A stretch of 64,000 nucleotides of DNA, taken from assembly GCA_902764415.1 (NCBI GenBank), contig CACWVU010000003.1, forward strand, positions 3,857 through 67,856, written 5' to 3'. Positions 1-64,000 of the stretch are shown here, one piece after another; position 1 is the stretch's first letter, and every line of letters begins with the position of its first letter. The notes beneath the pieces are model-generated. The model was not told the origin of the DNA, ran no database searches, and saw nothing but the letters and a program-made list of their open reading frames with translations. The stretch is from an uncultured bacterium (GTDB taxonomy: Bacteria > Verrucomicrobiota > Kiritimatiellia > RFP12 > UBA1067). The translations under genes and the position numbers were made by a program.

Positions 1-1
1 C

Positions 2-1411
2 GGGAAGTCGATCACGCTACCCGTAGCCGCGCTCACGTATTCGGACAAGGGCAAGGGTCAGGTTTCCCGCAACTTCCACCGCTGGGCGCGTCGCCACTGG
101 ATGCCCAACGGCGCGAAGGAGAGGCCGACGCTTCTCAACAACTGGGAGGGGACGGGGCTTCTGTTCGTCGAAAAGGAAATCGTCACGATCATGGACGGCG
201 CGAAGTCCGTCGGTGTTGAAATGTTCGTCCTCGACGACGGCTGGTTCGGGCTCGGCGACCGTGTTCGCAATACCGACGACCGTGGGCTTGGCGACTGGTA
301 CGTGAACAAGGAGAAACTTCCAAATGGACTTGCTGGTCTTGCCGCCGAAGCGAAGAAGCGCGGGCTCAAGTTCGGTTTCTGGGTGGAGCCCGAAATGGCG
401 AACATCGGGAAGTGCGATCTTCTCGCAAAGCACCCCGACTGGGCGCTGCAGGAGAAGGGCCGCCCGATGCGCGGCGGACGCGGCGGCACGCAGGTCGTCC
501 TTGACTTCGTAAATCCTGCCGTGCGCGACGAGATCTGGAGCCAGCTCGACGCGGCGTATTCTTCCGTCCCGGGCCTTGCCTACGTCAAGTGGGACGCGAA
601 CGCGAACATCGACAACGTCGGCTCGACGTATCTCGACGCGGCGCACCAGGGCAACCTCTACTTCGACTACACGATGGGCTACTACGACGTCCTCGCCCGC
701 CAGCGGGCAAAATATCCAAACCTCGACATGCAGGCGTGCTCGTCGGGCGGCGGACACATGGAATACGGCTCGCTCAAGTACTGCGACGAGTTCTGGACTT
801 CTGACAACACCGATCCGCGTGACCGAGTGAAGATGCAGTGGGGCGCGAGCATGTTCTATCCAGCATGCGCGATGGCGAGCCATGTGACCGTTACGGGGCG
901 CCAAGTGCCGTTCAAGTATCGCGTTGACGTTTCGTTCTCCGGGCGCTTTGGCATCGAAATGCAACCGAAGAGCATGAAGCCGAGAGAACTCGATTTCGCC
1001 CGCAACGCCCTCAAGGAATATCATCGCATACGTCCTGTCGTGCAGCAGGGCGACTTGTATCGTCTTGTCTCGCCTTTCGAGCACGACTACGCAGCGCTTA
1101 TGTACGTGAACGAGCAGAAGACCCATGCCATCGTCTGCATGTACGGGCTTTCCCGCGACACGCGCAAGAACTATTTGCCGCCGCTTATCATGCAGGGGCT
1201 CGACCCAAAGAAGCACTATCGCCTTCGTGAATTGAACACCGAGAGCTGGCGCGGGCCGCATTCGCCGCTTCTCGGGAAATGTACTGACTTCGTTGCCGAG
1301 ATGGACGAAAAGATACTCCCGACAGGCGAGGCGCTGATGACTTTCGGCCTTCCTGTTTCGCTTGGCAGCAAGGACTACGACTCCGCCATATTCGAGCTCA
1401 TAGCTGAATAG
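2..1411 (+). CDS. alpha-galactosidase, GH36 family (5' end cut by window edge)
   Basis: The frame is open from nt 2: GKSITLPVAALTYSDKGKGQVSRNFHRWARRHW precedes the listed Met at 101. GH36 hallmarks are FVLDDGWFG, YVKWDAN, CSSGGGHMEYG and FWTSDNTDPRDRVKMQWG. Stop TAG at 1409-1411. Confidence 0.88.
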   Translation, partial: GKSITLPVAALTYSDKGKGQVSRNFHRWARRHWMPNGAKERPTLLNNWEGTGLLFVEKEIVTIMDGAKSVGVEMFVLDDGWFGLGDRVRNTDDRGLGDWYVNKEKLPNGLAGLAAEAKKRGLKFGFWVEPEMANIGKCDLLAKHPDWALQEKGRPMRGGRGGTQVVLDFVNPAVRDEIWSQLDAAYSSVPGLAYVKWDANANIDNVGSTYLDAAHQGNLYFDYTMGYYDVLARQRAKYPNLDMQACSSGGGHMEYGSLKYCDEFWTSDNTDPRDRVKMQWGASMFYPACAMASHVTVTGRQVPFKYRVDVSFSGRFGIEMQPKSMKPRELDFARNALKEYHRIRPVVQQGDLYRLVSPFEHDYAALMYVNEQKTHAIVCMYGLSRDTRKNYLPPLIMQGLDPKKHYRLRELNTESWRGPHSPLLGKCTDFVAEMDEKILPTGEALMTFGLPVSLGSKDYDSAIFELIAE

Positions 1412-1450
1412 TACTGCGGATTATGTGGATGTGCTGACAGTATAGTGAAT

Positions 1451-1797
1451 GAAACTCCGATCCGTATGGCTCTCGCTACCGCTCCGCAGAATATGTTTTG
1501 CTTCGCGCATAGCATTCGTTTTCCACGGCCACTCTTGCCTTGTTTTATATCTGCGGCTTCGCCGCAGTGGGCTCTTATGGGGGTCTGGGGGCTGCGCCCC
1601 CAGTTAAAAAAACCTTTGCGTTCTTTGTGTTCTTTGCGGCTGACAAAACCTGCCGTGGATCTGAATTGGGGTTGCGAGATGCGAAGCTGTGGAGCGGGAA
1701 TGCGCCCGCGCCGAAGGCGTCGGGTTGGCCGAGGGCGAAGCCCAAGCCGCGAAGCGGCCGCAAGGGCACGCGCGAGAACCCCAACCATCGGAGTTTT
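1451..1797. repeat. structured nested-palindrome repeat element, copy A (carries a 72-nt extra segment ~1698-1771)
   Basis: The termini are inverted: aaactccgat..ctcgctaccgctcc at the 5' end pairs with ggagcgg..gcgagaacccc..atcggagttt at the 3' end. Internal hairpins are ctgcggc-ttc-gccgcag and ctgggggc-tgc-gcccccag, and a TTCTTTGnG x3 array is present. A ~170-nt core differs from copy B (26971-27245) at only a handful of positions by eye. Confidence 0.85.
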
Positions 1798-1835
1798 AAA
1801 CACTAAAAACACCGAGGAATCGAAGGGTAATCAAA

Positions 1836-4800
1836 ATGCATAAGTTTATAAAGCTCGTAACTTTTGCCGCGGTGGTTGCGGCGGCGACTGCCGCGGGCGC
1901 TGGCGATGCGTCGCCGTCTTCCTGGGCATGGCTTGGTTTTGTCCGCGAAGGCGGCGCAGTGGTCGCGCCTCGCCCAGACTCTCGCTTCGACTGCCCCATG
2001 CGCGGCAAATCCGTCGCGTGGGAAGCGCGCGACACGTTCAATCCTGCGGCCGCGACGTTCGGCGGAGAACTTGCCATACTCTACCGCGCCGAAGACGCGT
2101 CAGGAGAGGGCATAGGCGAGCGGACTTCGCGCATCGGTCTTGCACTATCGTCCGACGGCTCGTCGTTCAGGCGGCTTGGCAAACCTGTTCTCTTCCCGGG
2201 CAAGGACGGCGCCGAGGAATGGGACGCGCCAGGGGGGTGCGAAGACCCGCGCGTCTGCGAGACGCCCGACGGTCGCTACCTCATGCTCTACACGATGTGG
2301 AACCGGAAAGTTCCACGTCTTGGCGTTGCGACGTCGCGCGACCTTTTGAAATGGACGAAGCACGGCCCTGCCTTTTCAGGACGTTTCCGCGATCTCGCAA
2401 CGAAGTCCGCGTCAGTGGTTTGCGAACGTAAGGGCGATTCTCTCGTTGCGGCGAAAATCGGCGGCAGGTATCTTATGTACTGGGGCGAGGAGTTCGTGAA
2501 CATCGCGACTTCCGACGACCTCGTTAACTGGAGTCCGGTTTGCGACGCGAACGGAGAGCTGCTGCGCGTAATCGAGCCGCGCAAGGGGAAGTTCGACTCG
2601 GCGCTCACCGAGTGCGGCCCGCCGGCGGTCCTGACCCAGAAGGGAATCCTTCTCCTCTACAACGGAAAGAACACGGCGGGGACGGACGGCGACGCGCGCT
2701 ATGCGGCGGGTGCATACTGCGGAGGTCAGGTGCTCTTTTCCGTCGACGATCCGACCAAGGTCGTGGCGCGGCTCGACGAGCCGTTCTTCGTCCCCGAGGC
2801 GGAATACGAGAAGTCGGGGCAGTATCCGGCCGGAACGGTATTCCTTGAGGGCCTGGTTCCGTTCCGCGGCAAGTGGCGGCTTTTCTTCGGCTGCGCCGAC
2901 TCGCGCGTCGGCATGGCGACGCTACCTTGCGACGGAATGGAAAACCGGGCCGCGGGAGTCGTTTCCTTCGCCGACCCCAAGTCCGTTCCGCCCGGGAAGT
3001 TTACTTTCATTTCACCCGGCACTCACCCTTCACTCGGCATTCATGTTTCACCCGGCACTCACCCTTCACCAGCAGGGGTGTGGAATGGCGAGGAGTTCCA
3101 GAAGGATGAAACGTGTGCGTCGTTTTCGAAGTACGTCACAAACGCGGCGGAGGTAAAGCGCGTGGAGGTCTTCGCCACGGCGCTCGGCGCGTTCGAGCTT
3201 TACGTCAACGACTCGCTGGTCAGCGTGGAGGAAGACGGCAACCGGGCCGACTTCCTCAGGCCGGGCGCAACCGACGTGTGGCGCCGGCGGCATTTCCTCT
3301 CCTACGACGTCACGCGCCTTTGGCGGCGCGGCAAAGGCGAGTGGAACGACGTCTCCGCCTTCGTCGCCCGTTCGTGGTTCTCCGACGCCGCCGGCGGTCG
3401 CAAGGACGCAAAGCCCGCCTTGGCCGCAAAGGTGAAGCTGGTGTTCTGCGACGGCTCGAGCGCGATCGTGGAAACCGATCCAAGCTGGGCCGCGAATTTT
3501 TCCGCGCCTTTCGAACGTGCGGGAATCTACTTCGGCGAAGTGTGCGATGCGCATGGACAATATAGCGCCACACACTGCGCCGGAAGCATTTTTTCCGGGG
3601 TGAACACCAATTTCACCGGTGTCGTCACCGCGATGGAAGGCCCTGGCGTGTCGCTGAGGCGCGACCTTGCGCTTGATCCCAAGGAGGCGTACGTCTATTC
3701 GGATGCGGACGTCTCGGGCGCGACGAGCAACGCCTTTGGAACCGTATGCGGGCGGAAGGTCCGGCTGCGGGTCGGCGAGAGCGTCCTGCTCAAGCCCGGC
3801 GAGCGTCTCGTCGTCGACTTCGGCCAGAACGCCGCGGCGGTGCCGGAGATCGTCGCGCGGTCCTACATGGGCTTCGTCCTTTCCTTCCGGGGCGGCGAGA
3901 TGCTGAACGACTTGAACGGCGAAAAGTCGCGCGGCAACGACGGGCCGGGCGGGAGCGTCTACCGCGCAAACCTCCGCAAGCTGGCGGCGGACGGGGCGAT
4001 GGCGAAGTACGTCTTTGCGAGCGACGATGCGGAGCCGGCCGGAATTTGTGTAGCGCGCTACATGCCGTCGTTCACTTTCTTTGGCTATCGCTACGCCGAG
4101 ATTTCCGCCACCGGTCCAGTTGAGATTCTTTCCGTGAGGTCGATTCCGGTGACTTCCATTGCGAAGTCGATGGAGCGCGGCACGATCACGACCGGCAACG
4201 CCGACGTGAACCGCCTGGTCGAGAACGCGCGCTGGGGGATGTACTCCAACTACCTTTCGATCCCGACCGACTGTCCGCAGCGCGACGAGCGGATGGGCTG
4301 GTGCGGCGACACGCAGGTATTCGCGCCGGCGGCGTTTCGTTTCGCCGACGCGTACGGTTTTCTTTCCAAGTGGATGACGGACATGCGCGACGCGCAGGCG
4401 GCCGGCGAGGACGGGCTCTATCCGGCGGTTGCGCCGATGATGAGCTGGGGCGCGGTCATGTGGGGGCGCCTCGGCTGGGCCGACGCCGGCGTCGCCGTGC
4501 CCTGGACGGCGTGGCGCATGACGGGCGACACGCGGATAGTCGAGGAGAACTGGGATTCGATGTCGCGCTATGTCGACAGGATCGCCTTGACGCAACATCG
4601 CACGACCGACGGCTTCCAGTGGGGCGACTGGGTTTCGTACGAGCAGATCACACCGACCGGTTCCTGGCCCGCAGACCACCAGTGGGACGGACGCTACCTT
4701 CTGCCCGAGGCGCAGAAGTACTTCGACTACCTCGGCGGCTGCCAGTGGCTGATGGACGCGCGGCGGATGGCCGACATGGCGAAGGCGACCGGCCGCGGCG

Positions 4801-7418
4801 AAGACGCGACGCGATACTCCAAGATGGCGGACGAGGCGCGGGCGTACCTCAAGGCGAATTTCTTCGAGCAGGACGGGGGGTTGCTAAAGATATTCCGCCA
4901 CCTGCAGACGCCGGCCATCTTCGCGCTGCGGCTGGGGCTCTACGACGGCGCGGCGAAGGACACTGCCGTCGCGGCGCTCCTGAAGAACATCGAAGACCAC
5001 GGCGGATGCCTGCAGACGGGCTTCCTCGGGACGGCGCAGATCCTCGACGCGCTTGCCTACGACGCCAACCGTCCCGACGCCGCGTATTCGCTGCTGCTCC
5101 AGGACAAGGATCCGAGCTGGCTCTTTACGGTGCGCCAGGGCGCCACGACGATGTGGGAGCGCTGGAACAGCTACACGAAGGAGAAGGGGTTCGGTCCCGT
5201 GGACATGAACAGCTTCAACCACTACGCCTACGGATCGTTTGCCGACTGGCTCTTCGGCGCTGCCGCAGGGATCCGCCCCGGTCCCGACGGCGGCTTCGAC
5301 GACCGCTTCGAGCTGGCGCCGCTGCCCGACAGACGGCTTGGAAAAGTTGAGGCGACATACAAGACGAAGAACGGCGTCATCAGGAGCGCGTGGCGCTATT
5401 GCGACGACGGCGCGCTCGTCTGGGAATTCGCCGTGCCGGAGGGTTCCGTCGCGGCGGTGACGTTCAACGGCGAGACGCGCGACTATGCCGCGGGCACTTA
5501 CACGCTTGAGACTGTTCCTCGCCCCCTCCGGCCGCCGGCTGTACCACTCGTGACGTGCGACCCGTTCTTCTCGGTGTGGTCGCCGCACGACCGGCTGACG
5601 GACGGCGAGACGACGCACTGGGCCTCATGGAAAACGCAGCCGCTCAGCATCGTTTTGGATGCGGGGGGGAAGGTGTACCGACTCTGCGGAACCGAGCCCG
5701 CCGATGCTCCGGCGCTTGAACAGGTCGCCTGCGAGGTGCGTCCGCTCACGACGGTCGTGCGGTATGCCGGTGCGGACGGTCTCAGCGCGACGCTCGAGTT
5801 CTTGACCGCGAAGGATCCCGACGACCTAGAGACGTTCTCTCGTCCGGTGACGTACCTCACCGCGTCCGTTGAAGGCGCGAAGACGTGGAAGCTCCGCGTC
5901 TCGTTCGGCGCGAACATCTGCCGCGAGGACGAAAGCGCCGCGGTCGCGACCAACGCGCTGACGGTGGCAGGGCGTCCGGCCGTGCGGCTTGGAAGAGTCG
6001 AGCAGAATCCGCTCGGGAGCTCGGGCGACACGGTGAGATGCGACTGGGGCTATGCCTGGACGGTCGACTGCGGCGACCATTTTATCCTGGCATACGACGA
6101 CGTGAAGTCGATACGTTGGTTCGACCGCGACCTGCCCGCATACTGGCGCAGGCACGGAAAGAGCTTTGAGAAGATGCTGGAGGATGCGGTCGGCGCATAC
6201 GCCGCGGTGCGCAAAGCCGCCCAGGCGAAGGACGCCGCGCTTCTGGCGGCGTTCCGGCGGCGCGGCGGCGAGAAATACGCGCGTCTCTGTGCGCTCGCGT
6301 GGCGGCAGAGCTTCGCCGCGTGCAAGCTCGTGACGGGACCCGGCGGGGAGCTTCTGTACTTTTCGAAGGAGAACGGCTCGAACGGATGCATTGGAACGGT
6401 GGACGTATTCTATCCGCAGCTGCCGCTTCTGCTCTACACCTCGGCCGAACTCACCCGCGCCACGCTGCGCCCGATACTCGAGTACGCCGCGTCGGACAAG
6501 TGGAAATACGACTATGCGCCGCACGACCTCGGGCAGTATCCGCTCGCAACCGGCCAGGTGTACTCGATGGGGACAGACCCCAAGACCGGCAAGCCGTACG
6601 CCGACGCGGACCGGATGCCGGTGGAGGAGTGCGGCAACATGCTCATCGCGCTCGCGGCGCTGGCGCAGAAGGAGGGGAACGCCGGCTTCGCCGAGCAGTG
6701 GTGGCCGACGGTGACGAAGTGGGCGGAATACCTCAAGCGGTTCGGCTTCGATCCCGGGGACCAGCTCTGCACCGACGACTTCGCCGGACACCTCGCGCAC
6801 AACGCCAACCTTTCGCTTAAGTCGATACTCGCCCTCCGTTCGTATGCGATGCTGGTGGAAATGCGCGAGCGGGCCCGCGGCGAGTCGTCTGATGAATCCG
6901 ACCGCCTCAAGCTCGAAGCGCTGATGATGAGCATGCAGTGGGTCAAGGCGGCGAAAGACGGACGTGACGGCGCGACGCGCCTCGCCTTCGACCAGCCGGA
7001 GACGTGGAGCCTCAAGTACAACCTCGTGTGGGACCGCGTGCTTGGGTTCGACCTCTTCCCGGACGAGGTCTTCCGCGGCGAAACCGCCGCGTACATCCGG
7101 TTCGCAAACAAGTTCGGCGTTCCGCTCGACAGCCGCAAGACATACACGAAAGGCGACTGGACGATGTGGTGCGCGGCGATGGCCGACAGTCGCGAGGAAT
7201 TCGACGCGCTCGTGGCGGGCGTATACCGCTTTGCGGACGAAACGCCTTCGCGCGTGCCGCTTTCGGACTGGTACGAGACAGTCGGCGAGGGGAAGATGGT
7301 CGGGTTCCTCGCCCGCAGCGTGGTCGGGGGATTTCTCATGCCGATGCTCACTGCCGCCGCCGAGGACGACGCCCGGCGCGCCAGGCAACCTCATGGCGAA
7401 GGGAGGTGCTCAAGATGA
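1836..7418 (+). CDS. secreted tri-modular glycosidase: GH130-like + GH78 alpha-L-rhamnosidase + DUF4964/DUF5127/DUF4965/DUF1793 'glutaminase-like' module (1,860 aa)
   Basis: N-terminal signal MHKFIKLVTFAAVVAAATAAGAG. GH130-type motifs ~1.9-2.95 kb: DTFNPAA, ILYRAED, SRIGLALSSDG, CEDPRV, DGRYLMLYT. GH78 ~3.08-5.51 kb: ATALGAFELYVND and IPTDCPQRDERMGWCGDTQVF. Third module from ~5.53 kb: LRPPAVPLVTCDPFFSVWSP, DVFYPQLPLLLY, YAPHDLGQYP, MPVEECGNMLI, DDFAGHLAHNANLSLK. It is one ORF with no internal stop. Confidence 0.85.
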   Translation: MHKFIKLVTFAAVVAAATAAGAGDASPSSWAWLGFVREGGAVVAPRPDSRFDCPMRGKSVAWEARDTFNPAAATFGGELAILYRAEDASGEGIGERTSRIGLALSSDGSSFRRLGKPVLFPGKDGAEEWDAPGGCEDPRVCETPDGRYLMLYTMWNRKVPRLGVATSRDLLKWTKHGPAFSGRFRDLATKSASVVCERKGDSLVAAKIGGRYLMYWGEEFVNIATSDDLVNWSPVCDANGELLRVIEPRKGKFDSALTECGPPAVLTQKGILLLYNGKNTAGTDGDARYAAGAYCGGQVLFSVDDPTKVVARLDEPFFVPEAEYEKSGQYPAGTVFLEGLVPFRGKWRLFFGCADSRVGMATLPCDGMENRAAGVVSFADPKSVPPGKFTFISPGTHPSLGIHVSPGTHPSPAGVWNGEEFQKDETCASFSKYVTNAAEVKRVEVFATALGAFELYVNDSLVSVEEDGNRADFLRPGATDVWRRRHFLSYDVTRLWRRGKGEWNDVSAFVARSWFSDAAGGRKDAKPALAAKVKLVFCDGSSAIVETDPSWAANFSAPFERAGIYFGEVCDAHGQYSATHCAGSIFSGVNTNFTGVVTAMEGPGVSLRRDLALDPKEAYVYSDADVSGATSNAFGTVCGRKVRLRVGESVLLKPGERLVVDFGQNAAAVPEIVARSYMGFVLSFRGGEMLNDLNGEKSRGNDGPGGSVYRANLRKLAADGAMAKYVFASDDAEPAGICVARYMPSFTFFGYRYAEISATGPVEILSVRSIPVTSIAKSMERGTITTGNADVNRLVENARWGMYSNYLSIPTDCPQRDERMGWCGDTQVFAPAAFRFADAYGFLSKWMTDMRDAQAAGEDGLYPAVAPMMSWGAVMWGRLGWADAGVAVPWTAWRMTGDTRIVEENWDSMSRYVDRIALTQHRTTDGFQWGDWVSYEQITPTGSWPADHQWDGRYLLPEAQKYFDYLGGCQWLMDARRMADMAKATGRGEDATRYSKMADEARAYLKANFFEQDGGLLKIFRHLQTPAIFALRLGLYDGAAKDTAVAALLKNIEDHGGCLQTGFLGTAQILDALAYDANRPDAAYSLLLQDKDPSWLFTVRQGATTMWERWNSYTKEKGFGPVDMNSFNHYAYGSFADWLFGAAAGIRPGPDGGFDDRFELAPLPDRRLGKVEATYKTKNGVIRSAWRYCDDGALVWEFAVPEGSVAAVTFNGETRDYAAGTYTLETVPRPLRPPAVPLVTCDPFFSVWSPHDRLTDGETTHWASWKTQPLSIVLDAGGKVYRLCGTEPADAPALEQVACEVRPLTTVVRYAGADGLSATLEFLTAKDPDDLETFSRPVTYLTASVEGAKTWKLRVSFGANICREDESAAVATNALTVAGRPAVRLGRVEQNPLGSSGDTVRCDWGYAWTVDCGDHFILAYDDVKSIRWFDRDLPAYWRRHGKSFEKMLEDAVGAYAAVRKAAQAKDAALLAAFRRRGGEKYARLCALAWRQSFAACKLVTGPGGELLYFSKENGSNGCIGTVDVFYPQLPLLLYTSAELTRATLRPILEYAASDKWKYDYAPHDLGQYPLATGQVYSMGTDPKTGKPYADADRMPVEECGNMLIALAALAQKEGNAGFAEQWWPTVTKWAEYLKRFGFDPGDQLCTDDFAGHLAHNANLSLKSILALRSYAMLVEMRERARGESSDESDRLKLEALMMSMQWVKAAKDGRDGATRLAFDQPETWSLKYNLVWDRVLGFDLFPDEVFRGETAAYIRFANKFGVPLDSRKTYTKGDWTMWCAAMADSREEFDALVAGVYRFADETPSRVPLSDWYETVGEGKMVGFLARSVVGGFLMPMLTAAAEDDARRARQPHGEGRCSR
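3010..3072 (+). repeat. degenerate 18-nt tandem repeat (~3.5 units) forming the GH130/GH78 linker
   Basis: tttcacccggcactcacc / cttcactcggcattcatg / tttcacccggcactcacc / cttcaccag. An exact 24-nt direct repeat lies at 3010-3033 and 3046-3069. It translates as SPGTHP-SLGIHV-SPGTHP-SPA. Confidence 0.8.
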
Positions 7419-8569
7419 AGAAGCGCGAGATACTCCTTCTTTCTCCTTCAGCACAGAGAGACCTCACCGACATATTGTCGGGGATTGTGCCGGCTGTCGA
7501 GCGGAATGGCTGGAGCGTCCATGTGGTTGGCGACATCCATTCCCGAAAGAGACTTCTTGCTCTCCTTAAGTTCTGGTCGCCGGACGGCTGCATCGTCCAC
7601 AGTGGACTCAACGACGGAGGAATAGTCCCTGAGGATTTTGGAAGAATTCCCGTCGTGTGGATAGATCGCGATCCGGCGACGCTGCCGCCTTCGGCGCTGT
7701 GTGTCATTCAGGATTCGCGTCCCGCCGGAACACTTGCCGCCAAGGAACTCCTTAGATTCAACCTTGAGTTGTATGCGTTTGTCGACCGGGCGAACCCGCA
7801 GTTTTGGTCCGAGGACCGCCGCAAAGCTTTCCGCGAGGCCGTCGAACTTAACGGGAAAGACTATCGGGAATATACAGAGCCCAGCAAATCGAAGTGGCGC
7901 CGCGGCCTAAAGAAGTTTCTTCTTTCGCTTCCCAGGCCCTGCGGGGTGTTCTGCACAAACGACTCGGTTGCCGTTGAAGTGATGTCGCAGGCGTCAAAAC
8001 TCGGCATAGAGATGCCTGACGAGATGCTGGTTGTTGGAGTTGATGACGTAGATGCGTTTTGCGAGGCCGTTTCGCCGACGCTGACGAGCGTGCACCCCTC
8101 CTTTGCGGCGGCAGGACTTGCTGCTGCGGAGCTTCTCGCGAGAAGCATTGCTAATCCGAAGCTCAAGGGTGTGATCAAGACTTTCGTGGCGCATGAGATA
8201 ACGCGGCGGCAGTCCACGCGCCACATCACTACGAATGGCGGCAACATCGGCCTTGCGCTCGAGATGATCCGAAGGAGGGCGGCGGAGGGCGTTGCCGTCG
8301 ACGAGGTGGTGTCGCTCATGGGGTGTTCTCGGCGTGCCGCAGAACTCCGCTTCAGGCAGTATCTGCACAGCACCATTCTCGACGAGATACATGCTGCGCG
8401 CATCGAACTTGCGAAGAGAATCATATTGAGTGGCAAGTTCAAGATCGGCGGGCTGCACCTTCGCTGCGGCTTCGACTCGCCCGCGACCTTCCGCCGCGTG
8501 TTCAAGTCGGTCACGGGGCTTTCACCGCAGGCATACCTGCAAAAACACCAAGAGGTAACGACAACATGA
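7415..8569 (+). CDS. AraC-family transcriptional regulator with N-terminal LacI/periplasmic-binding-protein-like sugar-binding domain (XylR-type hybrid)
   Basis: ATG 7415 overlaps the upstream TGA (ATGA, 7415-7418) and is preceded by gggagg at 7401-7406. The C-terminal AraC HTH reads VDEVVSLMGCSRRAAELRFRQYL...LHLRCGFDSPATFRRVFKSVTGLSPQAY. The N-terminal part has an alternating beta-alpha PBP-like pattern (VFCTNDSVAVEVM, VVGVDD). The longer ORF start at 7004 lies inside the upstream gene. Confidence 0.82.
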   Translation: MKKREILLLSPSAQRDLTDILSGIVPAVERNGWSVHVVGDIHSRKRLLALLKFWSPDGCIVHSGLNDGGIVPEDFGRIPVVWIDRDPATLPPSALCVIQDSRPAGTLAAKELLRFNLELYAFVDRANPQFWSEDRRKAFREAVELNGKDYREYTEPSKSKWRRGLKKFLLSLPRPCGVFCTNDSVAVEVMSQASKLGIEMPDEMLVVGVDDVDAFCEAVSPTLTSVHPSFAAAGLAAAELLARSIANPKLKGVIKTFVAHEITRRQSTRHITTNGGNIGLALEMIRRRAAEGVAVDEVVSLMGCSRRAAELRFRQYLHSTILDEIHAARIELAKRIILSGKFKIGGLHLRCGFDSPATFRRVFKSVTGLSPQAYLQKHQEVTTT

Positions 8570-10740
8570 AAAACAGAAACAGAATCGCGCCTTTCCTGTG
8601 CGCCGCCTGGGGATCACTGGCGCTCTGCGCCTCGGCCGCGGAGGCGGTGGGATACTGCGCCTACGTCGACCCGTTCATCGGAACCGCCGGCACGGGCCAT
8701 ACATTTCCCTCCGCCTGCGTTCCCTTCGGCCTCGTCCAGGCCGGGCCCGACACGGGCAACGGAGACTGGGCGCACTGCTCCGGCTACAGCTACGAAGACA
8801 AGTCCATCTTCGGCTTCTCGCAGACCCATCTCAACGGCACTGGCTGTCCCGATCTCGGCGACGTGAGGATCCTTCCCTTTGCGGCGGAGTCCGTTCCCGG
8901 GTCGGTGGCCTACGACAAGGCGAGCGAGCGCGCGAAGCCCGGCTTCTACGCCGTCACGCTTGCCGGCGGCGTCAGGGTCGAGGCCTCCGCGACCGAGCGC
9001 TGCGCCATCTACCGCATTTCCTATCCGAAGGGCGCGAAGGGCCGTCTTCTCGTCGACCCCCACTGGTGCATAACGAGGCGCCAGCCCGCCTCCGACTGCA
9101 TCCGCTCCGTCGACGTCGCGCCTGACGGCAGGGCCGGCGTCTCGGGCAAGGTCGCCGTCAACAACTGGGTCGAGCGCACCTACGCCTTCAAGATGGAGTT
9201 CTCCCGGCCGTTCTTGTCGGAGAAGGATCTCGTCTTCGACTTCGGCGAGTCGTCGGGCGAACCGCTCGTGGTGAAGGTCGCGCTCTCCGCGCTGGGCGGC
9301 GTTTCCGACGCCGCGCGCAACCTCGCCGCGGAGATACCCGGCTGGGATTTCGACCGCGTCGCAGCTGCCGCGGACGCGAAGTGGTCGAAGATGCTCTCCT
9401 GCGTGGCGGTCGAGGGCAGCGACGACCAGAAGCGCAACTTCTACACCTCCCTCTACCACCTCTTCATCCAGCCGAACAACATTGCCGATGCCGGCCACAA
9501 GCCCTTCTACTCCACGCTTTCCACCTGGGACACCTTCCGCGCGGCGCATCCGCTCTACACGATCCTCGTTCCCGAGAAGGCGGCGGAATTCGTCGACTCG
9601 ATGCTGGAGCAGGGCCGTCGCACGGGGTATCTTCCGATCTGGACCTTGTGGGGTCGGGACAACCAGTGCATGATCGGCACACATTCCATTCCCGTCATCG
9701 TCGATTGGTTCTTGAAGGATTACTTTAGCCGCAAAGAACGCAAAGAGCACAAAGACTTTGCGGATTCTGCGTCCTTTGCGGCTAAAAAACAATACTGGCT
9801 TGCCGCGTATGAGCAGATCAAGGAGACGCTCACGAAGCGGCACGAGGGGCGCTACAAGGAGCGCTGGGATCTTCTCGACCGGCACGGATACTATCCGTAC
9901 GACGTGATCAGGAACGAATCGGTCTCGCGCACGCTTGAATGCGCCTACGACGACTGGTGCGCGGCGCAGATGGCCGCGAAGCTCGGACACGAGGAGGACG
10001 CGGAGTTCTTCCGCCGCCGGTCGGAGAACTGGCGGAACGTCTTCGATCCGTCGCTCGGACTCATGCGCAGCAAGGACTCGAAAGGCAACTGGCGCGATCC
10101 GTTCGATCCTTCCGCAGTCGGCTACGGCGAAGGCTACGACTTCACCGAGGGGAACTCGTACCAGTACACCTGGCACGTCATGCAGAACCCCGACGGCCTC
10201 GTAGCGGCGATGGGCGGACGCGAGGCGTTCGTGAAGCGGCTTGACTGGCTTTTCGAGCGGCCCGAGGTGGTGAAGGGCGAGGTTTTCGACGTCACGGGGC
10301 TCATCGGGCAGTACGTCCACGGCAACGAGCCGAGCCACCACGTCATCTACTTCTACACGCTTGTCGGCGAGCGCGACAAGGCCGCGCGCAGGGTCCGCGA
10401 CGTGTTCGACAGGTTCTACCTCCCAAAGCCGGACGGGCTCTGCGGCAACGACGACTGCGGACAGATGAGCGCCTGGTACGTCTTTTCGGCGCTCGGGTTC
10501 TATCCGTTCAACCCCTGCGGCGGCACGTACGTCCTCGGCGCGCCGCAGATTCCGAAGGCGACGATAGAGCTTGCGGGCTGCAAGACCCTGACCGTCGTCG
10601 CCAACAACCTCTCCGTCGAGAACAGGTACGTGAAGTCGGTCACGTTCAACGGCAAGCCGCTCGACAAGACGATCGAGCACGCCGACCTCATGTCCGGCGG
10701 CGAGCTCGTCTTTGAAATGACGAACGCCGCGCGAAGATGA
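8566..10740 (+). CDS. GH92 family alpha-mannosidase (secreted), carrying an in-frame palindromic insert
   Basis: ATG 8566 overlaps the upstream TGA (ATGA). Signal MKNRNRIAPFLCAAWGSLALCASAAEA. GH92 hallmarks are YVDPFIGTAGTGHTFPSACVPFGLVQAGPDT, GYLPIWTLWG, GNEPSHHVIYFY and GLCGNDDCGQMSAWYVFSALGFYP. Confidence 0.92.
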   Translation: MKNRNRIAPFLCAAWGSLALCASAAEAVGYCAYVDPFIGTAGTGHTFPSACVPFGLVQAGPDTGNGDWAHCSGYSYEDKSIFGFSQTHLNGTGCPDLGDVRILPFAAESVPGSVAYDKASERAKPGFYAVTLAGGVRVEASATERCAIYRISYPKGAKGRLLVDPHWCITRRQPASDCIRSVDVAPDGRAGVSGKVAVNNWVERTYAFKMEFSRPFLSEKDLVFDFGESSGEPLVVKVALSALGGVSDAARNLAAEIPGWDFDRVAAAADAKWSKMLSCVAVEGSDDQKRNFYTSLYHLFIQPNNIADAGHKPFYSTLSTWDTFRAAHPLYTILVPEKAAEFVDSMLEQGRRTGYLPIWTLWGRDNQCMIGTHSIPVIVDWFLKDYFSRKERKEHKDFADSASFAAKKQYWLAAYEQIKETLTKRHEGRYKERWDLLDRHGYYPYDVIRNESVSRTLECAYDDWCAAQMAAKLGHEEDAEFFRRRSENWRNVFDPSLGLMRSKDSKGNWRDPFDPSAVGYGEGYDFTEGNSYQYTWHVMQNPDGLVAAMGGREAFVKRLDWLFERPEVVKGEVFDVTGLIGQYVHGNEPSHHVIYFYTLVGERDKAARRVRDVFDRFYLPKPDGLCGNDDCGQMSAWYVFSALGFYPFNPCGGTYVLGAPQIPKATIELAGCKTLTVVANNLSVENRYVKSVTFNGKPLDKTIEHADLMSGGELVFEMTNAARR
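9724..9786 (+). repeat. 63-nt palindromic mini-element inserted in frame in the GH92 CDS
   Basis: A perfect 13-bp inverted repeat: tttagccgcaaag (9724-9736) and ctttgcggctaaa (9774-9786). The interior gccgcaaagaacgcaaagagcacaaag matches the reverse complement of the TTCTTTGnG module of elements A/B at 24 of 27 nt. It starts on a codon boundary, spans 21 codons, and translates FSRKERKEHKDFADSASFAAK. Confidence 0.8.
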
Positions 10741-10755
10741 CGGCGAAGGCATGAG

Positions 10756-11799
10756 ATGAAGCGTCTGCGGGGATTTGACTACAAGCGGCCATTCTTCTAC
10801 ATGGTGACGCTGAAGCGGCTGCCGGGGCTGGCCGCCTTCTCGCAGATTTCGGACGAGGCGCCGCCGCCGGGATGGTGCCGGACGGGCCCGGCGCCGCAAA
10901 ACGCGCACGGGCGGCCGCGTTACCTTGTCGAGAACGAGATTACCAAGGCGTTTGCGCGGGTGATCCGCGAATTCGCCGCGAAGTGGTGGGGGCTGTGGCC
11001 GATAGACTGCTTTGTGATCATGCCAGATCACATTCACTTGCTCATTCGCATCAAGGATACCGGCGATCAGATGCCGCTCGGGAGCTATGTCTACCAGCTG
11101 ATGAAGGCGCTGGCAGGGGAGTATTGGCGCCTGACGGGGCAGGCGCCGCAAAACGCGGTGCAGAGGACGGGGGCCGGCGCCGCAAAACGGCTCGAACAGG
11201 GCAAGAGTGTTGCAGGGGCGGCCTCGTCCGCCCCGCCCGCCCCTGTCTTCGAGCGAGCCTGGCATGACTGGATCGTGAAGAAGGATGGCCAGCTCGCGGC
11301 CTTTACGCGCTATATTCGCGAGAACCCGGAGCGGGCTTGGCTCCGCCGCGCCAATCGCCGATATTTTGGCAAGGTGCACAAGGTCTCTTTCCTTGGCCGC
11401 GAGTGGTTCGCGTATGGCAACCTTGCGATTCTCGATCTGCCGGTGCTTGTGGCGGTGAAGGGGCACCGCGCAACGAAGCCGGGCACGCCGGAGTGGAATG
11501 CGCTTGTGGATTCTTGCGCGCGCATCGGGCCGGGCGGCGCAGGCGTGGGAACATTCATGAGCCCGCTGGAAAAGGAATGCGGCAACGCCATCGCCAAGGC
11601 GGGTGGGAAGTGGGTTGTGCTTTCGCCCGAGGGCTTCCACGAGCGGTGGCATCCGCCGCGCGAGAAGGAGCGCTTCTGCGCCGAAGGGCGCATGCTCTTC
11701 CTCTCGCTCTGGCCGCCGATGGAACGGCGGCCGCAAAACGCGGAACTTTACCAGCGCTGCCATGAGATGGGGGACGTCGTGGCAGCGGGGCTGGGGTAG
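10756..11799 (+). CDS. RAYT-like HUH tyrosine transposase homologue (IS200/IS605 TnpA superfamily, COG1943-type) with ~155-aa C-terminal extension
   Basis: HUH motif in FVIMPDHIHLLIRI. Catalytic-Tyr helix AWHDWIVKKDGQLAAFTRYIRENPERAWL. The N-terminal GFDYKRPFFYMVT is typical of the family. The C-terminal half (from ~FLGREWFAYGNL) is of unrecognised family. Confidence 0.7.
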   Translation: MKRLRGFDYKRPFFYMVTLKRLPGLAAFSQISDEAPPPGWCRTGPAPQNAHGRPRYLVENEITKAFARVIREFAAKWWGLWPIDCFVIMPDHIHLLIRIKDTGDQMPLGSYVYQLMKALAGEYWRLTGQAPQNAVQRTGAGAAKRLEQGKSVAGAASSAPPAPVFERAWHDWIVKKDGQLAAFTRYIRENPERAWLRRANRRYFGKVHKVSFLGREWFAYGNLAILDLPVLVAVKGHRATKPGTPEWNALVDSCARIGPGGAGVGTFMSPLEKECGNAIAKAGGKWVVLSPEGFHERWHPPREKERFCAEGRMLFLSLWPPMERRPQNAELYQRCHEMGDVVAAGLG

Positions 11800-11852
11800 G
11801 TGCGTTGCGTATTCTGAGCGGCGATTTTTGCGCGAGTTGAGCGCGTGGGGGG

Positions 11853-11881
11853 TTGCATTGTTCCCCGCGATTTTGTATAAT
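11853..11881 (+). promoter_or_regulatory. sigma70-like promoter for the 3,530-aa gene
   Basis: TTGCAT (11853-11858), a 17-nt spacer, then a perfect TATAAT (11876-11881). GGAGG at ~11900-11904 lies 8 nt before ATG 11913. Confidence 0.55.
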
Positions 11882-11912
11882 ACCGAACAAACAATAATGG
11901 GAGGAATGTAAC

Positions 11913-14900
11913 ATGAAGGTCTCAAAACTGCTCTCCGTTGTGGTGGCGGCCGCTTCCACTTTGTTCGTTGCACTCTCCGCTCGCGCGGAATTTACTTGCG
12001 AGCTTTCGTTCCTGCAGGCGCCGTCAACCGCGCTCGCGAACTTCCCCGTGCTTGTGCGGCTCGCGGAGGACGCGCCGACGGGCTTCTCCTATGCGGACTG
12101 CCCCACGGCGAGCTGCATCTGGTTCACGGACGCGAACGACGACGCGATTCCCTGCGACGTCGATACGTGGGACGATGAAGGCGAGTCGCTGGTCTGGGTC
12201 TCGGTCCCCTCGCTCTCCTCCTCCGCGACAATCAAGATGCACTGGGACGCCGCCGGCGCGCCGGCGGGCCTGCCCGCCTCGTCGCAGGTGTGGTCGCTCG
12301 CGAACTACGTCGGCGTCTGGCACATGAACGAGCTTGTATACGACTCGACCAAGGAAAAGCACTACACGCCCGACTCCTCCGCGAGCGGCTGGAACGCCTA
12401 CAAGGTCACCCAGTCCGATGCCGTCCCGGCGCCCGTCACGACGGCAACCGGCGTCACCGCCAATCCAACGCCGCTCACCGGCACGGCGATGAACATCGCC
12501 TACGGCGCCGGCAAGGACAACGCTGCATTCGGCGGCTTTGCTGTCCCAATGGCCCAGACTTCATCTTTCACGCTGGGCGGCTCCGGATTTACGCTTTCCG
12601 CCATCGTCAACTCCCAGCAGGTCGCCAACGACGGCCGCTGCCGTGTCATCGCCTTTGGCGCTGCCTACAACGAAATGGCGAACCTCTCCATCGGTTGCGA
12701 CAACATCTATGTCATGGGAGGAACCAACCATCTCAAGGCCAATCCCCGCGGCCAGACGGACTGGGTTTACTCGGCTGGCGTCTTCAACTCGCCCCGCTCG
12801 AAGATCTACGCCGACGGCGTCTGCCTTTCCGGTAGCAACGAAGGCAACCCCAGCCTCGCGAGCCTCTCGCTCACGAAGGGCATCGGCCTCGGCTGCTTCA
12901 TCGACGGCAAGAACACCCTTGACGGCTACCTCGATGAAGCCCGCATCCGCAATGTCGCCTCGACCGGCGAATGGGTTGCCGAGGAATACAAGACCGTGAC
13001 GACGGCGAACTATGTCTCCTTCGGCGAGGTGGAGACCGGCGTCGAGGTACTGCGCCTCGGCCCTGTCGCCGTCTCGGACGTGACGCCGACGAACGCGGTC
13101 GTCACGGGCGAGCTGCGCACGCTCGGCGAAGGCGCGACCTCGGCCGACGTCTGGCTCGTCTATACGGACGGCGGCGCCACGACGAACCGCATCGCCCTCG
13201 GGCCGAAGAGCGGCGAACCCTCTGCGCTCTCGGTCACGCTCGAGAACCTCGCCGAGAAGACGACCTACACCTGCTGGTTCACCGCGACGAACAACCTCTC
13301 GGCCGGCGCGGACTCCGCCACGGCGTCGTTCAAGACGAAGCGGATTCCGACTGGAACCGGCATCTACGAGTGCGAGCTTTCCTTCCCCTCCGCGCCCGCG
13401 ACGCCCCTTGAGAACTTCCCCGTCCTCGTGCGTCTTGCCAACGACGCGCCCGAGGGCTTCCTCTACGAGGACTGCCCGACCGCCGCGCACCTCTGGTTCA
13501 CGGACGGATACGATACCGTCCTTCCCTTCGAGGCAGACACGTGGAACACGGCGGGTGAATCGCTCGTCTGGGTTTCGGTGCCGTCCTTCTCGTCGGCGAC
13601 GAAGATCACGATGCACTGGTCGAGCGACGCGGACAGCGTCGAGGATTCGCCCGACGCGCGCGAGGTGTGGACGCGCGCCGGCTACAACGCCGTCTGGCAC
13701 TTTAGCGGCAGCGCGGCGGAGTCCGTGAACGGGCTCAACGCCAGTGTCACAAAGGGCTCACCGACCTACGATGGCAACGCATCCTATCCCGGCCCGCTCG
13801 GCAAGACGCTCTGGCTCGCCAACAACTCCGCGCTCGGCTATGCTGTCGATCCCGCCTGGACGACGCTCGGCGCGAACGCAAGTCTGACCATCTCGTGCCT
13901 GGCGCGGCCAGTCACCGCAAGCCTCGGCGGCTACGCCCGCATGGTCTGCTGCCAGACCTCCTGGGAAGTCAAGCACGGCTACACGTTCGCGGTCCACAGT
14001 CCTATCAGTAAGATCACGCTTGGCTCGTCTGATTCGAGCGAACTCGCGCTGAACAGCGGCACCGGCAATTGGTCCGGCTGGCCCTCCACCGACTGGGTTC
14101 ATCTTACGGCAAGATACGACAACACCGCCGGCGCCATCTTCAAGGACGGCCAGACGGCGATAAGCGGCGCGATCAAGACGCTCGCCACGCCGGAGGGCGT
14201 GCTCTACCTCGGTGCGAACGGCGACGGCAACCAGCGGTTCTGGGTCGGCGGCCTCGACGAAATCCGCATCCGCGCGGCGGCTTCCTCGGACGACTGGGTC
14301 GCGGCGGAATACGCGACGATGGCGACGGCGAACTATGTTTCCTTCGGCGACGTGGAGGAAGCCGCCGCCGGCGTTTCGCTCGAGTTCGGAACGCCGTCCG
14401 TTTCGTCCGTCTCGGCGACGGGCGCGATCATTTCGGCGCGCCTCAAGAGCCTCGGCGAGAACGCGACGTCCGCAAATCTCTGGGTTGTCGTTTCCGGCTT
14501 CGGCCAGACGCGCACCTATCCGCTTGTTCCGGCGACAGGGCCGAAGGTCGTCGAGGCGACGCTTTCGGGCCTCCAGCCCGGCGCGGACTGGACCGCCTAC
14601 CTGACGGCGACGAACAACGCCTCGCCCGCCGTTGGGACGAATTCCGCCGCCGTCGTCTTCTCGACGGATTCCGACGCCGGCGGCCTCGGTGGGGTCGGCC
14701 TCTATCAGGCGGTCACGACCAGCAGCGCGATTCCCGCCGACGCCGCGGCGAACTGGGATATTGCCGCGTCCGGCATCGTTACGCTCGGCCCGCTCGCCAT
14801 GCGCTGCGCCCTGAGCTCAGGAACGCACCAGTGGCAGGCGACGGACGGCTCCAGCTACCAATGGAGCAACAACACGGGCTTCGGCTATGCGGGCTGCATG

Positions 14901-17900
14901 TATATGGAGGCCGGCAAGGACTACTACTTCGGCGGCGCGATCGACGACGCGGGCTGCGTGTGGGTCGATGATGGCGTTGCTGGCTGGGATGCAAAGCGCA
15001 CCGCCTCGCAGCTCGGCGGCTACCAAAGTTGGAACAAGGCAGGCCCCTATACCGTAGCCAAGACCGGCTTCCGCCGCGTGGTCTTCTCCTGCTGGAACGG
15101 TGGCGGCGGCGCCGGCGCGGAATCCGGCGGTTCAGTCACCAGCGAACAGGCGGCGCTCCGCTACGCGGCAGTCGCGAACGGCGCGGCCGCGCCAGGCAAG
15201 GACGACGCCTCCTGGCTTCCCGCGGTCGATCCGGGCGACGGCTCGCTCTTCCGCCTCAGCGTCGGTGTGCTCCGCGGGGTCTCCGTTCTTTCGGCGGTGC
15301 GCGACGGCACGCTCCTCTCCGCACGGGTCGCCGTGGACGCGGCGGCTCCCGGTGAAATAAGCAAGCTCAGGTATGTCTTCGGCGCGACGCACGGCGGGTT
15401 CAACCCTGCGGACTGGGAGGGCGGCTCGCTCGTCGTGTCGTCGCTCCCGGCGACGGCGGCGACGAACGACTACATCGTCGGCATCGCGGCGGACACGCGC
15501 TACGTGCGCTTCTACATCGACGACGACGGCGCGATCGGCTGGTCGGCCACGATTTCGCTCGACTGGGCCGGCGAAACGACGATAGCGGACGACTTCCTCT
15601 TCATCGGGGACCCCGAAGTCCTGTCCGTAGGCGCCGACAAGGCGACCGTTTCGGCGGTTCTCAACGCGCCCGGCGACGGCGCGACGGCGGCCCAGGCCTG
15701 GTTTGTCGTCACCGGCGGCGGCGAGACTTTCACCGTTCCGGCCGGCACGGCCACATCGCGGACGAACCTCACGGTTGAAGTTACCGGTCTTGTGCCAGAG
15801 ACGGAATATTCAATCTGGTGCACTGCGACGAACAACGCCGCCGAGCCCGCCGGCGCCGATACCCCGGCCGCGACCTTCACGACCGGCCCCAAGTTTTCCG
15901 GCTGGACGCCGGGGCAGACCGCGTTCAAGCAGAACGGAAAGTCGTTCTCCGCGACAGTCCCGATTCTCAACCTCGGCGTCGGCACGACGACCCTCTACCT
16001 GATGACGGGACCGGGCAACGGCAACGTCCCGAACATTTCGGCGACTAAGGTCGTGACGGGAACCGGTGAGCAGACGATTACCGCCGACTTCTCCGCCCTG
16101 CCGTGGGGCACGAAGTACTACTACGGGCTCATGATGGTGAGCGGGACGGCCGAGGAGGCCGTCACCAACGGTCCCTTCACCGCCAGCGGAGAGATCTTCA
16201 GCAACAAATCCTTCGAGCTCCAGGACAACTCGACCTACACATGGGTCGGCGGGGCGACGGGCGTCTGGAACGACGCCGGCAACTGGGAGCGGACTGCGGC
16301 GGGGTCGAACGCCACCACGCTCTACGCCGGCTATCCGGTCTACGGCTCGACGGCGGTCTTCGCGACAAATGTCCAGGTGACCGTGACCATTCCCGCAACG
16401 GAGGGAACGACGACGGTCTCCGGCGGCGTTCCGTCCTGGTCGGTCTCGAATGTTAACCTGACCAATATGGATGCGCCGCTTGTCTTCACACCTGGGCCGC
16501 AGGGCCAGACGAGCATCTTCTACATCGTCGGAAGCATCGTCGCGAGCAGGACATCGAACCGGCTTGTCTTTGACAACTGCCTGTGCCAGCTCCCCAAGCT
16601 CCAGGACACAGGCGCAAACGCCTACAATGCCGAGAACGGCGGAAACCTCGTCGTCACCATTACGGGCGGGTCAGAGGCGTCGTTTAGTTCCATTGAGCCG
16701 AACTATCCGGGCGTCAAGCTCCGCATCGAGGACGGATCGCTCGTGAAATCCGGGACTATTTGCGGCGGCTCCGGCAACACGTCTTATCCGGCGGTGATCG
16801 AAATCGAGGACGCGGAGCTGCGCTCGACGGGGTATATCCAGCCTGACTATCGGGGGATTGGCGGTACGGTCTTCCGGTTCCTCGGCCGCAACCCGAAGCT
16901 TCTGTCCAGCTACTACGCGACCAAGAACTCCGACACCCCGTCCGCCTTCGAGTTTGTCGTGCCGGCCGGTGGCTACTTTACGCCGCCGCTCCACTTCTAC
17001 GGCGACAGCATCCTCGCGTCCGGCGGAAGCAAGGCGATTCTGCTACGCGTCTCCGCCGATTCGCCCGCGCTGGCGACGGGTGTCGGGACGACGACCCGAT
17101 TTGTGAATGCGAAGATCGCGGCCGGCTCCTCCACCGCGCGTGTGGACTTCGACCTGCCTACCGGCGTGACGACGTCAACCTACACGGACGCAAACGGCAA
17201 CGCCGACGGCTATGTCGTCACGATTCCGGCCGGCGACGGCCCGGCGCTTTCGGATGTCGCGCTCGCCTACGCGGGCAACGGCAGCTTCGACGTGGCGGGG
17301 TCGGTTGACCCAGGTTCCGCAGGCAGCGCCACCGTGAAGGTCTATCTGGCGGAAGGGGAGGGCGATTTCGCCGCGGCCGCGACGACGAACGTCACCGCCG
17401 CGGGCGCCTTCCGTCTGCGGGTTTCCGGGCTGACGGACGGAACGGCGTATCGCTGGTATGCCGAGGCCGTTTCCGCGTCGGGCAGCCACGCGACCGAACC
17501 TGAAAGCGTCACCTTCCAGTCCGGCATCGCGAGCGTTTCCGCCGCGACGGTGGAGCCGCATCCCGTCTTGAACGGCGATACGGTCTACACGTTCACCGAT
17601 TCGACCGCCCCCGGCTCAATTACTTTCTCGCAGGGCGGCCTCGTCGAAGTCCTCGTCGTCGGTGGCGGCGGCGCGGGCGGCAACAGCGCCGGCGGCGGCG
17701 GCGGCGGCGGCGCGTTCCTCCATCGCCGTGCCTTCGTTCCCGCCGGAACGTATGCGGTCACCGTCGGCAAGGGCGGCTACAACGCGACGGTAGCCAACAA
17801 CGTTTTGCCGGTCGATGCGGAATCCTCCGCGCTCGGCGCTCTCTTCGTCGCGGCCGGCGGTGGCGCGGGCGGATGCTGGGATATCCCGAGCGGCACGTCG

Positions 17901-20900
17901 CTCGGCGGCAGCGCCGGCGGCAACAGCGACAAGGTTGGAACGCCCACCACCTCCGGCATGTATCCCTTCGGACACGATGGCGGCGTGGTGCCGGTCTTCG
18001 GCAATAAATTTTTCGCGGCCGGCGGCGGCGGCGCGGGCGGCGTCGGCGGCGACGGGCGCATCTGGAACAATGTCTACATTGGCGGCTATGGCGGCGACGG
18101 CGTTGCCTGCGACATCACCGGCGAGAGCGTCGTCTACGCGGCTGGCGGCGGCGGTGGCGCGGGTACGGCGGGCTTTATCAGCGGCGCCGCGGGGCTTGGC
18201 GGTGTTCCCGGCTGCGGCCCTGCGGAACAGGTGCGCGTGCAGGATGCGCCCGCCAACACCGGCGCGGGCGGCGGCGGCGGCAACTTTGGCTCCAACTACT
18301 TGAAGCAGGGCGGTGCGGGCGGCAGCGGCATCGTCGTGGTGCGCGTCCTGAGCGGCGCGGACGACGGCACGGATGCGCTCGACGTGAAGACGCTCACGGC
18401 GGATGTCGTCGGCGATTCCGCGACGATCTCGGGCTCGCTCCTCAATCTCGGCGCGGGCGCGACGTCCGCGAACGTGTGGCTGGTCGTGACGGGCGGCGGC
18501 GAGACGCGGAGCATCGACCTCGGCACGACGAATGCCGTCCCTGCGGCTTTCACCTATACGGTCGAGGGGCTTGACTACGGCACGGCATATACGTTCTACT
18601 TCACGGCGACGAACAACTTCGGCGTCGGCGCGGGCGAGGCGTCAGGCGCGGCTTCGGCGGCGACGCCCGGTAACGAACTCTACTATTCGGAAATCTCCTT
18701 CCCGACCGCGCCGGCGACGCCGCTCGAGAACTTCCCGGTGCTTTTGCGGATTTCCTCCACGTCGCCGGTTGGCTTCTCCTACGCGAACTGCCCGACGGCG
18801 GACAAGCTCTGGGTTCTCGACGACACCGGCGCAGTGCTGCCGTTCGAGGTCGATACCTGGAACCCCGAGGGCGAATCGCTCCTCTGGGTCTCGGTGCCTA
18901 ACTTCTCCGCTGACACGACGCTCACGCTGCAGTGGGCCGTCGACGGGCACTCGCGTCCGGCAGTCCCGGCGGCCACGGAAGTCTGGTCGCGCGCGAACTA
19001 CGTTGGCGTCTGGCACATGAACGAGCTCCTTACGGACGGCACCGGCACCTATACGCCGGATGCCACCGTTAACGGCTGGAAGGCCTACAAGGCGAACGAG
19101 GCCGACGCCTTCCCGCTTGCGGACACAGTATCGTCCTACGCCGCCTCCACGCCGCCGACGGGCCGCGCGATGATCAGCCAGCTCGGCGACGACACCTTCA
19201 CGACGGGCGGCTTCCTCGTTCCGGCGTCCCTCACCTCGGAAACGACGATCGGGCCGTTCTCGATCTCCATCTTCGAGGCCTACGTCCAACCGTACAACAA
19301 CAAGTACTCCAGTCTCGTCTCCTTTGCGTCGGCCTACAACACGCTGGCCAGCATGCGGATCAAGCTGGACACCTGCTGGATCTACAACGGCGGCAGCAAC
19401 CCGTCGTTCAGCCTGACCGCCGACGGCCAGGCCTACAGCGCCTGGCGCCACCTCGGCGGCGTGTGGGACGCCGTCCCCTACGGCTACCTCAACGGCGAGG
19501 CGAGGTACCTGAACCAGAAGAACTGGGACGTCTCCAAGACGCTCTCGAACGGCATCGGCCTTGGCACGCTCACCGGCCATACGGAGACGCAGCAGGGCTA
19601 CATGGACGAAGTCCGCATCCGCAACGCCGCCTCGTCCGCCGACTGGATGGCCGCCGAATACGCCACGGTGATGGATCATGGCTACGCGGTCTTCGAGGAC
19701 GCCGAAATCGACACGGGCGCGCCGCGCGTCGGCAAGCCGGCCATCGTCGAGGCATCCGGGACGAGCGCGACGCTCGCCGCGACCGTTGTGAAGCTCGGCG
19801 ACAATGCGACGGAAGCCGACATCTGGCTCGTCCTCGAGGGCGGAACGAAAACACTGACCTATCCCGTCGGGAAGGCGACGGCGCCGCTCCAGTCCTTCAC
19901 GAACACGGTCACCGGCCTTGCCAACTCCACCGTCTACACCGCGTACTTCACGGTGACGAACAATGCCGAGCCCGCCGCCAGCTCCGACTCCAAGACGGTA
20001 TCGTTCGAGACCGAGACCTTGCCGGCCAACTGGAACACCGGCTCGTTTGCGCTCTCCGGCAGCGGGAAGTCGCTTACGACATCCATCGACGTTACCGACC
20101 TCGGCACCGGCACGACAACGCTCTATCTCATGACGGGCCCCGGTTGGAATAGCGAGAACATCGTCTCCGCAACGAGTGTCCTCACCAACACGGGCGTGCA
20201 TTCGTTTACCCTTGACTACCCGGACATGCCGTGGGGAAAATCGGTCTACGTTTCGTTCCTGCTCGTGAACGGCACGGAGCAGAACGCGATCACCAACGGC
20301 CCCTATACCGCAAACGGCCAGGCGTTCTACAACAAGTACGTCACGTTCCAGGACAACTCGACCTACACCTGGATCGGCGGCGCGGCGGGCGACTGGAACG
20401 ACCCGACCAAGTGGGAGCTGACGACGAAGGGCAGCGCTGCGGGTGAGACGCCGGCCGGCTACCCGGTTTATGGCTCGACGGCATACTTCAAGACGAACAT
20501 CGCAGTGACCGTCGCGATTCCCGCTACGGCCGGCACCTCGGTTTCGGGCGGCACGCCGTGCTGGTATGTCGGCTCGCTCAACATGAGCAACATGTCCGCG
20601 CCGCTCACGTTCGTCTCGACTTCAATCGCAGACGAATGCCGCATCCAGGCGGGCGGCATCAGCGCGGACAACGCGAACCTCGACGTCACCTTTGATGGTT
20701 GCTACTTCAACACAGGCTCGGCGCCGCACATCGGTGCCAACGCAACTGTTGACGGGCGCAATACCGTCTTGACGTTCAAGAACGGCGCGCGCGGTTATTT
20801 CAACCAGCTCTGGGTCGACAAGCCGGCCGCGAAGGTGCGCGTCCTGAGCGGGTCGCTTCTTGAAGACGGCTACCTGCTGTGCGGCACCAATGTCGCGGGC

Positions 20901-22505
20901 GACGAGAACAAGCCAGTGCTTGAAGTCGAGGACGCTGAATACATAAACAGGCAGAATTCGGTTGCCTTTGACTACAACAACACTACCAACGGCTTGCTGA
21001 TCCGCCTTCTTGGTAGGCACCCGCGCGTCTCATCCCCGAACTTCAATCTGGCCCGTGCCTCCGGCGGCTGCATCGAGTTTGTCGTCCCGGCGGGTGGCTA
21101 TGCGGATGCGCCAATCCATTTCCTCTCGAACGGCGAGTTCAACTCGGCCAAGAATGCGCCGATCCGGCTTAGAGTCTCGCCTGACTCGCCGGCGCTTAAG
21201 GCCGGGTTTGCCACGACGACGCGCCTTGTGGATGCGAAGCTCGTCGTCGTGTCCGAGGAGTCCGCGGCGGTTTCGTTCGAGCTGCCGTCGGGCGTGACGA
21301 CGTCGCGCCACACCAACGAGGACGGCCACGAGGAGGGCTATGACTGCTCGATTCCCGCGGGGACCGGGCCGACGCTCTCCGATGTCAGGGTCGTCGCGTG
21401 CGGCGACGCCTCCTTCACGGTCAACGGCACGGTGGCCACGCACAACGACGAGGCTGCCACCATCAGGGCCTACGTTGCCGCGGACGGTGGCGACTTCGCG
21501 GCAAAGGGCGCCGCGGTTGCCGCCGCCGGACAGTTTGCCGTCAAGGCCAAGAACCTGACGGCCGGAACCAGGTATCGCTGGTATATCGAGGCCACGACGG
21601 CCTCCGGCTCGCACTGCACCGAGGCGCAGGAGCTGACGTTCCGTCCCGGCAAGGCGTCCGTTGCGTCGGCGAGCGAGGAGCCGATTCTGGTGGGCGGCGA
21701 AAAGGTCTATGTCTTCACCAATTCCACCGAGGCCGGCTCGATCACCTTCGCGCAGGGCGGCCTCGTCGAGGTGCTGGTCATCGGCGGCGGCGGCGCGGGC
21801 GGCAACGCCATGGGCGGCGGCGGCGGCGCGGGCGCGTTCCTGCACCGCTACGACTTCATCCCGGCCGGCACCTACGAGGTGACCGTCGGCAAGGGCGGCT
21901 ACAACACCGGCAACAACCAGGGCAGCGATGCGGTTCCGGCGGAGGCCTCTTCGATCGGCGACGTCTTCGTGGCGCCGGGCGGCGGCGCGGGCGGACGCTG
22001 GGGCGCGCAGGGCAAGGTGCAGGGCGGCAGCGCCGGCGGCAACAGCGGCAACGCCAATGTTCCGGCGGTCGGCATCGGCATCTATCCGCTCGGCCGCGAC
22101 GGCGGCTCGCAGACAACCGGCAACGCGTATATCGGCGCGGGCGGCGGCGGCGCAGGCAGCGCGGGACATGACTCCCGGACATGGGGCGGCATTTACTACG
22201 GCGGGCGCGGCGGCGACGGCGTCGCCTGCGACATCACCGGCGTGAGCGTCGTCTACGCGGCCGGCGGCGGCGGCGGCGCGGGCACGGTGGGCTACATCCC
22301 CGGCTCGGCGGGACTGGGCGGCGTCCGCGGCTGCGGCAGAAGCGACACAGAAATCTTCAACGCGCCCGACAACACCGGCTCCGGCGGCGGCGGCGGCAGC
22401 TATCAGACAGGCACGTACCAAATGGGCGGCGCGGGCGGCAGCGGCATCGTCGTCATCCGTGTCAAGGAGTTCTTCCGGCCCGGTACGGTGTACTACATCC
22501 GGTAG
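11913..22505 (+). CDS. giant secreted DUF2341/LamG/Fn3-like/glycine-rich-domain protein (3,530 aa)
   Basis: Sec signal MKVSKLLSVVVAAASTLFVALSARA. Three DUF2341-type modules (..NFPVLVRL..ESLVWVSVP..) are each followed by a LamG-type jelly roll ending (G)Y(L/M)DE(A/V)RIRN..EY. Five Fn3-like units end in TATNN/TVTNN. A PA14-like stretch lies at ~14.7-15.1 kb. There are two NSTYTW(V/I)GGA.G.WND..(N/K)WE units and two glycine-rich domains. It is an uninterrupted ORF with high G/C-ending codon use. Confidence 0.9.
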   Translation: MKVSKLLSVVVAAASTLFVALSARAEFTCELSFLQAPSTALANFPVLVRLAEDAPTGFSYADCPTASCIWFTDANDDAIPCDVDTWDDEGESLVWVSVPSLSSSATIKMHWDAAGAPAGLPASSQVWSLANYVGVWHMNELVYDSTKEKHYTPDSSASGWNAYKVTQSDAVPAPVTTATGVTANPTPLTGTAMNIAYGAGKDNAAFGGFAVPMAQTSSFTLGGSGFTLSAIVNSQQVANDGRCRVIAFGAAYNEMANLSIGCDNIYVMGGTNHLKANPRGQTDWVYSAGVFNSPRSKIYADGVCLSGSNEGNPSLASLSLTKGIGLGCFIDGKNTLDGYLDEARIRNVASTGEWVAEEYKTVTTANYVSFGEVETGVEVLRLGPVAVSDVTPTNAVVTGELRTLGEGATSADVWLVYTDGGATTNRIALGPKSGEPSALSVTLENLAEKTTYTCWFTATNNLSAGADSATASFKTKRIPTGTGIYECELSFPSAPATPLENFPVLVRLANDAPEGFLYEDCPTAAHLWFTDGYDTVLPFEADTWNTAGESLVWVSVPSFSSATKITMHWSSDADSVEDSPDAREVWTRAGYNAVWHFSGSAAESVNGLNASVTKGSPTYDGNASYPGPLGKTLWLANNSALGYAVDPAWTTLGANASLTISCLARPVTASLGGYARMVCCQTSWEVKHGYTFAVHSPISKITLGSSDSSELALNSGTGNWSGWPSTDWVHLTARYDNTAGAIFKDGQTAISGAIKTLATPEGVLYLGANGDGNQRFWVGGLDEIRIRAAASSDDWVAAEYATMATANYVSFGDVEEAAAGVSLEFGTPSVSSVSATGAIISARLKSLGENATSANLWVVVSGFGQTRTYPLVPATGPKVVEATLSGLQPGADWTAYLTATNNASPAVGTNSAAVVFSTDSDAGGLGGVGLYQAVTTSSAIPADAAANWDIAASGIVTLGPLAMRCALSSGTHQWQATDGSSYQWSNNTGFGYAGCMYMEAGKDYYFGGAIDDAGCVWVDDGVAGWDAKRTASQLGGYQSWNKAGPYTVAKTGFRRVVFSCWNGGGGAGAESGGSVTSEQAALRYAAVANGAAAPGKDDASWLPAVDPGDGSLFRLSVGVLRGVSVLSAVRDGTLLSARVAVDAAAPGEISKLRYVFGATHGGFNPADWEGGSLVVSSLPATAATNDYIVGIAADTRYVRFYIDDDGAIGWSATISLDWAGETTIADDFLFIGDPEVLSVGADKATVSAVLNAPGDGATAAQAWFVVTGGGETFTVPAGTATSRTNLTVEVTGLVPETEYSIWCTATNNAAEPAGADTPAATFTTGPKFSGWTPGQTAFKQNGKSFSATVPILNLGVGTTTLYLMTGPGNGNVPNISATKVVTGTGEQTITADFSALPWGTKYYYGLMMVSGTAEEAVTNGPFTASGEIFSNKSFELQDNSTYTWVGGATGVWNDAGNWERTAAGSNATTLYAGYPVYGSTAVFATNVQVTVTIPATEGTTTVSGGVPSWSVSNVNLTNMDAPLVFTPGPQGQTSIFYIVGSIVASRTSNRLVFDNCLCQLPKLQDTGANAYNAENGGNLVVTITGGSEASFSSIEPNYPGVKLRIEDGSLVKSGTICGGSGNTSYPAVIEIEDAELRSTGYIQPDYRGIGGTVFRFLGRNPKLLSSYYATKNSDTPSAFEFVVPAGGYFTPPLHFYGDSILASGGSKAILLRVSADSPALATGVGTTTRFVNAKIAAGSSTARVDFDLPTGVTTSTYTDANGNADGYVVTIPAGDGPALSDVALAYAGNGSFDVAGSVDPGSAGSATVKVYLAEGEGDFAAAATTNVTAAGAFRLRVSGLTDGTAYRWYAEAVSASGSHATEPESVTFQSGIASVSAATVEPHPVLNGDTVYTFTDSTAPGSITFSQGGLVEVLVVGGGGAGGNSAGGGGGGGAFLHRRAFVPAGTYAVTVGKGGYNATVANNVLPVDAESSALGALFVAAGGGAGGCWDIPSGTSLGGSAGGNSDKVGTPTTSGMYPFGHDGGVVPVFGNKFFAAGGGGAGGVGGDGRIWNNVYIGGYGGDGVACDITGESVVYAAGGGGGAGTAGFISGAAGLGGVPGCGPAEQVRVQDAPANTGAGGGGGNFGSNYLKQGGAGGSGIVVVRVLSGADDGTDALDVKTLTADVVGDSATISGSLLNLGAGATSANVWLVVTGGGETRSIDLGTTNAVPAAFTYTVEGLDYGTAYTFYFTATNNFGVGAGEASGAASAATPGNELYYSEISFPTAPATPLENFPVLLRISSTSPVGFSYANCPTADKLWVLDDTGAVLPFEVDTWNPEGESLLWVSVPNFSADTTLTLQWAVDGHSRPAVPAATEVWSRANYVGVWHMNELLTDGTGTYTPDATVNGWKAYKANEADAFPLADTVSSYAASTPPTGRAMISQLGDDTFTTGGFLVPASLTSETTIGPFSISIFEAYVQPYNNKYSSLVSFASAYNTLASMRIKLDTCWIYNGGSNPSFSLTADGQAYSAWRHLGGVWDAVPYGYLNGEARYLNQKNWDVSKTLSNGIGLGTLTGHTETQQGYMDEVRIRNAASSADWMAAEYATVMDHGYAVFEDAEIDTGAPRVGKPAIVEASGTSATLAATVVKLGDNATEADIWLVLEGGTKTLTYPVGKATAPLQSFTNTVTGLANSTVYTAYFTVTNNAEPAASSDSKTVSFETETLPANWNTGSFALSGSGKSLTTSIDVTDLGTGTTTLYLMTGPGWNSENIVSATSVLTNTGVHSFTLDYPDMPWGKSVYVSFLLVNGTEQNAITNGPYTANGQAFYNKYVTFQDNSTYTWIGGAAGDWNDPTKWELTTKGSAAGETPAGYPVYGSTAYFKTNIAVTVAIPATAGTSVSGGTPCWYVGSLNMSNMSAPLTFVSTSIADECRIQAGGISADNANLDVTFDGCYFNTGSAPHIGANATVDGRNTVLTFKNGARGYFNQLWVDKPAAKVRVLSGSLLEDGYLLCGTNVAGDENKPVLEVEDAEYINRQNSVAFDYNNTTNGLLIRLLGRHPRVSSPNFNLARASGGCIEFVVPAGGYADAPIHFLSNGEFNSAKNAPIRLRVSPDSPALKAGFATTTRLVDAKLVVVSEESAAVSFELPSGVTTSRHTNEDGHEEGYDCSIPAGTGPTLSDVRVVACGDASFTVNGTVATHNDEAATIRAYVAADGGDFAAKGAAVAAAGQFAVKAKNLTAGTRYRWYIEATTASGSHCTEAQELTFRPGKASVASASEEPILVGGEKVYVFTNSTEAGSITFAQGGLVEVLVIGGGGAGGNAMGGGGGAGAFLHRYDFIPAGTYEVTVGKGGYNTGNNQGSDAVPAEASSIGDVFVAPGGGAGGRWGAQGKVQGGSAGGNSGNANVPAVGIGIYPLGRDGGSQTTGNAYIGAGGGGAGSAGHDSRTWGGIYYGGRGGDGVACDITGVSVVYAAGGGGGAGTVGYIPGSAGLGGVRGCGRSDTEIFNAPDNTGSGGGGGSYQTGTYQMGGAGGSGIVVIRVKEFFRPGTVYYIR
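11988..13000 (+). other. DUF2341 + LamG module 1 of the 3,530-aa protein
   Basis: FTCELSFLQAPSTALANFPVLVRLAEDAP..GESLVWVSVPSL..IKMHW, then GVWHMNE...GYLDEARIRNVASTGEWVAEEYKTV. Confidence 0.7.
13365..14322 (+). other. DUF2341 + LamG module 2
   Basis: YECELSFPSAPATPLENFPVLVRLANDAP..GESLVWVSVPSF..ITMHW, then AVWHFSG...GGLDEIRIRAAASSDDWVAAEYATM. Confidence 0.7.
17634..18355 (+). other. glycine-rich domain 1 (phage-tail-fibre-like 'glycine-rich domain' family)
   Basis: GGLVEVLVVGGGGAGGNSAGGGGGGGAFLHRRAFVPAGTYAVTVGKGGYN ... AAGGGGGAG ... NTGAGGGGGN ... GGAGGSGIVVVRV. Confidence 0.65.
18679..19670 (+). other. DUF2341 + LamG module 3
   Basis: YYSEISFPTAPATPLENFPVLLRISSTSP..GESLLWVSVPNF..LTLQW, then GVWHMNE...GYMDEVRIRNAASSADWMAAEYATV. 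Confidence 0.7.
21754..22470 (+). other. glycine-rich domain 2 (paralogue of 17634-18355)
   Basis: GGLVEVLVIGGGGAGGNAMGGGGGAGAFLHRYDFIPAGTYEVTVGKGGYN ... NTGSGGGGGS ... GGAGGSGIVVIRV. It is collinear with domain 1. Confidence 0.65.
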
Positions 22506-22522
22506 GCGGGCATACGCCCGCC
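22505..22522 (+). terminator. GC-rich stem-loop immediately after the stop of the 3,530-aa gene (possible terminator, no U-tract)
   Basis: ggcgggc-atac-gcccgcc gives a 7-bp stem and 4-nt loop, overlapping the last base of TAG 22503-22505. No T-run follows. Confidence 0.3.
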
Positions 22523-22608
22523 GAAGGGACGGAAGGGACAAAAGGGACAGAAGGGACAAACATGACCAGCCAGTCGCTTAAGTCGCTTTTGTCGCTCTCG
22601 TCCCTTGA
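22522..22608. repeat. hairpin built from two phased 9-mer arrays (4 x nnAAGGGAC / 4 x GTCsCTnnn)
   Basis: The left array is cgaagggac ggaagggac aaaagggac agaagggac (22522-22557). A 15-nt loop follows. The right array is gtcgcttaa gtcgctttt gtcgctctc gtcccttga (22573-22608). The arms are imperfect reverse complements, with a recurrent central mismatch per unit. Confidence 0.8.
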
Positions 22609-22687
22609 ATGGGGCTCAAATGGGACCAAAGGGACAAACATGACCAGCCAGTCGCTTAAGTCGCTTTTGTCGCTCTCGTCCCTTGAA
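22551..22687. repeat. two exact 59-nt direct repeats (22551-22609 and 22629-22687, period 78 nt)
   Basis: aagggacaaacatgaccagccagtcgcttaagtcgcttttgtcgctctcgtcccttgaa occurs twice, identical by eye. The second copy ends 10 nt before ATG 22698. Confidence 0.85.
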
Positions 22688-22697
22688 GAGGTCCCCA

Positions 22698-23384
22698 ATG
22701 GCTGAAGTTCCGAAGATCGTTTTGCCGCATGGCGGCTACCGCAACCTCATCGTCTACCGCAAGAGCGACGTGATCTACCAGGGCACCGTCGCATTCTGCC
22801 GCCGCTTTCTGCCGGCGCGCGGCGACCGCACGGTCGACCAGATGACGCAGGCCGCGCGCTCCTGCAAGCAGAACATCGCCGAAGGGTCGGCGGCGAGCGG
22901 CACCTCGAAGGAGACGGAGATTAAGCTGACCAACGTCGCCCGGGCGACGCTTGACGAACTCCTCGAAGACTATCTCGACTACCTGAAGTCACATGGCGCC
23001 GGGGAATGGCCGGCCGCCAGCGAGAAGAAGGCGGCGGCGCGCGACTTCGCGAAGAGCCACGCCGACTGGGACGACTGGAAGCCGTTCTTCGAGTCGCGCT
23101 CGGCGGAGACGCTCTGCAATCTGATGATCGTCGTCATCCAGCAGACGAAATACCTGCTCGACAAGATGATTGCCGCGCAGGAAGAGGACTTCAAGCTGCA
23201 TGGCGGCGTCCGCGAGCGGATGCACGCGGCGCGAACCGCCGCGCGCGGCGAAGACTGGGACGGGGCGATCTATTCGCGGCTTGACGGCGCGGCGTCCGCC
23301 GAAGAGCTCGCCGCTCGCGCCGCCGAGATGCGCGAGCGCATATCCAAGGCAGTCTGGGGCATAAAGCAGCGGAAGGGCTGGTAG
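22698..23384 (+). CDS. four-helix-bundle protein ('23S rRNA intervening-sequence protein' family) with C-terminal suffix domain
   Basis: YRNLIVYRKSDVIYQGTVAFCRRF...QMTQAARSCKQNIAEGSAASGTSKETEIKLTNVARATLDELLEDYLDYL is the typical core of this family. ATG 22698 is preferred over the TTG at 22683, which lies inside the repeat. Confidence 0.8.
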   Translation: MAEVPKIVLPHGGYRNLIVYRKSDVIYQGTVAFCRRFLPARGDRTVDQMTQAARSCKQNIAEGSAASGTSKETEIKLTNVARATLDELLEDYLDYLKSHGAGEWPAASEKKAAARDFAKSHADWDDWKPFFESRSAETLCNLMIVVIQQTKYLLDKMIAAQEEDFKLHGGVRERMHAARTAARGEDWDGAIYSRLDGAASAEELAARAAEMRERISKAVWGIKQRKGW

Positions 23385-23386
23385 GC

Positions 23387-23558
23387 CAAAGGGACGGAAG
23401 GGACAGAAGGGACGAAAGGGACGGGCCAGGGCTTGGCGGTGCCTGGGCCGGGCTGCCCAGGGCTTGCGGGCCAGGGCCGGGCTGGCCAAGGCTTTGCAGG
23501 GCCGGGCTTGGCGGGCTTGGCGGTCGCTTAGGTCCCTTCTGTCGCTTTTGTCCCTTTT
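23387..23558. repeat. long hairpin: 4 x nnAAGGGAC array + ~100-nt GC-rich degenerate repeat loop + 4 x GTCsCTTnn array
   Basis: The left array is caaagggac ggaagggac agaagggac gaaagggac (23387-23422). The middle is made of gggcc(a/g)gggct(t/g)gc-type units. The right array is gtcgcttag gtcccttct gtcgctttt gtccctttt (23523-23558). It begins 2 nt after stop TAG 23382-23384. Confidence 0.8.
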
Positions 23559-23614
23559 CGCGGCGGTTTGCGTAAACCGAGCGGAAAATTTTGCGTAGAA
23601 TGGGCGGCGCGTCA

Positions 23615-23644
23615 TTGCCAACGCCATTGCCGTTGTGATATAAT
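23615..23644 (+). promoter_or_regulatory. sigma70-like promoter with extended -10, positioned for a leaderless transcript of the 23651 gene
   Basis: TTGCCA (23615-23620), an 18-nt spacer, then TGaTATAAT (23636-23644). Only 6 nt (atcgcc) separate the -10 from ATG 23651, and no Shine-Dalgarno is present. Confidence 0.4.
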
Positions 23645-23650
23645 ATCGCC

Positions 23651-26600
23651 ATGAAGATCAACTATCGCTTTTTCGCCTTGGCTTGCGCTGCCGCCTGCTG
23701 TCCGCTTGCGGGCTTTGCCGCGGCTGCGGCGGCCACGTTTTCGTTTGGCGAGGTCAAGGTCGACTGCGAGGAGCGCGACGGCTGGAAGCTTGCGTTTTCC
23801 CGCGAAGTCGCGCCTGATGGCGCGGAGATCGCGAAGATCGCGCTCGACTGCGCGGAGGCGAAGACGCCGCCGAAGACGCGGCTGTCGCTCGCCGTCCCGC
23901 AGGTCGGCATGGACTACGCCTGGAACGTCAACACTGGCGACTGCGGCATGCGCCCGAACTGGGGCGCGAACTCGAGCACCGAGGTCGCGCAGGGGATGCC
24001 GGTCTTCGTCTACTTCGACGGCAACGACACGAGCCATTTCTCCGTCGCGGCCGAGGAGTGCGTGCACCACCTCAACTACAAGGGCGGCGTCCGCGAGGAG
24101 GGGAGCCTCCTCGAGATCGGCATCGGCTGGTTCGAGACGCCCGAGGCCCCGATCTCGCACTACGAGACGCGCGTGAGGTTCGACGCGCGCGCGAGGGGAT
24201 TCGCCGACGCGGTGCGCGAGGCCGTCGCGTGGATCGAGCGGACGGCGGGCATCGCGCCGTGCCGCGTTCCCGCGTCCGCGTGCGACCCGCTCTACTCGAG
24301 CTGGTACTGCTTCCACCAGGACGTCCACGCCGCCGACATCGAGGCGGAGCTCGCGATCGCGGCGAAGCTCGGCATGAAGACGTTCATCCTCGACGACGGT
24401 TGGCAAATGGAGGATACGAGCCGCGGTTATGCGTTCTGCGGCGACTGGCAGGTGGCGCCGCGGCTTTTCCCGGACATGGCCGCGCACGTGAAGAGAGTGC
24501 AGGACATGGGGGTAAAGTACATGGTGTGGTACTCCGTCCCGTTCGTCGGGCAGAAGAGCGTGAACTACGAGCGGTTCAAGGGCAAGTACCTCTACGAGAA
24601 CCCCGGCATCGGCGCCGCCGTCCTCGACCCGCGCTTTCCGGAGGTGAGGCAGTTCCTCGTCGATACGTACGTGAAGGCGCTCAAGGACTGGAACATCGAC
24701 GGCTTCAAACTTGACTTTATTGATTCGTTCGCGATCTGGGGAGAGGATCCTGCCGCAAAGGAGAATTACGCAGGGCGCGACATCAAGTCGCTTCCGCTCG
24801 CGGTAGACGCCCTGATGACCGAGGTCAAGAACGCGCTTACGGCGATAAAGCCCGACATTCTCGTCGAGTTCCGCCAGAGCTACGTCGGACCCGCGATCAG
24901 GAAGTACGGCAACATGCTGCGCGTGGGCGACTGCCCCGGCAACCTCCGCCGCAACCGCTTCGCGATCGCGAACCTGCGCCTCGCGTCGGGCGGGACGGCG
25001 GTCCATTCCGACATGCTGGAGTGGAACTTCGCGGACAGCCCCGAGCACGCCGCGCTCTACGTGATCAACTCCATGTTCGGCGTCGTGCAGTATTCGGTCA
25101 TGCTCCGCGACGCGCCGAAGGAGCACCTCGCGATGGTGGAGAAGTGGATCAAGTTCTCGCAGGACCACCGCGACACTCTGCTCAACGGCAAGTTCACGCC
25201 GCGCCATCCCGAGCTCCAGTATCCCGTCATCGAGGCCGAGGGCGACGACGAGGTCGTCATCGGGCTCTACGACGACGGCCGCGTAGTGGACGTTCCCGAG
25301 GGGAAGAGGACGTTCGTGATGAACGCGTCGGGCAAGGACTCCTTCGTCGTCCGCCGCGGCGGAAAGCTCTCCGAAGTCGCCTGCAAGTCGGGCGACTGGA
25401 TCGAGTTCCGCGCGCCGCCGCCGCCCGAGACCGACTGGATGGCCGGCAAGATCGGCGCGTTTGTCCACTACTGGCCGGGCCTCGCCGGGCACGAGGCGAA
25501 GAAGTTCGACGTCGAGCAGCTGAAGCGCGACCTCGTCGCCGCGGGCGTGGACTACTTCTTCCTCACGCTCGGCCAGAACGCGGGGACGTACATCGCGCCC
25601 AACGAAACCTACGATCGCCTCACGGGCCACAAGCGCGGCGAGGCGACGGCGGCCTGCAATGGTCGCGACATTCCGCGTGAAGTCATCGAGGCGCTCAAGG
25701 GCACCGGCATCAAGTTCTGCCTCTACCTTCCCTGCCGCGGCCCCGGGCGCGCGCCGGAGGACTGCGAGAAGCTGGGCTACATCCCTTCGCGCGACGACCA
25801 CTCGGACTGCACCGACACGCCCGAGGGCCTCGAGAACTGGTGCAAGGTCATCGCGGAGTGGAGCGAGCGCTACGGCCGCGACGTCCACGCCTGGTGGTTC
25901 GACGGCGCGGGCGGCCCCGGCTTCGGCGGCGACCGCGAGACGCTGGCGATCCGCGCCGCCGCGCGCCGCGGCAATCCCGACGCGGTCTGCGCCTTTGCGA
26001 AGAAGATCGTCGACTACGACCACGGCTTCCGCTGGGTGCTGGGCATGGACCGCAAGGAGGGCCGCGAGCTCGATACGCTCTTCACCGACTACAACTGCCG
26101 CGGCGAGGCGAGGCACGACGTGTGGGCGGGATGCGACTTCACGGCCGGCGAGGCGACTAACCCGATGCGCCTTCCCTGCGACGGACGCGAGGTGCTTGGC
26201 CGCCAGTGGTTCACGCTCACCTACCTGGGCGGCATGTGGGGATGGACGGACGTCCGCCACACCGACAATGTCTGGTCTGACTGGATGAAGCGCGTCATTC
26301 CGCTCGGCGCGAGCGTCTGCTTCGACGTCGGCTTCGTCCACGAGGACGGCAGGATGTCGCCGGCGCAGGTCGCGCAGCTCAGGCGCATCGTCGCGCTCGC
26401 GCGCGGCAAACCTGACGCGGAGACCGCCGCGCGGCACGAGCGCGAGACGAAGGTCGTCAGCGCGCTCAGGGACGTCGAGCTGGCGTATGGACGCGGATGC
26501 GAGAATCCGCTCTGTCTTGAAGACAGGGACACGGGCGACGCCGAGATCCGCGCCGCGCTCGACAAGGACGGCGCGGTGTTCGTGAACGAGCGCGCGAAGG

Positions 26601-27247
26601 CGACGGTGATCGGAAGCGATCTCGTGCTGAAGCAGGGGCAGGTGTTCATCGGCGACAAGGATTCGAAGTTCGCCGCGCCGGAAGGGAAGCGCGTCACGGT
26701 GAAGCTGGCGGACGGCGTGATGTTCGAGGGCGGCACCTGGAAGGGCGTCGACTTCGACCTCAGGGGCTGCAGGCACTTCATCTTCCGCCGCGTGTGGACG
26801 GAGGACTGCCGCGTGCTCACGGACGGCGCGTCAGAGTGCGTGATAGAATACCTCACATCGCCGAATCCGACACCGAAGCAGGTTTTCGAGATAATCTGCT
26901 CGGGGGAGGAAGCATCACACAGAGTCACAGAGACACAGAGGGCTAGGGGCCTGTGTGCGGCGCTGTGTATGAAACTCCGATCCGTGGGGCTCTCGCTACC
27001 GCTCCGCAGAATGGACTATGCTTCGCATTTGACATTCGTCATTACACGGACACTCTTACCGTGTTTTATATCTGCGGCTTCGCCGCAGGGGGCTCTTATG
27101 GGGGTCTGGGGGCTGCGCCCCCAGTTAAAAAAAACTTTGCGTTCTTTGTGTTCTTTGCGGCTGACAAAACCTGCCGTGGATCTGAATTGGGGTTGCGAGA
27201 TGCGAAGCTGTGGAGCGGTAGCGAGAACCCCAACCATCGGAGTTTAA
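23651..27247 (+). CDS. secreted two-domain glycosidase: clan GH-D (GH27/GH36-like) alpha-galactosidase-type barrel + second GH29-like domain; the last ~110 codons are translated repeat element (true 3' end uncertain)
   Basis: Signal MKINYRFFALACAAACCPLAGFAAA. Clan GH-D motifs are FILDDGWQ, GFKLDFIDSF and NMLRVGDCP. The second domain runs from ~25.43 kb (WMAGKIGAFVHYWPG ... HAWWFDGAGG). The ORF reads through outer IR 26916-26941 and element copy B to TAA 27245-27247. Confidence 0.75.
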   Translation: MKINYRFFALACAAACCPLAGFAAAAAATFSFGEVKVDCEERDGWKLAFSREVAPDGAEIAKIALDCAEAKTPPKTRLSLAVPQVGMDYAWNVNTGDCGMRPNWGANSSTEVAQGMPVFVYFDGNDTSHFSVAAEECVHHLNYKGGVREEGSLLEIGIGWFETPEAPISHYETRVRFDARARGFADAVREAVAWIERTAGIAPCRVPASACDPLYSSWYCFHQDVHAADIEAELAIAAKLGMKTFILDDGWQMEDTSRGYAFCGDWQVAPRLFPDMAAHVKRVQDMGVKYMVWYSVPFVGQKSVNYERFKGKYLYENPGIGAAVLDPRFPEVRQFLVDTYVKALKDWNIDGFKLDFIDSFAIWGEDPAAKENYAGRDIKSLPLAVDALMTEVKNALTAIKPDILVEFRQSYVGPAIRKYGNMLRVGDCPGNLRRNRFAIANLRLASGGTAVHSDMLEWNFADSPEHAALYVINSMFGVVQYSVMLRDAPKEHLAMVEKWIKFSQDHRDTLLNGKFTPRHPELQYPVIEAEGDDEVVIGLYDDGRVVDVPEGKRTFVMNASGKDSFVVRRGGKLSEVACKSGDWIEFRAPPPPETDWMAGKIGAFVHYWPGLAGHEAKKFDVEQLKRDLVAAGVDYFFLTLGQNAGTYIAPNETYDRLTGHKRGEATAACNGRDIPREVIEALKGTGIKFCLYLPCRGPGRAPEDCEKLGYIPSRDDHSDCTDTPEGLENWCKVIAEWSERYGRDVHAWWFDGAGGPGFGGDRETLAIRAAARRGNPDAVCAFAKKIVDYDHGFRWVLGMDRKEGRELDTLFTDYNCRGEARHDVWAGCDFTAGEATNPMRLPCDGREVLGRQWFTLTYLGGMWGWTDVRHTDNVWSDWMKRVIPLGASVCFDVGFVHEDGRMSPAQVAQLRRIVALARGKPDAETAARHERETKVVSALRDVELAYGRGCENPLCLEDRDTGDAEIRAALDKDGAVFVNERAKATVIGSDLVLKQGQVFIGDKDSKFAAPEGKRVTVKLADGVMFEGGTWKGVDFDLRGCRHFIFRRVWTEDCRVLTDGASECVIEYLTSPNPTPKQVFEIICSGEEASHRVTETQRARGLCAALCMKLRSVGLSLPLRRMDYASHLTFVITRTLLPCFISAASPQGALMGVWGLRPQLKKTLRSLCSLRLTKPAVDLNWGCEMRSCGAVARTPTIGV

Positions 27248-27275
27248 AACCTCTGTGTCTCCGTGCCTCTGTGTG
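26916..27275. repeat. nested-palindrome repeat element copy B (26971-27245) enclosed by an outer 26-nt inverted repeat of CACAGAG-type words
   Basis: The outer arms are cacacagagtcacagagacacagagg (26916-26941) and cctctgtgtctccgtgcctctgtgtg (27250-27275), complementary at 24 of 26 positions. The inner element is collinear with copy A (1451-1797) and lacks its 72-nt segment. Confidence 0.85.
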
Positions 27276-27333
27276 AACAAAATCCGTCAAGGTTTTAAAG
27301 AACTAAACAATCAAACAGAAAGGAAAACAAAAC

Positions 27334-28554
27334 ATGATCAGCAGAAGGTCGTTTATTGGCGCGGGGTCCGCGCTTCTCGCTGTCGCCGGGTGCGCGACCG
27401 CCGGCAAGGATGAGAAGAAAGAGGTGATGCAGGGCTTCGACGAGAACTTCGCCGGAAAGCTCTCCGGAACGGAGTGGAAGCCGTTCTCCGACAAGAAGGT
27501 CCGCGTCGGCATCGCGGGCGAGGGCGTGTGCAACTTCGGCTCCGCCTTCGCCTACCAGACGCACCCGAACGTCGAGGTGGTCGCAGTCACCGACCTCGAT
27601 CCCGAAAAGTGCAAGCAGCTCCAGGAGCGCACGAAGGCGCAGAAGACCTATCCGAGCTGCGAGGAGCTCATCAAGAACGCCGCGGCGGACAAGATCGAGG
27701 CGCTCTACATCGCCACGGACGCGCCGAGCCATGCGCGACTTGCGATCATGGCGCTCGAGCACGGGCTCAACGTCGCGAGCGCCGTGCCGGCGTTCTTCGG
27801 CAAGGACCAGCTTGAGCTCGTCCCGAAGATCGTCGAGGCGGCGAAGAAGAGCGGCAAGCTCTATATGATGAACGAGACGACGGCGTTCCGTCCCGAATGC
27901 GTCGCGATGCGCGCGCTCTTCGAGGGCGGGGCGCTCGGCAAGCACGTCTACACCGAGGGCGAATACTTCCACTACTGGGGGCAGAACGGGATCGCGTCGT
28001 ACAACGGCTGGCGCCACGGCCTGCCGCCGCAGTACTATCCGACGCACTCGAACGGCTTCTACACCTGCTCGACTCACGGCTCGTTCACCGAGGTCATGTG
28101 CGTCGGCATCACGAGCGACCTCCCCGACTTCAAGGATGGGAAGAATCCCCACAAGAACCCGTTCGGCTCGGAAGTCGCGCTCTTCAAGACGTCCGACGGC
28201 GGCGCGGCGCGCATGGGGGTCATGTGGGACGCGCCCGGCTACCACGGCGAGACGGGACGCATCAACGGCTCCAAGGGGAGCTACGGCACCTACACGTCCA
28301 ACTACGAAGGACAGGAGAAGGCGCTCGCCGCGAAGATCAACATCCTGAAGGCCCCGCTGCCGCCCGGCGTCAATGCCGGCTGGCACGGCGGTTCGCACGC
28401 GTACCTTACGGACGACTTCATCCGCGGCATTCTCGTTCCCGGGCACAAGGTGTGCTGCGGCCTCAAGACGGCGCTTGACACGACGATCGCCGGCGTGTAT
28501 GCGCACATGTCGGCGCTCAAGGGCGGCGAGACCCTGAAGATCCCCCAGATCTGA
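27334..28554 (+). CDS. Gfo/Idh/MocA-family NAD(P)-dependent oxidoreductase with twin-arginine signal (possible GH109-like enzyme)
   Basis: TAT-type N-terminus MISRRSFIGAGSALLAVAGCATAG. Rossmann start KVRVGIAGEGVCNFG, then HPNVEVVAVTDLDPEKCKQL. ATG 27334 follows aaaggaaaa. Confidence 0.85.
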   Translation: MISRRSFIGAGSALLAVAGCATAGKDEKKEVMQGFDENFAGKLSGTEWKPFSDKKVRVGIAGEGVCNFGSAFAYQTHPNVEVVAVTDLDPEKCKQLQERTKAQKTYPSCEELIKNAAADKIEALYIATDAPSHARLAIMALEHGLNVASAVPAFFGKDQLELVPKIVEAAKKSGKLYMMNETTAFRPECVAMRALFEGGALGKHVYTEGEYFHYWGQNGIASYNGWRHGLPPQYYPTHSNGFYTCSTHGSFTEVMCVGITSDLPDFKDGKNPHKNPFGSEVALFKTSDGGAARMGVMWDAPGYHGETGRINGSKGSYGTYTSNYEGQEKALAAKINILKAPLPPGVNAGWHGGSHAYLTDDFIRGILVPGHKVCCGLKTALDTTIAGVYAHMSALKGGETLKIPQI

Positions 28555-28559
28555 AGGCG

Positions 28560-29936
28560 ATGAGAAACCTCTGCGGAACGATCCTTGCCGCGGCGATGCT
28601 CGCGGCAGGGATCGGATGCGGTCGGCGCGGCGACGAGGCCAGCTTCGCGACGTTCGACGCCAGGGCGAGGGCGGGCGAGAGCCTTACCGTCGCCTACTTC
28701 GGCTGCTCGCTCATGTGGAGCGCAAACGCCTCCGAGCCGAACGAGACCGGGTTCCGCGGGCTCATGTCGCGCTATCTGGAGAAGCGGTATCCCAAGGCGC
28801 ATTTCCGCTTTGTGGATGCCTCGGTCGGCGGCACGGGCGCGATGCTGGGCGTGTTTCGTCTCGAAAGGGACGTCCTGTCCAGGCAGCCGGATCTCGTGTT
28901 CCTCGACTTCGCGTGCAACGACGGCTGGGACGGCAAGGCGCTGGCGACGACCTGCTGCTACGAGTCAATCGTCCGGCGACTGGTCGGCGACGGCATTCCC
29001 GTGATGCAGATGTTCTTCACCTTCCGGTTCTGGCTCGAGGGGTCGCTTGAGCCGGGAGCCGAGACGGCCGTCCACCAGCGGATAGTGCCGTACCGCCGCC
29101 TTGCGGAGGAGTACGCGACCGGCGTCGGCGACGTGTACCGGGACTCGCCGCTCGTCGCCGACCTGAAAAGCGGCAAGACCACGTTCGACGCCGTGTGGCC
29201 GATCGACGGCGGGCACCCCGCCGACCTCGGCTACCACTACTTCGCGGAAGCCGCCTTTGCCGGCTTCGAGCGGGCGGTCAGGGAGGGAACAGTCTGCCGC
29301 GTTCCGGAAAAGCCGGTGTTCGGGACGGTGGCGGATGTGCAAAGACTTGATTTTAGCCACAACCACCTTCGCCATCCGCCTACGCAAAGACTACGGCGGA
29401 CAAGAGGCTACGGTGGTCAAGAAGAACGCAAAGAACGCAAAGGGATTTGCGGCAATGGATTTGTGGCTGGCGCAAACACAAATTCCTGGCGCAGGGCGCT
29501 TACGTACCGCACTTCGCTTTGGTACGACGGGCTTTCCTCGCGGTGGATGGACGATGTGCTGGCATTCTCCGGCACGAACCGCGCGCCCGTGTCCGTGGAG
29601 GCGGCGGGCAACATGCTGGGCGTGTTCGGCGAGGCGGACGAGAACGCGCTGACGGCGGCGATTCTCTGCGACGGGGAGAAGATCGCGGACTTCAACGCCT
29701 ACCACAACGCCGGCAAGGGGCGGCTCTTCTTCTGGCGGGACGTGCTGCTGAAGGATTATGCGAAAGGGGAGTCCGCGGCGCATAAATGGATCGTCGACCC
29801 CGTCCCCGACGGCAAGGGAGAGTTCCGGATCGGCGCCATCTGCACGGCGACGATCAAGCCGGAGGCGGAATTCGCCGGCGACGCCGGCTCAGATTTCGAC
29901 ATCTCCGCCATCGACCATGCCCGCGGCGTGAAGTAA
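28560..29936 (+). CDS. SGNH/GDSL-family hydrolase (lipoprotein-like signal) + C-terminal beta-rich domain, with in-frame repeat insertion in the linker
   Basis: Signal/lipobox MRNLCGTILAAAMLAAGIGCG. SGNH blocks are VAYFGCSLMWS, DLVFLDFACNDG and WPIDGGHPADLGY. ATG 28560 lies 5 nt after the upstream TGA, with gaagg as SD. Confidence 0.8.
   Translation: MRNLCGTILAAAMLAAGIGCGRRGDEASFATFDARARAGESLTVAYFGCSLMWSANASEPNETGFRGLMSRYLEKRYPKAHFRFVDASVGGTGAMLGVFRLERDVLSRQPDLVFLDFACNDGWDGKALATTCCYESIVRRLVGDGIPVMQMFFTFRFWLEGSLEPGAETAVHQRIVPYRRLAEEYATGVGDVYRDSPLVADLKSGKTTFDAVWPIDGGHPADLGYHYFAEAAFAGFERAVREGTVCRVPEKPVFGTVADVQRLDFSHNHLRHPPTQRLRRTRGYGGQEERKERKGICGNGFVAGANTNSWRRALTYRTSLWYDGLSSRWMDDVLAFSGTNRAPVSVEAAGNMLGVFGEADENALTAAILCDGEKIADFNAYHNAGKGRLFFWRDVLLKDYAKGESAAHKWIVDPVPDGKGEFRIGAICTATIKPEAEFAGDAGSDFDISAIDHARGVK
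29355..29468 (+). repeat. composite palindromic repeat inserted in frame in the SGNH gene linker
   Basis: The inverted repeat agccacaa (29355-29362) / ttgtggct (29461-29468) spans 114 nt, or 38 codons. The interior aagaacgcaaagaacgcaaagg matches the reverse complement of elements A/B at 21 of 22 nt. It is followed by tttgcgg, and ctacggcgg/ctacggtgg is a direct repeat. It translates ..HNHLRHPPTQRLRRTRGYGGQEERKERKGICGNGFVA.. Confidence 0.7.
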
Positions 29937-29977
29937 GGCACGAAGCGCTGGCGAAAAGTTGTCTACAGCTGGAATTG

Positions 29978-30010
29978 TCAAGGGGTAGATTATTGTAGAT
30001 AGCCCCTTGA
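29978..30010 (+). promoter_or_regulatory. stem-loop between the SGNH gene and the giant-gene operon (weak terminator or operator), overlapping the -35 box
   Basis: tcaagggg (29978-29985) and ccccttga (30003-30010) form an 8-bp stem around a 17-nt loop (tagattattgtagatag). Confidence 0.3.
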
Positions 30011-30035
30011 TTCCAACAGTATATTTTGGTATTAT
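30007..30035 (+). promoter_or_regulatory. sigma70-like promoter upstream of the small gene and the 10,451-aa gene
   Basis: TTGATT (30007-30012), a 17-nt spacer, then TATTAT (30030-30035), inside the only AT-rich tract of the region (29.94-30.09 kb). Confidence 0.45.
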
Positions 30036-30088
30036 GCACATTGTTTGATGGGGGCATAGTGTCTTCATCAGGCGCGACATGTAGATAA

Positions 30089-30559
30089 ATGATGAAAAAC
30101 ACGAGTAGATATCTCGTGCCAATTGTGCTTGGCGCAGTTGGCGTAGGGGTGGTTTGTCTCCTTTGTTTTCGCGGCTGCGGCAAAGGCGGCGAGTCCGACA
30201 ATGCGGCGGCGCAGGCGGCCTTGGCCGAGGCGCGCAAGGCGGAGCTGGACGCGAAGATGCGTGAGTCGTACGAACGCCGCATCGAGATCGCGCAGGTGCG
30301 CGAGGTGATTGCCGAGCAGATGCGGAAGATGGTCGACGCGATGCGCGAGAAGATGCCGGGCGCGAGCGACGACGAGGTGCTCGCGGCGCTGGAGAAGGAG
30401 CAGGAGTGGCGCTCGCTCCGCCGCCGGATAGTCGATTTGGAAACGGCTAACGCCGACAACCGGCGCAGGACCGGCGAGGTTCTGCGCGAGTACAAGGACG
30501 TCGCTGCGCCGACGCCGGAGAAGTCTCCGGCGGATGGCGACGGCGGCGAAGGAAAGTAG
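30089..30559 (+). CDS. small membrane-anchored coiled-coil protein (156 aa), unknown function, probably co-transcribed with the giant gene
   Basis: N-terminal TM helix YLVPIVLGAVGVGVVCLLCF. A charged heptad-like helical region follows (AAAQAALAEARKAELDAKMRESYERRIEIAQVREVIAEQMRKMVDAMREK). Codon use is G/C-ending like the neighbours. The stop lies 10 nt before ATG 30570. There is no obvious SD. Confidence 0.65.
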   Translation: MMKNTSRYLVPIVLGAVGVGVVCLLCFRGCGKGGESDNAAAQAALAEARKAELDAKMRESYERRIEIAQVREVIAEQMRKMVDAMREKMPGASDDEVLAALEKEQEWRSLRRRIVDLETANADNRRRTGEVLREYKDVAAPTPEKSPADGDGGEGK

Positions 30560-30569
30560 GTAGTAATCT

Positions 30570-33500
30570 ATGAAGCTTTCGATGACGATGAAGAAGACGA
30601 GGAGGACAGGCATGATCAAGCGTTTCGCGGCATTCGCGTTCGCGGCATTCGTCGCGTTCGGCGCCCAGGCGGTGGAGGGTGAAGGCGACATCCGCTCGGT
30701 GGAGGCGGTGTACAACCTCTCTGCCGGCTACAGCTACCCCAACGACGTCTCGCCCCACAAGGTGGGCGAGACGTTCTACATCCTGGTGCGGCTCCTCAAC
30801 GAAGACTACCGCAACCTTAACACCAACCACCAGTGGCAGATTGTGCAGAGCGCCAACGGCGTTGCCATCGGCAATGCGCAGGCCTCGGTGTTCTGGCCGG
30901 GCCTCAGGATCGCCATCGGCTCCCAGATCCGGACTGCCGACTTCTCCTCCACCGGTCCGAACGGCGAGATGTCGGGTCCGAACCTCGAGTTCCCGTACTA
31001 CACCGACTTCTACTTCAAGTACACGGTGCAGGAGGGTGAGCTTGGGCTGCCGGTAAGATTAGTCAACTCCAAGGAGCAGATCATCAACTCCGCGACCATT
31101 TCCGGCTCCTATAGCCTAAAGTTCGTGAACGTCAACACGCTCAACAACTCCAACGGCTACTACTGGAACTTGGTCAACGACAAGGGCACCATGGCCTCGT
31201 TCTGGTTTGGGCCAGATGTGCCGGATCCGGAGCCGTTTGACTACCCAACCGAGCCTTCGCCGGGCACTGGCAATGGGCATATCTTCCCAGTATACATCTA
31301 TCCCGGCCTTTATGTGCAAACTATCGACTTCGAGCCCACCTACGCCGATGCCACTGATCCCGCCAACAAGATCTGGCGCGACGTCTATCAGGGCATTTCT
31401 GACAGCCCGGGCAAGGATCCGGCGATCGTCGGCACCGCCCAGGACGAAGGCGGCGCCACCACCGTCTACATCTGGAGCGAGGACGAGAGCATCTTCTCGG
31501 TGGCCGGCATCCCGGGCGAGACGGTGTCGTACCGCGTCAAGGGCGAGCTGGTGTCGCGGACGGTCTATCCGGTGCAGCTGACGGCGAACGGCCTCTCTTC
31601 CTTCAAGCTCATGGGCGGGGCGTCGGCCGAGGTGGGCGCGTGGACCAACATCGTCCTTTGCGCCACCAAGATCCCGGCGATCAACGCCAACGAGGAGATT
31701 GTGGATGGCTGCCTGGTGACCCGCCGCGTGCGCGTCGTGGCCGCCCCGGCGCCGTTCATCACGTTCTCCGACGCGGACGGCAACCGATCCGTCTCGCTGG
31801 AGGCGACGAGCGCCTACACGGTCGGCTCGCAGATGAAGATGACCTTCTCCAAGGCGTTTGACGACTACGACGTGAAGGTGAAGCTGATGATGAGCGTCGG
31901 CTCGACGTCGATCGACCTGGTGGCGGAGAAGTACATCCTTGTTTCCGACTCCGACGGCGCCGACCCGGCGAGCACCGCGTCCCTCGCCGAGATCACGATG
32001 CCGCGCGGCCAGACCGAGACCTACTTCTACATCTACCCGCTTGGCACCTGCAAGGAGCTGAAGACGATCGGCATAGTCGTCTCCAACAGCATCGACCAGG
32101 CGACGCAGCCGGAGGCTTACGAGCAGTTCAAGGACGGCACCCACCGCAACATGACGGTGAAGGTGACCGACCAGAAGCCGGTCGTCACCGCCTCCATCCC
32201 GTCCTCGGGCTTCAAGAACGACACGGTGAACGTCGACGTCACCGTGGGCGACAACTGGCGTGACCTCTCCGAGCAGAACACCAATGGCTACAGGGTCGTC
32301 ATCATCCTCGGCGGCACCAAGGTGTACGAGACGAACGTGGTCCATTTCGCCGAGAACGAGCAGATTTCCTTCCCGGTCGTCATCCCCGCCGAGGGCAATC
32401 CGCTCAAGGGCACGGTGCAGGTGTGGGACCAGATGGGCAACGCCAGCGACACCTCCCTGGAGGGCTCGATCCTCACCATCGAGGCCCTGGCGCCGCTCAC
32501 GGTGATGGCCGGCACCTTCCAGAGCCGCGACAAGAGCGTCGCGCCCGACACCGACGCGACCTACGCCGAAGGCCAGCAGGTCTACGTCGGCGCGGTGCTC
32601 TCGTCGCCGGCGGCGACCAAGATGTACGCGTTCATCGTGCCGATGGACGCGGCAAGCTCCAACCTCGTCTACACCTCGGCGACGACGAACGGCCTCGAGA
32701 TCAACACCTCGGGCGACAACGCCCAGTACTCGGTGAGGGCGCCGATCAAGCTCCTGGACGGCGACGTCGAGGGGCGCCGCGTCAACCTTGGCGTGGTGCT
32801 GAAGGACAAGCAGGACTGGTTTGACCCTGGCGCCAAGGTGGTCGACACCTACTCCCTGGGCGGCACCTGGACCCTTACCGTCACCAACGTCCCGCCGACC
32901 TACGCGTCCGACGGCGTCTGGGGCGGCGAGGAGACGAACCGCATCGAGGTGGCCAACGGCGCGCGCTATCCCGGTCGCGTCTCCGCGACGACGCCGGTGC
33001 AGTTCAGCGTCAAGGTGGCAGATCCCGGCGTCATTGACGCGACGAGCGGCACCACCCGCGTCAGGTGGACCTGGACCGACGGTCCTGCCGACGACCGCTT
33101 CACGCAGAGCCAGATCACCACGGTCGACGCCAACGGCATCGCCACCGCCACGTTTATCTTCGAGGAAGAGGGGCAGGTTCAGAATGTCTCCCTGCAGCTG
33201 CAGGACCGCGACATGCGGGCGGACAACCCGAACGTCTTCGGTGACGACAAGTATTTCTTCTCTGTGGCAGTCGGCGACGTGCCGACCGTGATTATCGACT
33301 TTGCCAAGAGCGATGGCCCGAACTATGTGGAAACTGCCAACAAGAACCACAACTTCTTCACGGTCAAGATGTCCGAGTGGCCTACTGCCAGCGTGCCCGG
33401 CCGCGAGCGTCTCGGCCTCACCAACCCGCTGTATGTTAAAGTGACGCTGCCGACCGACTACCAGGACGACTCGCGCGCGGTCCTCCATCTCGTCGACACC

Positions 33501-36500
33501 AACGGCGTGGTACAGGTGGACGACGACGAAGGCATCGTGATTACCTTCAAGACGGCGAAGCAGGCCACCCGCGACGGCATCAAGGTCTATTTCGACCTCG
33601 ACAGCCAGAACGGCGGCTCCGGCCCGGTGATGGATCCCTCCGCGTTTCTCGTCAAGGCCGAGGTGATCACCGACACCGCAGCCAGCGACTACCAGACCTG
33701 GGCCGAGTACTACGCCTCGATCGAGGAGCAGGTCACGCTCATGAACGACAATCCGTCGAAGTTCACGCTCGACATGGCCGGCACCCAGGACTGGGCCGGC
33801 TACGCGGGCGCCACCAACGAATGGACGGCGGGCGAGACGATCAAGCTCACGTGGTCCTACACCGACATCGCGCCTGACGTCACCAACCAGGACGCCACCA
33901 TCTCCTGGACGCTCGCCGACGTCAACAACAAGCGCTCGGTGAAGGTCATCGCCGCCACGAACTCGATTACCTATTCCACAAAGTCGCCGAAGGTCGCCAC
34001 CGCCACCGGCACCTACGAGTTCAAGGTGCCGAACGCCAAGTACACCAAGGTCACGGTGACGGCGCGCGACGGCGACGGCGGCGAGGCGGCGTACGAGTTC
34101 TGGATCCACGTCATCCCGACCAAGAACGTAATCATCAACCCCTACGGCCCGAGCCCGACGACCAGCACCAAGTACGGCACCGCCTCCGGCCTCGGCCGCG
34201 GCCACATCTACGTCGAGGGCTCCACCAAGCAGTACACGATGCGCCAGTTCCAGCAGACCTGGCTGTACTCCGAGAGCGACCCCCAGGCGTTCCTCTACGC
34301 GGCCGGCTATCCGGCCACCAATACCGTCGCCTACGACGACGGCACGCTCGGCATCGCCGCCGGCTTCGAGCTCGCGGCGGAGCCGAACGCGCAGGGCGGC
34401 AAGTGGGCAACCGCGCAGGGCGAGTCCACCCGCTACAGCTACGGTCCGAGCGAGTACGACAACTACTTCTACTGCTGGCTGATGAAGAACCAGGACAGCG
34501 GCGGCTGGGAGATCCAGGTGGTCAACCCGCTGACCAGCCCCGCGACGGCCCAGCCATTCAACCCGATGCTGCCGGCCACCGACGCCAACAACAACGGCGC
34601 TTATCCGTCCATCGAGGTGGAGGCGGTCTTCGCGCGCGAGTACTACCCCTCCGACAACCTCGGCGACATCAACGCCGACGGGATCCCCGACGCCTACGTG
34701 AAGCTCTACCCCGGCTTCGGCGTCTTCGACGACGGCGGCGCGCTCACCGGCAACGACCTCAGCCGGCTTGACAACTTCAATGTCGACGAGGACTACCTGC
34801 CCGCGGCGGAGTCGGTGGAGTACGCGAAGTTCATCCCCGGCAACGCGGCCGACTGGGTGATGCGCGGCGTGCCGTTCAACGCGCGGCGCGAGATCCGCGG
34901 CTGGGACTACCACCTCAACAACGGCCCCGCCATCTCCGGCGTGCTCAACTCCGCGCCCGAGCGCCGCTACACCAATCCGAAGGAAGACGCCGACTCCACC
35001 CTCTCCGCGCTCGAGTACATGGGCTTCCTCACTTGGTGTGCGAAGAACGGGCATGACGCGGCGGACGAGGCTTCGTGGCTGCTCTGGTCGCCCGAGAACC
35101 CGACTGACCCGACGCTGGCCGACACCGACGGCGACAAGATTCCCGACGGCTACGAGTACTACATCTGGTACCGCGCCCATGTCGGCTACATCGACTACGA
35201 CGGCCAGTACCGCCGCCTGATCGGCCGCCGCTACAACACCGAGAACCCAGCCGAGCCGACGGTGATTCCGTCCGAGGAAATCGAAAGCATCTACAACCCC
35301 AACGTGCCAAACGACCTGCTCGCCTACGTCGACACCGACGGCGACGGCCTCAACGACCTCATCGAGTTCGAGCTGGGCACCAATCCGGTCGACTTCGACT
35401 CCGACGGCGACGGCCTGCCCGACGGCTTCGAGGTGTTCATCTCCAAGACCGACCCGCTTATCGCCGACCTCATGACCTCCAACCCCGACGGCGACGCCAA
35501 GGCCGAGCTGGTGGTCGAGAACCTCTCCGTAATCGGCATCCTCAATAGCGACGGCAAGGTGGAAAGGTACACGATCCTCAACCCCGACCTCGGCGAGAGC
35601 TTCGACGTCAGCGATGAGACGGTCGACGGCGACTGGACGTACATCCTGAACCTCTCCGACGGCGGCCGCGTCACCAACGCCTACGTGACGGCGACGGCGA
35701 ACGTCGTGACCAACGGCTACTTCGGCTCCATGACCGGTGCTGGCACCTACCTCGTCAGCTACCTGCCGTCCGAGTCGACCTGGAAGTGCGTCGACGTGGG
35801 CGACGGAGCCTACTACCTCGGCGAGCCGGTCGAGGTGAACCCCGGGCTCAGGATCAACTTCATCAAGGCCGGCGTCACCGCCAAGCGGACGACCCTCGCC
35901 GCGGCCCCGAAGATGGCCTACAGCGTCTGGAAGTACGACTACAGCGGGCGGCTGGTGCTCGGCCAGGAGCTGCACGAGAAGTGGACGCCCATCTTCCTGC
36001 CCGCCGGATCGACGGTCGTGGAGCGCCCAGCCGCGAAGAACGTCACGCTCCTCCACCACCATGTCTACCAGTACCGCGGGCTCGCCAAGGACAAGCTTGA
36101 CCGCTCCCGCAAGGTCTGGGTGCCCGTCAAGGCGTTCGATCCGCGCACCGCGTGGCGCGTCGCCGGCGGAGCCAACACCTCGGCGTTCTCCACCTACGAC
36201 GAGTTCATGTACCCGCACTTCCTGCTGCAGGACTCCTACCGCTACTCCGCCGGGGCGGCGCTCTATACCGGCGGCTGGTCGGTGTCGCTCTCCGAGCTCA
36301 CCCCGAACAACGACCACGGCACCCGCGTGAGCATCTGGGAGCGCTACTGTCCCGACCCGCTGAACGCCGACACCGACGGCGACGGCTGCCCCGACGGCTG
36401 GGAGGCGTACCTCTTCGACGGCCCGCCCGTGTATCTACCGGACAATGACGAAAACTTCCCGGGCGAGCGCGTCTATTCCGTGGTGCTCACGCCCTCCATC

Positions 36501-39500
36501 TACAACATCGGCTGCAAGGTCGCGGCGGGCTCGCCGGTCTCCTCCTCGGTCGCCGAGGACGGCTCCTCCAGCTGGGCCGACGAATACGCCGGCTACGACT
36601 CCACCGGCGCCTATCCCGACTGCCCGACGATCGTCAACGGCAACCGCTTCCCGGACTGGACCAACAAGGCGTGGCCGACCGATCCGTGGCAGGACGACAC
36701 CGACGGCGACGGCATCCCCGACATGGCCGAACGCGACTTCTTCCGCTACGGCAACGCGACCGCCCCCGGCGCGGGCGGCGGCCTCAACCCGCTTTCGTGG
36801 GACACCGACCAGGACGGCCTGCCCGACCCGTGGGAGGCCGAGTTCGCCGGAACCTACACCCCAGGAGACGAGAAGACGACCGCCACCACCGTCGCCGTGG
36901 ACGAGAACGGCAACACCAACACCACCGTCTCGGTCACCCGTGCCGGCGGCACCTGGTCCGGCGGCATGGACGGCACCGTCAACGACGCGACGCTCGACTA
37001 CGACCACGACGGTCTCCAGAACTGGCAGGAGTACCTCGTTGGCGCGATGCGCTGCTGGCGCTACGACGACACCATCTCCGAGTGGGACAACAACGTATTC
37101 AACGAGATGGCTCTGCAAGCCGCGATAGACAATCTGTCAGGCGTTGCCGATGTTGCCGACGCCAATGTCTGGAACGCGTTCTGGACCGACCGTCTGGTGA
37201 GCGATGCCCAGCAGGGCGCCAACCCCGACGGCCAGTATCCGGTCGGCAAGGGCTACAGCCCGGACCACGCCGGCTACAACCCGCGTATCACGGTTGACGG
37301 CTTTTTCGACTGCAGCGCCAGCTACTTCTCGCTCTGCGAGAACGAGTGGGACCCCGTCGCCGGCAGCTGGTACATGTTCCGCGACGGCATCAACCACGAC
37401 CTCTCCAACCCCGGCGAGGAGTGGACGTTCCTTGAGGGTTCGACGCTCGTCCAGTGCAACCGCTTCACCTGGCGCCCGTACTACGAGGCGCTATCCGGCA
37501 GCTCGCCAAAGAGCCTCGGCGACGACTCGATGTCCGGCGGCTACGACTTCGGCACGTTCCCGAGCTACGTCATCGCGCCAGACAGGTACATCTGCTGCGA
37601 CCCGACCCTCGCCGACACCGACGGCGACGGCATGGACGACTACTACGAGCTCTACCACGGCATGAACCCGCTGCTCGGCATCGCTGGCGCGAGCGAACGC
37701 AGCAACGGCGGCTACGACCTCGTCTTCGCCGCGTACGGCGGCGGACAGGGCACCCCCGGTTCCGAGGAGCCTCCGCCCGCCTCCGCCGATGTCAACTACT
37801 GGAAAAAGCGGCCGACGGACGGCACCCAGAGCCCCAACCCCTGCTGGCGCATCAACCAGACCCGGCGCATTGGCACGGGCCTGAGCGACTACGACTACGA
37901 GGCCTATCCCTGGCTCAACGGCCTCGCCTACGCCGACCCCGACGGCGACGACCTGCGCAACCAGACCGAGTCGATCATGTCTGACATGCAGGCCCAGTCG
38001 ACCTGGCTCCACTCCGACCCGACGCCGCTGTGGATGACCGATCTCGACTACGAGGGGTCGATTACCCACCGCTACTACATCCCCACGGAGGTCCGCGGCC
38101 TCATCATCCTCGGCGCGCCCGACGGCTTCTTCGACCCCGAGACCCTGAAGGAGTACAAGTTCAACGACTTCATGGGCTACACCTGGGTTGACGGCGAGCC
38201 GCCGACACTCTCCATCGCCGGCGTCGACCTCAACCTCGGCAATGTCTTTGACGTCGCGTACGACTTCGAGGAGAACGAGGGCTACGACACCGACCACGAC
38301 TACATTTCCGACCACGACGAGGCCGCCGGCAAGACCAAGAGCGCCTCCGACCCGCAGGACTCCGACTCGCCGCTGCGCCGCCAGGCGATGTACTTCCCCG
38401 GCGAGGACTCGCTTCTCGAGACCACCCTCGAGGACCCCGAGTACTCGGCCGTTGGCGCGATCATCGGCAACGACCTGCCGTTCCTCTACTACACCGTCGA
38501 GTGCTGGGCCAAGCCCGAGGGCGACCTCACCCGCGACCAGACGGTGGTTGAGCGCGCGGTCTACACCGGCAAGTCGAACCTCGGCGACGAGCAGTTCCTC
38601 CGCAAGAACTTCCTCATCGGCATCAAGAACGGCCGCTGGTACACGATGTACGACTCGGCCGGCACCTCCGTCAACGATCCGCAGCAGATTCTCGACGGCC
38701 CGTTCGCGACCACCAACTGGACGCACGTCGCGGCGACCTTCGACGGCGAATACCTGAGCCTCTACATCAACGGCGTCAAGTACAAGCAGATCAAGACCAG
38801 CCTCCGGCCCGAAAACGGCGTCGCCGCGGTCGGCACCGACGTCGGCGGACGGCTCGAAGGCCGGTCCGACTGGGGCAACTACGCCGCCATCCTCGTGGGC
38901 GCGTCGGCGACGACCTTCGAGGGCGTCGTGATGGACAGCCTCTACCGCCAGCTTTCGATGGTCGGCACCAAGTTCAGCGACTACGACCGCTACTTCCGGG
39001 GCTACGTCGACGAAGTCAGGGTATGGGACGGCGCGCGCGCCGAGAGCGAGATCCGCGCCGACTACAAGAAGCGCTACACCCGCGCCGACGCGCTCGCCAA
39101 CCGCGAGGCCGTCTGGGAGGTCTGGAGCCAGGGCATCGTCAACCGCTCGCCGTCCACCGAGAACCTGCTCCCGGCCGAGCTCAGGCGCCACTGGACGTTC
39201 GACCACATGCCCGGCGGCGTCAGCACCGACGTGGTGATGCGCAGCCCCGCCGGCTTTACCACCGCCGAGGGCGTCGTCGACGCCAAGGCCATCTGGTCGC
39301 GACCCAAGGAATGGGAGAGCCCGTGGTGGACCTCGGTTGAAGTCCGCTCGACCGTCTACAAGGAGCATTACGAGGCCTGGATTCCGTGGATTTCCGACAC
39401 CGTCGGCCATCTGCCGCGGTTCGACAAGACCACCACCGACTCCAAGTACTGGAGCGAGGACATGATTGGCGGCGAGTTCGCCTCCACCTTCGGCTATTCG

Positions 39501-42500
39501 CAGGTCTCCTTCCCGCGCTCGGCCGAGCCCTGGAGCCGCTGGCGCCAGGCGCTGCACCGCACGGTCCCCGCGACCGCCATCGACGAGCGCTACAACTGGA
39601 TCTCCGAGGATCCAGCCCTCCTGCTCACCTACTACTTCACCATGCGCTATCGCCTGAAGGAGGGCTTCGACCTGCTGCCGCTCGGCGGCGCCTACGCCAA
39701 GCGCATATCCGCCGCCGAGGGCGGCATGTGGGACGACGGAACCGCCGCCGACGCCTGGGCCGAGACCGGCGCCGACGCCGACTTCGACCGCCTGCCCGAC
39801 TGGTGGGCCGACTACGCGCGCAACAACTACTGCGACCCGCTCGACCCGCCGGAGCGCATCGGCTGGGACACCGCCGTCAACTACGACGGCATCGTCATGG
39901 CCGCCTGGGCCGCCTACCTGCGCGACCTCGCCCGCGGCATGCTCTCCGACGGCAAGTACCACCCCGAGTTCGCCGACAACCGCGACCTCGACCACGACGG
40001 CATCCCCGACTGGTGGGAGGACATGTACAAGATCAACACCGGCTCGAAGGACGACGCCGTCGCCGACCCCGACCACGACGGCCTCTCCAACTACCAGGAG
40101 TACCTCATCTCCGAGGTCGACCGCATCGTCGCGCTCGATCCGACCCTCGCCCACTCCATCACCGAGGACGTGGTCGACTACTACGTCCAGACCACCAACT
40201 CGCTCGGCGAGACCGTCTACCTCGGCGAGCTCTACGCCGACCACGACTTCATGGAGGACCTCGAGGAGGACGCGAACGGCCTCGACCGCACCCGCTACGA
40301 CGCCAACACCGACGCCGACGAGGACGGCTGGTCGGCCTGGAGCGAGCTGCGCTACTCCGACTACAAGCTGACGACCGCCCAGAAGTTCGTCTCGCACCTC
40401 GCCGGCGTCGAGGAGGTCGAGGACTACCCGGTCCCGGTCGTCCACGCCACCCTGCGCTACAACGGCTCCAAGGTGCCAGTCGGCTCCACCGCGCCGGTCA
40501 TCGTCTACGCCTACTCCGGCAACAACCTCCAGAACGAGCCCAACGCCGTCTACACCGTCACCCCGGGCGCCAGCGAGACCCGCTACCTCTACCTCGGCTT
40601 CTTCGAGGACCGCGTCTTCCACGGCACCCTCACCCCGGGCTGGGTGGTCAACAACCTCGGCTCGTTCTCGCTCCAGGTGGCGCATGCCCAGCCCGACGAC
40701 ATCTTCAGCTGGGAGATCTTCGACGACGAAGGCAACAGCCTCGGCCTCTACTCCGGCACCTACGATGAGATGCGGGCGGCGGTCACCACCTACGGCAGCC
40801 GTTGCAAGGTGAAGACGAAGGAGTTTGTCTGGTCCGACACCCTCGCCTCCGGCAACGGCGGCACCAGCGACGACGAGTTCGCCCTCAAGATCGCCTCCGT
40901 CGACAGCACGATGAAGGGCCATATCCTGCTCTTCAACAAGCGCGTGGGCGACATCGATCTCATCACCGGCGACTTCGACCTCGACGTCAGCGTGCTCAAG
41001 TCGTATTTCATGACCTATGGCATCGCGCTGCCGCAGCACTTCCTGCGTCTCATGTACCAGTCCCAGCTGCCGACGCTGCAGACCAAGGACCTCCAGGTCT
41101 CGCTCGCCCGGCCCGACCGCGGCAAGCTCACCGAGGGCGTCACCGCCTTCGTCGCGTTCATCGATGCTGACGGCGACGGCGCCTTCACCCCCGGCACCGA
41201 CCCGATCGGCTTCATGAAGGACGTCGAGGTCGGCTGGGACCAGGTGCCCTCGCTCGTCATCGAGATGACCGACTCCTCGCAGGCCGCCGGCGAGCGCTTC
41301 GCCTACGGCGGCGGCTCCAACACCGTCGACACCCTGCGCATCATCCGCACCTCGGTTAACGGCTCCGAGGAGGGCGTCAAGCGCCGCATCGTCTACAGCC
41401 GCGAGACCGGCGACGTCAAGCGCAACACCGTCTACGAGGGCGACCTCGTCACCTCCGGCAAGTTCGGCCTCGACTGGTCCAGCCTGCGCGCCGACCTCAA
41501 GGCGATGGAGACGGTCGCGTTCGACGACGTCACCGAAGTCGGCTACACCGTCACCCTCGGCGGCGGCTCGGTGCAGAACATCAACCCGGCGAATGTGGCC
41601 CGCACGTTCACGGTGGAGTACACCACCAAGCCGGTCAAGCCCACCCTCTACTCGCCGAGCGCCCTCGCCGACCCGAAGGTCGAGACCGCGCGGCCCGAGT
41701 TCAAGTGGTCCGGCGCCGACGGCTACACCTCCTTCATCCTCCAGATCTGGAACGCCGAGACGAACGTCTACGCCTCGCCGCTCACCGCGCTGCCGCCGAC
41801 CGACTCCTTCGGCCGCTACTTCTGGACGCCGCCGGTCTACATCGGCAACGACATAAGCGACGACGCCTGGGCGCTCAACAACAACACCAACTACCGCTGG
41901 CGCGTGGCGATGTTCAACGCCAAGTTCTCCGACACCAACGCCGCGGACGTGGCGTGGAGCGACTTCGCCGCCTTCGAGACCCGGCTCGCCCCGGCGAACG
42001 ACTTCTCGACCCGCCTCGGCCGCGCCGACGTCAAGGTGCGCTACTACGGCCCGGCCACCAACGAGCTCGGCACGGTGATCGTGCAGCTCTTCCGCAACGC
42101 CGACTTCGCCGGTGTCCCCGCCGCGCAGACCCGCCTCTACGCCGCCGACCTCGCCGCCGAGGCGAACTCGCTCACCAACGCCGCGGCCGTCTCCTTCCTC
42201 GGCCTCGACGCCGACGAGTACTTCGCGGTCGCCTTCATCGACCGCAACGGCAACGCCAAGCGCGAGCCCTACGAGACCTGGGGCTACTCCGCCCAGGTCG
42301 GCCATTCGCTGCCGGCCATCTGGCGTCCGCTCGGCGCCAAGGTCGACCCGACCAGCTCCGAGGTTTCGACGGTCGAGGTGTTCATGGAGGACACCGACGT
42401 CAACCGCGACGACATCCTCGACTGGAACCAGGACGAGTCGCTGCTCGCCACCGCCGCGTCCGGCACCGCCTCCGGCGCCGACACGAGCGACGTCGACCTT

Positions 42501-45500
42501 GACGGCCTCACCGGCGACGAGGAGACCGGCGACACCTACACCAACAGGCAGCGGTGGGACACCGACGGCGACGGCATGCCCGACGGCTGGGAGGCCCGCT
42601 TCGCCGACACCGACCCGCTCATGGCCGACGCCGAGCTCGCCGCGGACGGCGACCTGATGGCATTCGCCGTCACCAACGGCATCTACCGCCTCGTCACCGA
42701 CGCCGCCGGCGCGCGCTACCTCGTGCGCGACACCAACTCCGCCTACCGCGTGGGCGACGTGATCTCGACCACCAACCTCGTCACCACCTACGACTACATG
42801 ACGGTAGTCGCCGACGAGACCGGCACCAACTTCGTCACCGTCACCTACGCCGGCCTCGGCACCAATGTCCTCGCGACCGGCACCTTCAAGATCGACACCA
42901 TCTCGCCGGTGTCGGTGGCGCTCGTCCACGCCCAGGTCTACGACGAGTTCGGCTACTGGCAGTCCACCGCGGTCGACCCCGCCGACCCGCTCACCAAGCC
43001 GTTCACCGCGCTCGACAAGTACATGCTCGCGCGCTACTTCGAGGCGATCGGCTTCACCGGCGTCCGTGAGGAGGCGATGAACGTCTCGAAGACGTGGAAG
43101 GACTTCACCCTCAAGCCGCTCGACGCCGACTGCGACCGCGACGGCGTGGCCGACGGCTGGGAGCTCTACCTCATGTTCGGCACCAACGGCGTCGCCACCG
43201 CCCAGACCCTCGCGACGCCGGCCGCCGCCGAGATCAGCCCGTGGAAGTACGCCGACCGCGACGCTGACATCGATGGCGACGAACTCTCGCTCGTCGACGA
43301 ATACGCCCAGGGCCGCACCCCGTCCGATCCGTGGAACAAGTACTCGGTCTACGAGGAGCTGCTCGCCGCCGGCGTCGTGCCGGAGGACGCCGACAAGTTC
43401 ACCGACGCCAAGGCCCGCCGCTTCGCGATCGCCGCGGCCGACTACGACGAGGACTGGGACCTCGACCAGATATCCAATGTCCAGGAGATGTGGGCGTACT
43501 ACCGCGACATGGCGCGCCTCGCCGACATCGACCCGGAGAACCCGCGGTCCGACGGCTTCACGCCCGACTACTTCCGCATGATCGGCACCAACAGCTACCT
43601 TGGCGCCTACTACAACGGCGCCGAGTTCGTCGAGCGCGCCGCCCGCAGCATGCTCGACATCACCGACCTCAGGATGGCCGGCACCCGCGACCTCTACCAC
43701 TCCGGCTGGGACCTCTGGTCGATCGTCCGCTACTCCTACGCCAAGCAGGAGGAGAGCGGCGAGGAGTTCTCCGAGGAGCTGAGCGTCGCCAACAAGTACA
43801 CCTATGTGATGTTCGAGGGCTACGAAGGCGTCACCGAGGACGCGCTCGTCAAGTTCCACCACGACGATCTTGGCCATGCCACCTGCGGCTCGCTTGCCGG
43901 AGTGATAACCACCCACGGCGGCCTCGAGCAGATGAAGGAGGAAATCCGCCAGCGCTCGGTGAGCGCCCTTGACGCCTCCGGCTTCGATACACCCGAGCCG
44001 ATGGTGAAGTTCACCTTCCGGTATACCGGCTTCGGCATGCGCGACGTGATCGTCGACGTCTGGCAGACCTCGTCGATCTACCCCGAGCGCGGCGAGCAGG
44101 TTGCATCCTCCTTCGCGCTCCAGCCCGCCTTCGACGCCGGCGTCGCCTACGCACGGGCGAAGTTCCCCGCGCGCGGCACCCTCAAGCAGGGCCCGGCGAA
44201 GTTCGTCGCCTACATCGACGCGGACGAGTCCGGCACGCTCTCGCCCGGCGAGACCTTCGGCGTCGCCGAGGCCAACGTGGGCTACTCCGACCTCGACCTT
44301 ACCATCCGGCTCGGCGACGGCAATCCGGCCCTGCCGACCATCAACCTCGTCGCCAACGGCACCAACGACACCGAGCGTCCGATCCAGACGGTGGCGATCG
44401 TCCGCACCAAGGTGAACGGCCAGTACGTCTCGCCGCGCGGCGTGATGCTCAAGCGCTACGACAACAACGTCAACCGCACCGCCATCTACCCGAGCGACTG
44501 GATCAACGAGACCGACGGCTTCATCGGCGTCGACAAGTACCTCGCCTTCGACGCGCAGGCCGACATCGACCCGAGCGACGAAACGCTGCCGGCGGTCGAG
44601 GAGGTCACCTACGAGATCGTGAAGCTCCGCCGCTCGTTCCTGATCGACAGCGACGACGGCACCAAGATCAGCAACACCAACCTCAACCACTACGTCTACA
44701 CCGAGGTGGTCGAGGACGAGGAGACCGGCGACAGCTCCAACGTCTACCACACCGTCGACCAGCAGGTGAACGAGGAGTTCACCCTCCGCTACTCGGTCGC
44801 GCGCGACGTCCCGCTCGAGGTGACCGGTTCCGCCGCCTCGAAGGCGAGCGACACCGTCGTCTCGTTCCTGGTCCCGGCCGACCGCGCGGTCACCAAGTTC
44901 TGGCTCGACATCGACGGCTCCGTCAAGGGCGGCGACTCCGACCGCGGCTTCCTGCTCGCGAACCTGGTGACGGGCGACGTCCTCAACACCGCCCCCGGCC
45001 TGACTGGCCAGTACACGAGCCGCCGCGTCATCCTCGACGGCGACTGGTTCCGCGAGAACGGCATCGCGTTCACCGAGGGCGAGCACGGCGTGCGCGTAGC
45101 GCTCGGCAACGACAAGTTCCCGGCCGCCCCGACCGAAGCGGCGGAATGGTCCGAGCGGGCAGAGTTCAGCGTCGCCGCGGACGCCGTCTTCAAGGGCATG
45201 GTTGCGGTGCGGGCGGTTCACCCGGTCGTCACCAACGAGAACGCCTTCACCACCATCACCGTCGCCGCCTACGAGCAGCCGGACCTCGCCAACCCGGTGG
45301 CGACCGCGACCAGCGTCACCAACGGCGCGGCGGTGGTGCTCGGCGGCCTCAGGACCGGCCGCAAGTACTACCTCGCCGCCTGGTACGTGAAGGACGCCGC
45401 CGACGGACGCAGCGGCTCCTCCGCCGCCGATCCGAAGGTGCGCATGCCCTACGACACCTGGGGCTACCTGACGATGCTCGGCGAGGCCACCAATGGCTTC

Positions 45501-48500
45501 AACGCCGCGGCGATCGTGGCGACCGAGAAGTCGGTGCCGACGAACACCATCTGGATGCAGGACACCGACTGGAACGACAACGGCGTCGCCGACCGCGAGG
45601 AGAACCTCACCATCAAGTCGATCCCCGGCTTTACCCCGTCCGAGGCGCCGGAGTGGGAGGACGTCGACTGCGACGGCATCCCGGACCAGGACGACGAGGA
45701 CCCGGTCTTCGACAACTCGACGAAGTCGATCGAGGGCGACGTGATGGCCAAGGCGACGCTGAAGATGCTCACGGTGAGGATCGGCACGGTGGAGCTCGAG
45801 ACCAACTGGGTCACCTACGTCGTCTACGACCCCGATCAGGAGACCGCGACCAGGCTCGACGGCGACACCATCGTCATCCCGCGCGGCACCCCGGCGAGCG
45901 CGCTCACGAGCCTCTACACCACCTACCTCTACGGCCGCAAGAAGAGCGCTCCGCTCGGCATCGGCGTGGCGACGAACCTCGCGGAGGGCGTCGTCTACGA
46001 GCACGAGTGGAAGGACGTCGCGCTCGTCCACCACCAGGTCTACGAGCGCTTCGGCTTCAACCCGAACACCGCGAACGCGCTTGCCTCGCCCTCGAACTGG
46101 GTGAACACCGCCAAGTTCACCGCGCTCGACAAGTACATCGTGACCAACTACCTCTACGCGATCGGCGCGGTCGTCGACCCCGCCTCGTTCACCAACTGGA
46201 CGCTGAACGCCCGCCGCGTCGACTTCGACTACGACGGCCTCACCGACGGCTGGGAGCTCTACACGATGTTCGGCACCAACGCCGTCCAGGCGCTCGACAA
46301 GACCGCCAAGGCCTCGGTCATCAACGCCTGGGTGGCGGGCGACCGCGAGCTCGACCCCGACGGCGACGGCCTCACCAACCTCCACGAGTACAACGGCGGC
46401 TTCGAGCCGACGGATCCGTGGAACAAGTACACGTTCGATTTCGGCACCCCGTTGCCGGGTGGAGCGTTGCCGCTTACTGACTATGAAGCCCGCCGCTTCG
46501 ACATTGGCTCGGCGGAAAAGCAGCTTGCCGACGATGACAATGACGGCCTCTCGAACTGGGCGGAACTGCTCGCGACGCGCAACGGAGCGTTCGGCGAGTT
46601 CGACGTCAAGAAGGACTTCACCGTCACCAACCAGTTCGACTACTTCCGGACGAACGGACTCGAGGGCGTCGCGCGCCGCTACGCCGGCTTTGTCGTGACC
46701 GACCATGACTTTGTCGGCGACGCCTGGGAAGATGCGCATGATCTCACGGTGGCGAACCGCTACGTCTACGACGCCCACACCGACTACGATGACAACGGCT
46801 GGTCGCTCTGGAGCGAGGCCACCGCCGCCGCCATGTGGAAGCCCGAGGTGATCACCAACACCTACGACATGGGCGACGAGGTCTACACCTGGGTCTACAC
46901 CAACGGAGTCGAGTTCACCGGCACGCCGCTGCCGAAGGTGAACCTCGTGGCCATCGGCGACGTCGGTGACAAGAACTATTCGTACCAGCAGGTCGAAAAC
47001 GAGGGCACGACCAACGCGGTGACCAACACCGTCTGGGCGACGTATCCCGTCACGCTCAAGGCGTACCGCGGCAATGACCTTGGTAGCGCCTACAGAACGT
47101 TCTACGTGGACGGCACGGTGAAGGACGGCGTTCTCGTCGCCTCCTTCGACGGTGAGGGATTGGTGGAGGGCCTCAACACCTTTGTTCTTGAGAACGGCGA
47201 TGCGTCCGGATTCTGCAAGGCGATGGTTGGCTTCGACCGCGTCGATCTCGAGATCTCCATTGATTCCGGCGAAAGCGTCATTCCACCGCGCACCGTCTAC
47301 GGCTGGGGCGATGCGGTCTCCATCCGCCGCACGGAGATCAACGGCCGCACGTGCCCGATGCGTTATGTCTGGTCCGGCTCGGTCGACGGCTATGTCACGG
47401 CGGCGGACGTTCTCAAGTCCGGCGCGATCGATCTCGACGCGCGCTATTTGGTCGAGGACGCGGCGGCGATGGGCATCGCCAACACCAACATCGCGAGTGT
47501 GACCTATGAGGTCTCCGGCTGGTACGGCCAGACGTTCACCAAGACTTTCGCCGCGAAACGGCCGGTGGCGATCCCGGTTTCGCCCACCATCGGCAAGGCG
47601 TACACGGTAAGGACGCGCAAGCCGGTCTTTGCGTTCGCGGGGCTTGACGGCGCCACCGCGTTCGCGTTGCAGATCTCCATTTCCACGAACGCGGCAGACG
47701 TCTTCCTCGCCACGACCAATCTCCTGCCGGCCGCCAACTCCGCTGGGAGTCGCATCTTCAAGAGCGATTGGCAGATTGGCGAGGGACTCGACCTCAACGA
47801 CAGTTCCAACTACTTCTGGCGCGTCGTCGGTCTCAGCGCGAAGTGGCCGGAAGTTGAGGAGAGCGGAGCATCCGCGTGGGCCGAGTTCAAGACGTCCGTC
47901 GACTCTACGAAGGCGAACACCGGCTACGGCAAGATTGCGGCCGAGGTTCGCTACTACGGGGCGGCGACGAACGACACCGCCAGCGTAATCGTGGGCGTCT
48001 GGCGCGACGCCGCCTTCGCGGGAACACCGGTGGCTATGAAGCACCTCGCGGCCGGCGACTTCGCCGCACTCGCGGTACAGAAGGAAGAGAGCGAATTCTT
48101 CAAGCCGACTGCGAGCGTGGAGTTCGACGGCATCGAACCCGGCAACTACTACGTGATGGCCTACAACGATCTGAACGGCAACGGGAAGCGCGACGCTTGG
48201 GAGAGCTGGGGCTATAAGAACAAAGTCGGCACGGATGAGCCCGATCTTTATGCGCCGGTGGCGCTTACCGTCGTTTCCACCAAGGCGGCGACGCCGACGG
48301 CGCTCGTCTTTATGGAGGATACCGACATCAACGACAACGGCATCCCGGATTGCGTAGAGGACATTGATTTCTGCGGCGAAGATCCATCCTCGGTGTCCGG
48401 GAGCATGGATCTGGACGGCGACGGTCTTGACGAGTCCGACGAAATCTGGAACGAGCACCTCTATGGCACCGACCCGCTGGTCTGGGACACCGACGGCGAC

Positions 48501-51500
48501 GGTCTCCCCGACGGTTACGAGGTCTGGGCCGGACTCGACCCGGTCAGCGAGTACGATATCATGCTGACGCGTACCTACGCCGACACCAACGGTGTCGAGC
48601 AGACATACACCTATCGGACGTCCGCGGCGGAGAATGCGGAGGATGGCGACGTGATGGCCTACGCGATGATCGTGCGCAGGGCGCTTGTCGTCGCCGATGC
48701 AGTCGGCGGGGAGACCGTCACGCTCGTCGTCGATCCTGCCGACACGACGGACTACCGCGTCGGCGGCAAGCTGAAGGCCGGTGGCGTTACGAGCTTCGCG
48801 ACCGCCGTGCCCTATGCGACGCTGCCTTCCGCCGACTGGAACGAATACACCGAGAAGGAGTACTACGTGCTCTCCACGAACGTCTACGAGGCGACGGACA
48901 ACGACTTCGTGGTTGATGTCGTCGACGAGTTCGAGATCATGCTCATGCACTGGCAGGTGTACGGCGCGTTCGGCTTCGAGTCGGGCGTCGCGACGCCCGG
49001 CGATACGGAAAAGCGCGCGGACGGACAGGTCCATACGCGTCCGATGTACGGCATCGACAAGTACCTCGTCTCGGCGCTCCTCGGCATCGAAGAAGACATG
49101 AACCAGAATCGCCGCTGGGGACAGGGCCTCACCTGCCTCAAGCCCGGTGTCAGCGACTACGATGGCGACGGCATCCCGGACGGCTGGGAGCTTTATATGA
49201 TGTTCCCGGGCGCGAAGGCAGGCCGCTACGAGCCGGCGATGAATCCTTGGAAGCCGTTCGACGGCTACACGCCAGGCGCCGGCGGAATGACCTGGACCGG
49301 CCTCGACTACTACGACAAGGACGGCAACCTCCACACCGCCGGTGATGCCGACTGGACGCCGGCCGACTGGTACAACGGCGGCGCTAACGCGGCCTCGCCG
49401 TACACGGCCAACGACGGCAACACGTTCTACGTGGACATCGACGACAAGACGGCGCGCCAGTGGAACATCGAGTCGGTGACGAACCAGCTTGCGGACGTGG
49501 ACAACGATGGCCTCTCCAACATGGACGAGTATCTCGCCGCGCGCGACACGCTCGTGCCCGGAGCCGCCGACCTGGACGTCAGGAACAACTTCTCCAACGG
49601 CACGACTCTCGACTACTTCCGCACCAACGGAGTCTCTGGCGCCGGACGCCGCTACCTCGGCGAGATCGCGACCGACCACGACTTCATCGAGGACTGGTAC
49701 GAAGACTTCTACAACACCGACTCCGCCAGCCGCAACCGCTACGATGCGTACAACGACCGCGAGGAGGACGGATGGTCGAACTGGAGCGAGGCCCGCGCCG
49801 GCACCAACCCCGAGCTCTTCGGCACGCTCTCCCTCGTCCGCTACGACCTTACCGAGGACAATGTGGTCGCCGAGTATCCGATCCCCACCATCGGCGTGAC
49901 GCTCACCTACCAGACGATGGATACGTTCGATAGCTCCATCGTCTTGAAGGCGTGGCACGGCGACACGGCGGCGGGGACGCCCGACGCGGTTTGGACCGTG
50001 TCTGGTGCGGCGAACGGATCGACGATCAGCAAGCGCTTCCTCGGCCTCAACCCGAACCGCAGGGTCGACTTCAACATTGGCCCGGGCGACATCGCCGAGC
50101 ACCATGTCAAGATCCGCTGGTACGACCCAGACTACTACATCGAAACTATCAACTATGAAACGAACGGCACGATAAAGTCGATCGTCTACACCATCCATGA
50201 CATCGACTCCTCGCGCTGGTCGACACCGCCATACTTCGGCGATGACGTGCTGGATCAGTCCAACGGCAAGTACACTGCAGCGATTCCCGGCGGTTGGGTG
50301 AACTACAAGACCGGAGACATCTCAATCGACTTCTCCGATCCCGCCTACCGGGACACCGACTACACCTACCACGAGAGGGTCGACGACAACCAGAAGATCA
50401 TTCACCACTGGAACCTCACGCGCTCGTTCTTCAACGTCGAGTACATGAGCCGCATCGTCTCGAGCGGCAACCGCAAGACGTTCTCGCTCTCCAAGCCGAT
50501 GGAGGCCGACGCGAACTCCAAGGGCCGCCTCGTCGAGGGCAGGACGATCTTCATCGCCTTCGCTGATGTGAACGGCAACGGCGTGCTGGATCCCGGCGAG
50601 CCCTTCGGCTACCAGAAGGGCGTCGAGGTCGGCTGGGACAAGGTCGCCGATTTGAGGATTGAACTCACCGACGAGGCGCCGGCGCTGCCGCGCGTCGCTC
50701 TCGGAGGCATTTCCTCCAACGCCTGGCTGAGCATTCGTCGCCAGGTGGTGAATGATTCCGTCCGCAGAGGTATAGAGAAGGTCGTCTGGACCGGCCGTGC
50801 GCCGTCGTCCGGCAGCCTGACCGAGGCCGACATCCTGCTGGAAGCGGGTGGTTACGTGTTCGACGGCAGTCTTACGAACGATGCCGTCAAGGCCGGCCTC
50901 GGACAGGTCTACAGCTCCTGCTACGGCCTCTATGCCGACGGCGACCTGATTGCAGCCTTCACCAACGTCTTCGACCTGGCGCGCGATGTGCCGGTGCCGG
51001 TCTCGCCGAGCGATAAAAACGGCTATCTTGTCCGCACGGCAAGGCCGACATTCGTCTTCAACGGCGACCGTTCGAAGTACACGGCGTTCGCAATCCAGAT
51101 TGCCGACGCGGCAGGCGACGTCGTCTGGACGTCGACAACCAACGTGTTCCCGGCCGCTACCGCCTCTGGCAGCGAATATGTCGCCCCCGTCTACATCGGC
51201 CAGGGCCAGTTGCTCGCCGACGGCACGAACTACCTCTGGCGCGTCGCGCAGTTCAACAGCAAGTTCCCGACGGCCGAGGATGACGCGGACTGGAGCGATT
51301 GGACTCCGTTCAAGACCGCCGTCGATTCGACGGACGGCGATACGGGCTACGGCAAGCTCTCCGCTGAGATCCGCTACTACGGCGCCGCGACCTCCGCGCT
51401 GACGAACGTGATCGTGGGTGTCTATGATACGGCCGACTTCACGGGCGAGCCGATTGCGAAGGCGACGCTTCTCGGCGACGGCACCGTGCAGGATCTCGCG

Positions 51501-54500
51501 AGGATTCCCGACGCTGGCAAGGGCTTCATGAACATCGAGACAAATGTCGTCTTCGACGGCGTCTCGGCCGGTCCCCGCTATGTCATGGCGTACATCGACG
51601 TGAACGGCAACGGCCGCCGCGACCGCTACGAGCCGTGGGGCTACTACAACAACGTCGGCACCGATACCAAGGCGCTCTACACGCCGATGTCGCTGGCCGT
51701 CAGCGCGGCCAAGGCGGATGCACCGAGCTGCATCGTCTTCATCGAGGACACCGATGTCAACGACAACGGCATCCCGGACAGCGCCGAAGACACGTCGTCC
51801 TGGACGGATCCGCTTCCCGCCAGCGCCGATCTCACCGACGCCGATGGCGACGGGCTGACTGCATTTGACGAAATCAACCTCTACGGCACCAATCCGTACT
51901 GCGCGGACACCGACGGCGACGGCATGGACGACGGCTGGGAAGTCGCGAACGGGCTGAACCCGCGCGTGGACGACTCGGATGTTGTCGGTGCCGACGATGT
52001 CATGGCCTATGCCGAGGTTGAGGCGCAGATTGCGGTTTCGAACGACACGGTCTATGTGGTGATGACGGTTGTTGATGGATACGGCAAGGTCGTCGCGACG
52101 AACCTCTACGACACGTTCACGCTGGGCGACGGCAGGATCGCGGTCGGCAAGAAGTCCGACGCGGTGGTGGTGCCTGGACAGTTCTATGCGACGATTTCCA
52201 CGAACGTGGTGCTGATCCACTCCGCCGTCTACGACTGGTTCGGTTTCGACCCGACCACGGCGAACCCGCGCGCCACTGCGGCGGAGGACGAAGGCGGCGA
52301 GGACGGCAACGGCCTCGGTCGGAACACGGTTCCGTTCACCGCGTATTGGAAATTCGTCACTGAAAAGCACTACCTCAAGGAACTCTTCGGGGTCGACTGG
52401 TCGCTCAAGACCGCAGCGATTGATTCCAACGCCAACGGTCTGCCAGACGGCTGGGAGCTCTATGTCGCGTTCGCCACCAAGACGGTCGATCCGAACACCA
52501 ACACCGGCTTCCCGCTCGCCGGCGACATACTGGTCGACGCCATCGCCAACTTCAACGAAGGCGTCGACGAGTCCGATCCGTGGAACCGGTACTACTTCTA
52601 CGAGCAGCTTGGCAGCACGAATGGCGTAGTCCGCTACACCAATGCCGAGGCGCGCAAGTACGATCTCGCCAACGGCGACCTCACCAATGACGAGGACTTC
52701 GACGGGCTCTCCAACTACTCCGAGTTCCTCGCCTCGAAGTTGACGCCTGCCATTGAACTGGATGTCACCAATCCCGTCACCGACGGCGTGACCCCGGACT
52801 ACTTCCGCAAGGCCGGCGACGACTATATGGGCCTCCTCTTCAACGGCGGCGAGTTCATCGAACCGGAACTGCGGAGGGTGATGGGCATCGCCACGCAGAC
52901 TGGTGCCGGTACGCAAGACTACAAGGACACCGGCTGGGATGCTTGGGCGACGGCGCGCTACTCCATCTACAACATGGATCAGACCGTCGACATCTCCGGC
53001 GTCGTGAGCGACGAGTTGATGCTCCTTATTCGCTACTGGAATGTGATCAGGCCCGGCGAGTTCACGGGCACGACCGTGAAAGAAGCTCTGGACTTCTTCC
53101 ATGAGGTCTGGGAAGGCGTCATCCGCCTGATCGACAGCGAGGGCAACATCCTAATCGACGGCAAGGACGCGAGCGTGAGCGGTCCCGGCACCATTCATCA
53201 GGCAGACGCCGCGCAGACGACCACGCAGGTCGTGGCCTTCTTCGGCGGCCAGGCGAAGATGGAGGAGGTCATCGCCCGGAACAAGAAGGACATCGCGGCG
53301 GACCAGATCGTCAAGCCGGAGCCGGAAGTCAAGCTCTTGCTCAAGTACGCCGGCAACGGATCGCACAATGTCGTCATCGAGGCATACCAGCTCAACCCGG
53401 CGTATCCAGAATACGGCGAGCAGATGACGGCGCAGTGGACGACGCCGGTGACGTTCTCCGCAGGCATCGCGCAGACTGTTCTCGCCACGACCCCGGCGTC
53501 CGGCGCGCTCCTGCAGGGTCCGGCGAGGTTCGTCGCCTACATCGACCAGGACGGCAGCAACTCGCTTTCGGCCGGCGACATCTTCGGCGAGACGTCCTGC
53601 GAAGTGGGCTACCTCGGCTGCAACCTCGAGATTGCGCTCGGCGAGGCCAACCCGGCCCTCCCGGCGCTGCGCCTCGCCGACGGCACGAATGCTGTCAACA
53701 CGATTGCACTCGTCCGCACGGCGATCAACGGCAAGCCGCTCTACAATAACGCGAAGGGCGTGTTCATCGTCCAGTTCCCGAACAACGCCGCGCGCGAGTC
53801 GCTGTATCCCGACGAGTACGACTCGGGCGACTACATCGGCATCGACCAGGGGCTCTCGACGCTGGTGAACATCAAAGACGAGCACGGCGTCGTGACGAAC
53901 GGCATTGAGAGCGTGACCTATGAGGTGCTGCGGCTCACGCCTTACGAAATTGCGGGGCTCTCCATCACGAACCTCAACCACTACATACTGGTCGAGACGA
54001 ACGGCGAGTCGTCCGTCACCTCCAACTTCGTGAATCAGTCGGTGAACGAGGAGATCACGATTAAGTACTCGCTCATACGCGACGTCGCGAAATCCATCGC
54101 GTGCGCGGGTTCGACGGCGGATGACCTCACGTTCACCTTCACGGTGCCGACCGACACCGCAAACACCAAGTTCTGGCTGAAGACCGTGTCCGGTGTCGAA
54201 ACGAACATCCTCGGTGGCACAAAGGGATTCATCCTCAATGACATTCGCGACGGCGTGGTCGTACTTGACAAGCAATGGTTCAAGAAGAACAATGTCGCGA
54301 TCCCGACGGGACGCGTCAAGTTCGGCGTGGTTCTCGGCAACGACAGGTTTGGCAGGCCCGGAGACAGTTCCGACGACTGGAATTGCGCGTTGGCTGAGGT
54401 GTTCGTCAACGAAGGCGCGTCCTTCGACGGCAAGCTCGCGGTCGTGGTCAAGCATCCGACGGCGACACTGGGATCGAAGTTGACGATTGCCGCGTACGAG

Positions 54501-57500
54501 AGCTCTGACCTCGCGAACGCGGTCGCGGTCACGAACAATGTTGCCGCCAGTACGGCGGTCGAGCTCACGGGCCTCCGTCCTGGCGCGAGCTACTATATCG
54601 CCGCGTGGTACGTCAACGACGAGAATGACGGTCGCGGCAGCGACAAGAGCGGCAACAAGTACCGCATGCCCTACGACACCTGGGGCTACTACTGCAAACT
54701 CGACGTCACGAATGCGCTTGGGGTTGCGTCGTCGATGGCGTTCGATCCGGTGGCGGTCATCGCGGCGACGAATGCGTCCGAGATCACGATCTATCTGCAA
54801 GACACCGATTGGAACGCCAACAACATCGTTGATCGCGAAGAGAACTTCCGCGCCATCAACGGCGATTACGACCGCTCGGTCGACCCGAAGTACGGCTTCG
54901 ATATCGCTGGCATCGACGAGGTGGAACTCTTCAGCGACGCAGGCGAGAACGACGTCTTCGCGTACGCCGAGGTCCCGTTCTACTGCGTGATGGCGAATGT
55001 CGGCGGCGCCGAGATGTGGTTCGCGGTGACCAATCTCGACGAGGAGACCGTCTCCGACAAGATTGTTCCCGGCATTCCTGTCGGCGCATTGCTCAAGGAT
55101 CTCATTACGCTCAAAGCGACCTACTTCTATGACTTCGGCAAGACGAAGCCCACCCGCCTCGCGCTCGGCACTAACATCGTCTGGACCGGCGAGGAGAAGG
55201 TGGTGAAGGCGGTGGAGAGCAAGTCGCTCATCCTCGTCCACGGCCAGGTGTACGACTACTTCAAGTTCAACCCGAACACGGCGAACGGGCGCATCGCCAA
55301 GTCCGGGTGGGTGAACACCAGATCGTTCACGAGCGCGGACAAGAGCTACGTCACCAACTACCTTGCGAACGTCCTCGGCGAAACGGATGTTTCGGGGAAG
55401 GCACTTCCGATCGACTATCCCGACGCAGATGAGGTCGTGAACGGACGAGGCGACGGCATCCTCGACGGCTGGGAGCTCTATGTCAAACACAGCCCGTGGG
55501 ACTTCACCGACCGCACGTTTGACGCGGATGAAGACGGTCTTGACCAACTCCACGAGTACGACGGCGGCTTCGAGCCGACCGACCCGTGGGACGCGTATTC
55601 GGTGTACAACAACTTCTTCGAGAACGGGCTGCTCCTGCCTGGCACGCCGAAGTTTACCGACGCCGAGGCGCGCAGGTTCGGCATCGCCGAGGCCGACGTA
55701 GACAAGGACGACGACAACGACCTCCTTACCAATCTCCAGGAGATCCAGGCGTACTACTACGACCGGACGGGCCTTGACGACATCGACCCGGAGAAGGCGT
55801 GGAGCGACGGCGCGACGCCGGACTACTTCCGCGCGGTCGGCTCGACCTACCTCGGCCTCCTCTTCAACGGCGGCGAGTTCATCGAGCCAGAAGCCCGCAA
55901 GGCGCTTGGCATCGGCGTCTTCAGCCAGGTGGGCACACGCGACCACGCCATGACCGGCTGGGACAACTGGTCTACGGTGCGCTACAGCATCGCCAAGAAG
56001 GAGGGCACGCTGTCCGTCTCTGGCGTCAGCGAGGAGCTGATGCTGGTCATCCGCTACCTGAACGTGATCCGTCCCGGCGAGTTCCAGGGCGGCACGCTCG
56101 AGGAGGTGCTCGAGTTCTTCCACAGCAACTGGGAGGGCGTGACCCGCGCCATCGACAGCGAGGGCAATGTCGTGGTCGAGGCCAAGGACAAGGAAGTCCA
56201 CGGCGGCGCGTACATCGTCGACGCCGACGCGGTGTCCACCACCGAGGGGCTGATTCGCTTCTTCGGCGGCGTCGACCGGATGCAGGCCGACATCGCTGCG
56301 AACAAGAAGGTGCTGACCGACGCCGACATCGCCACTCCGGAGGTTGAGGTCGTCCTCACGCTCAAGTACGCAGGCAACGATTCGCAGAATATTGCAGTCG
56401 AGGCGTACCAGGTCAACCCGGCGTATCCTGAGTACGGAATGCAGCAGACGGCCAAGTGGAACGTGTCCGAGAAGTTCTCGGCCGGCGTCGCCCAGATCGT
56501 TCTTCCCTCCACTCCGGCGGCGGGCGCGCTCGTCCAGGGACCTGCGCGGTTCGTGGCGTACATCGACCAGGACGGCGACAACAAGCTCTCGGCCGGCGAC
56601 ATCTACGGCACCACCGACGTCGAGGTCGGCTACCTCGGCGCCAAGCTGACTATCAGGATGGGCGGCGAGCAGGACTACGCCTATCCGCTCGTCCGCGTGC
56701 AGGCGACCAACGACTGCTCGATTGTGGCGCTCGTCCGCTCCAAGATCAACGACGTGCCGCTCTACAGCCAGGTCGCCGGCGTCTACTACTGCTATCTGCA
56801 GAACAACGCCGCTCGCGAGGCGATCTACCCGATCGAGTTCTTCACCGAGGAGCACACCGGCCTTGACAAGGACCTTGCCCTCGACTACGGCGGGGAGCTG
56901 GAGCAGATCGAGTCGGTCACCTACGAAATCCTCCACCTCGACCTCGCGGGGCTCAACGACGTCAACGTCACCAACCTCAACCACTACCTCTGGATAGAGG
57001 AGGTCGAGACCGACGACGGCGTATCCAACGTCGTGCACTTCGTGGAGCAGTCCCTCAACGAGGAGGTCACCTTCCGCTACTCCAACACCCGCGACAAGGC
57101 GGACGTTTGGGGCGTCGCCGACGCGGTGAAGGGGAACGTCACCGTCTCGTTCACCGTCCCGAACGACGGCTACGCCAACACGCGCTTCTGGCTCAAGGTC
57201 AACGGAGCCGTCTACGACGGCGAGCACGGCAACGGCTTCCTGATCCCGCCGGTCGCCGACCACGTGGTCGTGCTCGACCAGGAGTGGTTCGACAACGAGG
57301 GCAAGGACGTCGTCTTCGACGTCGGCGAGAATAAGGTGCAGGTGCTGCTCGGCAACGACAAGTACGCGTACACTGAAGATGTTGCCGAGTGGTCCGAAGA
57401 GGCCCGGTTCAGCGTCGACGCCGCACCGATCCGCACCGGCAAGCTCGCGGTTGAGGTGAAGCATCCGCTTACCAACTTCACCAGTGGCGTCACCATCGCG

Positions 57501-60500
57501 GCCTACGAGACCGCCGACCTCGTGAACCCGGTCGTGGTCTCCAACAACGTCGCGTCCGACGCCGCGGTCGTCCTCGAAGGCCTCCGTCCCGGCGCGAAGT
57601 ACTATGTCGCCGCATGGTACGCGAAGGAGCCCGATGACGGCCGTCTCAACGCCGACACGCGCATGCCGTGGGACAGCTGGGGCTACTACTGCAACCTCAC
57701 TCATACCAATGCGCTCCAGATTGCCGGCACCTACGGCTTCGACCCGGTGGCGATTGCCGCGGGCGACACGCTGGTATCGACGAACGCCGTCTGGCTGCAG
57801 GACACCGACTTCAACGACAACGGCGTGGCCGACCGCGAGGAGGACTTCTTGGACGTGCCGGCTTTCTACGACCGCGAGCTTGAGGTCGCCTATTACTTCG
57901 ACATCGCCGGCGCCGAGGAGCGCCACACCAGCGGCGGCGGCGGCTCGACGGCCACGCACTGGGCGATGGCCTATGCTGTGGTGCCGTACGCGACGGTGGC
58001 GACGACCAACGAGCGCGGCGCGGTGGTCTGGTACGCGGTCGTTGTCGACCCCGCCGACCCCTCGTCCTCCAACGTCACCAGCGTCGGCATCGCGGTGGGC
58101 ACGCCGCTCTCCGAGCTCAAGCTCGCCTCCACCTACTACTACGGCAAGGAGCTGGCGCTCGGCACCAACGTCTCCTTCGCCGCCGACTCGGAGTGGAAGG
58201 TGACCGAGTCGCGGGTGCAGGACGTCGTGCTCGTCCATGCCCAGGTGCTCGACCGCTTCGGCTTCGACCCGGCGACAGCCAACAGCGCCATCGCGACCGG
58301 CGAGCGCGTGAACTCGAAGGAATTCACCAAGCGCGACAAGTCCAGGTACCTCGCCGACTACCTCGAGAACGCGCTCGGCGTCACCAACGCCGCCGCCTAC
58401 GTGCTCAACACCACCGTCGACGACTCCGACCCGGTCTACGGCGGCATGGGCGACGGCATCGCCGACGGCTGGGAGCTCTACATGATGTTCAAGCCCGACG
58501 GCGTGAGGGACGGCATCGTCGGCACGGTCGCCGACCTCACCAACGAGCTGGTCAGGCTCTCGCCGTGGAACTACGACGACCGCGACGGCGACCTCGACGG
58601 CGATGGGCTCTCCAACCTCCTCGAGTACGACGGCGGCCACTTCCCGACCAACCCCTACGACGTCGACACCGACGGCGACGGAATCACCGACCTCTACGCC
58701 TGGAAGTACATGCTCAAGGGTGGCGAAGCCGACGGCGACACCGACGGCGACCGGCTCTCCAACTACGCCGAGTACCTCATCAGCGAGGTCTTCCAGTTCT
58801 GCGACCTCGATCCGCGCAACCCGAAGACCGACGGCGCGTGCGTCGACTACTTCCGCAAGGTTGGCAACCTCTACCTCGGCGAGCTCTTCACCGACCACGA
58901 CCAGGTCTCCGACCGCTGGGAGGCGCAGTATGCGACCGAGAAGTCCAATACCGGCGACATCTGGGCGAACCGCTACGTCTACGATCCCGAGAAGGACCTC
59001 GACGGCGACGGCTGGTCGAACTACGCCGAGTCGCGCGCCGGCACGAGTCCGGAGGTGGCCGACTCCATCGGCATCGACCAGATGACGCTGGCCGAGCACC
59101 CGGTCCCGATCATCGAGGCGACGGTAGTCTACAACGGCTACGACCCGATCTACGGCCCGATCGTCTTCCGCGCCTGGAACCAGAAGTACGACCCGGAGAT
59201 GATGCACGCGCCCGATGCGATCTGGACGGTGCCCTCGAGCGTCTCCCGCGGCAGCGACGGCAACGGCACCACGACGGACGCCGGCGCGCAGGTCCTGGAG
59301 GCCGCCAAGTATGTCGGCGTCAAGCCGGCCGGCCGCGTCGTCTACAGCCTCGGCCCGGGCTCGGTGACGCCCGGCTCGGTGAAGATCTACTTCCGCGATC
59401 CGGCCTTCCGCCGCGCGGTGGTGCGCGACAGGACCGAAGTCTACGTCTCCGACGCCGGCGTCTCGCAGGCGAAGTGGTATGCGCTCGTCCAGGACAAGAA
59501 CGGCGAGCTCGTCACCTCCATCACCAACCAGACCGCCGTCGCGGTTGGCTCGATCGACTACACCACCGGCAAGGTCGAGATCGACTTCGGCTCCGCCGCG
59601 CTCAGCGGCAGCGTCTACGCCCAGATGATCAACGCGACGAGCGGCAACGAGAAGATCGACTCCGACATCACCCACTCGCTCCAGTACTTCAACTGCGAGA
59701 AGCTCAACCTCGACGCAAGCTACGTGAAGCTCGAGTGGAACCGCACCCGCGTCGGCACCAACGTCGGCGGCGTCTACTACCTCGGCGACGCCGACCCGGC
59801 GACCGGCGAATCCTCCGGCGGCAGCTCCGGCGGCAACCCGTTCAGCTCCGGCGGCAACTCCACCAGCTTCACCTCCATGAGCAAGGGCTACGTGCGCGAG
59901 GGCCTGAACAGCTTCGTCGTCTACGCCGACCAGGACGGCGACGGCGACTACACGCCCGGCGAGCCCTTCGGCTTCGTGCGCGACGTCGACGTCGGCTGGC
60001 AGGGCGCCAAGTTCTCGGTCGAGCTCTCCGAGACCTCGCCGATCTTCGCCCGCGTCAACGTCCGGACCGAGGAGAACGACCGCGTCAACCTCTACGGCGT
60101 CTACAGCGACACGATGTTCATCACCAACATCATGGACCTCGCCACCGCCCAGAGCGTCGACGAAGCCTCCATGACCGACGGCGGCCGCTACATCCACGTC
60201 CGGATCGACCGCTACGCCGTCAACGGCGTGCAGCTCGGTGTCGGCGCCGGCCAGCTCAACATCGACGACCGCGTGCTGGTCGACAAGTACATCGACGGCA
60301 ACGTCCGCAGCGTCTTCCACGAGGGCGACTTCCTAAAGGAGGGCGAGTTCGACATCGACTGGTCCACCTTCGAGGAAATCTCCGAAAGCCCGGAAATCGC
60401 GGAGAAGCTCGGCAACAACCCCGACATCACCTCCGTCGCCTACCGCATCGTGGTCGACAACGCGCTGGTGGTGAGCCCGGCCACGAACAACCTCTCGCTC

Positions 60501-61925
60501 GCCTGCGTGTTCACCCGCCGCTTCGACGCCGACGACGGCGTGTCCCGCCAGATCCCGACCGACCTTGAGGACGTCGTCTGCCACGGCGCACGGCCGACCT
60601 TCAGCTGGTCGATGGGCTCCAAGAACACCTACACCGCCTTCCAGCTGCAGATCCTCGACGGCGGGTCGGTGGTCTACGACAGCGGTGTCCAGCTCGCTCC
60701 GTGCAGGAGCCCGGATGGCAAGTACACCTGGACCGCCCCGATCTCCGTCGGCGACCAGATGCCCAGCGGCCAGATCCTCTCCACGACCGGCAACTACACC
60801 TGGCGCGTCGCGATGTACAACGCCAAGTTCAAGCCCCATCCCTTCGTCGACGCCTTCTCGCAGAAAGCCTCGTTCCGCACCGACGTCGACGCCCAGCAGG
60901 ACACGGACGACGACGGCTTCAACGCCATCAACGTCTGCGTGAAGTACACCGGCCCCGTGGACGTGCTCGCTTTCTGCGACGACGCCTCCGTCAAGGGCAA
61001 GGTGCGCCTCCAGGCGTTCACCACCGCCGACTTCAGCGGCAAGGCGCGCTTCCAGGAGGCCGGATCCACCGACACCAAGATCGTCAGCGTGCCGGCCTCG
61101 CAGACCATCGTCACCGGCAAGGACGAGATCGCCGACGCCTCGCACACCATGGCGAACGCGCGGCTGATCGGCCTCCCCGCCGGCACCTACTACATCCGCG
61201 CCTACATCGACACCAACGGCAACTTCGAAAAGGACGACTGGGAGTCCTGGGGTCAGGCCACGGTGCCAGTCACCGTCGGTGCTGGGCTTGTTGCGCCGGT
61301 CGTCGGTCTCTACATCGAGGACGCCGACACCAACCAGGACTGGGTGCCAGATGCGCTTGAGTTCGACAACGACGGTCAGCTGAAGGACGAGTACAAGGGC
61401 AAGACGACCATCTCCGGCGAGTTCCTGATGTCGAAGAACCTCGCGGCGGCAATGTCCGGCAACACCCTGGAGGCCGGCATCTCCACCGGCATCTCCGGCG
61501 CCACCATCACGGCGTTCCAGTATGTCAACGCGATGGGTACGCTGCTCGGCGCCAACTCGAGCGGCAAGACGACGACGATCGACGCCATCCGCGAGGCGGT
61601 GGAGAAGAAGGTCAAGGACGGCACGGTGAAGATCACGTCGATCGCCTTCGACCCGGTCGACAAGAAGGTGGTGCTGGCGGTCGACGCCGAGGTGGCGGAC
61701 TCGGTGGCGGGCGAGCTCTTCTCGAAGATCTACGAGTTCCCGTCCGACGACGAGGCGAAGGTGACGGTCAAGGTCTACCGCAAGGATTCGCTGGTGCAGG
61801 CCGACTGGGTGCTCGTCCACACCGAGGCTAACGTCGCGGTCGGCAAGCACAGCCAGTACGTGGAGGTGGACCTCCCCGACGGCGACTACACCAGCGGCTT
61901 CTACCGCGTCGAGATCGAGCAGTAG
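30570..61925 (+). CDS. giant secreted multi-repeat protein, 10,451 aa (LamG + dozens of TSP3-like Ca-binding repeats + ~1,000-aa super-repeats)
   Basis: 31,356 nt with no stop. Signal ..MIKRFAAFAFAAFVAFGAQA. An alternative start is ATG 30612, preceded by gaggagg at 30598-30604. TSP3-like motifs occur throughout 34.6-61.4 kb: DTDGDGIPDGWE, DTDGDGLPDGYE, DPDHDGLSNYQEYL, DSDGDGLPDGFE. Coding periodicity is strong: G/C-ending codons were 20/20, 15/20, 14/20 and 19/20 in four spot samples. Confidence 0.9.
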   Translation: MKLSMTMKKTRRTGMIKRFAAFAFAAFVAFGAQAVEGEGDIRSVEAVYNLSAGYSYPNDVSPHKVGETFYILVRLLNEDYRNLNTNHQWQIVQSANGVAIGNAQASVFWPGLRIAIGSQIRTADFSSTGPNGEMSGPNLEFPYYTDFYFKYTVQEGELGLPVRLVNSKEQIINSATISGSYSLKFVNVNTLNNSNGYYWNLVNDKGTMASFWFGPDVPDPEPFDYPTEPSPGTGNGHIFPVYIYPGLYVQTIDFEPTYADATDPANKIWRDVYQGISDSPGKDPAIVGTAQDEGGATTVYIWSEDESIFSVAGIPGETVSYRVKGELVSRTVYPVQLTANGLSSFKLMGGASAEVGAWTNIVLCATKIPAINANEEIVDGCLVTRRVRVVAAPAPFITFSDADGNRSVSLEATSAYTVGSQMKMTFSKAFDDYDVKVKLMMSVGSTSIDLVAEKYILVSDSDGADPASTASLAEITMPRGQTETYFYIYPLGTCKELKTIGIVVSNSIDQATQPEAYEQFKDGTHRNMTVKVTDQKPVVTASIPSSGFKNDTVNVDVTVGDNWRDLSEQNTNGYRVVIILGGTKVYETNVVHFAENEQISFPVVIPAEGNPLKGTVQVWDQMGNASDTSLEGSILTIEALAPLTVMAGTFQSRDKSVAPDTDATYAEGQQVYVGAVLSSPAATKMYAFIVPMDAASSNLVYTSATTNGLEINTSGDNAQYSVRAPIKLLDGDVEGRRVNLGVVLKDKQDWFDPGAKVVDTYSLGGTWTLTVTNVPPTYASDGVWGGEETNRIEVANGARYPGRVSATTPVQFSVKVADPGVIDATSGTTRVRWTWTDGPADDRFTQSQITTVDANGIATATFIFEEEGQVQNVSLQLQDRDMRADNPNVFGDDKYFFSVAVGDVPTVIIDFAKSDGPNYVETANKNHNFFTVKMSEWPTASVPGRERLGLTNPLYVKVTLPTDYQDDSRAVLHLVDTNGVVQVDDDEGIVITFKTAKQATRDGIKVYFDLDSQNGGSGPVMDPSAFLVKAEVITDTAASDYQTWAEYYASIEEQVTLMNDNPSKFTLDMAGTQDWAGYAGATNEWTAGETIKLTWSYTDIAPDVTNQDATISWTLADVNNKRSVKVIAATNSITYSTKSPKVATATGTYEFKVPNAKYTKVTVTARDGDGGEAAYEFWIHVIPTKNVIINPYGPSPTTSTKYGTASGLGRGHIYVEGSTKQYTMRQFQQTWLYSESDPQAFLYAAGYPATNTVAYDDGTLGIAAGFELAAEPNAQGGKWATAQGESTRYSYGPSEYDNYFYCWLMKNQDSGGWEIQVVNPLTSPATAQPFNPMLPATDANNNGAYPSIEVEAVFAREYYPSDNLGDINADGIPDAYVKLYPGFGVFDDGGALTGNDLSRLDNFNVDEDYLPAAESVEYAKFIPGNAADWVMRGVPFNARREIRGWDYHLNNGPAISGVLNSAPERRYTNPKEDADSTLSALEYMGFLTWCAKNGHDAADEASWLLWSPENPTDPTLADTDGDKIPDGYEYYIWYRAHVGYIDYDGQYRRLIGRRYNTENPAEPTVIPSEEIESIYNPNVPNDLLAYVDTDGDGLNDLIEFELGTNPVDFDSDGDGLPDGFEVFISKTDPLIADLMTSNPDGDAKAELVVENLSVIGILNSDGKVERYTILNPDLGESFDVSDETVDGDWTYILNLSDGGRVTNAYVTATANVVTNGYFGSMTGAGTYLVSYLPSESTWKCVDVGDGAYYLGEPVEVNPGLRINFIKAGVTAKRTTLAAAPKMAYSVWKYDYSGRLVLGQELHEKWTPIFLPAGSTVVERPAAKNVTLLHHHVYQYRGLAKDKLDRSRKVWVPVKAFDPRTAWRVAGGANTSAFSTYDEFMYPHFLLQDSYRYSAGAALYTGGWSVSLSELTPNNDHGTRVSIWERYCPDPLNADTDGDGCPDGWEAYLFDGPPVYLPDNDENFPGERVYSVVLTPSIYNIGCKVAAGSPVSSSVAEDGSSSWADEYAGYDSTGAYPDCPTIVNGNRFPDWTNKAWPTDPWQDDTDGDGIPDMAERDFFRYGNATAPGAGGGLNPLSWDTDQDGLPDPWEAEFAGTYTPGDEKTTATTVAVDENGNTNTTVSVTRAGGTWSGGMDGTVNDATLDYDHDGLQNWQEYLVGAMRCWRYDDTISEWDNNVFNEMALQAAIDNLSGVADVADANVWNAFWTDRLVSDAQQGANPDGQYPVGKGYSPDHAGYNPRITVDGFFDCSASYFSLCENEWDPVAGSWYMFRDGINHDLSNPGEEWTFLEGSTLVQCNRFTWRPYYEALSGSSPKSLGDDSMSGGYDFGTFPSYVIAPDRYICCDPTLADTDGDGMDDYYELYHGMNPLLGIAGASERSNGGYDLVFAAYGGGQGTPGSEEPPPASADVNYWKKRPTDGTQSPNPCWRINQTRRIGTGLSDYDYEAYPWLNGLAYADPDGDDLRNQTESIMSDMQAQSTWLHSDPTPLWMTDLDYEGSITHRYYIPTEVRGLIILGAPDGFFDPETLKEYKFNDFMGYTWVDGEPPTLSIAGVDLNLGNVFDVAYDFEENEGYDTDHDYISDHDEAAGKTKSASDPQDSDSPLRRQAMYFPGEDSLLETTLEDPEYSAVGAIIGNDLPFLYYTVECWAKPEGDLTRDQTVVERAVYTGKSNLGDEQFLRKNFLIGIKNGRWYTMYDSAGTSVNDPQQILDGPFATTNWTHVAATFDGEYLSLYINGVKYKQIKTSLRPENGVAAVGTDVGGRLEGRSDWGNYAAILVGASATTFEGVVMDSLYRQLSMVGTKFSDYDRYFRGYVDEVRVWDGARAESEIRADYKKRYTRADALANREAVWEVWSQGIVNRSPSTENLLPAELRRHWTFDHMPGGVSTDVVMRSPAGFTTAEGVVDAKAIWSRPKEWESPWWTSVEVRSTVYKEHYEAWIPWISDTVGHLPRFDKTTTDSKYWSEDMIGGEFASTFGYSQVSFPRSAEPWSRWRQALHRTVPATAIDERYNWISEDPALLLTYYFTMRYRLKEGFDLLPLGGAYAKRISAAEGGMWDDGTAADAWAETGADADFDRLPDWWADYARNNYCDPLDPPERIGWDTAVNYDGIVMAAWAAYLRDLARGMLSDGKYHPEFADNRDLDHDGIPDWWEDMYKINTGSKDDAVADPDHDGLSNYQEYLISEVDRIVALDPTLAHSITEDVVDYYVQTTNSLGETVYLGELYADHDFMEDLEEDANGLDRTRYDANTDADEDGWSAWSELRYSDYKLTTAQKFVSHLAGVEEVEDYPVPVVHATLRYNGSKVPVGSTAPVIVYAYSGNNLQNEPNAVYTVTPGASETRYLYLGFFEDRVFHGTLTPGWVVNNLGSFSLQVAHAQPDDIFSWEIFDDEGNSLGLYSGTYDEMRAAVTTYGSRCKVKTKEFVWSDTLASGNGGTSDDEFALKIASVDSTMKGHILLFNKRVGDIDLITGDFDLDVSVLKSYFMTYGIALPQHFLRLMYQSQLPTLQTKDLQVSLARPDRGKLTEGVTAFVAFIDADGDGAFTPGTDPIGFMKDVEVGWDQVPSLVIEMTDSSQAAGERFAYGGGSNTVDTLRIIRTSVNGSEEGVKRRIVYSRETGDVKRNTVYEGDLVTSGKFGLDWSSLRADLKAMETVAFDDVTEVGYTVTLGGGSVQNINPANVARTFTVEYTTKPVKPTLYSPSALADPKVETARPEFKWSGADGYTSFILQIWNAETNVYASPLTALPPTDSFGRYFWTPPVYIGNDISDDAWALNNNTNYRWRVAMFNAKFSDTNAADVAWSDFAAFETRLAPANDFSTRLGRADVKVRYYGPATNELGTVIVQLFRNADFAGVPAAQTRLYAADLAAEANSLTNAAAVSFLGLDADEYFAVAFIDRNGNAKREPYETWGYSAQVGHSLPAIWRPLGAKVDPTSSEVSTVEVFMEDTDVNRDDILDWNQDESLLATAASGTASGADTSDVDLDGLTGDEETGDTYTNRQRWDTDGDGMPDGWEARFADTDPLMADAELAADGDLMAFAVTNGIYRLVTDAAGARYLVRDTNSAYRVGDVISTTNLVTTYDYMTVVADETGTNFVTVTYAGLGTNVLATGTFKIDTISPVSVALVHAQVYDEFGYWQSTAVDPADPLTKPFTALDKYMLARYFEAIGFTGVREEAMNVSKTWKDFTLKPLDADCDRDGVADGWELYLMFGTNGVATAQTLATPAAAEISPWKYADRDADIDGDELSLVDEYAQGRTPSDPWNKYSVYEELLAAGVVPEDADKFTDAKARRFAIAAADYDEDWDLDQISNVQEMWAYYRDMARLADIDPENPRSDGFTPDYFRMIGTNSYLGAYYNGAEFVERAARSMLDITDLRMAGTRDLYHSGWDLWSIVRYSYAKQEESGEEFSEELSVANKYTYVMFEGYEGVTEDALVKFHHDDLGHATCGSLAGVITTHGGLEQMKEEIRQRSVSALDASGFDTPEPMVKFTFRYTGFGMRDVIVDVWQTSSIYPERGEQVASSFALQPAFDAGVAYARAKFPARGTLKQGPAKFVAYIDADESGTLSPGETFGVAEANVGYSDLDLTIRLGDGNPALPTINLVANGTNDTERPIQTVAIVRTKVNGQYVSPRGVMLKRYDNNVNRTAIYPSDWINETDGFIGVDKYLAFDAQADIDPSDETLPAVEEVTYEIVKLRRSFLIDSDDGTKISNTNLNHYVYTEVVEDEETGDSSNVYHTVDQQVNEEFTLRYSVARDVPLEVTGSAASKASDTVVSFLVPADRAVTKFWLDIDGSVKGGDSDRGFLLANLVTGDVLNTAPGLTGQYTSRRVILDGDWFRENGIAFTEGEHGVRVALGNDKFPAAPTEAAEWSERAEFSVAADAVFKGMVAVRAVHPVVTNENAFTTITVAAYEQPDLANPVATATSVTNGAAVVLGGLRTGRKYYLAAWYVKDAADGRSGSSAADPKVRMPYDTWGYLTMLGEATNGFNAAAIVATEKSVPTNTIWMQDTDWNDNGVADREENLTIKSIPGFTPSEAPEWEDVDCDGIPDQDDEDPVFDNSTKSIEGDVMAKATLKMLTVRIGTVELETNWVTYVVYDPDQETATRLDGDTIVIPRGTPASALTSLYTTYLYGRKKSAPLGIGVATNLAEGVVYEHEWKDVALVHHQVYERFGFNPNTANALASPSNWVNTAKFTALDKYIVTNYLYAIGAVVDPASFTNWTLNARRVDFDYDGLTDGWELYTMFGTNAVQALDKTAKASVINAWVAGDRELDPDGDGLTNLHEYNGGFEPTDPWNKYTFDFGTPLPGGALPLTDYEARRFDIGSAEKQLADDDNDGLSNWAELLATRNGAFGEFDVKKDFTVTNQFDYFRTNGLEGVARRYAGFVVTDHDFVGDAWEDAHDLTVANRYVYDAHTDYDDNGWSLWSEATAAAMWKPEVITNTYDMGDEVYTWVYTNGVEFTGTPLPKVNLVAIGDVGDKNYSYQQVENEGTTNAVTNTVWATYPVTLKAYRGNDLGSAYRTFYVDGTVKDGVLVASFDGEGLVEGLNTFVLENGDASGFCKAMVGFDRVDLEISIDSGESVIPPRTVYGWGDAVSIRRTEINGRTCPMRYVWSGSVDGYVTAADVLKSGAIDLDARYLVEDAAAMGIANTNIASVTYEVSGWYGQTFTKTFAAKRPVAIPVSPTIGKAYTVRTRKPVFAFAGLDGATAFALQISISTNAADVFLATTNLLPAANSAGSRIFKSDWQIGEGLDLNDSSNYFWRVVGLSAKWPEVEESGASAWAEFKTSVDSTKANTGYGKIAAEVRYYGAATNDTASVIVGVWRDAAFAGTPVAMKHLAAGDFAALAVQKEESEFFKPTASVEFDGIEPGNYYVMAYNDLNGNGKRDAWESWGYKNKVGTDEPDLYAPVALTVVSTKAATPTALVFMEDTDINDNGIPDCVEDIDFCGEDPSSVSGSMDLDGDGLDESDEIWNEHLYGTDPLVWDTDGDGLPDGYEVWAGLDPVSEYDIMLTRTYADTNGVEQTYTYRTSAAENAEDGDVMAYAMIVRRALVVADAVGGETVTLVVDPADTTDYRVGGKLKAGGVTSFATAVPYATLPSADWNEYTEKEYYVLSTNVYEATDNDFVVDVVDEFEIMLMHWQVYGAFGFESGVATPGDTEKRADGQVHTRPMYGIDKYLVSALLGIEEDMNQNRRWGQGLTCLKPGVSDYDGDGIPDGWELYMMFPGAKAGRYEPAMNPWKPFDGYTPGAGGMTWTGLDYYDKDGNLHTAGDADWTPADWYNGGANAASPYTANDGNTFYVDIDDKTARQWNIESVTNQLADVDNDGLSNMDEYLAARDTLVPGAADLDVRNNFSNGTTLDYFRTNGVSGAGRRYLGEIATDHDFIEDWYEDFYNTDSASRNRYDAYNDREEDGWSNWSEARAGTNPELFGTLSLVRYDLTEDNVVAEYPIPTIGVTLTYQTMDTFDSSIVLKAWHGDTAAGTPDAVWTVSGAANGSTISKRFLGLNPNRRVDFNIGPGDIAEHHVKIRWYDPDYYIETINYETNGTIKSIVYTIHDIDSSRWSTPPYFGDDVLDQSNGKYTAAIPGGWVNYKTGDISIDFSDPAYRDTDYTYHERVDDNQKIIHHWNLTRSFFNVEYMSRIVSSGNRKTFSLSKPMEADANSKGRLVEGRTIFIAFADVNGNGVLDPGEPFGYQKGVEVGWDKVADLRIELTDEAPALPRVALGGISSNAWLSIRRQVVNDSVRRGIEKVVWTGRAPSSGSLTEADILLEAGGYVFDGSLTNDAVKAGLGQVYSSCYGLYADGDLIAAFTNVFDLARDVPVPVSPSDKNGYLVRTARPTFVFNGDRSKYTAFAIQIADAAGDVVWTSTTNVFPAATASGSEYVAPVYIGQGQLLADGTNYLWRVAQFNSKFPTAEDDADWSDWTPFKTAVDSTDGDTGYGKLSAEIRYYGAATSALTNVIVGVYDTADFTGEPIAKATLLGDGTVQDLARIPDAGKGFMNIETNVVFDGVSAGPRYVMAYIDVNGNGRRDRYEPWGYYNNVGTDTKALYTPMSLAVSAAKADAPSCIVFIEDTDVNDNGIPDSAEDTSSWTDPLPASADLTDADGDGLTAFDEINLYGTNPYCADTDGDGMDDGWEVANGLNPRVDDSDVVGADDVMAYAEVEAQIAVSNDTVYVVMTVVDGYGKVVATNLYDTFTLGDGRIAVGKKSDAVVVPGQFYATISTNVVLIHSAVYDWFGFDPTTANPRATAAEDEGGEDGNGLGRNTVPFTAYWKFVTEKHYLKELFGVDWSLKTAAIDSNANGLPDGWELYVAFATKTVDPNTNTGFPLAGDILVDAIANFNEGVDESDPWNRYYFYEQLGSTNGVVRYTNAEARKYDLANGDLTNDEDFDGLSNYSEFLASKLTPAIELDVTNPVTDGVTPDYFRKAGDDYMGLLFNGGEFIEPELRRVMGIATQTGAGTQDYKDTGWDAWATARYSIYNMDQTVDISGVVSDELMLLIRYWNVIRPGEFTGTTVKEALDFFHEVWEGVIRLIDSEGNILIDGKDASVSGPGTIHQADAAQTTTQVVAFFGGQAKMEEVIARNKKDIAADQIVKPEPEVKLLLKYAGNGSHNVVIEAYQLNPAYPEYGEQMTAQWTTPVTFSAGIAQTVLATTPASGALLQGPARFVAYIDQDGSNSLSAGDIFGETSCEVGYLGCNLEIALGEANPALPALRLADGTNAVNTIALVRTAINGKPLYNNAKGVFIVQFPNNAARESLYPDEYDSGDYIGIDQGLSTLVNIKDEHGVVTNGIESVTYEVLRLTPYEIAGLSITNLNHYILVETNGESSVTSNFVNQSVNEEITIKYSLIRDVAKSIACAGSTADDLTFTFTVPTDTANTKFWLKTVSGVETNILGGTKGFILNDIRDGVVVLDKQWFKKNNVAIPTGRVKFGVVLGNDRFGRPGDSSDDWNCALAEVFVNEGASFDGKLAVVVKHPTATLGSKLTIAAYESSDLANAVAVTNNVAASTAVELTGLRPGASYYIAAWYVNDENDGRGSDKSGNKYRMPYDTWGYYCKLDVTNALGVASSMAFDPVAVIAATNASEITIYLQDTDWNANNIVDREENFRAINGDYDRSVDPKYGFDIAGIDEVELFSDAGENDVFAYAEVPFYCVMANVGGAEMWFAVTNLDEETVSDKIVPGIPVGALLKDLITLKATYFYDFGKTKPTRLALGTNIVWTGEEKVVKAVESKSLILVHGQVYDYFKFNPNTANGRIAKSGWVNTRSFTSADKSYVTNYLANVLGETDVSGKALPIDYPDADEVVNGRGDGILDGWELYVKHSPWDFTDRTFDADEDGLDQLHEYDGGFEPTDPWDAYSVYNNFFENGLLLPGTPKFTDAEARRFGIAEADVDKDDDNDLLTNLQEIQAYYYDRTGLDDIDPEKAWSDGATPDYFRAVGSTYLGLLFNGGEFIEPEARKALGIGVFSQVGTRDHAMTGWDNWSTVRYSIAKKEGTLSVSGVSEELMLVIRYLNVIRPGEFQGGTLEEVLEFFHSNWEGVTRAIDSEGNVVVEAKDKEVHGGAYIVDADAVSTTEGLIRFFGGVDRMQADIAANKKVLTDADIATPEVEVVLTLKYAGNDSQNIAVEAYQVNPAYPEYGMQQTAKWNVSEKFSAGVAQIVLPSTPAAGALVQGPARFVAYIDQDGDNKLSAGDIYGTTDVEVGYLGAKLTIRMGGEQDYAYPLVRVQATNDCSIVALVRSKINDVPLYSQVAGVYYCYLQNNAAREAIYPIEFFTEEHTGLDKDLALDYGGELEQIESVTYEILHLDLAGLNDVNVTNLNHYLWIEEVETDDGVSNVVHFVEQSLNEEVTFRYSNTRDKADVWGVADAVKGNVTVSFTVPNDGYANTRFWLKVNGAVYDGEHGNGFLIPPVADHVVVLDQEWFDNEGKDVVFDVGENKVQVLLGNDKYAYTEDVAEWSEEARFSVDAAPIRTGKLAVEVKHPLTNFTSGVTIAAYETADLVNPVVVSNNVASDAAVVLEGLRPGAKYYVAAWYAKEPDDGRLNADTRMPWDSWGYYCNLTHTNALQIAGTYGFDPVAIAAGDTLVSTNAVWLQDTDFNDNGVADREEDFLDVPAFYDRELEVAYYFDIAGAEERHTSGGGGSTATHWAMAYAVVPYATVATTNERGAVVWYAVVVDPADPSSSNVTSVGIAVGTPLSELKLASTYYYGKELALGTNVSFAADSEWKVTESRVQDVVLVHAQVLDRFGFDPATANSAIATGERVNSKEFTKRDKSRYLADYLENALGVTNAAAYVLNTTVDDSDPVYGGMGDGIADGWELYMMFKPDGVRDGIVGTVADLTNELVRLSPWNYDDRDGDLDGDGLSNLLEYDGGHFPTNPYDVDTDGDGITDLYAWKYMLKGGEADGDTDGDRLSNYAEYLISEVFQFCDLDPRNPKTDGACVDYFRKVGNLYLGELFTDHDQVSDRWEAQYATEKSNTGDIWANRYVYDPEKDLDGDGWSNYAESRAGTSPEVADSIGIDQMTLAEHPVPIIEATVVYNGYDPIYGPIVFRAWNQKYDPEMMHAPDAIWTVPSSVSRGSDGNGTTTDAGAQVLEAAKYVGVKPAGRVVYSLGPGSVTPGSVKIYFRDPAFRRAVVRDRTEVYVSDAGVSQAKWYALVQDKNGELVTSITNQTAVAVGSIDYTTGKVEIDFGSAALSGSVYAQMINATSGNEKIDSDITHSLQYFNCEKLNLDASYVKLEWNRTRVGTNVGGVYYLGDADPATGESSGGSSGGNPFSSGGNSTSFTSMSKGYVREGLNSFVVYADQDGDGDYTPGEPFGFVRDVDVGWQGAKFSVELSETSPIFARVNVRTEENDRVNLYGVYSDTMFITNIMDLATAQSVDEASMTDGGRYIHVRIDRYAVNGVQLGVGAGQLNIDDRVLVDKYIDGNVRSVFHEGDFLKEGEFDIDWSTFEEISESPEIAEKLGNNPDITSVAYRIVVDNALVVSPATNNLSLACVFTRRFDADDGVSRQIPTDLEDVVCHGARPTFSWSMGSKNTYTAFQLQILDGGSVVYDSGVQLAPCRSPDGKYTWTAPISVGDQMPSGQILSTTGNYTWRVAMYNAKFKPHPFVDAFSQKASFRTDVDAQQDTDDDGFNAINVCVKYTGPVDVLAFCDDASVKGKVRLQAFTTADFSGKARFQEAGSTDTKIVSVPASQTIVTGKDEIADASHTMANARLIGLPAGTYYIRAYIDTNGNFEKDDWESWGQATVPVTVGAGLVAPVVGLYIEDADTNQDWVPDALEFDNDGQLKDEYKGKTTISGEFLMSKNLAAAMSGNTLEAGISTGISGATITAFQYVNAMGTLLGANSSGKTTTIDAIREAVEKKVKDGTVKITSIAFDPVDKKVVLAVDAEVADSVAGELFSKIYEFPSDDEAKVTVKVYRKDSLVQADWVLVHTEANVAVGKHSQYVEVDLPDGDYTSGFYRVEIEQ
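38380..39080 (+). other. single LamG/concanavalin-A-like domain inside the giant protein
   Basis: RRQAMYFPGEDS...YTVECWAKPEGDLTRDQTVVERA...NWTHVAATFDGEYLSLYINGVKY...FRGYVDEVRVWDGARAESEIRADYKKRY is the typical Laminin_G_3 pattern. Confidence 0.75.
39700..61330 (+). repeat. seven divergent ~3-kb (~1,000-aa) coding super-repeats of two architectures (order A-B-A-A-B-B-A)
   Basis: The in-frame anchor motif L(V/M/I)H.QV(Y/L)..FG(F/Y) sits at nt 42921, 46023, 48942, 52212, 55233 and 58230, giving spacings of 1034, 973, 1090, 1007 and 999 aa. Type A units carry DHDF..NRY.Y...D(G/E)DGWS.WSE, F.AF.D..G.G...PG.P.G....VEVGW, RP.F.(W/F).G...Y.WRVA.FN.KF, RYYG.AT and Y.(V/I).AY.D.NGN(G).(K/R)(R/D)..E.WGY. 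Type B units carry PDYFR..G..Y.G..(Y/F)NG.EF(V/I)E, FVAYID.D....LS.G..(F/Y)G....VGY, NLNHY, KFWL, AAYE..DLAN(P/A)V, YY.AAWY and RMP(Y/W)D(T/S)WGY. Confidence 0.8.
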
Positions 61926-61926
61926 T

Positions 61927-61975
61927 GTTCGTGGTTCGTGGCTCGTGGTTCGTGATTCGCGGGCTGTGGATTGTG
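61927..61975. repeat. seven exactly phased heptamers (consensus GyTCGTG) directly after the giant-gene stop codon
   Basis: gttcgtg gttcgtg gctcgtg gttcgtg attcgcg ggctgtg gattgtg. It starts 2 nt after TAG 61923-61925 and ends 21 nt before ackA ATG 61996. No inverted partner lies nearby. Confidence 0.8.
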
Positions 61976-61995
61976 AAAAAGGGAAAAAGGAGAAA

Positions 61996-63135
61996 ATGAA
62001 GCAGAAGGAAATCAGAAAGGTGCTGGTGGTGAACTCCGGTTCGAGTTCGCTCAAGTACCAGCTCTTCGACATGAAGTCCGAGACGCGCCTCGCCAAGGGG
62101 CTCGTCGAGCGCATCGGCTGCGGCGGCCCCAAGGACCACGCCGCGGCCTTGGCGCAGGTCGTCGCCGATCTCGGCGACGCCGCGAAGGGGATCGACGCCA
62201 TCGGCCACCGCATCCTCCACGGTGGTGAGGTGTTCACCGACTCCGCGCTGATGACCAAGGCGAACATGGCGAAGGCGAAGAAGCTCGTGAAGTTCGGCCC
62301 CCTGCACATGCCCGCCAACCTCGGCGGCATCGAGGCGTGCGAGAAGATCTTCAAGGGTGTCCCCAACGTCGGCGTCTTCGACACCGCCTTCCACATCGCG
62401 ACGATGCCCGACTGCGCCGGCATGTACGCGATCGACCCGAAGTACTACAAGAAGATGGGGATCCGCAAGTACGGCTTCCACGGAACCTCGCACAAGTTCA
62501 TCACCCAGGCGGCGGCGAAGTTCCTGAAGAAACCGGTCTCCAAGGTCAACCTCGTCACCTGCCACCTCGGCAACGGATCCTCGCTCGCGGCGATCAAGAA
62601 CGGCGGCGTCGTGGACACCTCGATGGGCCTCACCCCGCTCGCCGGCATGGTGATGGGCACCCGTTGCGGCGATATCGACGCGGCGGCTGTGCTCGCGATC
62701 ATGGAGGCTGAGAAGCGCACCCCCGCCGAGATGGACACCATCCTCAACAAGAAGTCGGGCCTCCTCGCGCTCGCCGGCTCCAGCGACTGCCGCGACATCT
62801 GCGCCAAGGCGGAGAAGGGCGACAAGGCGGCCGAGCTCGCGCTCGAGATGCTCGCCTACCGCGTGGCGCTCTACATCGGCGCCTACAACACCGTCATCGG
62901 CGGTGCCGACGCGATCGTGATGACCGGCGGCATCGGCGAGAACTCCAAGGAGGTGCGCGAGCGGATCATCCGCCGTCTCGGCGCGCTCGGGATCAAGCTC
63001 GACCCCAAGGCCAACCAGGTCCGCGGCGAGGTCAAGGTCATCTCCGCCAAGGGCTCCAAGATCCCGGTGGTGGTCATCCCCACCAACGAGGAGCTCATGA
63101 TCGCCAGGGATACGGTGAAGGTTCTAGGCGCCTAG
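61996..63135 (+). CDS. ackA: acetate kinase
   Basis: MKQKEIRKVLVVNSGSSSLKYQLFD, HRILHGG, FDTAFH, YGFHGTSH, ITCHLGNG-type (VTCHLGNGSS), TSMGLTPLAG..MGTRCGDID and MTGGIGENS. SD aggag lies 4 nt upstream of ATG 61996. Confidence 0.95.
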   Translation: MKQKEIRKVLVVNSGSSSLKYQLFDMKSETRLAKGLVERIGCGGPKDHAAALAQVVADLGDAAKGIDAIGHRILHGGEVFTDSALMTKANMAKAKKLVKFGPLHMPANLGGIEACEKIFKGVPNVGVFDTAFHIATMPDCAGMYAIDPKYYKKMGIRKYGFHGTSHKFITQAAAKFLKKPVSKVNLVTCHLGNGSSLAAIKNGGVVDTSMGLTPLAGMVMGTRCGDIDAAAVLAIMEAEKRTPAEMDTILNKKSGLLALAGSSDCRDICAKAEKGDKAAELALEMLAYRVALYIGAYNTVIGGADAIVMTGGIGENSKEVRERIIRRLGALGIKLDPKANQVRGEVKVISAKGSKIPVVVIPTNEELMIARDTVKVLGA

Positions 63136-63172
63136 AAACCTAGAATCCTAGAAATCTAGAAGTCTATAAAAA
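63123..63172. repeat. phased CTAG octamer array spanning the ackA stop codon
   Basis: ttctaggcg cctagaaa cctagaat cctagaaat ctagaagt ctataaaa. TAG triplets sit at 63125, 63133 (the ackA stop), 63141, 63149 and 63157, exactly 8 nt apart, so all three frames are hit. CTAG is palindromic, so the same holds on the minus strand. Confidence 0.85.
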
Positions 63173-63184
63173 CAGAGATCAGCC

Positions 63185-64000
63185 ATGAACGCAATCAAGG
63201 AAATCATCGAAAAGGCCTCGAAGCTGAACGGCACCGTCGTTCTGCCCGAGGGCATGGACCCCCGTGTCGTCACCGCCGCCTGCGCCTGCGTCGACCGCAA
63301 GATCTGCACCCCGGTCGTCCTGGGCACTGCCGCGGAGATCGCCGCGGCCGAGGAGAAGGCGGGCCTCAAGCTCGTCGACCGCGGCATCAAGACCATCGAC
63401 TACACTTTAGGCGACGCCGAGCTCGAGAACGCCTACCTCGAGGCGTGGAACGCCAAGGAGTCGAAGAAGCCAGCCGAGAAGCAGAAGATCATCGACCTCG
63501 CCGGCGCCCAGAAGACGCTCCGCACCAAGCGCATCTACTTCGGCGGCATGATGGTGAAGCTCGGCCGCGTCGACGGCCTCGTCGCCGGCTCGATTGCCTC
63601 CACCGGCGACATGCTCCGCGCCGCCTTCCACACTCTCGGCACCCAGAAGGGCGTCAAGACCGCGTCAAGCTGCTTCATCCTCGACCTCAAGACGCCGACG
63701 GCCTCCGGCGACGGCGTGCTCGCCTTCGGCGACTGCGCGGTCATCCCCGACCCCACCGCCGAGCAGCTTGTGGACATCGGCCTCGCCACCGCGCAGACCT
63801 ACCGCGACCTCACCGGCAAGGAGCCGAAGGTCGCCTACCTCTCCTTCTCCACCAAGGGCTCCGCGGCGGGCCCGCTGGTCGAGAAGGTGCAGAAGGCGGT
63901 CGAGCTCGCCAAGCCCCGCTTCGCCGAGGCCGGCATCAAGATGGACGGCGAACTCCAGTTCGACGCGGCGGTCGTCCCCGCGACCGGCAGGCAGAAGAAC
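63185..64000 (+). CDS. pta: phosphate acetyltransferase (3' end beyond window)
   Basis: Hand translation from ATG 63185: MNAIKEIIEKASKLNGTVVLPEGMDPRVVTAA...IYFGGMMVKLGRVDGLVAGS...SSCFILD...GVLAFGDCAVIPDPTAEQLVDIG...PKVAYLSFSTKGSA...DGELQFDAAVVP. It is open to nt 64000. It is absent from the ORF track, which I assume is because no stop is reached. Confidence 0.92.
   Translation, partial: MNAIKEIIEKASKLNGTVVLPEGMDPRVVTAACACVDRKICTPVVLGTAAEIAAAEEKAGLKLVDRGIKTIDYTLGDAELENAYLEAWNAKESKKPAEKQKIIDLAGAQKTLRTKRIYFGGMMVKLGRVDGLVAGSIASTGDMLRAAFHTLGTQKGVKTASSCFILDLKTPTASGDGVLAFGDCAVIPDPTAEQLVDIGLATAQTYRDLTGKEPKVAYLSFSTKGSAAGPLVEKVQKAVELAKPRFAEAGIKMDGELQFDAAVVPATGRQKN

Follow-up and report, generated by a model that had tools for sequence, protein, structure and literature searches.

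The window analysed here, a 64,000-nucleotide stretch of a contig from an uncultured Kiritimatiellia bacterium, is dominated by one open reading frame (30570..61925, + strand) that runs from an ATG start through 10,451 sense codons to a single terminal stop. The uninterrupted 31.4-kb ORF described in a sequence-only reading of the same DNA was therefore confirmed, and we refer to its 10,451-aa product as the giant. An in-frame TAA lies two codons 5' of the ATG, which follows by 10 nt the stop of a gene for a small 156-aa lipoprotein (30089..30559, +). This presumed partner has an invariant G-C lipobox position and a helical domain bearing a 'K.PEW..L' motif, and gave no match in Pfam, NCBIfam or PDB. 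The AT-rich intergenic region 5' of the lipoprotein gene contains three sigma-70-like promoter matches (29996..30035, +; 0.1 expected from shuffled sequences), which are consensus matches only. On the 3' side follow ackA (acetate kinase, 61996..63135, +; Pfam 436.7 bits) and pta (phosphotransacetylase, 63182..64000, +; Pfam PTA_PTB 212.9 bits), the latter truncated where the window stops. The giant is preceded on its 5' side by glycoside hydrolases, namely GH36, GH92 and a GH130/GH78/GtaA fusion, a regulator is also among the neighbours, and a second giant secreted protein of 3,530 aa (11913..22505, +) carries DUF2341, LamG, fn3 and Gly_rich_2 domains. Rfam and tRNA scans of the whole window were empty.

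The giant ORF is a real, intact gene. Its GC content is in line with that of the flanks and amounts to 59/44/91% by codon position, marking it as strongly coding and bearing out the third-position G/C bias noticed earlier. An assembly chimera, a collapsed repeat, or a pseudogene open by chance in a GC-rich genome is a scarcely credible explanation. It draws on interruptions in three closely related short-read assemblies (a 58-bp deletion, a 41-bp deletion and a TGG>TAG change) and on the long spurious ORFs of high-GC genomes, several of which overlap the giant gene on the minus strand. Set against these are the contrast between GC3 (91%) and GC2 (44%), dN/dS well below 1 throughout (0.46 against the relative L002 over 4,258 codons; 0.30-0.64 in all segments against two relatives, with 0.03-0.07 for ackA and pta), and the end-to-end collinearity with over 80 full-length homologues, which share the C-terminus of the giant and likewise start with a signal peptide. 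The longest DNA repeats inside the ORF measure at most 300 nt at 68-87% identity with no near-identical copies, and the ORF sequence contains no Ns; a collapsed repeat or chimera, which the sequence-only reading had named as the finding that would overturn it, is hence unlikely. A recent repeat expansion was likewise rejected, as the repeated modules are old duplicates (25-57% aa identity) and the DNA repeats do not exceed 87% over 300 nt. Independent assemblies cover the 5' 12.7 kb of the gene at 96-98% nucleotide identity (L001), on a related contig (L006) no stop interrupts an ORF of 8,826 aa or more, which by our own arithmetic reaches within a few bases of the contig end, and the 3' ends are intact in L090, L091, L093 and L095. 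Proteins above 10,000 aa had been called rare in bacteria, a statement that needs qualification for the PVC phyla, where they are 'frequently detected' (bioRxiv 10.1101/2023.11.21.568195).

The giant begins with a Sec (SPase I-type) signal peptide (aa 1-34; 30570..30671, +), MKLSMTMKKTRRTGMIKRFAAFAFAAFVAFGAQA followed by VEG, in which a basic n-region, a 14-residue hydrophobic core and an AXA site were judged by eye and cleavage is predicted between AQA and VE. Comparable N-termini were found in 85 of 149 representative homologues, and a GDI[YF]-type motif trails the signal peptide in family members in the same layout. The protein is strongly acidic (1,554 D+E vs 784 K+R; net charge about -770), has only 0.5% Cys, and contains 36 DxDxDG motifs and no GGxGxD. 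No TM-like segment was seen past the signal peptide, bar a weak window at aa 10230. With neither a membrane anchor, beta-barrel or known sorting signal nor a known secretion partner found after the signal peptide, a periplasmic location is possible.

Scanning the giant in 1,000-aa tiles with Pfam recovered TSP3_bac (PF18884) above its gathering threshold in two tiles (35.9 and 27.7 bits vs 25) and more weakly elsewhere, and a single LamG/concanavalin-like lectin domain (Laminin_G_3, PF13385; aa ~2640-2759, 38487..38846, +; 62.5 bits vs a cut-off of 27.6). DUF2141 (PF09912) stayed below threshold (16.7-21.9 bits vs 24.4) and counts as a resemblance only. The TSP3-type loops are, by their motif, putatively Ca-binding. 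In PDB, neither single sequences nor profiles (module, head, C-terminal domain, lipoprotein) hit anything beyond pappalysin LamG regions, which match the LamG domain of the giant. NCBIfam gave no T9SS, PEP-CTERM, LPXTG or T1SS model, and RTX and T1SS models were missing from the Pfam results too, as were RTX models from NCBIfam; cohesin, dockerin and CBM models of Pfam and NCBIfam were unmatched, and no enzyme domain was recognisable with Pfam, NCBIfam or PDB. About 90% of the length is without a match in Pfam, NCBIfam or PDB sequence families. These results agree with several claims of the sequence-only reading: the N-terminal signal peptide, a repertoire limited to LamG, TSP3-like loops and DUF2141-reminiscent units (the last sub-threshold), and the absence of RTX, T1SS, LPXTG and PEP-CTERM hallmarks.

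Self-comparison and family alignments divide the giant into distinct segments. A variable N-terminal region (aa 35-1350; 30672..34619, +) has no paralogous repeats and no Pfam or PDB match, and is the least conserved part of the protein, with ~25% identity across the family vs 40-66% in the head core (aa 1351-3050; 34620..39719, +). This core holds DxDxDG loops of TSP3 type, a stretch of short repeats (aa 1430-2400) and conserved segments without a family assignment; the 40-66% identity extends from about aa 1351 to 3050-3250. After a partial super-module of second-half type (aa 3051-3450; 39720..40919, +), recognised by self-BLAST matches to module second halves, follow super-modules 1 (type A, aa 3451-4465; 40920..43964), 2 (type B, aa 4466-5481; 43965..47012), 3 (type A, aa 5482-6579; 47013..50306), 4 (type A, aa 6580-7577; 50307..53300), 5 (type B, aa 7578-8584; 53301..56321) and 6 (type B, aa 8585-9705; 56322..59684), all on the + strand. 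The terminal half-module (type A first half, aa 9706-10300; 59685..61469, +) consists of beta-sandwich domains, including DUF2141-like Ca-loop sandwiches, and is kept in every family member. The ~1,000-aa super-module that had been read from the sequence thus holds up, with seven copies (starts near aa 3451, 4466, 5482, 6580, 7578, 8585 and 9706; 25-57% aa identity to one another) besides the partial copy at aa 3050-3450. The protein ends in a family-specific C-terminal beta-sandwich (aa ~10340-10451; 61587..61922, +; pLDDT ~80; TSGFYRVEIEQ-COOH).

A full HMMER scan with a profile built from the seven super-modules found 940 representatives (clusters at 50% identity) at E<=1e-3, 673 at E<=1e-10 and 397 at E<=1e-30. 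Proteins of the strictest set are 3,000-7,800 aa long and collinear with the giant from the signal peptide to the last residue, at 25-47% identity to it. According to NCBI names and record titles, the named members come from Kiritimatiellia MAGs, mostly of rumen or gut, and are annotated as 'hypothetical' or 'LamG domain-containing' (e.g. MBO7237229.1; P0006-P0154; GCA_965351585.1 contig CBDSLB010000054.1). All share a ~3,300-aa head, the terminal half-module and the ~110-aa C-terminal beta-sandwich. For the head, BLASTP chains span aa ~30-60 to ~3,300-4,400 at 29-37% identity (P0085, P0034, P0048, P0009, P0011), and invariant columns are numerous in an alignment of 10 sequences (A5); the last 1,200 aa of the giant form a single HSP with 36/36 members tested. 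Protein length scales with super-module number: one copy corresponds to 3.0-4.9 k aa, two to 5.0-6.2 k, three to 6.1-6.6 k, four to 7.3-7.8 k, and seven to the 10,451 aa of the giant. Among 85 full-length representatives examined (longest 7,774 aa, median ~4,190 aa), none exceeded four super-module first halves vs seven here. The giant is the longest known member of an uncharacterised family of giant secreted Kiritimatiellia proteins that our literature searches found nowhere described.

The architecture, suggested as new in the sequence-only reading, is not a one-off, given a family of no fewer than 397 representative clusters (50% identity). Most of the super-module and the first ~1,300 aa had been described there as matching no nameable family; hundreds of homologues of these regions exist, all of them unannotated. 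An orphan status, indicated by word-index searches that returned three sequences for the N-terminal 1,300 aa and two for the module, was overturned by the full HMMER scan. A word-index search with the C-terminal-domain profile returned 18 short C-terminal fragments. Scanning contigs for exact 8-mers from the N-terminus of the giant yielded none, while an alignment-based contig scan did recover the family.

The C-terminal domain follows the family consensus ...SGF[FY]KVE[VI]xQ and was recognised in the giant by its HMM at aa 10340-10451 (111.8 bits), with no match in Pfam or PDB. Models of T9SS C-terminal domains (Por_Secre_tail, TIGR04183/PF18962) were not found by NCBIfam in the last 999 aa at E<=0.1, nor did Pfam match any of 23 family C-terminal domains at E<=1. 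The terminus itself (...SGFYRVEIEQ) lacks a hydrophobic helix and matches no NCBIfam sorting domain. When considered as a general sorting tag, the domain was confined to the giant family (1.8 Mb of loci; 7/7 metagenome loci) in a sample biased to the giant's own neighbourhood. AlphaFold2 modelled the last 1,200 aa, including the second half of super-module 6, with a pLDDT of 74.4 and a pTM of 0.74 as mostly tandem beta-sandwiches plus a helical/TSP3 segment and with no enzyme-like fold; the pTM may reflect compact packing rather than an extended rod. The earlier impression that Ig-like arrays are missing therefore holds only at the level of sequence models (no Big_* Pfam match). The best PDB matches in Foldseek were multi-Ig/FN3/MG proteins, including an archaeal S-layer protein and complement/alpha2-macroglobulin proteins, and the Ca2+-stabilised ice adhesin 4p99 (MpIBP region II) was among the matches (E=1.5e-4, TM 0.07). 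TM-scores were very low (0.07-0.10), so that only a generic likeness to a 'string of beta-sandwiches' is supported. A model of super-module 5, built from an MSA of the seven internal paralogues, was discarded at a pLDDT of 45.

The gene order around the giant is widely kept. Lipoprotein homologues lie directly 5' of the giant gene at 15 other loci (L001-L005, L007-L010, L012, L014-L016, L019, L023), which with the window makes 16 distinct loci, i.e. wherever the 5' end was seen and the lipoprotein detected by HMM. ackA follows directly 3' in L003-6, L008, L010-13, L015, L016, L019 and L023, so that the adjacency to ackA-pta pointed out in the sequence-only reading proved to be real and shared by most relatives. 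The glycan-degradation neighbourhood proposed there is present in the window as glycoside hydrolases, but this context is not conserved in relatives. A homologue of the second giant precedes the lipoprotein-giant pair directly in L003-5 and L009 and is absent there in L007 and L008. In most relatives ackA-pta is followed by a KpsF-like gene and a cluster of Amuc_1102, PilM, Amuc_1100, Amuc_1099 and secretin genes, in this order; the series including the Amuc_1099-like gene (with TSP3 repeats) and the secretin is complete in L003-L006 and visible only to PilM in L008. The window ends before this region, and its presence here is therefore deduced from L006, whose ackA and pta are 96% identical to those of the window.

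With moderate confidence, based on sequence features, we interpret the giant as a Sec-exported, Ca2+-rigidified envelope fibre or adhesin whose length is set by the number of super-modules. Judging from the 10-nt spacing and conserved adjacency, the giant gene and the lipoprotein gene probably share a transcript and are translationally coupled. The Sec translocon would export it and signal peptidase I would cut after A34. Outside the cytoplasm, TSP3-type DxDxDG loops and DUF2141-like beta-sandwiches might bind Ca2+ and stiffen the chain, as expected from their motif families. More speculatively, the giant might be held at the envelope by its conserved last ~1,150 aa and terminal beta-sandwich, possibly via the cognate lipoprotein. 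The ~1,000-aa super-modules would act as an extender whose copy number (1-4 in relatives, 7 here) sets the reach, and the distal, ligand-contacting end would be formed by the conserved head, which includes the LamG lectin-like domain, together with the rapidly diverging first 1,350 aa, with glycans, particles or other cells as possible ligands. This polarity is suggested only by conservation patterns, and a diversifying tip, sought as a segment with dN/dS of at least 1 against two relatives, was not found. A broader version of the fibre reading, in which the lipoprotein-giant pair represents a lineage-wide, undescribed Kiritimatiellia envelope system, seems quite unlikely in its entirety: the fibre would be sorted or anchored by the new C-terminal domain and the dedicated lipoprotein, perhaps exported via an Amuc_1100-type secretin machine, and the super-modules would serve as a ruler from ~4,000 to >10,000 aa across gut and rumen lineages.

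A housekeeping role as an envelope scaffold or coat, either S-layer-like or as a lattice spanning periplasm and outer membrane with module number setting its thickness or spacing, is unlikely, though several observations speak for it. The position between lipoprotein and ackA-pta is conserved in many species-level genomes of the class, the giant has the GC content of its flanks, the in-situ archaeal S-layer protein 7ptp with its Ig-like domains is the second-best Foldseek match, and the pTM of 0.74 suggests a fixed inter-domain geometry. This conserved site beside housekeeping genes is more suggestive of a core component of the envelope than of an accessory adhesin. On the other hand, Foldseek TM-scores this low do not indicate homology to S-layer proteins, and the gene shows very high divergence, with hints that alleles were replaced between strains sharing 96% identity in ackA and pta, interrupted copies in close relatives and a three-fold length variation between species. 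Such divergence, interruptions and length variation are more typical of exposed accessory surface proteins.

The downstream genes raise the idea that the neighbouring Amuc_1098-1102-type secretin/PilM system handles the giant as its cargo or fibre, which would cross the outer membrane through the secretin machine five genes downstream or assemble on it; we consider this decidedly unlikely. The gene series 3' of the giant in relatives and its full presence in L006 fit this proposal, but between the giant and the cluster lie three housekeeping genes unrelated to either, the distant subgroup locus L007 keeps the lipoprotein-giant pair with neither ackA nor the secretin cluster nearby, and TSP3 loops are all that the Amuc_1099-like protein has in common with the giant. 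Moreover, the Amuc_1098-1102 genes were first named in Akkermansia, from which we know of no such giant. In its favour, Omnitrophota giant genes have been reported beside T2SS-like loci (10.1101/2023.11.21.568195). The upstream genes suggest instead a cellulosome-like scaffold, on which Ca-binding TSP3/dockerin-like loops and LamG would tether glycoside hydrolases or substrates at the surface. The GH-rich window, the lectin-type fold of LamG and the corresponding interpretation of giant PVC proteins in PMC12057145 agree with such a role; it is nevertheless highly improbable considering the unmatched cohesin, dockerin and CBM models, a GH neighbourhood that relatives do not share and a giant without an internal enzyme domain.

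Little work has been done on Kiritimatiellia, common degraders of glycans in the rumen, the gut and anoxic sediments, and hardly any on their cell surface. One odd ORF has here become a defined family with parts, i.e. a head, extender super-modules, a terminal domain and a partner lipoprotein, which are expressible targets for studying attachment to particles or host glycans. The stepwise length variation between lineages offers a natural series for the growth of giant proteins by module duplication, and a new way of anchoring or exporting proteins in PVC bacteria might come to light through the unassigned C-terminal domain and the partner lipoprotein. Even if the giant were only a generic adhesin, ~400 'hypothetical' protein clusters would gain a useful annotation.

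Several known systems resemble the surface fibre proposed here in part. The likeness to T9SS cargo of Bacteroidota is conceptual only: both combine a Sec signal peptide with a conserved ~100-aa C-terminal beta-sandwich that has an aromatic-hydrophobic terminal strand, but the giant matches no Por_Secre_tail model in Pfam or NCBIfam, its C-terminal domain was seen on this one family only, and to our knowledge no T9SS occurs in Kiritimatiellia. RTX/T1SS giant adhesins (LapA, SiiE, Marinomonas MpIBP) are likewise very long, acidic, Ca2+-dependent chains of beta-sandwiches with a ligand end. They carry C-terminal RTX nonapeptides (GGxGxD), a T1SS signal and adjacent ABC/MFP/TolC genes, whereas the giant has a Sec signal peptide, no GGxGxD, and GHs, a regulator, ackA and pta as neighbours; it repeats in multi-domain super-modules of ~1,000 aa instead of ~100-aa Ig domains. 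When BIg-like extenders were considered, Big_* Pfam matches were zero, the AlphaFold2 model consisted of tandem beta-sandwiches, and 4p99 reached a TM of only 0.07. 'Dockerin-type' giants of Omnitrophota are TSP3-rich proteins of at least 30,000 aa, predicted to be membrane-anchored, with dockerin/EF-hand and discoidin repeats, a proposed attachment role and T2SS/secretin-type genes nearby (West-Roberts et al. 2023, 10.1101/2023.11.21.568195). The giant shares with them its PVC-group origin and bacterial TSP3 Ca-binding repeats (TSP3_bac above the cut-off). In relatives a secretin/PilM cluster lies downstream, set apart by ackA, pta and the KpsF-like gene and beyond the stretch that the window covers. 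The giant has no dockerin, EF-hand or discoidin Pfam match and, as a TM candidate, only the weak window at aa 10230. The best NCBIfam matches were the Myxococcus lipoproteins CglD and MtsD, which act in cell-surface adhesion or cohesion and also contain TSP3 repeats; the giant differs in size and architecture and lacks their VWA domain. Their equivalog models (NF033765, 30.6 bits vs 400; NF047639, 23.1 vs 800) align over the TSP3 stretch alone, with scores of 21-31 bits where the cut-offs are 400-800.

The giant ORF (30570-61925, +) runs from an ATG through 10,451 sense codons to one terminal stop, with an in-frame TAA two codons 5' of the ATG, which follows the stop of a 156-aa ORF after a gap of 10 nt. 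Its GC content per codon position (59/44/91%) is a real coding pattern for a 64% GC genome, and the many long antisense or out-of-frame ORFs overlapping it are the usual by-product of this GC composition. Both the uninterrupted frame and the strong third-position bias described in the sequence-only reading are thus borne out. A collapsed or chimeric repeat assembly, for which that reading had allowed, is unlikely because the window is free of Ns, its longest internal DNA repeats do not exceed 300 nt (68-87% identity), and a repeat search of its sequence found no significant tandem array.

Judged by homology searches, the giant is a member of a coherent family rather than an orphan. Word-indexed searches returned merely a handful of near-identical fragments, but a profile of its seven modules, run in a full HMMER scan against 1.84 billion representative proteins, yielded 940 matches at E≤1e-3, of which 397 reach E≤1e-30. 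The best of them are proteins of 3,000-7,774 aa with up to 10 matched stretches each. By BLASTP, family proteins show 25-47% identity to the giant and are collinear with it from aa ~30 through the final residue, and the last ~1,150 aa of all 36 members tested form a single HSP with its last 1,200 aa. At their N-termini is a Sec-type signal peptide, after which a GDI[YF]-type motif usually comes, and they carry SGF[FY]KVE[VI]xQ at most a few residues from the C-terminus (TSGFYRVEIEQ in the giant). The earlier impression that most of the super-module and the first ~1,300 aa matched no nameable family therefore holds for names only: hundreds of homologues exist, and those that bear a name are listed as "hypothetical protein" or "LamG domain-containing protein [Kiritimatiellae bacterium]". 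Among GTDB species representatives, where the window's own species is absent, full-length-type relatives occur in Kiritimatiellia MAGs, the best match being 37-38% identical. The MAGs with relatives come from cattle abomasum, sheep omasum, rumen and an anaerobic membrane bioreactor, some under the submitter labels Verrucomicrobia, Victivallales or Lentisphaeraceae. These relatives make it almost certain that the window, too, derives from a member of Kiritimatiellia. Closer relatives in ENA/NCBI metagenome assemblies range from 96-98% nucleotide identity (contig L001) to ~80% (L002, L006, L090). A distant subgroup is represented by P0103 (4,741 aa, C-terminus ...GFFRVRL; contig L007, 10001-24226), which has PKD domains in its N-terminal part.

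As read from the sequence, the signal peptide (aa 1-34) that had been proposed combines a basic n-region with a hydrophobic core of 14 residues and ends in an AQA|VE site, and no TM-helix-like segments were found after it. The inventory of elements in the sequence-only reading was accurate, since on 1,000-aa tiles Pfam recognised just TSP3_bac repeats, one Laminin_G_3 (aa ~2640-2759, 62.5 bits) and sub-threshold DUF2141, and NCBIfam added only sub-threshold similarity of TSP3 regions to Myxococcus CglD and MtsD. Hallmarks that it had reported missing were absent here as well: RTX, T1SS, PEP-CTERM and LPXTG models of Pfam and NCBIfam gave no match, and 36 DxDxDG motifs stand against 0 GGxGxD. 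Nor did any T9SS model match. The protein is strongly acidic (D+E 1,554 vs K+R 784) and poor in cysteine (48 residues). Self-comparison resolved unique sequence (aa 35-1430), short repeats with TSP3 loops (1430-2400), unique sequence including LamG (2400-3050), a partial super-module (3050-3450) and seven super-modules starting near aa 3451, 4466, 5482, 6580, 7578, 8585 and 9706, followed by a linker and a ~110-aa C-terminal domain. The modules belong to two subtypes in the order A B A A B B A, the last being a first half only, and their identity of 25-57% points to old duplications. Length tracks module number across 85 apparently full-length representatives, counted by module first halves: one goes with 3.0-4.9 k aa, two with 5.0-6.2 k, three with 6.1-6.6 k, four with 7.3-7.8 k, and seven with the 10,451 aa of the giant, the longest known member of the family. 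These representatives have a median length of ~4,190 aa, and the longest outside the window has 7,774 aa. The gene product in L006 is at least 8,826 aa and by calculation reaches to within a few bases of the contig end, so a very long version is present in one further assembly at least.

An AF2 model of one module with only its 7 paralogues as alignment failed (pLDDT 45). The last 1,200 aa (aa 9252-10451), modelled from a 36-row alignment of family C-terminal fragments and window paralogues, gave a mean pLDDT of 74.4 and a pTM of 0.74, and are composed of beta-sandwiches and TSP3 elements. Helices and loops with TSP3/DGWE/DYFR motifs (first ~245 residues of the model) precede a beta-sandwich run (~246-1000) including DUF2141-like "F.AY.D.DG.G" and "YY.RAYID.NGN...WESWG" units, a poorly predicted linker and a confident C-terminal beta-sandwich (~1095-1200). 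Foldseek against the PDB returned only multi-Ig/FN3/MG proteins, among them cytokine-receptor ectodomains, the Haloferax S-layer protein 7ptp, complement C3/C5, alpha2-macroglobulins, the Ca2+-stabilised ice adhesin 4p99 and the pilin BcpA, with E-values down to 1e-7 and TM-scores of only 0.07-0.10; on this model the resemblance is that of a generic string of beta-sandwiches, and neither AF2 nor Foldseek against the PDB revealed an enzyme-like fold. Against PDB sequences, profile searches spanning all ~4,000 aa of the family architecture picked up nothing but the LamG region of pappalysins. Common to the whole family is a domain made up of the last ~110 aa, in which L75, W80 and F111 (numbered in the giant's last 118 aa) are near-invariant. 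It matched nothing in Pfam or PDB sequences and occurred solely at family C-termini, both in 1.8 Mb of fetched loci and in 7 of 7 metagenome loci found with it. In concept it is like a T9SS sorting domain, but its sequence does not match the models for such domains, nor does the taxon fit; it may be an anchor, a sorting signal or neither.

Besides collinearity, the family shows a partner gene and synteny. At 15 other loci, that of the most distant subgroup (L007) among them, the giant is directly preceded by homologues (124-248 aa) of the upstream 156-aa lipoprotein. All have a Cys that is invariant within a lipobox-like [LFS]-x-G-C context, and their helical domain carries a "K.PEW..L" motif; no family in Pfam, NCBIfam or the PDB matched them. 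The other flanks differ in L007, where the pair lies between a sigma-54 activator on the upstream side and an M4 peptidase on the downstream side. The AT-rich gap 5' of the lipoprotein gene contains a cluster of promoter-like matches, and no terminator-like site was found between the giant and ackA. In the window, ackA is the gene that immediately follows the giant, as it is in L003-L006, L008, L010-L013, L015, L016, L019 and L023; in L009 an extra 1,789-aa ORF without Pfam match (33072-38441) lies between the two. Further upstream, a second secreted giant (11913-22505, +; 3,530 aa) carries DUF2341, LamG, fn3 and Gly_rich_2. Because homologous ~3,400-aa Gly_rich_2 giants directly adjoin the lipoprotein-giant pair in L003-L005 and L009, the two giants may be functionally linked. 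The 7.5-kb block separating them from each other in the window (22683-29936, +; 23S-rRNA-IVP family protein, 1,198-aa GH36-like protein, GFO/IDH/MocA oxidoreductase, GDSL hydrolase) is absent in L003-L005 and looks like a lineage-specific insertion.

The evidence is best fitted, with about an even chance in our estimate, by a Sec-exported, Ca2+-stiffened envelope fibre. The conserved C-terminal ~1,150 aa and the dedicated lipoprotein would form its base, ~1,000-aa super-modules in variable number would extend it, and the distal end, if this polarity is right, would be formed by a conserved head that contains LamG together with the fast-diverging N-terminal region. Such a protein would bind Ca2+ outside the cell and might act in adhesion. 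It would functionally resemble the giant Ca2+-dependent adhesins LapA, SiiE and MpIBP, but lacks the defining features of their T1SS/RTX family, except perhaps for tandem BIg-like extender domains. That the giant is cargo of the adjacent secretin system is unlikely, though compatible with a fibre. In L003-L006, ackA is followed by pta, a KpsF-like SIS/CBS gene, Amuc_1102, a PilM/FtsA-like gene, Amuc_1100, an Amuc_1099-like TSP3 protein and a ~1,090-aa secretin; in L008 the series is visible as far as the PilM-like gene. The genes from Amuc_1102 to the secretin constitute the "pili-like" cluster of Akkermansia (PMC4960237), which is thus present in Kiritimatiellia a few genes from the giant. 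Because the window ends inside pta, its presence in the window's lineage is presumed from L006. The Amuc_1099-like protein has only TSP3 loops in common with the giant, and any link between giant and secretin would be conjectural. A cellulosome-like scaffold seems improbable; the glycan-degradation neighbourhood mentioned in the sequence-only reading is not the conserved part of the locus, which is instead the small upstream ORF (30089-30559, +). Omnitrophota "Dockerin-type" giants share TSP3 repeats, PVC ancestry and, to judge from the relatives of the window, perhaps proximity to secretin-type genes with ours, but are much larger and have TM regions and dockerin and discoidin repeats that it does not possess (10.1101/2023.11.21.568195). 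As proteins ≥10,000 aa are frequent in PVC phyla according to the same study, the size of the giant alone is not exceptional, contrary to the rarity assumed before. What is new is a coherent, uncharacterised Kiritimatiellia family with its own super-module, C-terminal domain and lipoprotein partner.

Among the alternatives, a role as housekeeping envelope scaffold or coat is rather doubtful. The N-terminal 1,350 aa are least conserved across the family (~25% identity), and aa 1351-3250 reach 40-66%. The gene is under purifying but relaxed selection, since dN/dS against L002 and L006 is 0.30-0.64 in every segment vs 0.07 for ackA and 0.03 for pta. Comparison of the window (55488-64000) with L006 gives 96% identity for ackA and pta (dS ~0.15) but only ~83% for the adjacent giant gene (dS 0.25-0.62, 2-4 times as high), which suggests allele replacement, recombination or unusually fast turnover. 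Such patterns are frequent for exposed surface proteins. Interruptions occur in three close relatives, all from short-read assemblies: a 58-bp deletion and another indel in L001 (3509 and ~5040), TGG>TAG in L002 (7299-7301) at the codon equivalent to the conserved W1888, and a 41-bp deletion in L006 (~9990). These are either assembly errors or real strain-level inactivation. L090, L091, L093 and L095 are open across the last ~2,100 codons, L090 having an intact 3' end at ~80% identity to the window, like L006, and more distant MAG orthologues are intact; that the giant itself is an artefact or pseudogene is highly improbable.

Elsewhere in the window, a 347-aa ORF (10756-11799, +) has a weak match to IS200-like Y1 transposases (17.6 bits, below cut-off). 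A 1,860-aa ORF with a signal peptide (1836-7418, +) fuses three glycosidase units, namely GH130 (aa 61-366), a complete GH78 alpha-L-rhamnosidase (aa 439-1220) and a DUF4964/DUF5127/GtaA six-hairpin unit (aa 1225-1835), an unusual triple fusion.

Follow-up and report, generated by a model that had tools for sequence, protein, structure and literature searches.

A giant, predicted secreted protein of a rumen Kiritimatiellia bacterium built around seven cassettes of about 1,000 residues

The giant gene and its flanking regions

The window analysed here, a 64,000-nucleotide stretch of DNA from an uncultured rumen bacterium of the Kiritimatiellia, contains one continuous open frame (nt 30570..61925) that encodes a giant protein of 10,451 aa. 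This gene and all features described below lie on the forward (+) strand. In other assemblies the start is placed at nt 30612, giving a product of 10,437 aa, and the gene is shared by three independent ENA rumen assemblies. At least 21 contigs carry the locus. The protein is very acidic, with a pI of 4.3. A Sec signal peptide, MIKRFAAFAFAAFVAFGAQA (nt 30612..30671), was predicted by direct reading of the sequence and, as it contains no Cys, is not a lipoprotein signal. Among anchoring devices, no LPXTG, PEP-CTERM, T9SS CTD, RTX or TM segment was recognised. A small ORF of 156 aa, with a hydrophobic segment at its N-terminal end and a charged, helical-looking remainder, is located upstream (nt 30089..30559) and was called at the same position in other assemblies; it is tied to the giant gene by position alone. 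The protein of 3,530 aa encoded in the neighbourhood has no similarity to the giant.

The first 3,051 residues (nt 30570..39722) constitute a conserved N-terminal region that is collinear with the N-regions of relatives at any unit count, and comparison with 12 family members gave identities of 25-42% across 2,355-3,041 of the 3,051 residues (77-99%). Pfam was applied to the whole giant, and NCBIfam to this region, to U4 and U5 and to the tail; for this region Pfam returned only two families. These were Laminin_G_3, a concanavalin-A-like lectin domain at aa 2641-2758 (nt 38490..38843, E 4.8e-16), and TSP3_bac (PF18884), which at 55.8 bits exceeded its gathering threshold of 25. At the other end of the protein, aa 10265-10451 (nt 61362..61922) form a family-specific tail that always follows the last A-type unit. 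An HMM of this tail from 126 family members scored the C-terminus of the giant at E 1.4e-49; the tail had zero matches in Pfam, NCBIfam or PDB sequences.

Seven collinear units and their modules

Between these two parts, seven collinear units fill aa 3052-10264 (nt 39723-61361), corresponding to 69% of the protein. This bears out the preliminary description of the locus, in which seven super-repeats of ~1,000 aa were proposed to make up two thirds of the protein, although the boundaries given there (39700-61330) were shifted slightly by the computation. The units are 876-1,136 aa in length and are separated by hyper-acidic linkers of 34-94 aa, often with TSP3 loops. The anchor motif L[VMI]H..V[YL]..F[GK][FY] was found at aa 4118, 5152, 6125, 7215, 8222 and 9221 (nt 42921, 46023, 48942, 52212, 55233 and 58230), with spacings of 1034, 973, 1090, 1007 and 999 aa, reproducing exactly the six positions and the range of 973-1090 aa noted earlier; the original consensus included a Q, which is absent from the copy at nt 52212 (LIHSAVYDWFGF). 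This count of six compares with 0.0 in 2,000 shuffles, that of DGWELY (six) with 0.0, and that of the EDTD element (seven) with 0.01. In a chunked self-BLAST dot plot, unbroken diagonals, displaced by one unit or several, ran along whole units, the longest merged diagonal extending over 1,537 aa (274 bits), and a MAFFT alignment of all seven units was collinear from end to end. The alternative that the motif recurrences are isolated short matches is contradicted by these continuous diagonals.

Each of the modules S1 to S5 has its own character. S1 is a beta/alpha domain of ~150 aa that opens with xGDVMAYA and holds the LVHxQVYxxFGF anchor; its residues D3, M5 and A6, as well as His95 of the anchor, do not vary among 14 diverse copies. 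S2, of ~200 aa, contains TSP3/EF-hand-like DxDxDG loops (DGWELY ... DYFR ... GWSxWS). S3 is a variable insert, consisting of two beta-sandwiches in A units and of a helical domain of ~100 aa with additional strands in B units, and is nearly deleted in U3. S4 comprises a DUF2141-like beta-sandwich (FVAYIDxDG) and a small domain, with the further motifs RTxVNG and SVTYE, and S5 an FN3-like domain and a second DUF2141-like sandwich that ends in WGY...EDTDxN. For DUF2141 itself (PF09912), the units of the window scored 16-22 bits, below the gathering threshold of 24.4, and matches were obtained in 9 of the 21 A-type sequences scanned (best 2e-8). Modules inside one unit are mutually non-homologous; a distant relationship links the opening domain of S4 to the closing domain of S5. 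This last relationship, and the fact that beta-sandwich makes up much of each unit, could suggest a plain array of ~100-aa Ig-like repeats in which the period of ~1,000 aa is an illusion of a few recurring motifs. Such an array is very improbable, however, as the diagonals of the dot plot span whole units at unit-sized offsets and the HMMs of S1, S2, S3A and S3B match their own positions alone.

Read with module HMMs, the array is 2a4A, 12b4B, 124A, 12a4A, 12b4B, 12b4B, 12a4A plus tail, so that the order of subtypes recognised previously, A-B-A-A-B-B-A, was recovered independently. The difference between A units (U1, U3, U4 and U7) and B units (U2, U5 and U6) had been described as two alternating orders of motifs. 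As the order S1 (VMAYA and anchor), S2, S3, S4, S5 is common to all seven units, this is not the case. Instead, S3 is replaced, the S3A and S3B HMMs giving no cross-match, and S4 and S5 have diverged between the types yet remain homologous (cross E-values of 1e-21 to 1e-36), whereas S1 and S2 do not distinguish A from B.

The first unit, U1 (aa 3052-3954, nt 39723..42431), is of a 'first-A' type with the composition S2-S3A-S4-S5A; it lacks S1, clusters with units that come first in other proteins and is 52% identical to unit 1 of P0015. U2 (aa 4026-5011, nt 42645..45602, anchor at nt 42921) is of type B, S1-S2-S3B-S4-S5B, and falls into a B1 subclade alongside P0007, P0011 and P0015. It is followed by U3 (aa 5055-5930, nt 45732..48359, anchor at nt 46023), a short A unit in which S3 is represented by an 88-aa remnant (S1-S2-remnant-S4-S5A) and which shows 64% identity to unit 2 of P0006, and by U4 (aa 6025-7073, nt 48642..51788, anchor at nt 48942), an internal A unit with the full set S1-S2-S3A-S4-S5A. 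U5 (aa 7141-8091, nt 51990..54842, anchor at nt 52212) and U6 (aa 8126-9091, nt 54945..57842, anchor at nt 55233) were both assigned to type B by the module HMMs; U6 has U5 as its nearest sibling (48%) and is 80% identical to P0001. The array is closed by U7 (aa 9129-10264, nt 57954..61361, anchor at nt 58230), a 'last-A' unit of composition S1-S2-S3A-S4-S5A that shares 42-60% identity with units in last or sole position in family members, including 58-60% to the stand-alone protein P0005. The earlier proposal that every unit begins with a DGWELY element applies to six of them, since U1, devoid of the S1 anchor domain, has DWWEDMY / DRLPDWWADY. Likewise, the EDTD end element is present seven times, but is followed by M/FAYA at six junctions and not at seven. 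A degenerate half-unit was also located within the N-region (nt 35676..36827) by family-wide HMMs, and is matched by the DNA repeat family D9 as well; it consists of an S1-like domain (aa 1703-1899, E 2.1e-6) that includes LLHHHVYQYRGL and of S2-like TSP3 loops (aa 1921-2086, E 2.2e-9) that include DTDGDGCPDGWEAY.

Searches with S1, S3B and the tail gave no match in Pfam or PDB sequences, and NCBIfam returned nothing for the tail or for U4 and U5 taken whole. When S1, S3B, the tail and entire A and B units were used as profiles against PDB sequences, the best E-value was ~0.014, to EF-hand/lanmodulin; the weak matches of this kind belong to S2. S1, S3B and the tail are candidate new folds or families.

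Family, age of the units and recombination

An exhaustive profile search yielded a family of 891 representative clusters (50% identity) at E<=1e-3, 412 of them at E<=1e-30, the best 150 of the 891 being inspected. A word-indexed homologue search with U5 found only 5 proteins and badly underestimates the family by comparison. Its members follow a plan of an N-region of ~3,000 aa, n cassettes and a tail of ~190 aa, and the giant has all of these elements, with S(1)-S2-S3-S4-S5 cassettes of which the first lacks S1 and the last is of type A. Among the complete representatives in the best 150 of 891, n was 1 in 59 cases, 2 in 20, 3 in 13 and 4 in 4, whereas n=7 was seen in the window protein alone. 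The preliminary description had considered repeat units of this kind unusual; the giant, with its seven copies, is the extreme case in a large family whose other complete representatives have the same cassette one to four times. Related loci, searched for with the three B units, were found in MAGs of Kiritimatiellia, Verrucomicrobia and Lentisphaeraceae, and the family occurs in Kiritimatiellia/Verrucomicrobia MAGs from gut and rumen. A protein annotated at NCBI as Kiritimatiellae bacterium belongs to the cluster of a gene next to the giant. The family is large and essentially unannotated, comprising proteins of 4,000-10,000 aa with only LamG and TSP3 Pfam matches, and literature searches found no description of it or of comparable bacterial super-repeats.

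The cassette is also found on its own. P0005 consists of exactly one cassette; its gene is complete, lies on a separate contig and encodes a signal peptide, and a signal peptide likewise starts four more representatives (P0063, P0098, P0140 and P0141). An integrase adjoining the stand-alone gene prompted consideration of a viral source of the cassette, which was rejected as no IMG/VR relatives were found. With regard to phage structural or tail-fibre proteins, P0005 had no match in PHROGs, the database to which it was compared, and a search of BFVD with the A-unit model gave generic FN3 arrays.

Within the giant, sibling units share 24-48% amino acid identity, whereas identities to positional counterparts in other proteins are 44-80%, each unit being nearer to such counterparts in other species than to its siblings. 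A neighbour-joining tree of the units, a check proposed at the outset, resolved first, internal, B and last clades, with U3/U4 and U5/U6 as neighbouring sister pairs. The duplications are ancient, as siblings are so divergent, closer counterparts exist in other species and long DNA repeats are absent, the longest being 300 nt at 68% identity. The notion of an assembly artefact or very recent amplification of a tandem repeat can practically be dismissed, since, although the window comes from metagenome assemblies, where repeats often mis-assemble, the divergence of the units in protein and DNA, the recurrence of the 10,437-aa gene call in three independent assemblies and the orthologues that every unit has elsewhere all speak against it. 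Recombination at the level of units, by contrast with the ancient duplications, is still going on. The near relative L008 (RUG14537), whose DNA identity to the window locus is a mosaic of 68-100%, has one additional B unit, which is chimeric, and a B-to-B gene-conversion tract, and the copy number of the cassette varies even among near-identical genomes. Of the unit-wise duplication and shuffling suggested previously, duplication and recombination of units are thus supported, the latter by L008, but a recent shuffle is not consistent with siblings that are 24-48% identical.

Calcium loops, predicted structure and possible roles

The giant contains 44 DxDxDG loops where 1.8 are expected. In addition to the N-region match, TSP3_bac scored 27.6 bits in aa 5133-6107 and 33.7 bits in aa 6108-7197, the best TSP3 stretches of aa 5133-7197 being the U3-U4 and U4-U5 linkers. 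Structure prediction of one unit of each type, as had also been proposed, gave AF2 models with a pLDDT of 75.6 and pTM of 0.68 for U4 (type A) and a pLDDT of 66.9 and pTM of 0.54 for U5 (type B), both of which are mostly strings of beta-sandwiches plus Ca-loop regions. The pTM of the A unit may reflect a compact multi-domain body instead of a rod. Foldseek searches (both models against PDB, the A model against BFVD) returned tandem arrays of Ig, FN3 and MG domains, among them those of the Ca-dependent adhesins SiiE and MpIBP, with 2yn5, 2yn3 and 4p99 among the best matches; these matches are generic (TM about 0.1) and so indicate fold class, not function. The resemblance to MG domains in alpha-2-macroglobulin and complement C3/C5 is likewise unspecific and was rejected as a family assignment.

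SiiE, MpIBP/MpAFP region II and LapA-type RTX adhesins resemble the giant in being very large, acidic strings of beta-sandwiches, and their extracellular location, stiffening by Ca2+ and strain-variable repeat number provide a further likeness. There is, however, no sequence homology. Their repeat is a single BIg domain of ~100 aa, whereas that of the giant is a cassette of ~1,000 aa with about seven different domains, a period of 973-1,090 aa, heterogeneous modules and no Big_* Pfam matches. Moreover, an RTX/T1SS signal lies at their C-terminus and a retention module at their N-terminus, in contrast to the predicted N-terminal Sec-type signal of the giant, in which no RTX/HemolysinCabind or related domain was detected by Pfam, nor by NCBIfam in the N-region, U4, U5 and tail. 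A fixed order of several repeated beta-sandwich domains is known from titin, whose A-band super-repeats are 7- and 11-domain Ig/FN3 patterns with same-position domains more alike than neighbours. This is an analogy only, as titin, a sarcomeric ruler inside eukaryotic cells, is built of Ig and FN3 domains alone and is unrelated in sequence, and the cassettes of the giant, unlike titin, include Ca-loop regions and the novel S1 and S3B domains.

Among bacterial proteins, Myxococcus CglD and MtsD (NF033765 and NF047639) share TSP3 Ca-binding loops with the giant, and their local matches in aa 1512-1622 (37 and 27 bits against cut-offs of 400 and 800) concern the loops only. The Mobiluncus mulieris adhesin, with 7,651 aa and 51 Ig-like repeats the largest protein of its proteome (PMC10619420), is likewise a giant bacterial surface protein, if the predicted location of the giant is correct, but has a single-domain repeat, intramolecular cross-links, a Gram-positive host and cell-wall anchoring. 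Omnitrophota 'dockerin-type' and other giant proteins of the PVC superphylum exceed 30,000 aa, are predicted to be extracellular and have been proposed to elongate by duplication (West-Roberts et al., bioRxiv 10.1101/2023.11.21.568195). The superphylum, bacterial TSP3 repeats and a predicted extracellular location are shared with the present giant. The Omnitrophota proteins, however, carry dockerin/EF-hand and discoidin (F5_F8_type_C) domains and membrane anchors, none of which was detected in it; dockerin and F5_F8_type_C were absent from Pfam scans of the whole giant and its relatives. As the terms 'Kiritimatiell', 'Lentisphaer' and 'rumen' do not occur in that report, the family is evidently not treated there.

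Our preferred interpretation, to which a probability of roughly 0.6 is assigned, is that of a secreted Ca-loop-rich protein with an old, stepwise-built and still remodelled cassette array, putatively forming a Ca2+-stiffened surface fibril or adhesin. The cassette is the amplifiable element of a family in which N-region and tail are conserved. The array grew by old stepwise tandem duplications, giving the lineages first-A, B1, internal-A, B2 and last-A, and is still being reshaped as units undergo unequal crossing-over and gene conversion. The data establish the anatomy of the protein, its family, the age of the units, their positional orthology and the mosaicism between strains, whereas export, location and role are inferred. 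The protein would be exported by Sec and form an extracellular or cell-surface fibril, stiffened by Ca2+, of the adhesin or glycan-binding type, with cassette number determining fibril length and valency and with specificity under diversifying pressure in the variable S3-S5 parts. Although no domain with an established function was detected in the giant, its most likely role is that of a surface fibril or adhesin, stiffened by Ca2+ and tunable in length and valency.

A more far-reaching reading, which we regard as possible but improbable, is that an autonomous secreted cassette has been concatenated and that the locus is a cassette-exchange system. It would alter the length and the ligand or antigen specificity of a surface structure between otherwise near-identical rumen strains through unequal crossing-over and gene conversion, both among its 3-kb units and with alleles that have diverged, and the chain might additionally be processed into subunits at the invariant xGDVMAYA boundaries.

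Doubtful, too, is an analogy with scaffoldins, whereby the cassettes would serve as docking or carbohydrate-binding stations organising nearby glycoside hydrolases on the cell surface. The neighbouring genes include GH36, GH130-GH78-glutaminase-like, GH92 and GH31-like genes (a matter of position only), a LamG lectin-like domain is present in the giant, Ig_Rha78A_N is matched in Pfam by six A-type relatives, and TSP3 loops resemble the Ca-loops of dockerins (bioRxiv 10.1101/2023.11.21.568195). However, no cohesin, dockerin or CBM Pfam match was obtained in the giant or its relatives, the neighbouring GH proteins contain no cohesin or dockerin, and a housekeeping acetate kinase is among the flanking genes.

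It is unlikely that the chain is a polyprotein, cut at EDTDxN - acidic linker - xGDVMAYA into subunits of ~1,000 aa such as surface-layer or fibre protomers. This would explain why stand-alone secreted proteins correspond to exactly one cassette, why the signal peptide ends a few residues before a VMAYA-type motif in P0005, P0063 and P0140, why the S1 residues named above are invariant and why Asp-Pro occurs in linkers that are short and hyper-acidic. Invariance at the start of a domain is, however, also expected on purely structural grounds, and Asp-Pro dipeptides are part of the TSP3 consensus. Furthermore, U1 has no S1, and a protease or self-cleaving domain was sought and none detected.

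The giant exemplifies an unusual route to giant bacterial proteins, namely serial duplication of a 3-kb cassette of seven to eight domains that also exists as a free-standing gene; more commonly, one Ig-like domain is amplified. That the units have positional orthologues points to position-specific roles, and mosaicism at the strain level suggests that an exposed structure is under strong selection. Together, these features make the giant a candidate determinant of attachment in the rumen, with plant or mucin glycans, other cells and phages as candidate targets, in a group, the gut and rumen Kiritimatiellia, that is abundant, mostly uncultured and little characterised.

The giant gene and its repeat array

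The plus strand of the window (59-68% G+C) carries a series of genes, the largest of which is the ORF at 30570..61925 (+), encoding a protein of 10,451 aa (the giant). In other assemblies its start was placed 14 codons further downstream, giving 10,437 aa, and the leader MIKRFAAFAFAAFVAFGAQA at this downstream start appeared, as judged by eye, to be of the typical Sec type. The gene followed a 458-aa gene, itself unchanged on 21 contigs, in three independent ENA rumen assemblies and was called as 10,437 aa in each; an NCBI protein annotated 'Kiritimatiellae bacterium' fell within the cluster of another neighbour. At the same position in locus L002 (ENA ERZ919315 scaffold_290), the gene was called as 6,238 aa, not 10,437; the allele could be shorter, or the difference could come from a frameshift or a gap in the scaffold. 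Immediately upstream of the giant, a 156-aa ORF (30089-30559 (+)), with a hydrophobic N-terminal segment and a charged, helical-looking remainder, was called at the same position in other assemblies. The giant's coding strand has negative GC skew and positive AT skew, and the stop-free antisense ORFs facing it (37491-50198 (-), 4,235 aa; 53151-60320 (-), 2,389 aa; 31116-36317 (-), 1,733 aa) are probably not genes but by-products of its GC-rich, biased codon usage. A second very large protein (11913-22505 (+), 3,530 aa), with Gly_rich_2, Laminin_G_3, fn3 and DUF2341 matches, showed no detectable similarity to the giant. An ORF of 1,860 aa (1836-7418 (+)) combines GH130, GH78 alpha-L-rhamnosidase and glutaminase-A-like six-hairpin Pfam matches in one frame, and is clustered with GH36 (101-1411), GH92 (8323-10740) and a 1,198-aa melibiase/GH31-like protein (23651-27247).

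The giant has a pI of 4.3 and contains 44 DxDxDG loops against 1.8 expected. The preliminary description had reported an anchor motif recurring every 973-1090 aa, and L[VMI]H..V[YL]..F[GK][FY] was indeed found at all six reported sites (nt 42921, 46023, 48942, 52212, 55233 and 58230; aa 4118, 5152, 6125, 7215, 8222 and 9221), spaced by 973-1,090 aa. Its six occurrences compare with a mean of 0.0 in 2,000 shuffles; DGWELY was found six times (shuffle mean 0.0) and the EDTD element seven times (0.01). Self-comparison gave diagonals unbroken along the full length of units, offset by one unit or several, rather than isolated short matches; merged segments reached 1,537 aa and 274 bits, and the seven units (U1-U7) aligned collinearly from end to end. 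Family-wide HMMs placed the array at aa 3052-10264 (nt 39723-61361), 69% of the giant and very near the 39700-61330 first proposed.

Every unit was divided into five modules (S1-S5), with one HMM per module. The giant was thereby resolved into an N-region of 3051 aa, U1 [S2 S3A S4 S5A], U2 [S1 S2 S3B S4 S5B], U3 [S1 S2 S4 S5A, with S3 nearly gone and an 88-aa remnant left], U4 [S1 S2 S3A S4 S5A], U5 and U6 [each S1 S2 S3B S4 S5B], U7 [S1 S2 S3A S4 S5A] and a tail of 187 aa. The proposed A-B-A-A-B-B-A order of unit types was therefore upheld, but the two motif orders thought to define the types were not, since all units share a single order of eleven landmarks (VMAYA, anchor, DGWELY, DYFR, GWSxWS, FVAYID, RTxVNG, SVTYE, WRVA or LGNDKF, WGY, EDTDxN). 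S1 and S2 are type-neutral (U2 and U6 S2, 51% identical; U6 and U7 S1, 41%), and S4 is split by type in percent identity only. S5A and S5B are clearly homologous (cross E-values 1e-21 to 1e-36); no cross-match between S3A and S3B was obtained with the module HMMs. Linkers of 34-94 aa, with 22-28% Asp+Glu, join the units.

A cassette family with a fixed plan

A word-indexed search with U5 returned five proteins only; when 1.84 billion representatives were searched exhaustively with a profile, 891 clusters emerged at E<=1e-3, 412 of them at E<=1e-30. Module mapping of the best 150 of the 891 representatives revealed a fixed plan of an N-region of about 3,000 aa, n cassettes and a tail of about 190 aa. 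Among the complete representatives in these best 150, 59 had one cassette (median 4,082 aa), 20 had two (5,348 aa), 13 had three (6,305 aa), four had four (7,659 aa) and one, the window protein (10,451 aa), had seven. The giant's N-region was collinear with those of other members whatever their cassette number. S1 is missing from the first unit, and the closing unit, which precedes the tail, is of A type. B units are in the minority and, in all proteins complete at both ends, occupy internal positions. Related GTDB loci belonged to MAGs from gut and rumen with the labels Kiritimatiellia, Verrucomicrobia or Lentisphaeraceae. No relatives were found in IMG/VR, and a literature search found no description of the family.

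The tail (window 61362-61922, aa 10265-10451) is conserved in 126 family sequences, with the terminal motif ...SGF[FY][KR]VE.... It has no known match and is a candidate domain for anchoring or sorting. Within the conserved N-region, aa 1703-2086 (window 35676-36827) contain an S1-like domain LLHHHVYQYRGL followed by TSP3 loops DTDGDGCPDGWEAY, both degenerate, and look like an old, decayed S1-S2 half-cassette.

One family member, P0005, consists of a stand-alone cassette of 942 aa encoded by a complete gene (locus L005, 2662-5490; Logan SRR28623934). Its signal peptide leads almost directly into NVMACAQ, the equivalent of the VMAYA motif, its C-terminus lies 34 aa past EDADTN, and it is 58-60% identical to U7. 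Signal peptides also begin P0063, P0098, P0140 and P0141, with a VMAYA-type motif a few residues further on in P0063 and P0140. These secreted-type, single-cassette proteins indicate that the natural cassette runs from S1 to S5. Neither of the two genes upstream of P0005 matched Pfam or PHROG, and on its downstream side is a tyrosine integrase (phrog_1, 4e-26); P0005 may be carried on a mobile element.

Ancient paralogy and continuing remodelling

Sibling units are 24-48% identical over S2-S5, and the longest DNA repeat in the giant gene spans 300 nt (68% identity), showing that the copies are old and that collapse during assembly is not a concern. Every unit resembled a positional counterpart in some other protein more closely than it did any sibling: U1 to first units of other proteins (52%), U2 to unit 2 of P0007 (51%), U3 and U4 to units 2 and 3 of P0006 (64% and 44%), U6 to P0001 (80%) and U7 to last or only units (42-60%). 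A neighbour-joining tree of 108 units separated B, internal-A, first-A and last-A clades, and placed U2 and the pair U5/U6 in different B subclades. As the nearest siblings within the giant adjoin each other (U3-U4, 41-42%; U5-U6, 48%), the array fits an ancestral A-B-A-B-A arrangement to which local tandem duplication would have added two units.

The near-identical GTDB genome RUG14537 (CADCCW010000004.1) was compared with window 44175-64000 and was collinear from a point inside U2 up to the window end, a stretch that includes the acetate kinase gene downstream. Its array contains one additional, chimeric B unit, comprising U2 S5B and U3 S1/S2 (91.6% DNA identity) followed by a U6 S2-like piece (84.6%), and therefore has at least eight units. 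DNA identity to the window was strongly mosaic. It reached 98-100% from U4 into the start of U5, and 92-98% in the flank downstream, but was just 68-72% over U6 and U7 S1, and 72-83% over most of the remaining U7. The S3B of its U6 was 82% identical to that of U5 and 59% to that of the window U6, indicating B-to-B gene conversion. These differences support the unit-wise duplication and shuffling suggested previously, though as a process that still continues on top of the ancient paralogy.

Predicted structure and possible function

AlphaFold2 models were obtained for U4 (A type; pLDDT 75.6, pTM 0.68) and U5 (B type; pLDDT 66.9, pTM 0.54). S1 was modelled as a five-strand sheet followed by helices, S3A as two beta-sandwiches, S3B as a helical domain of about 100 aa plus strands, and S4 and S5 together as about four beta-sandwiches. 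S2 was mostly loops and short helices of low confidence, as expected for metal-dependent loops. Foldseek matched only generic tandem Ig/FN3/MG arrays at a TM of about 0.1, namely complement C3/C5 MG domains, SiiE BIg domains, fibronectin, MpIBP region II and phage FN3 proteins. Pfam matches in the giant were limited to TSP3_bac, Laminin_G_3 (aa 2641-2758) and a sub-threshold DUF2141, with Ig_Rha78A_N additionally present in some relatives. No match was found for the S1, S3B and tail profiles among PDB sequences, or for whole U4, U5 and the tail in NCBIfam.

RTX/BIg giant adhesins are nearest in working mode, but their defining RTX/T1SS signal and ~100-aa repeat are absent from the giant. The A-band super-repeats of titin are conceptually nearest for higher-order periodicity, by analogy only. 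Omnitrophota 'dockerin-type' giants (bioRxiv 10.1101/2023.11.21.568195) share TSP3 loops with the window protein, which has neither dockerin nor discoidin domains. A role of the protein in scaffolding the glycoside hydrolases whose genes lie nearby is unlikely. Its invariant xGDVMAYA boundaries would suit a cleaved polyprotein, an explanation to which we give very little credence. The protein combines a secretory-type leader, extreme acidity, dense Ca-type loops and mostly beta-sandwich models with variable cassette number, position-specific orthologous units and strain-level mosaic alleles. It was classified as a giant Ca-binding surface protein of repetitive build, unusual in its composite repeat and belonging to a dark family, and is most likely a Ca2+-stiffened fibril of an adhesin or binding-array kind, located outside the cell or on its surface. 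In such a fibril, cassette number would set reach and valency, and specificity would come from the variable S3-S5 parts and the LamG domain.
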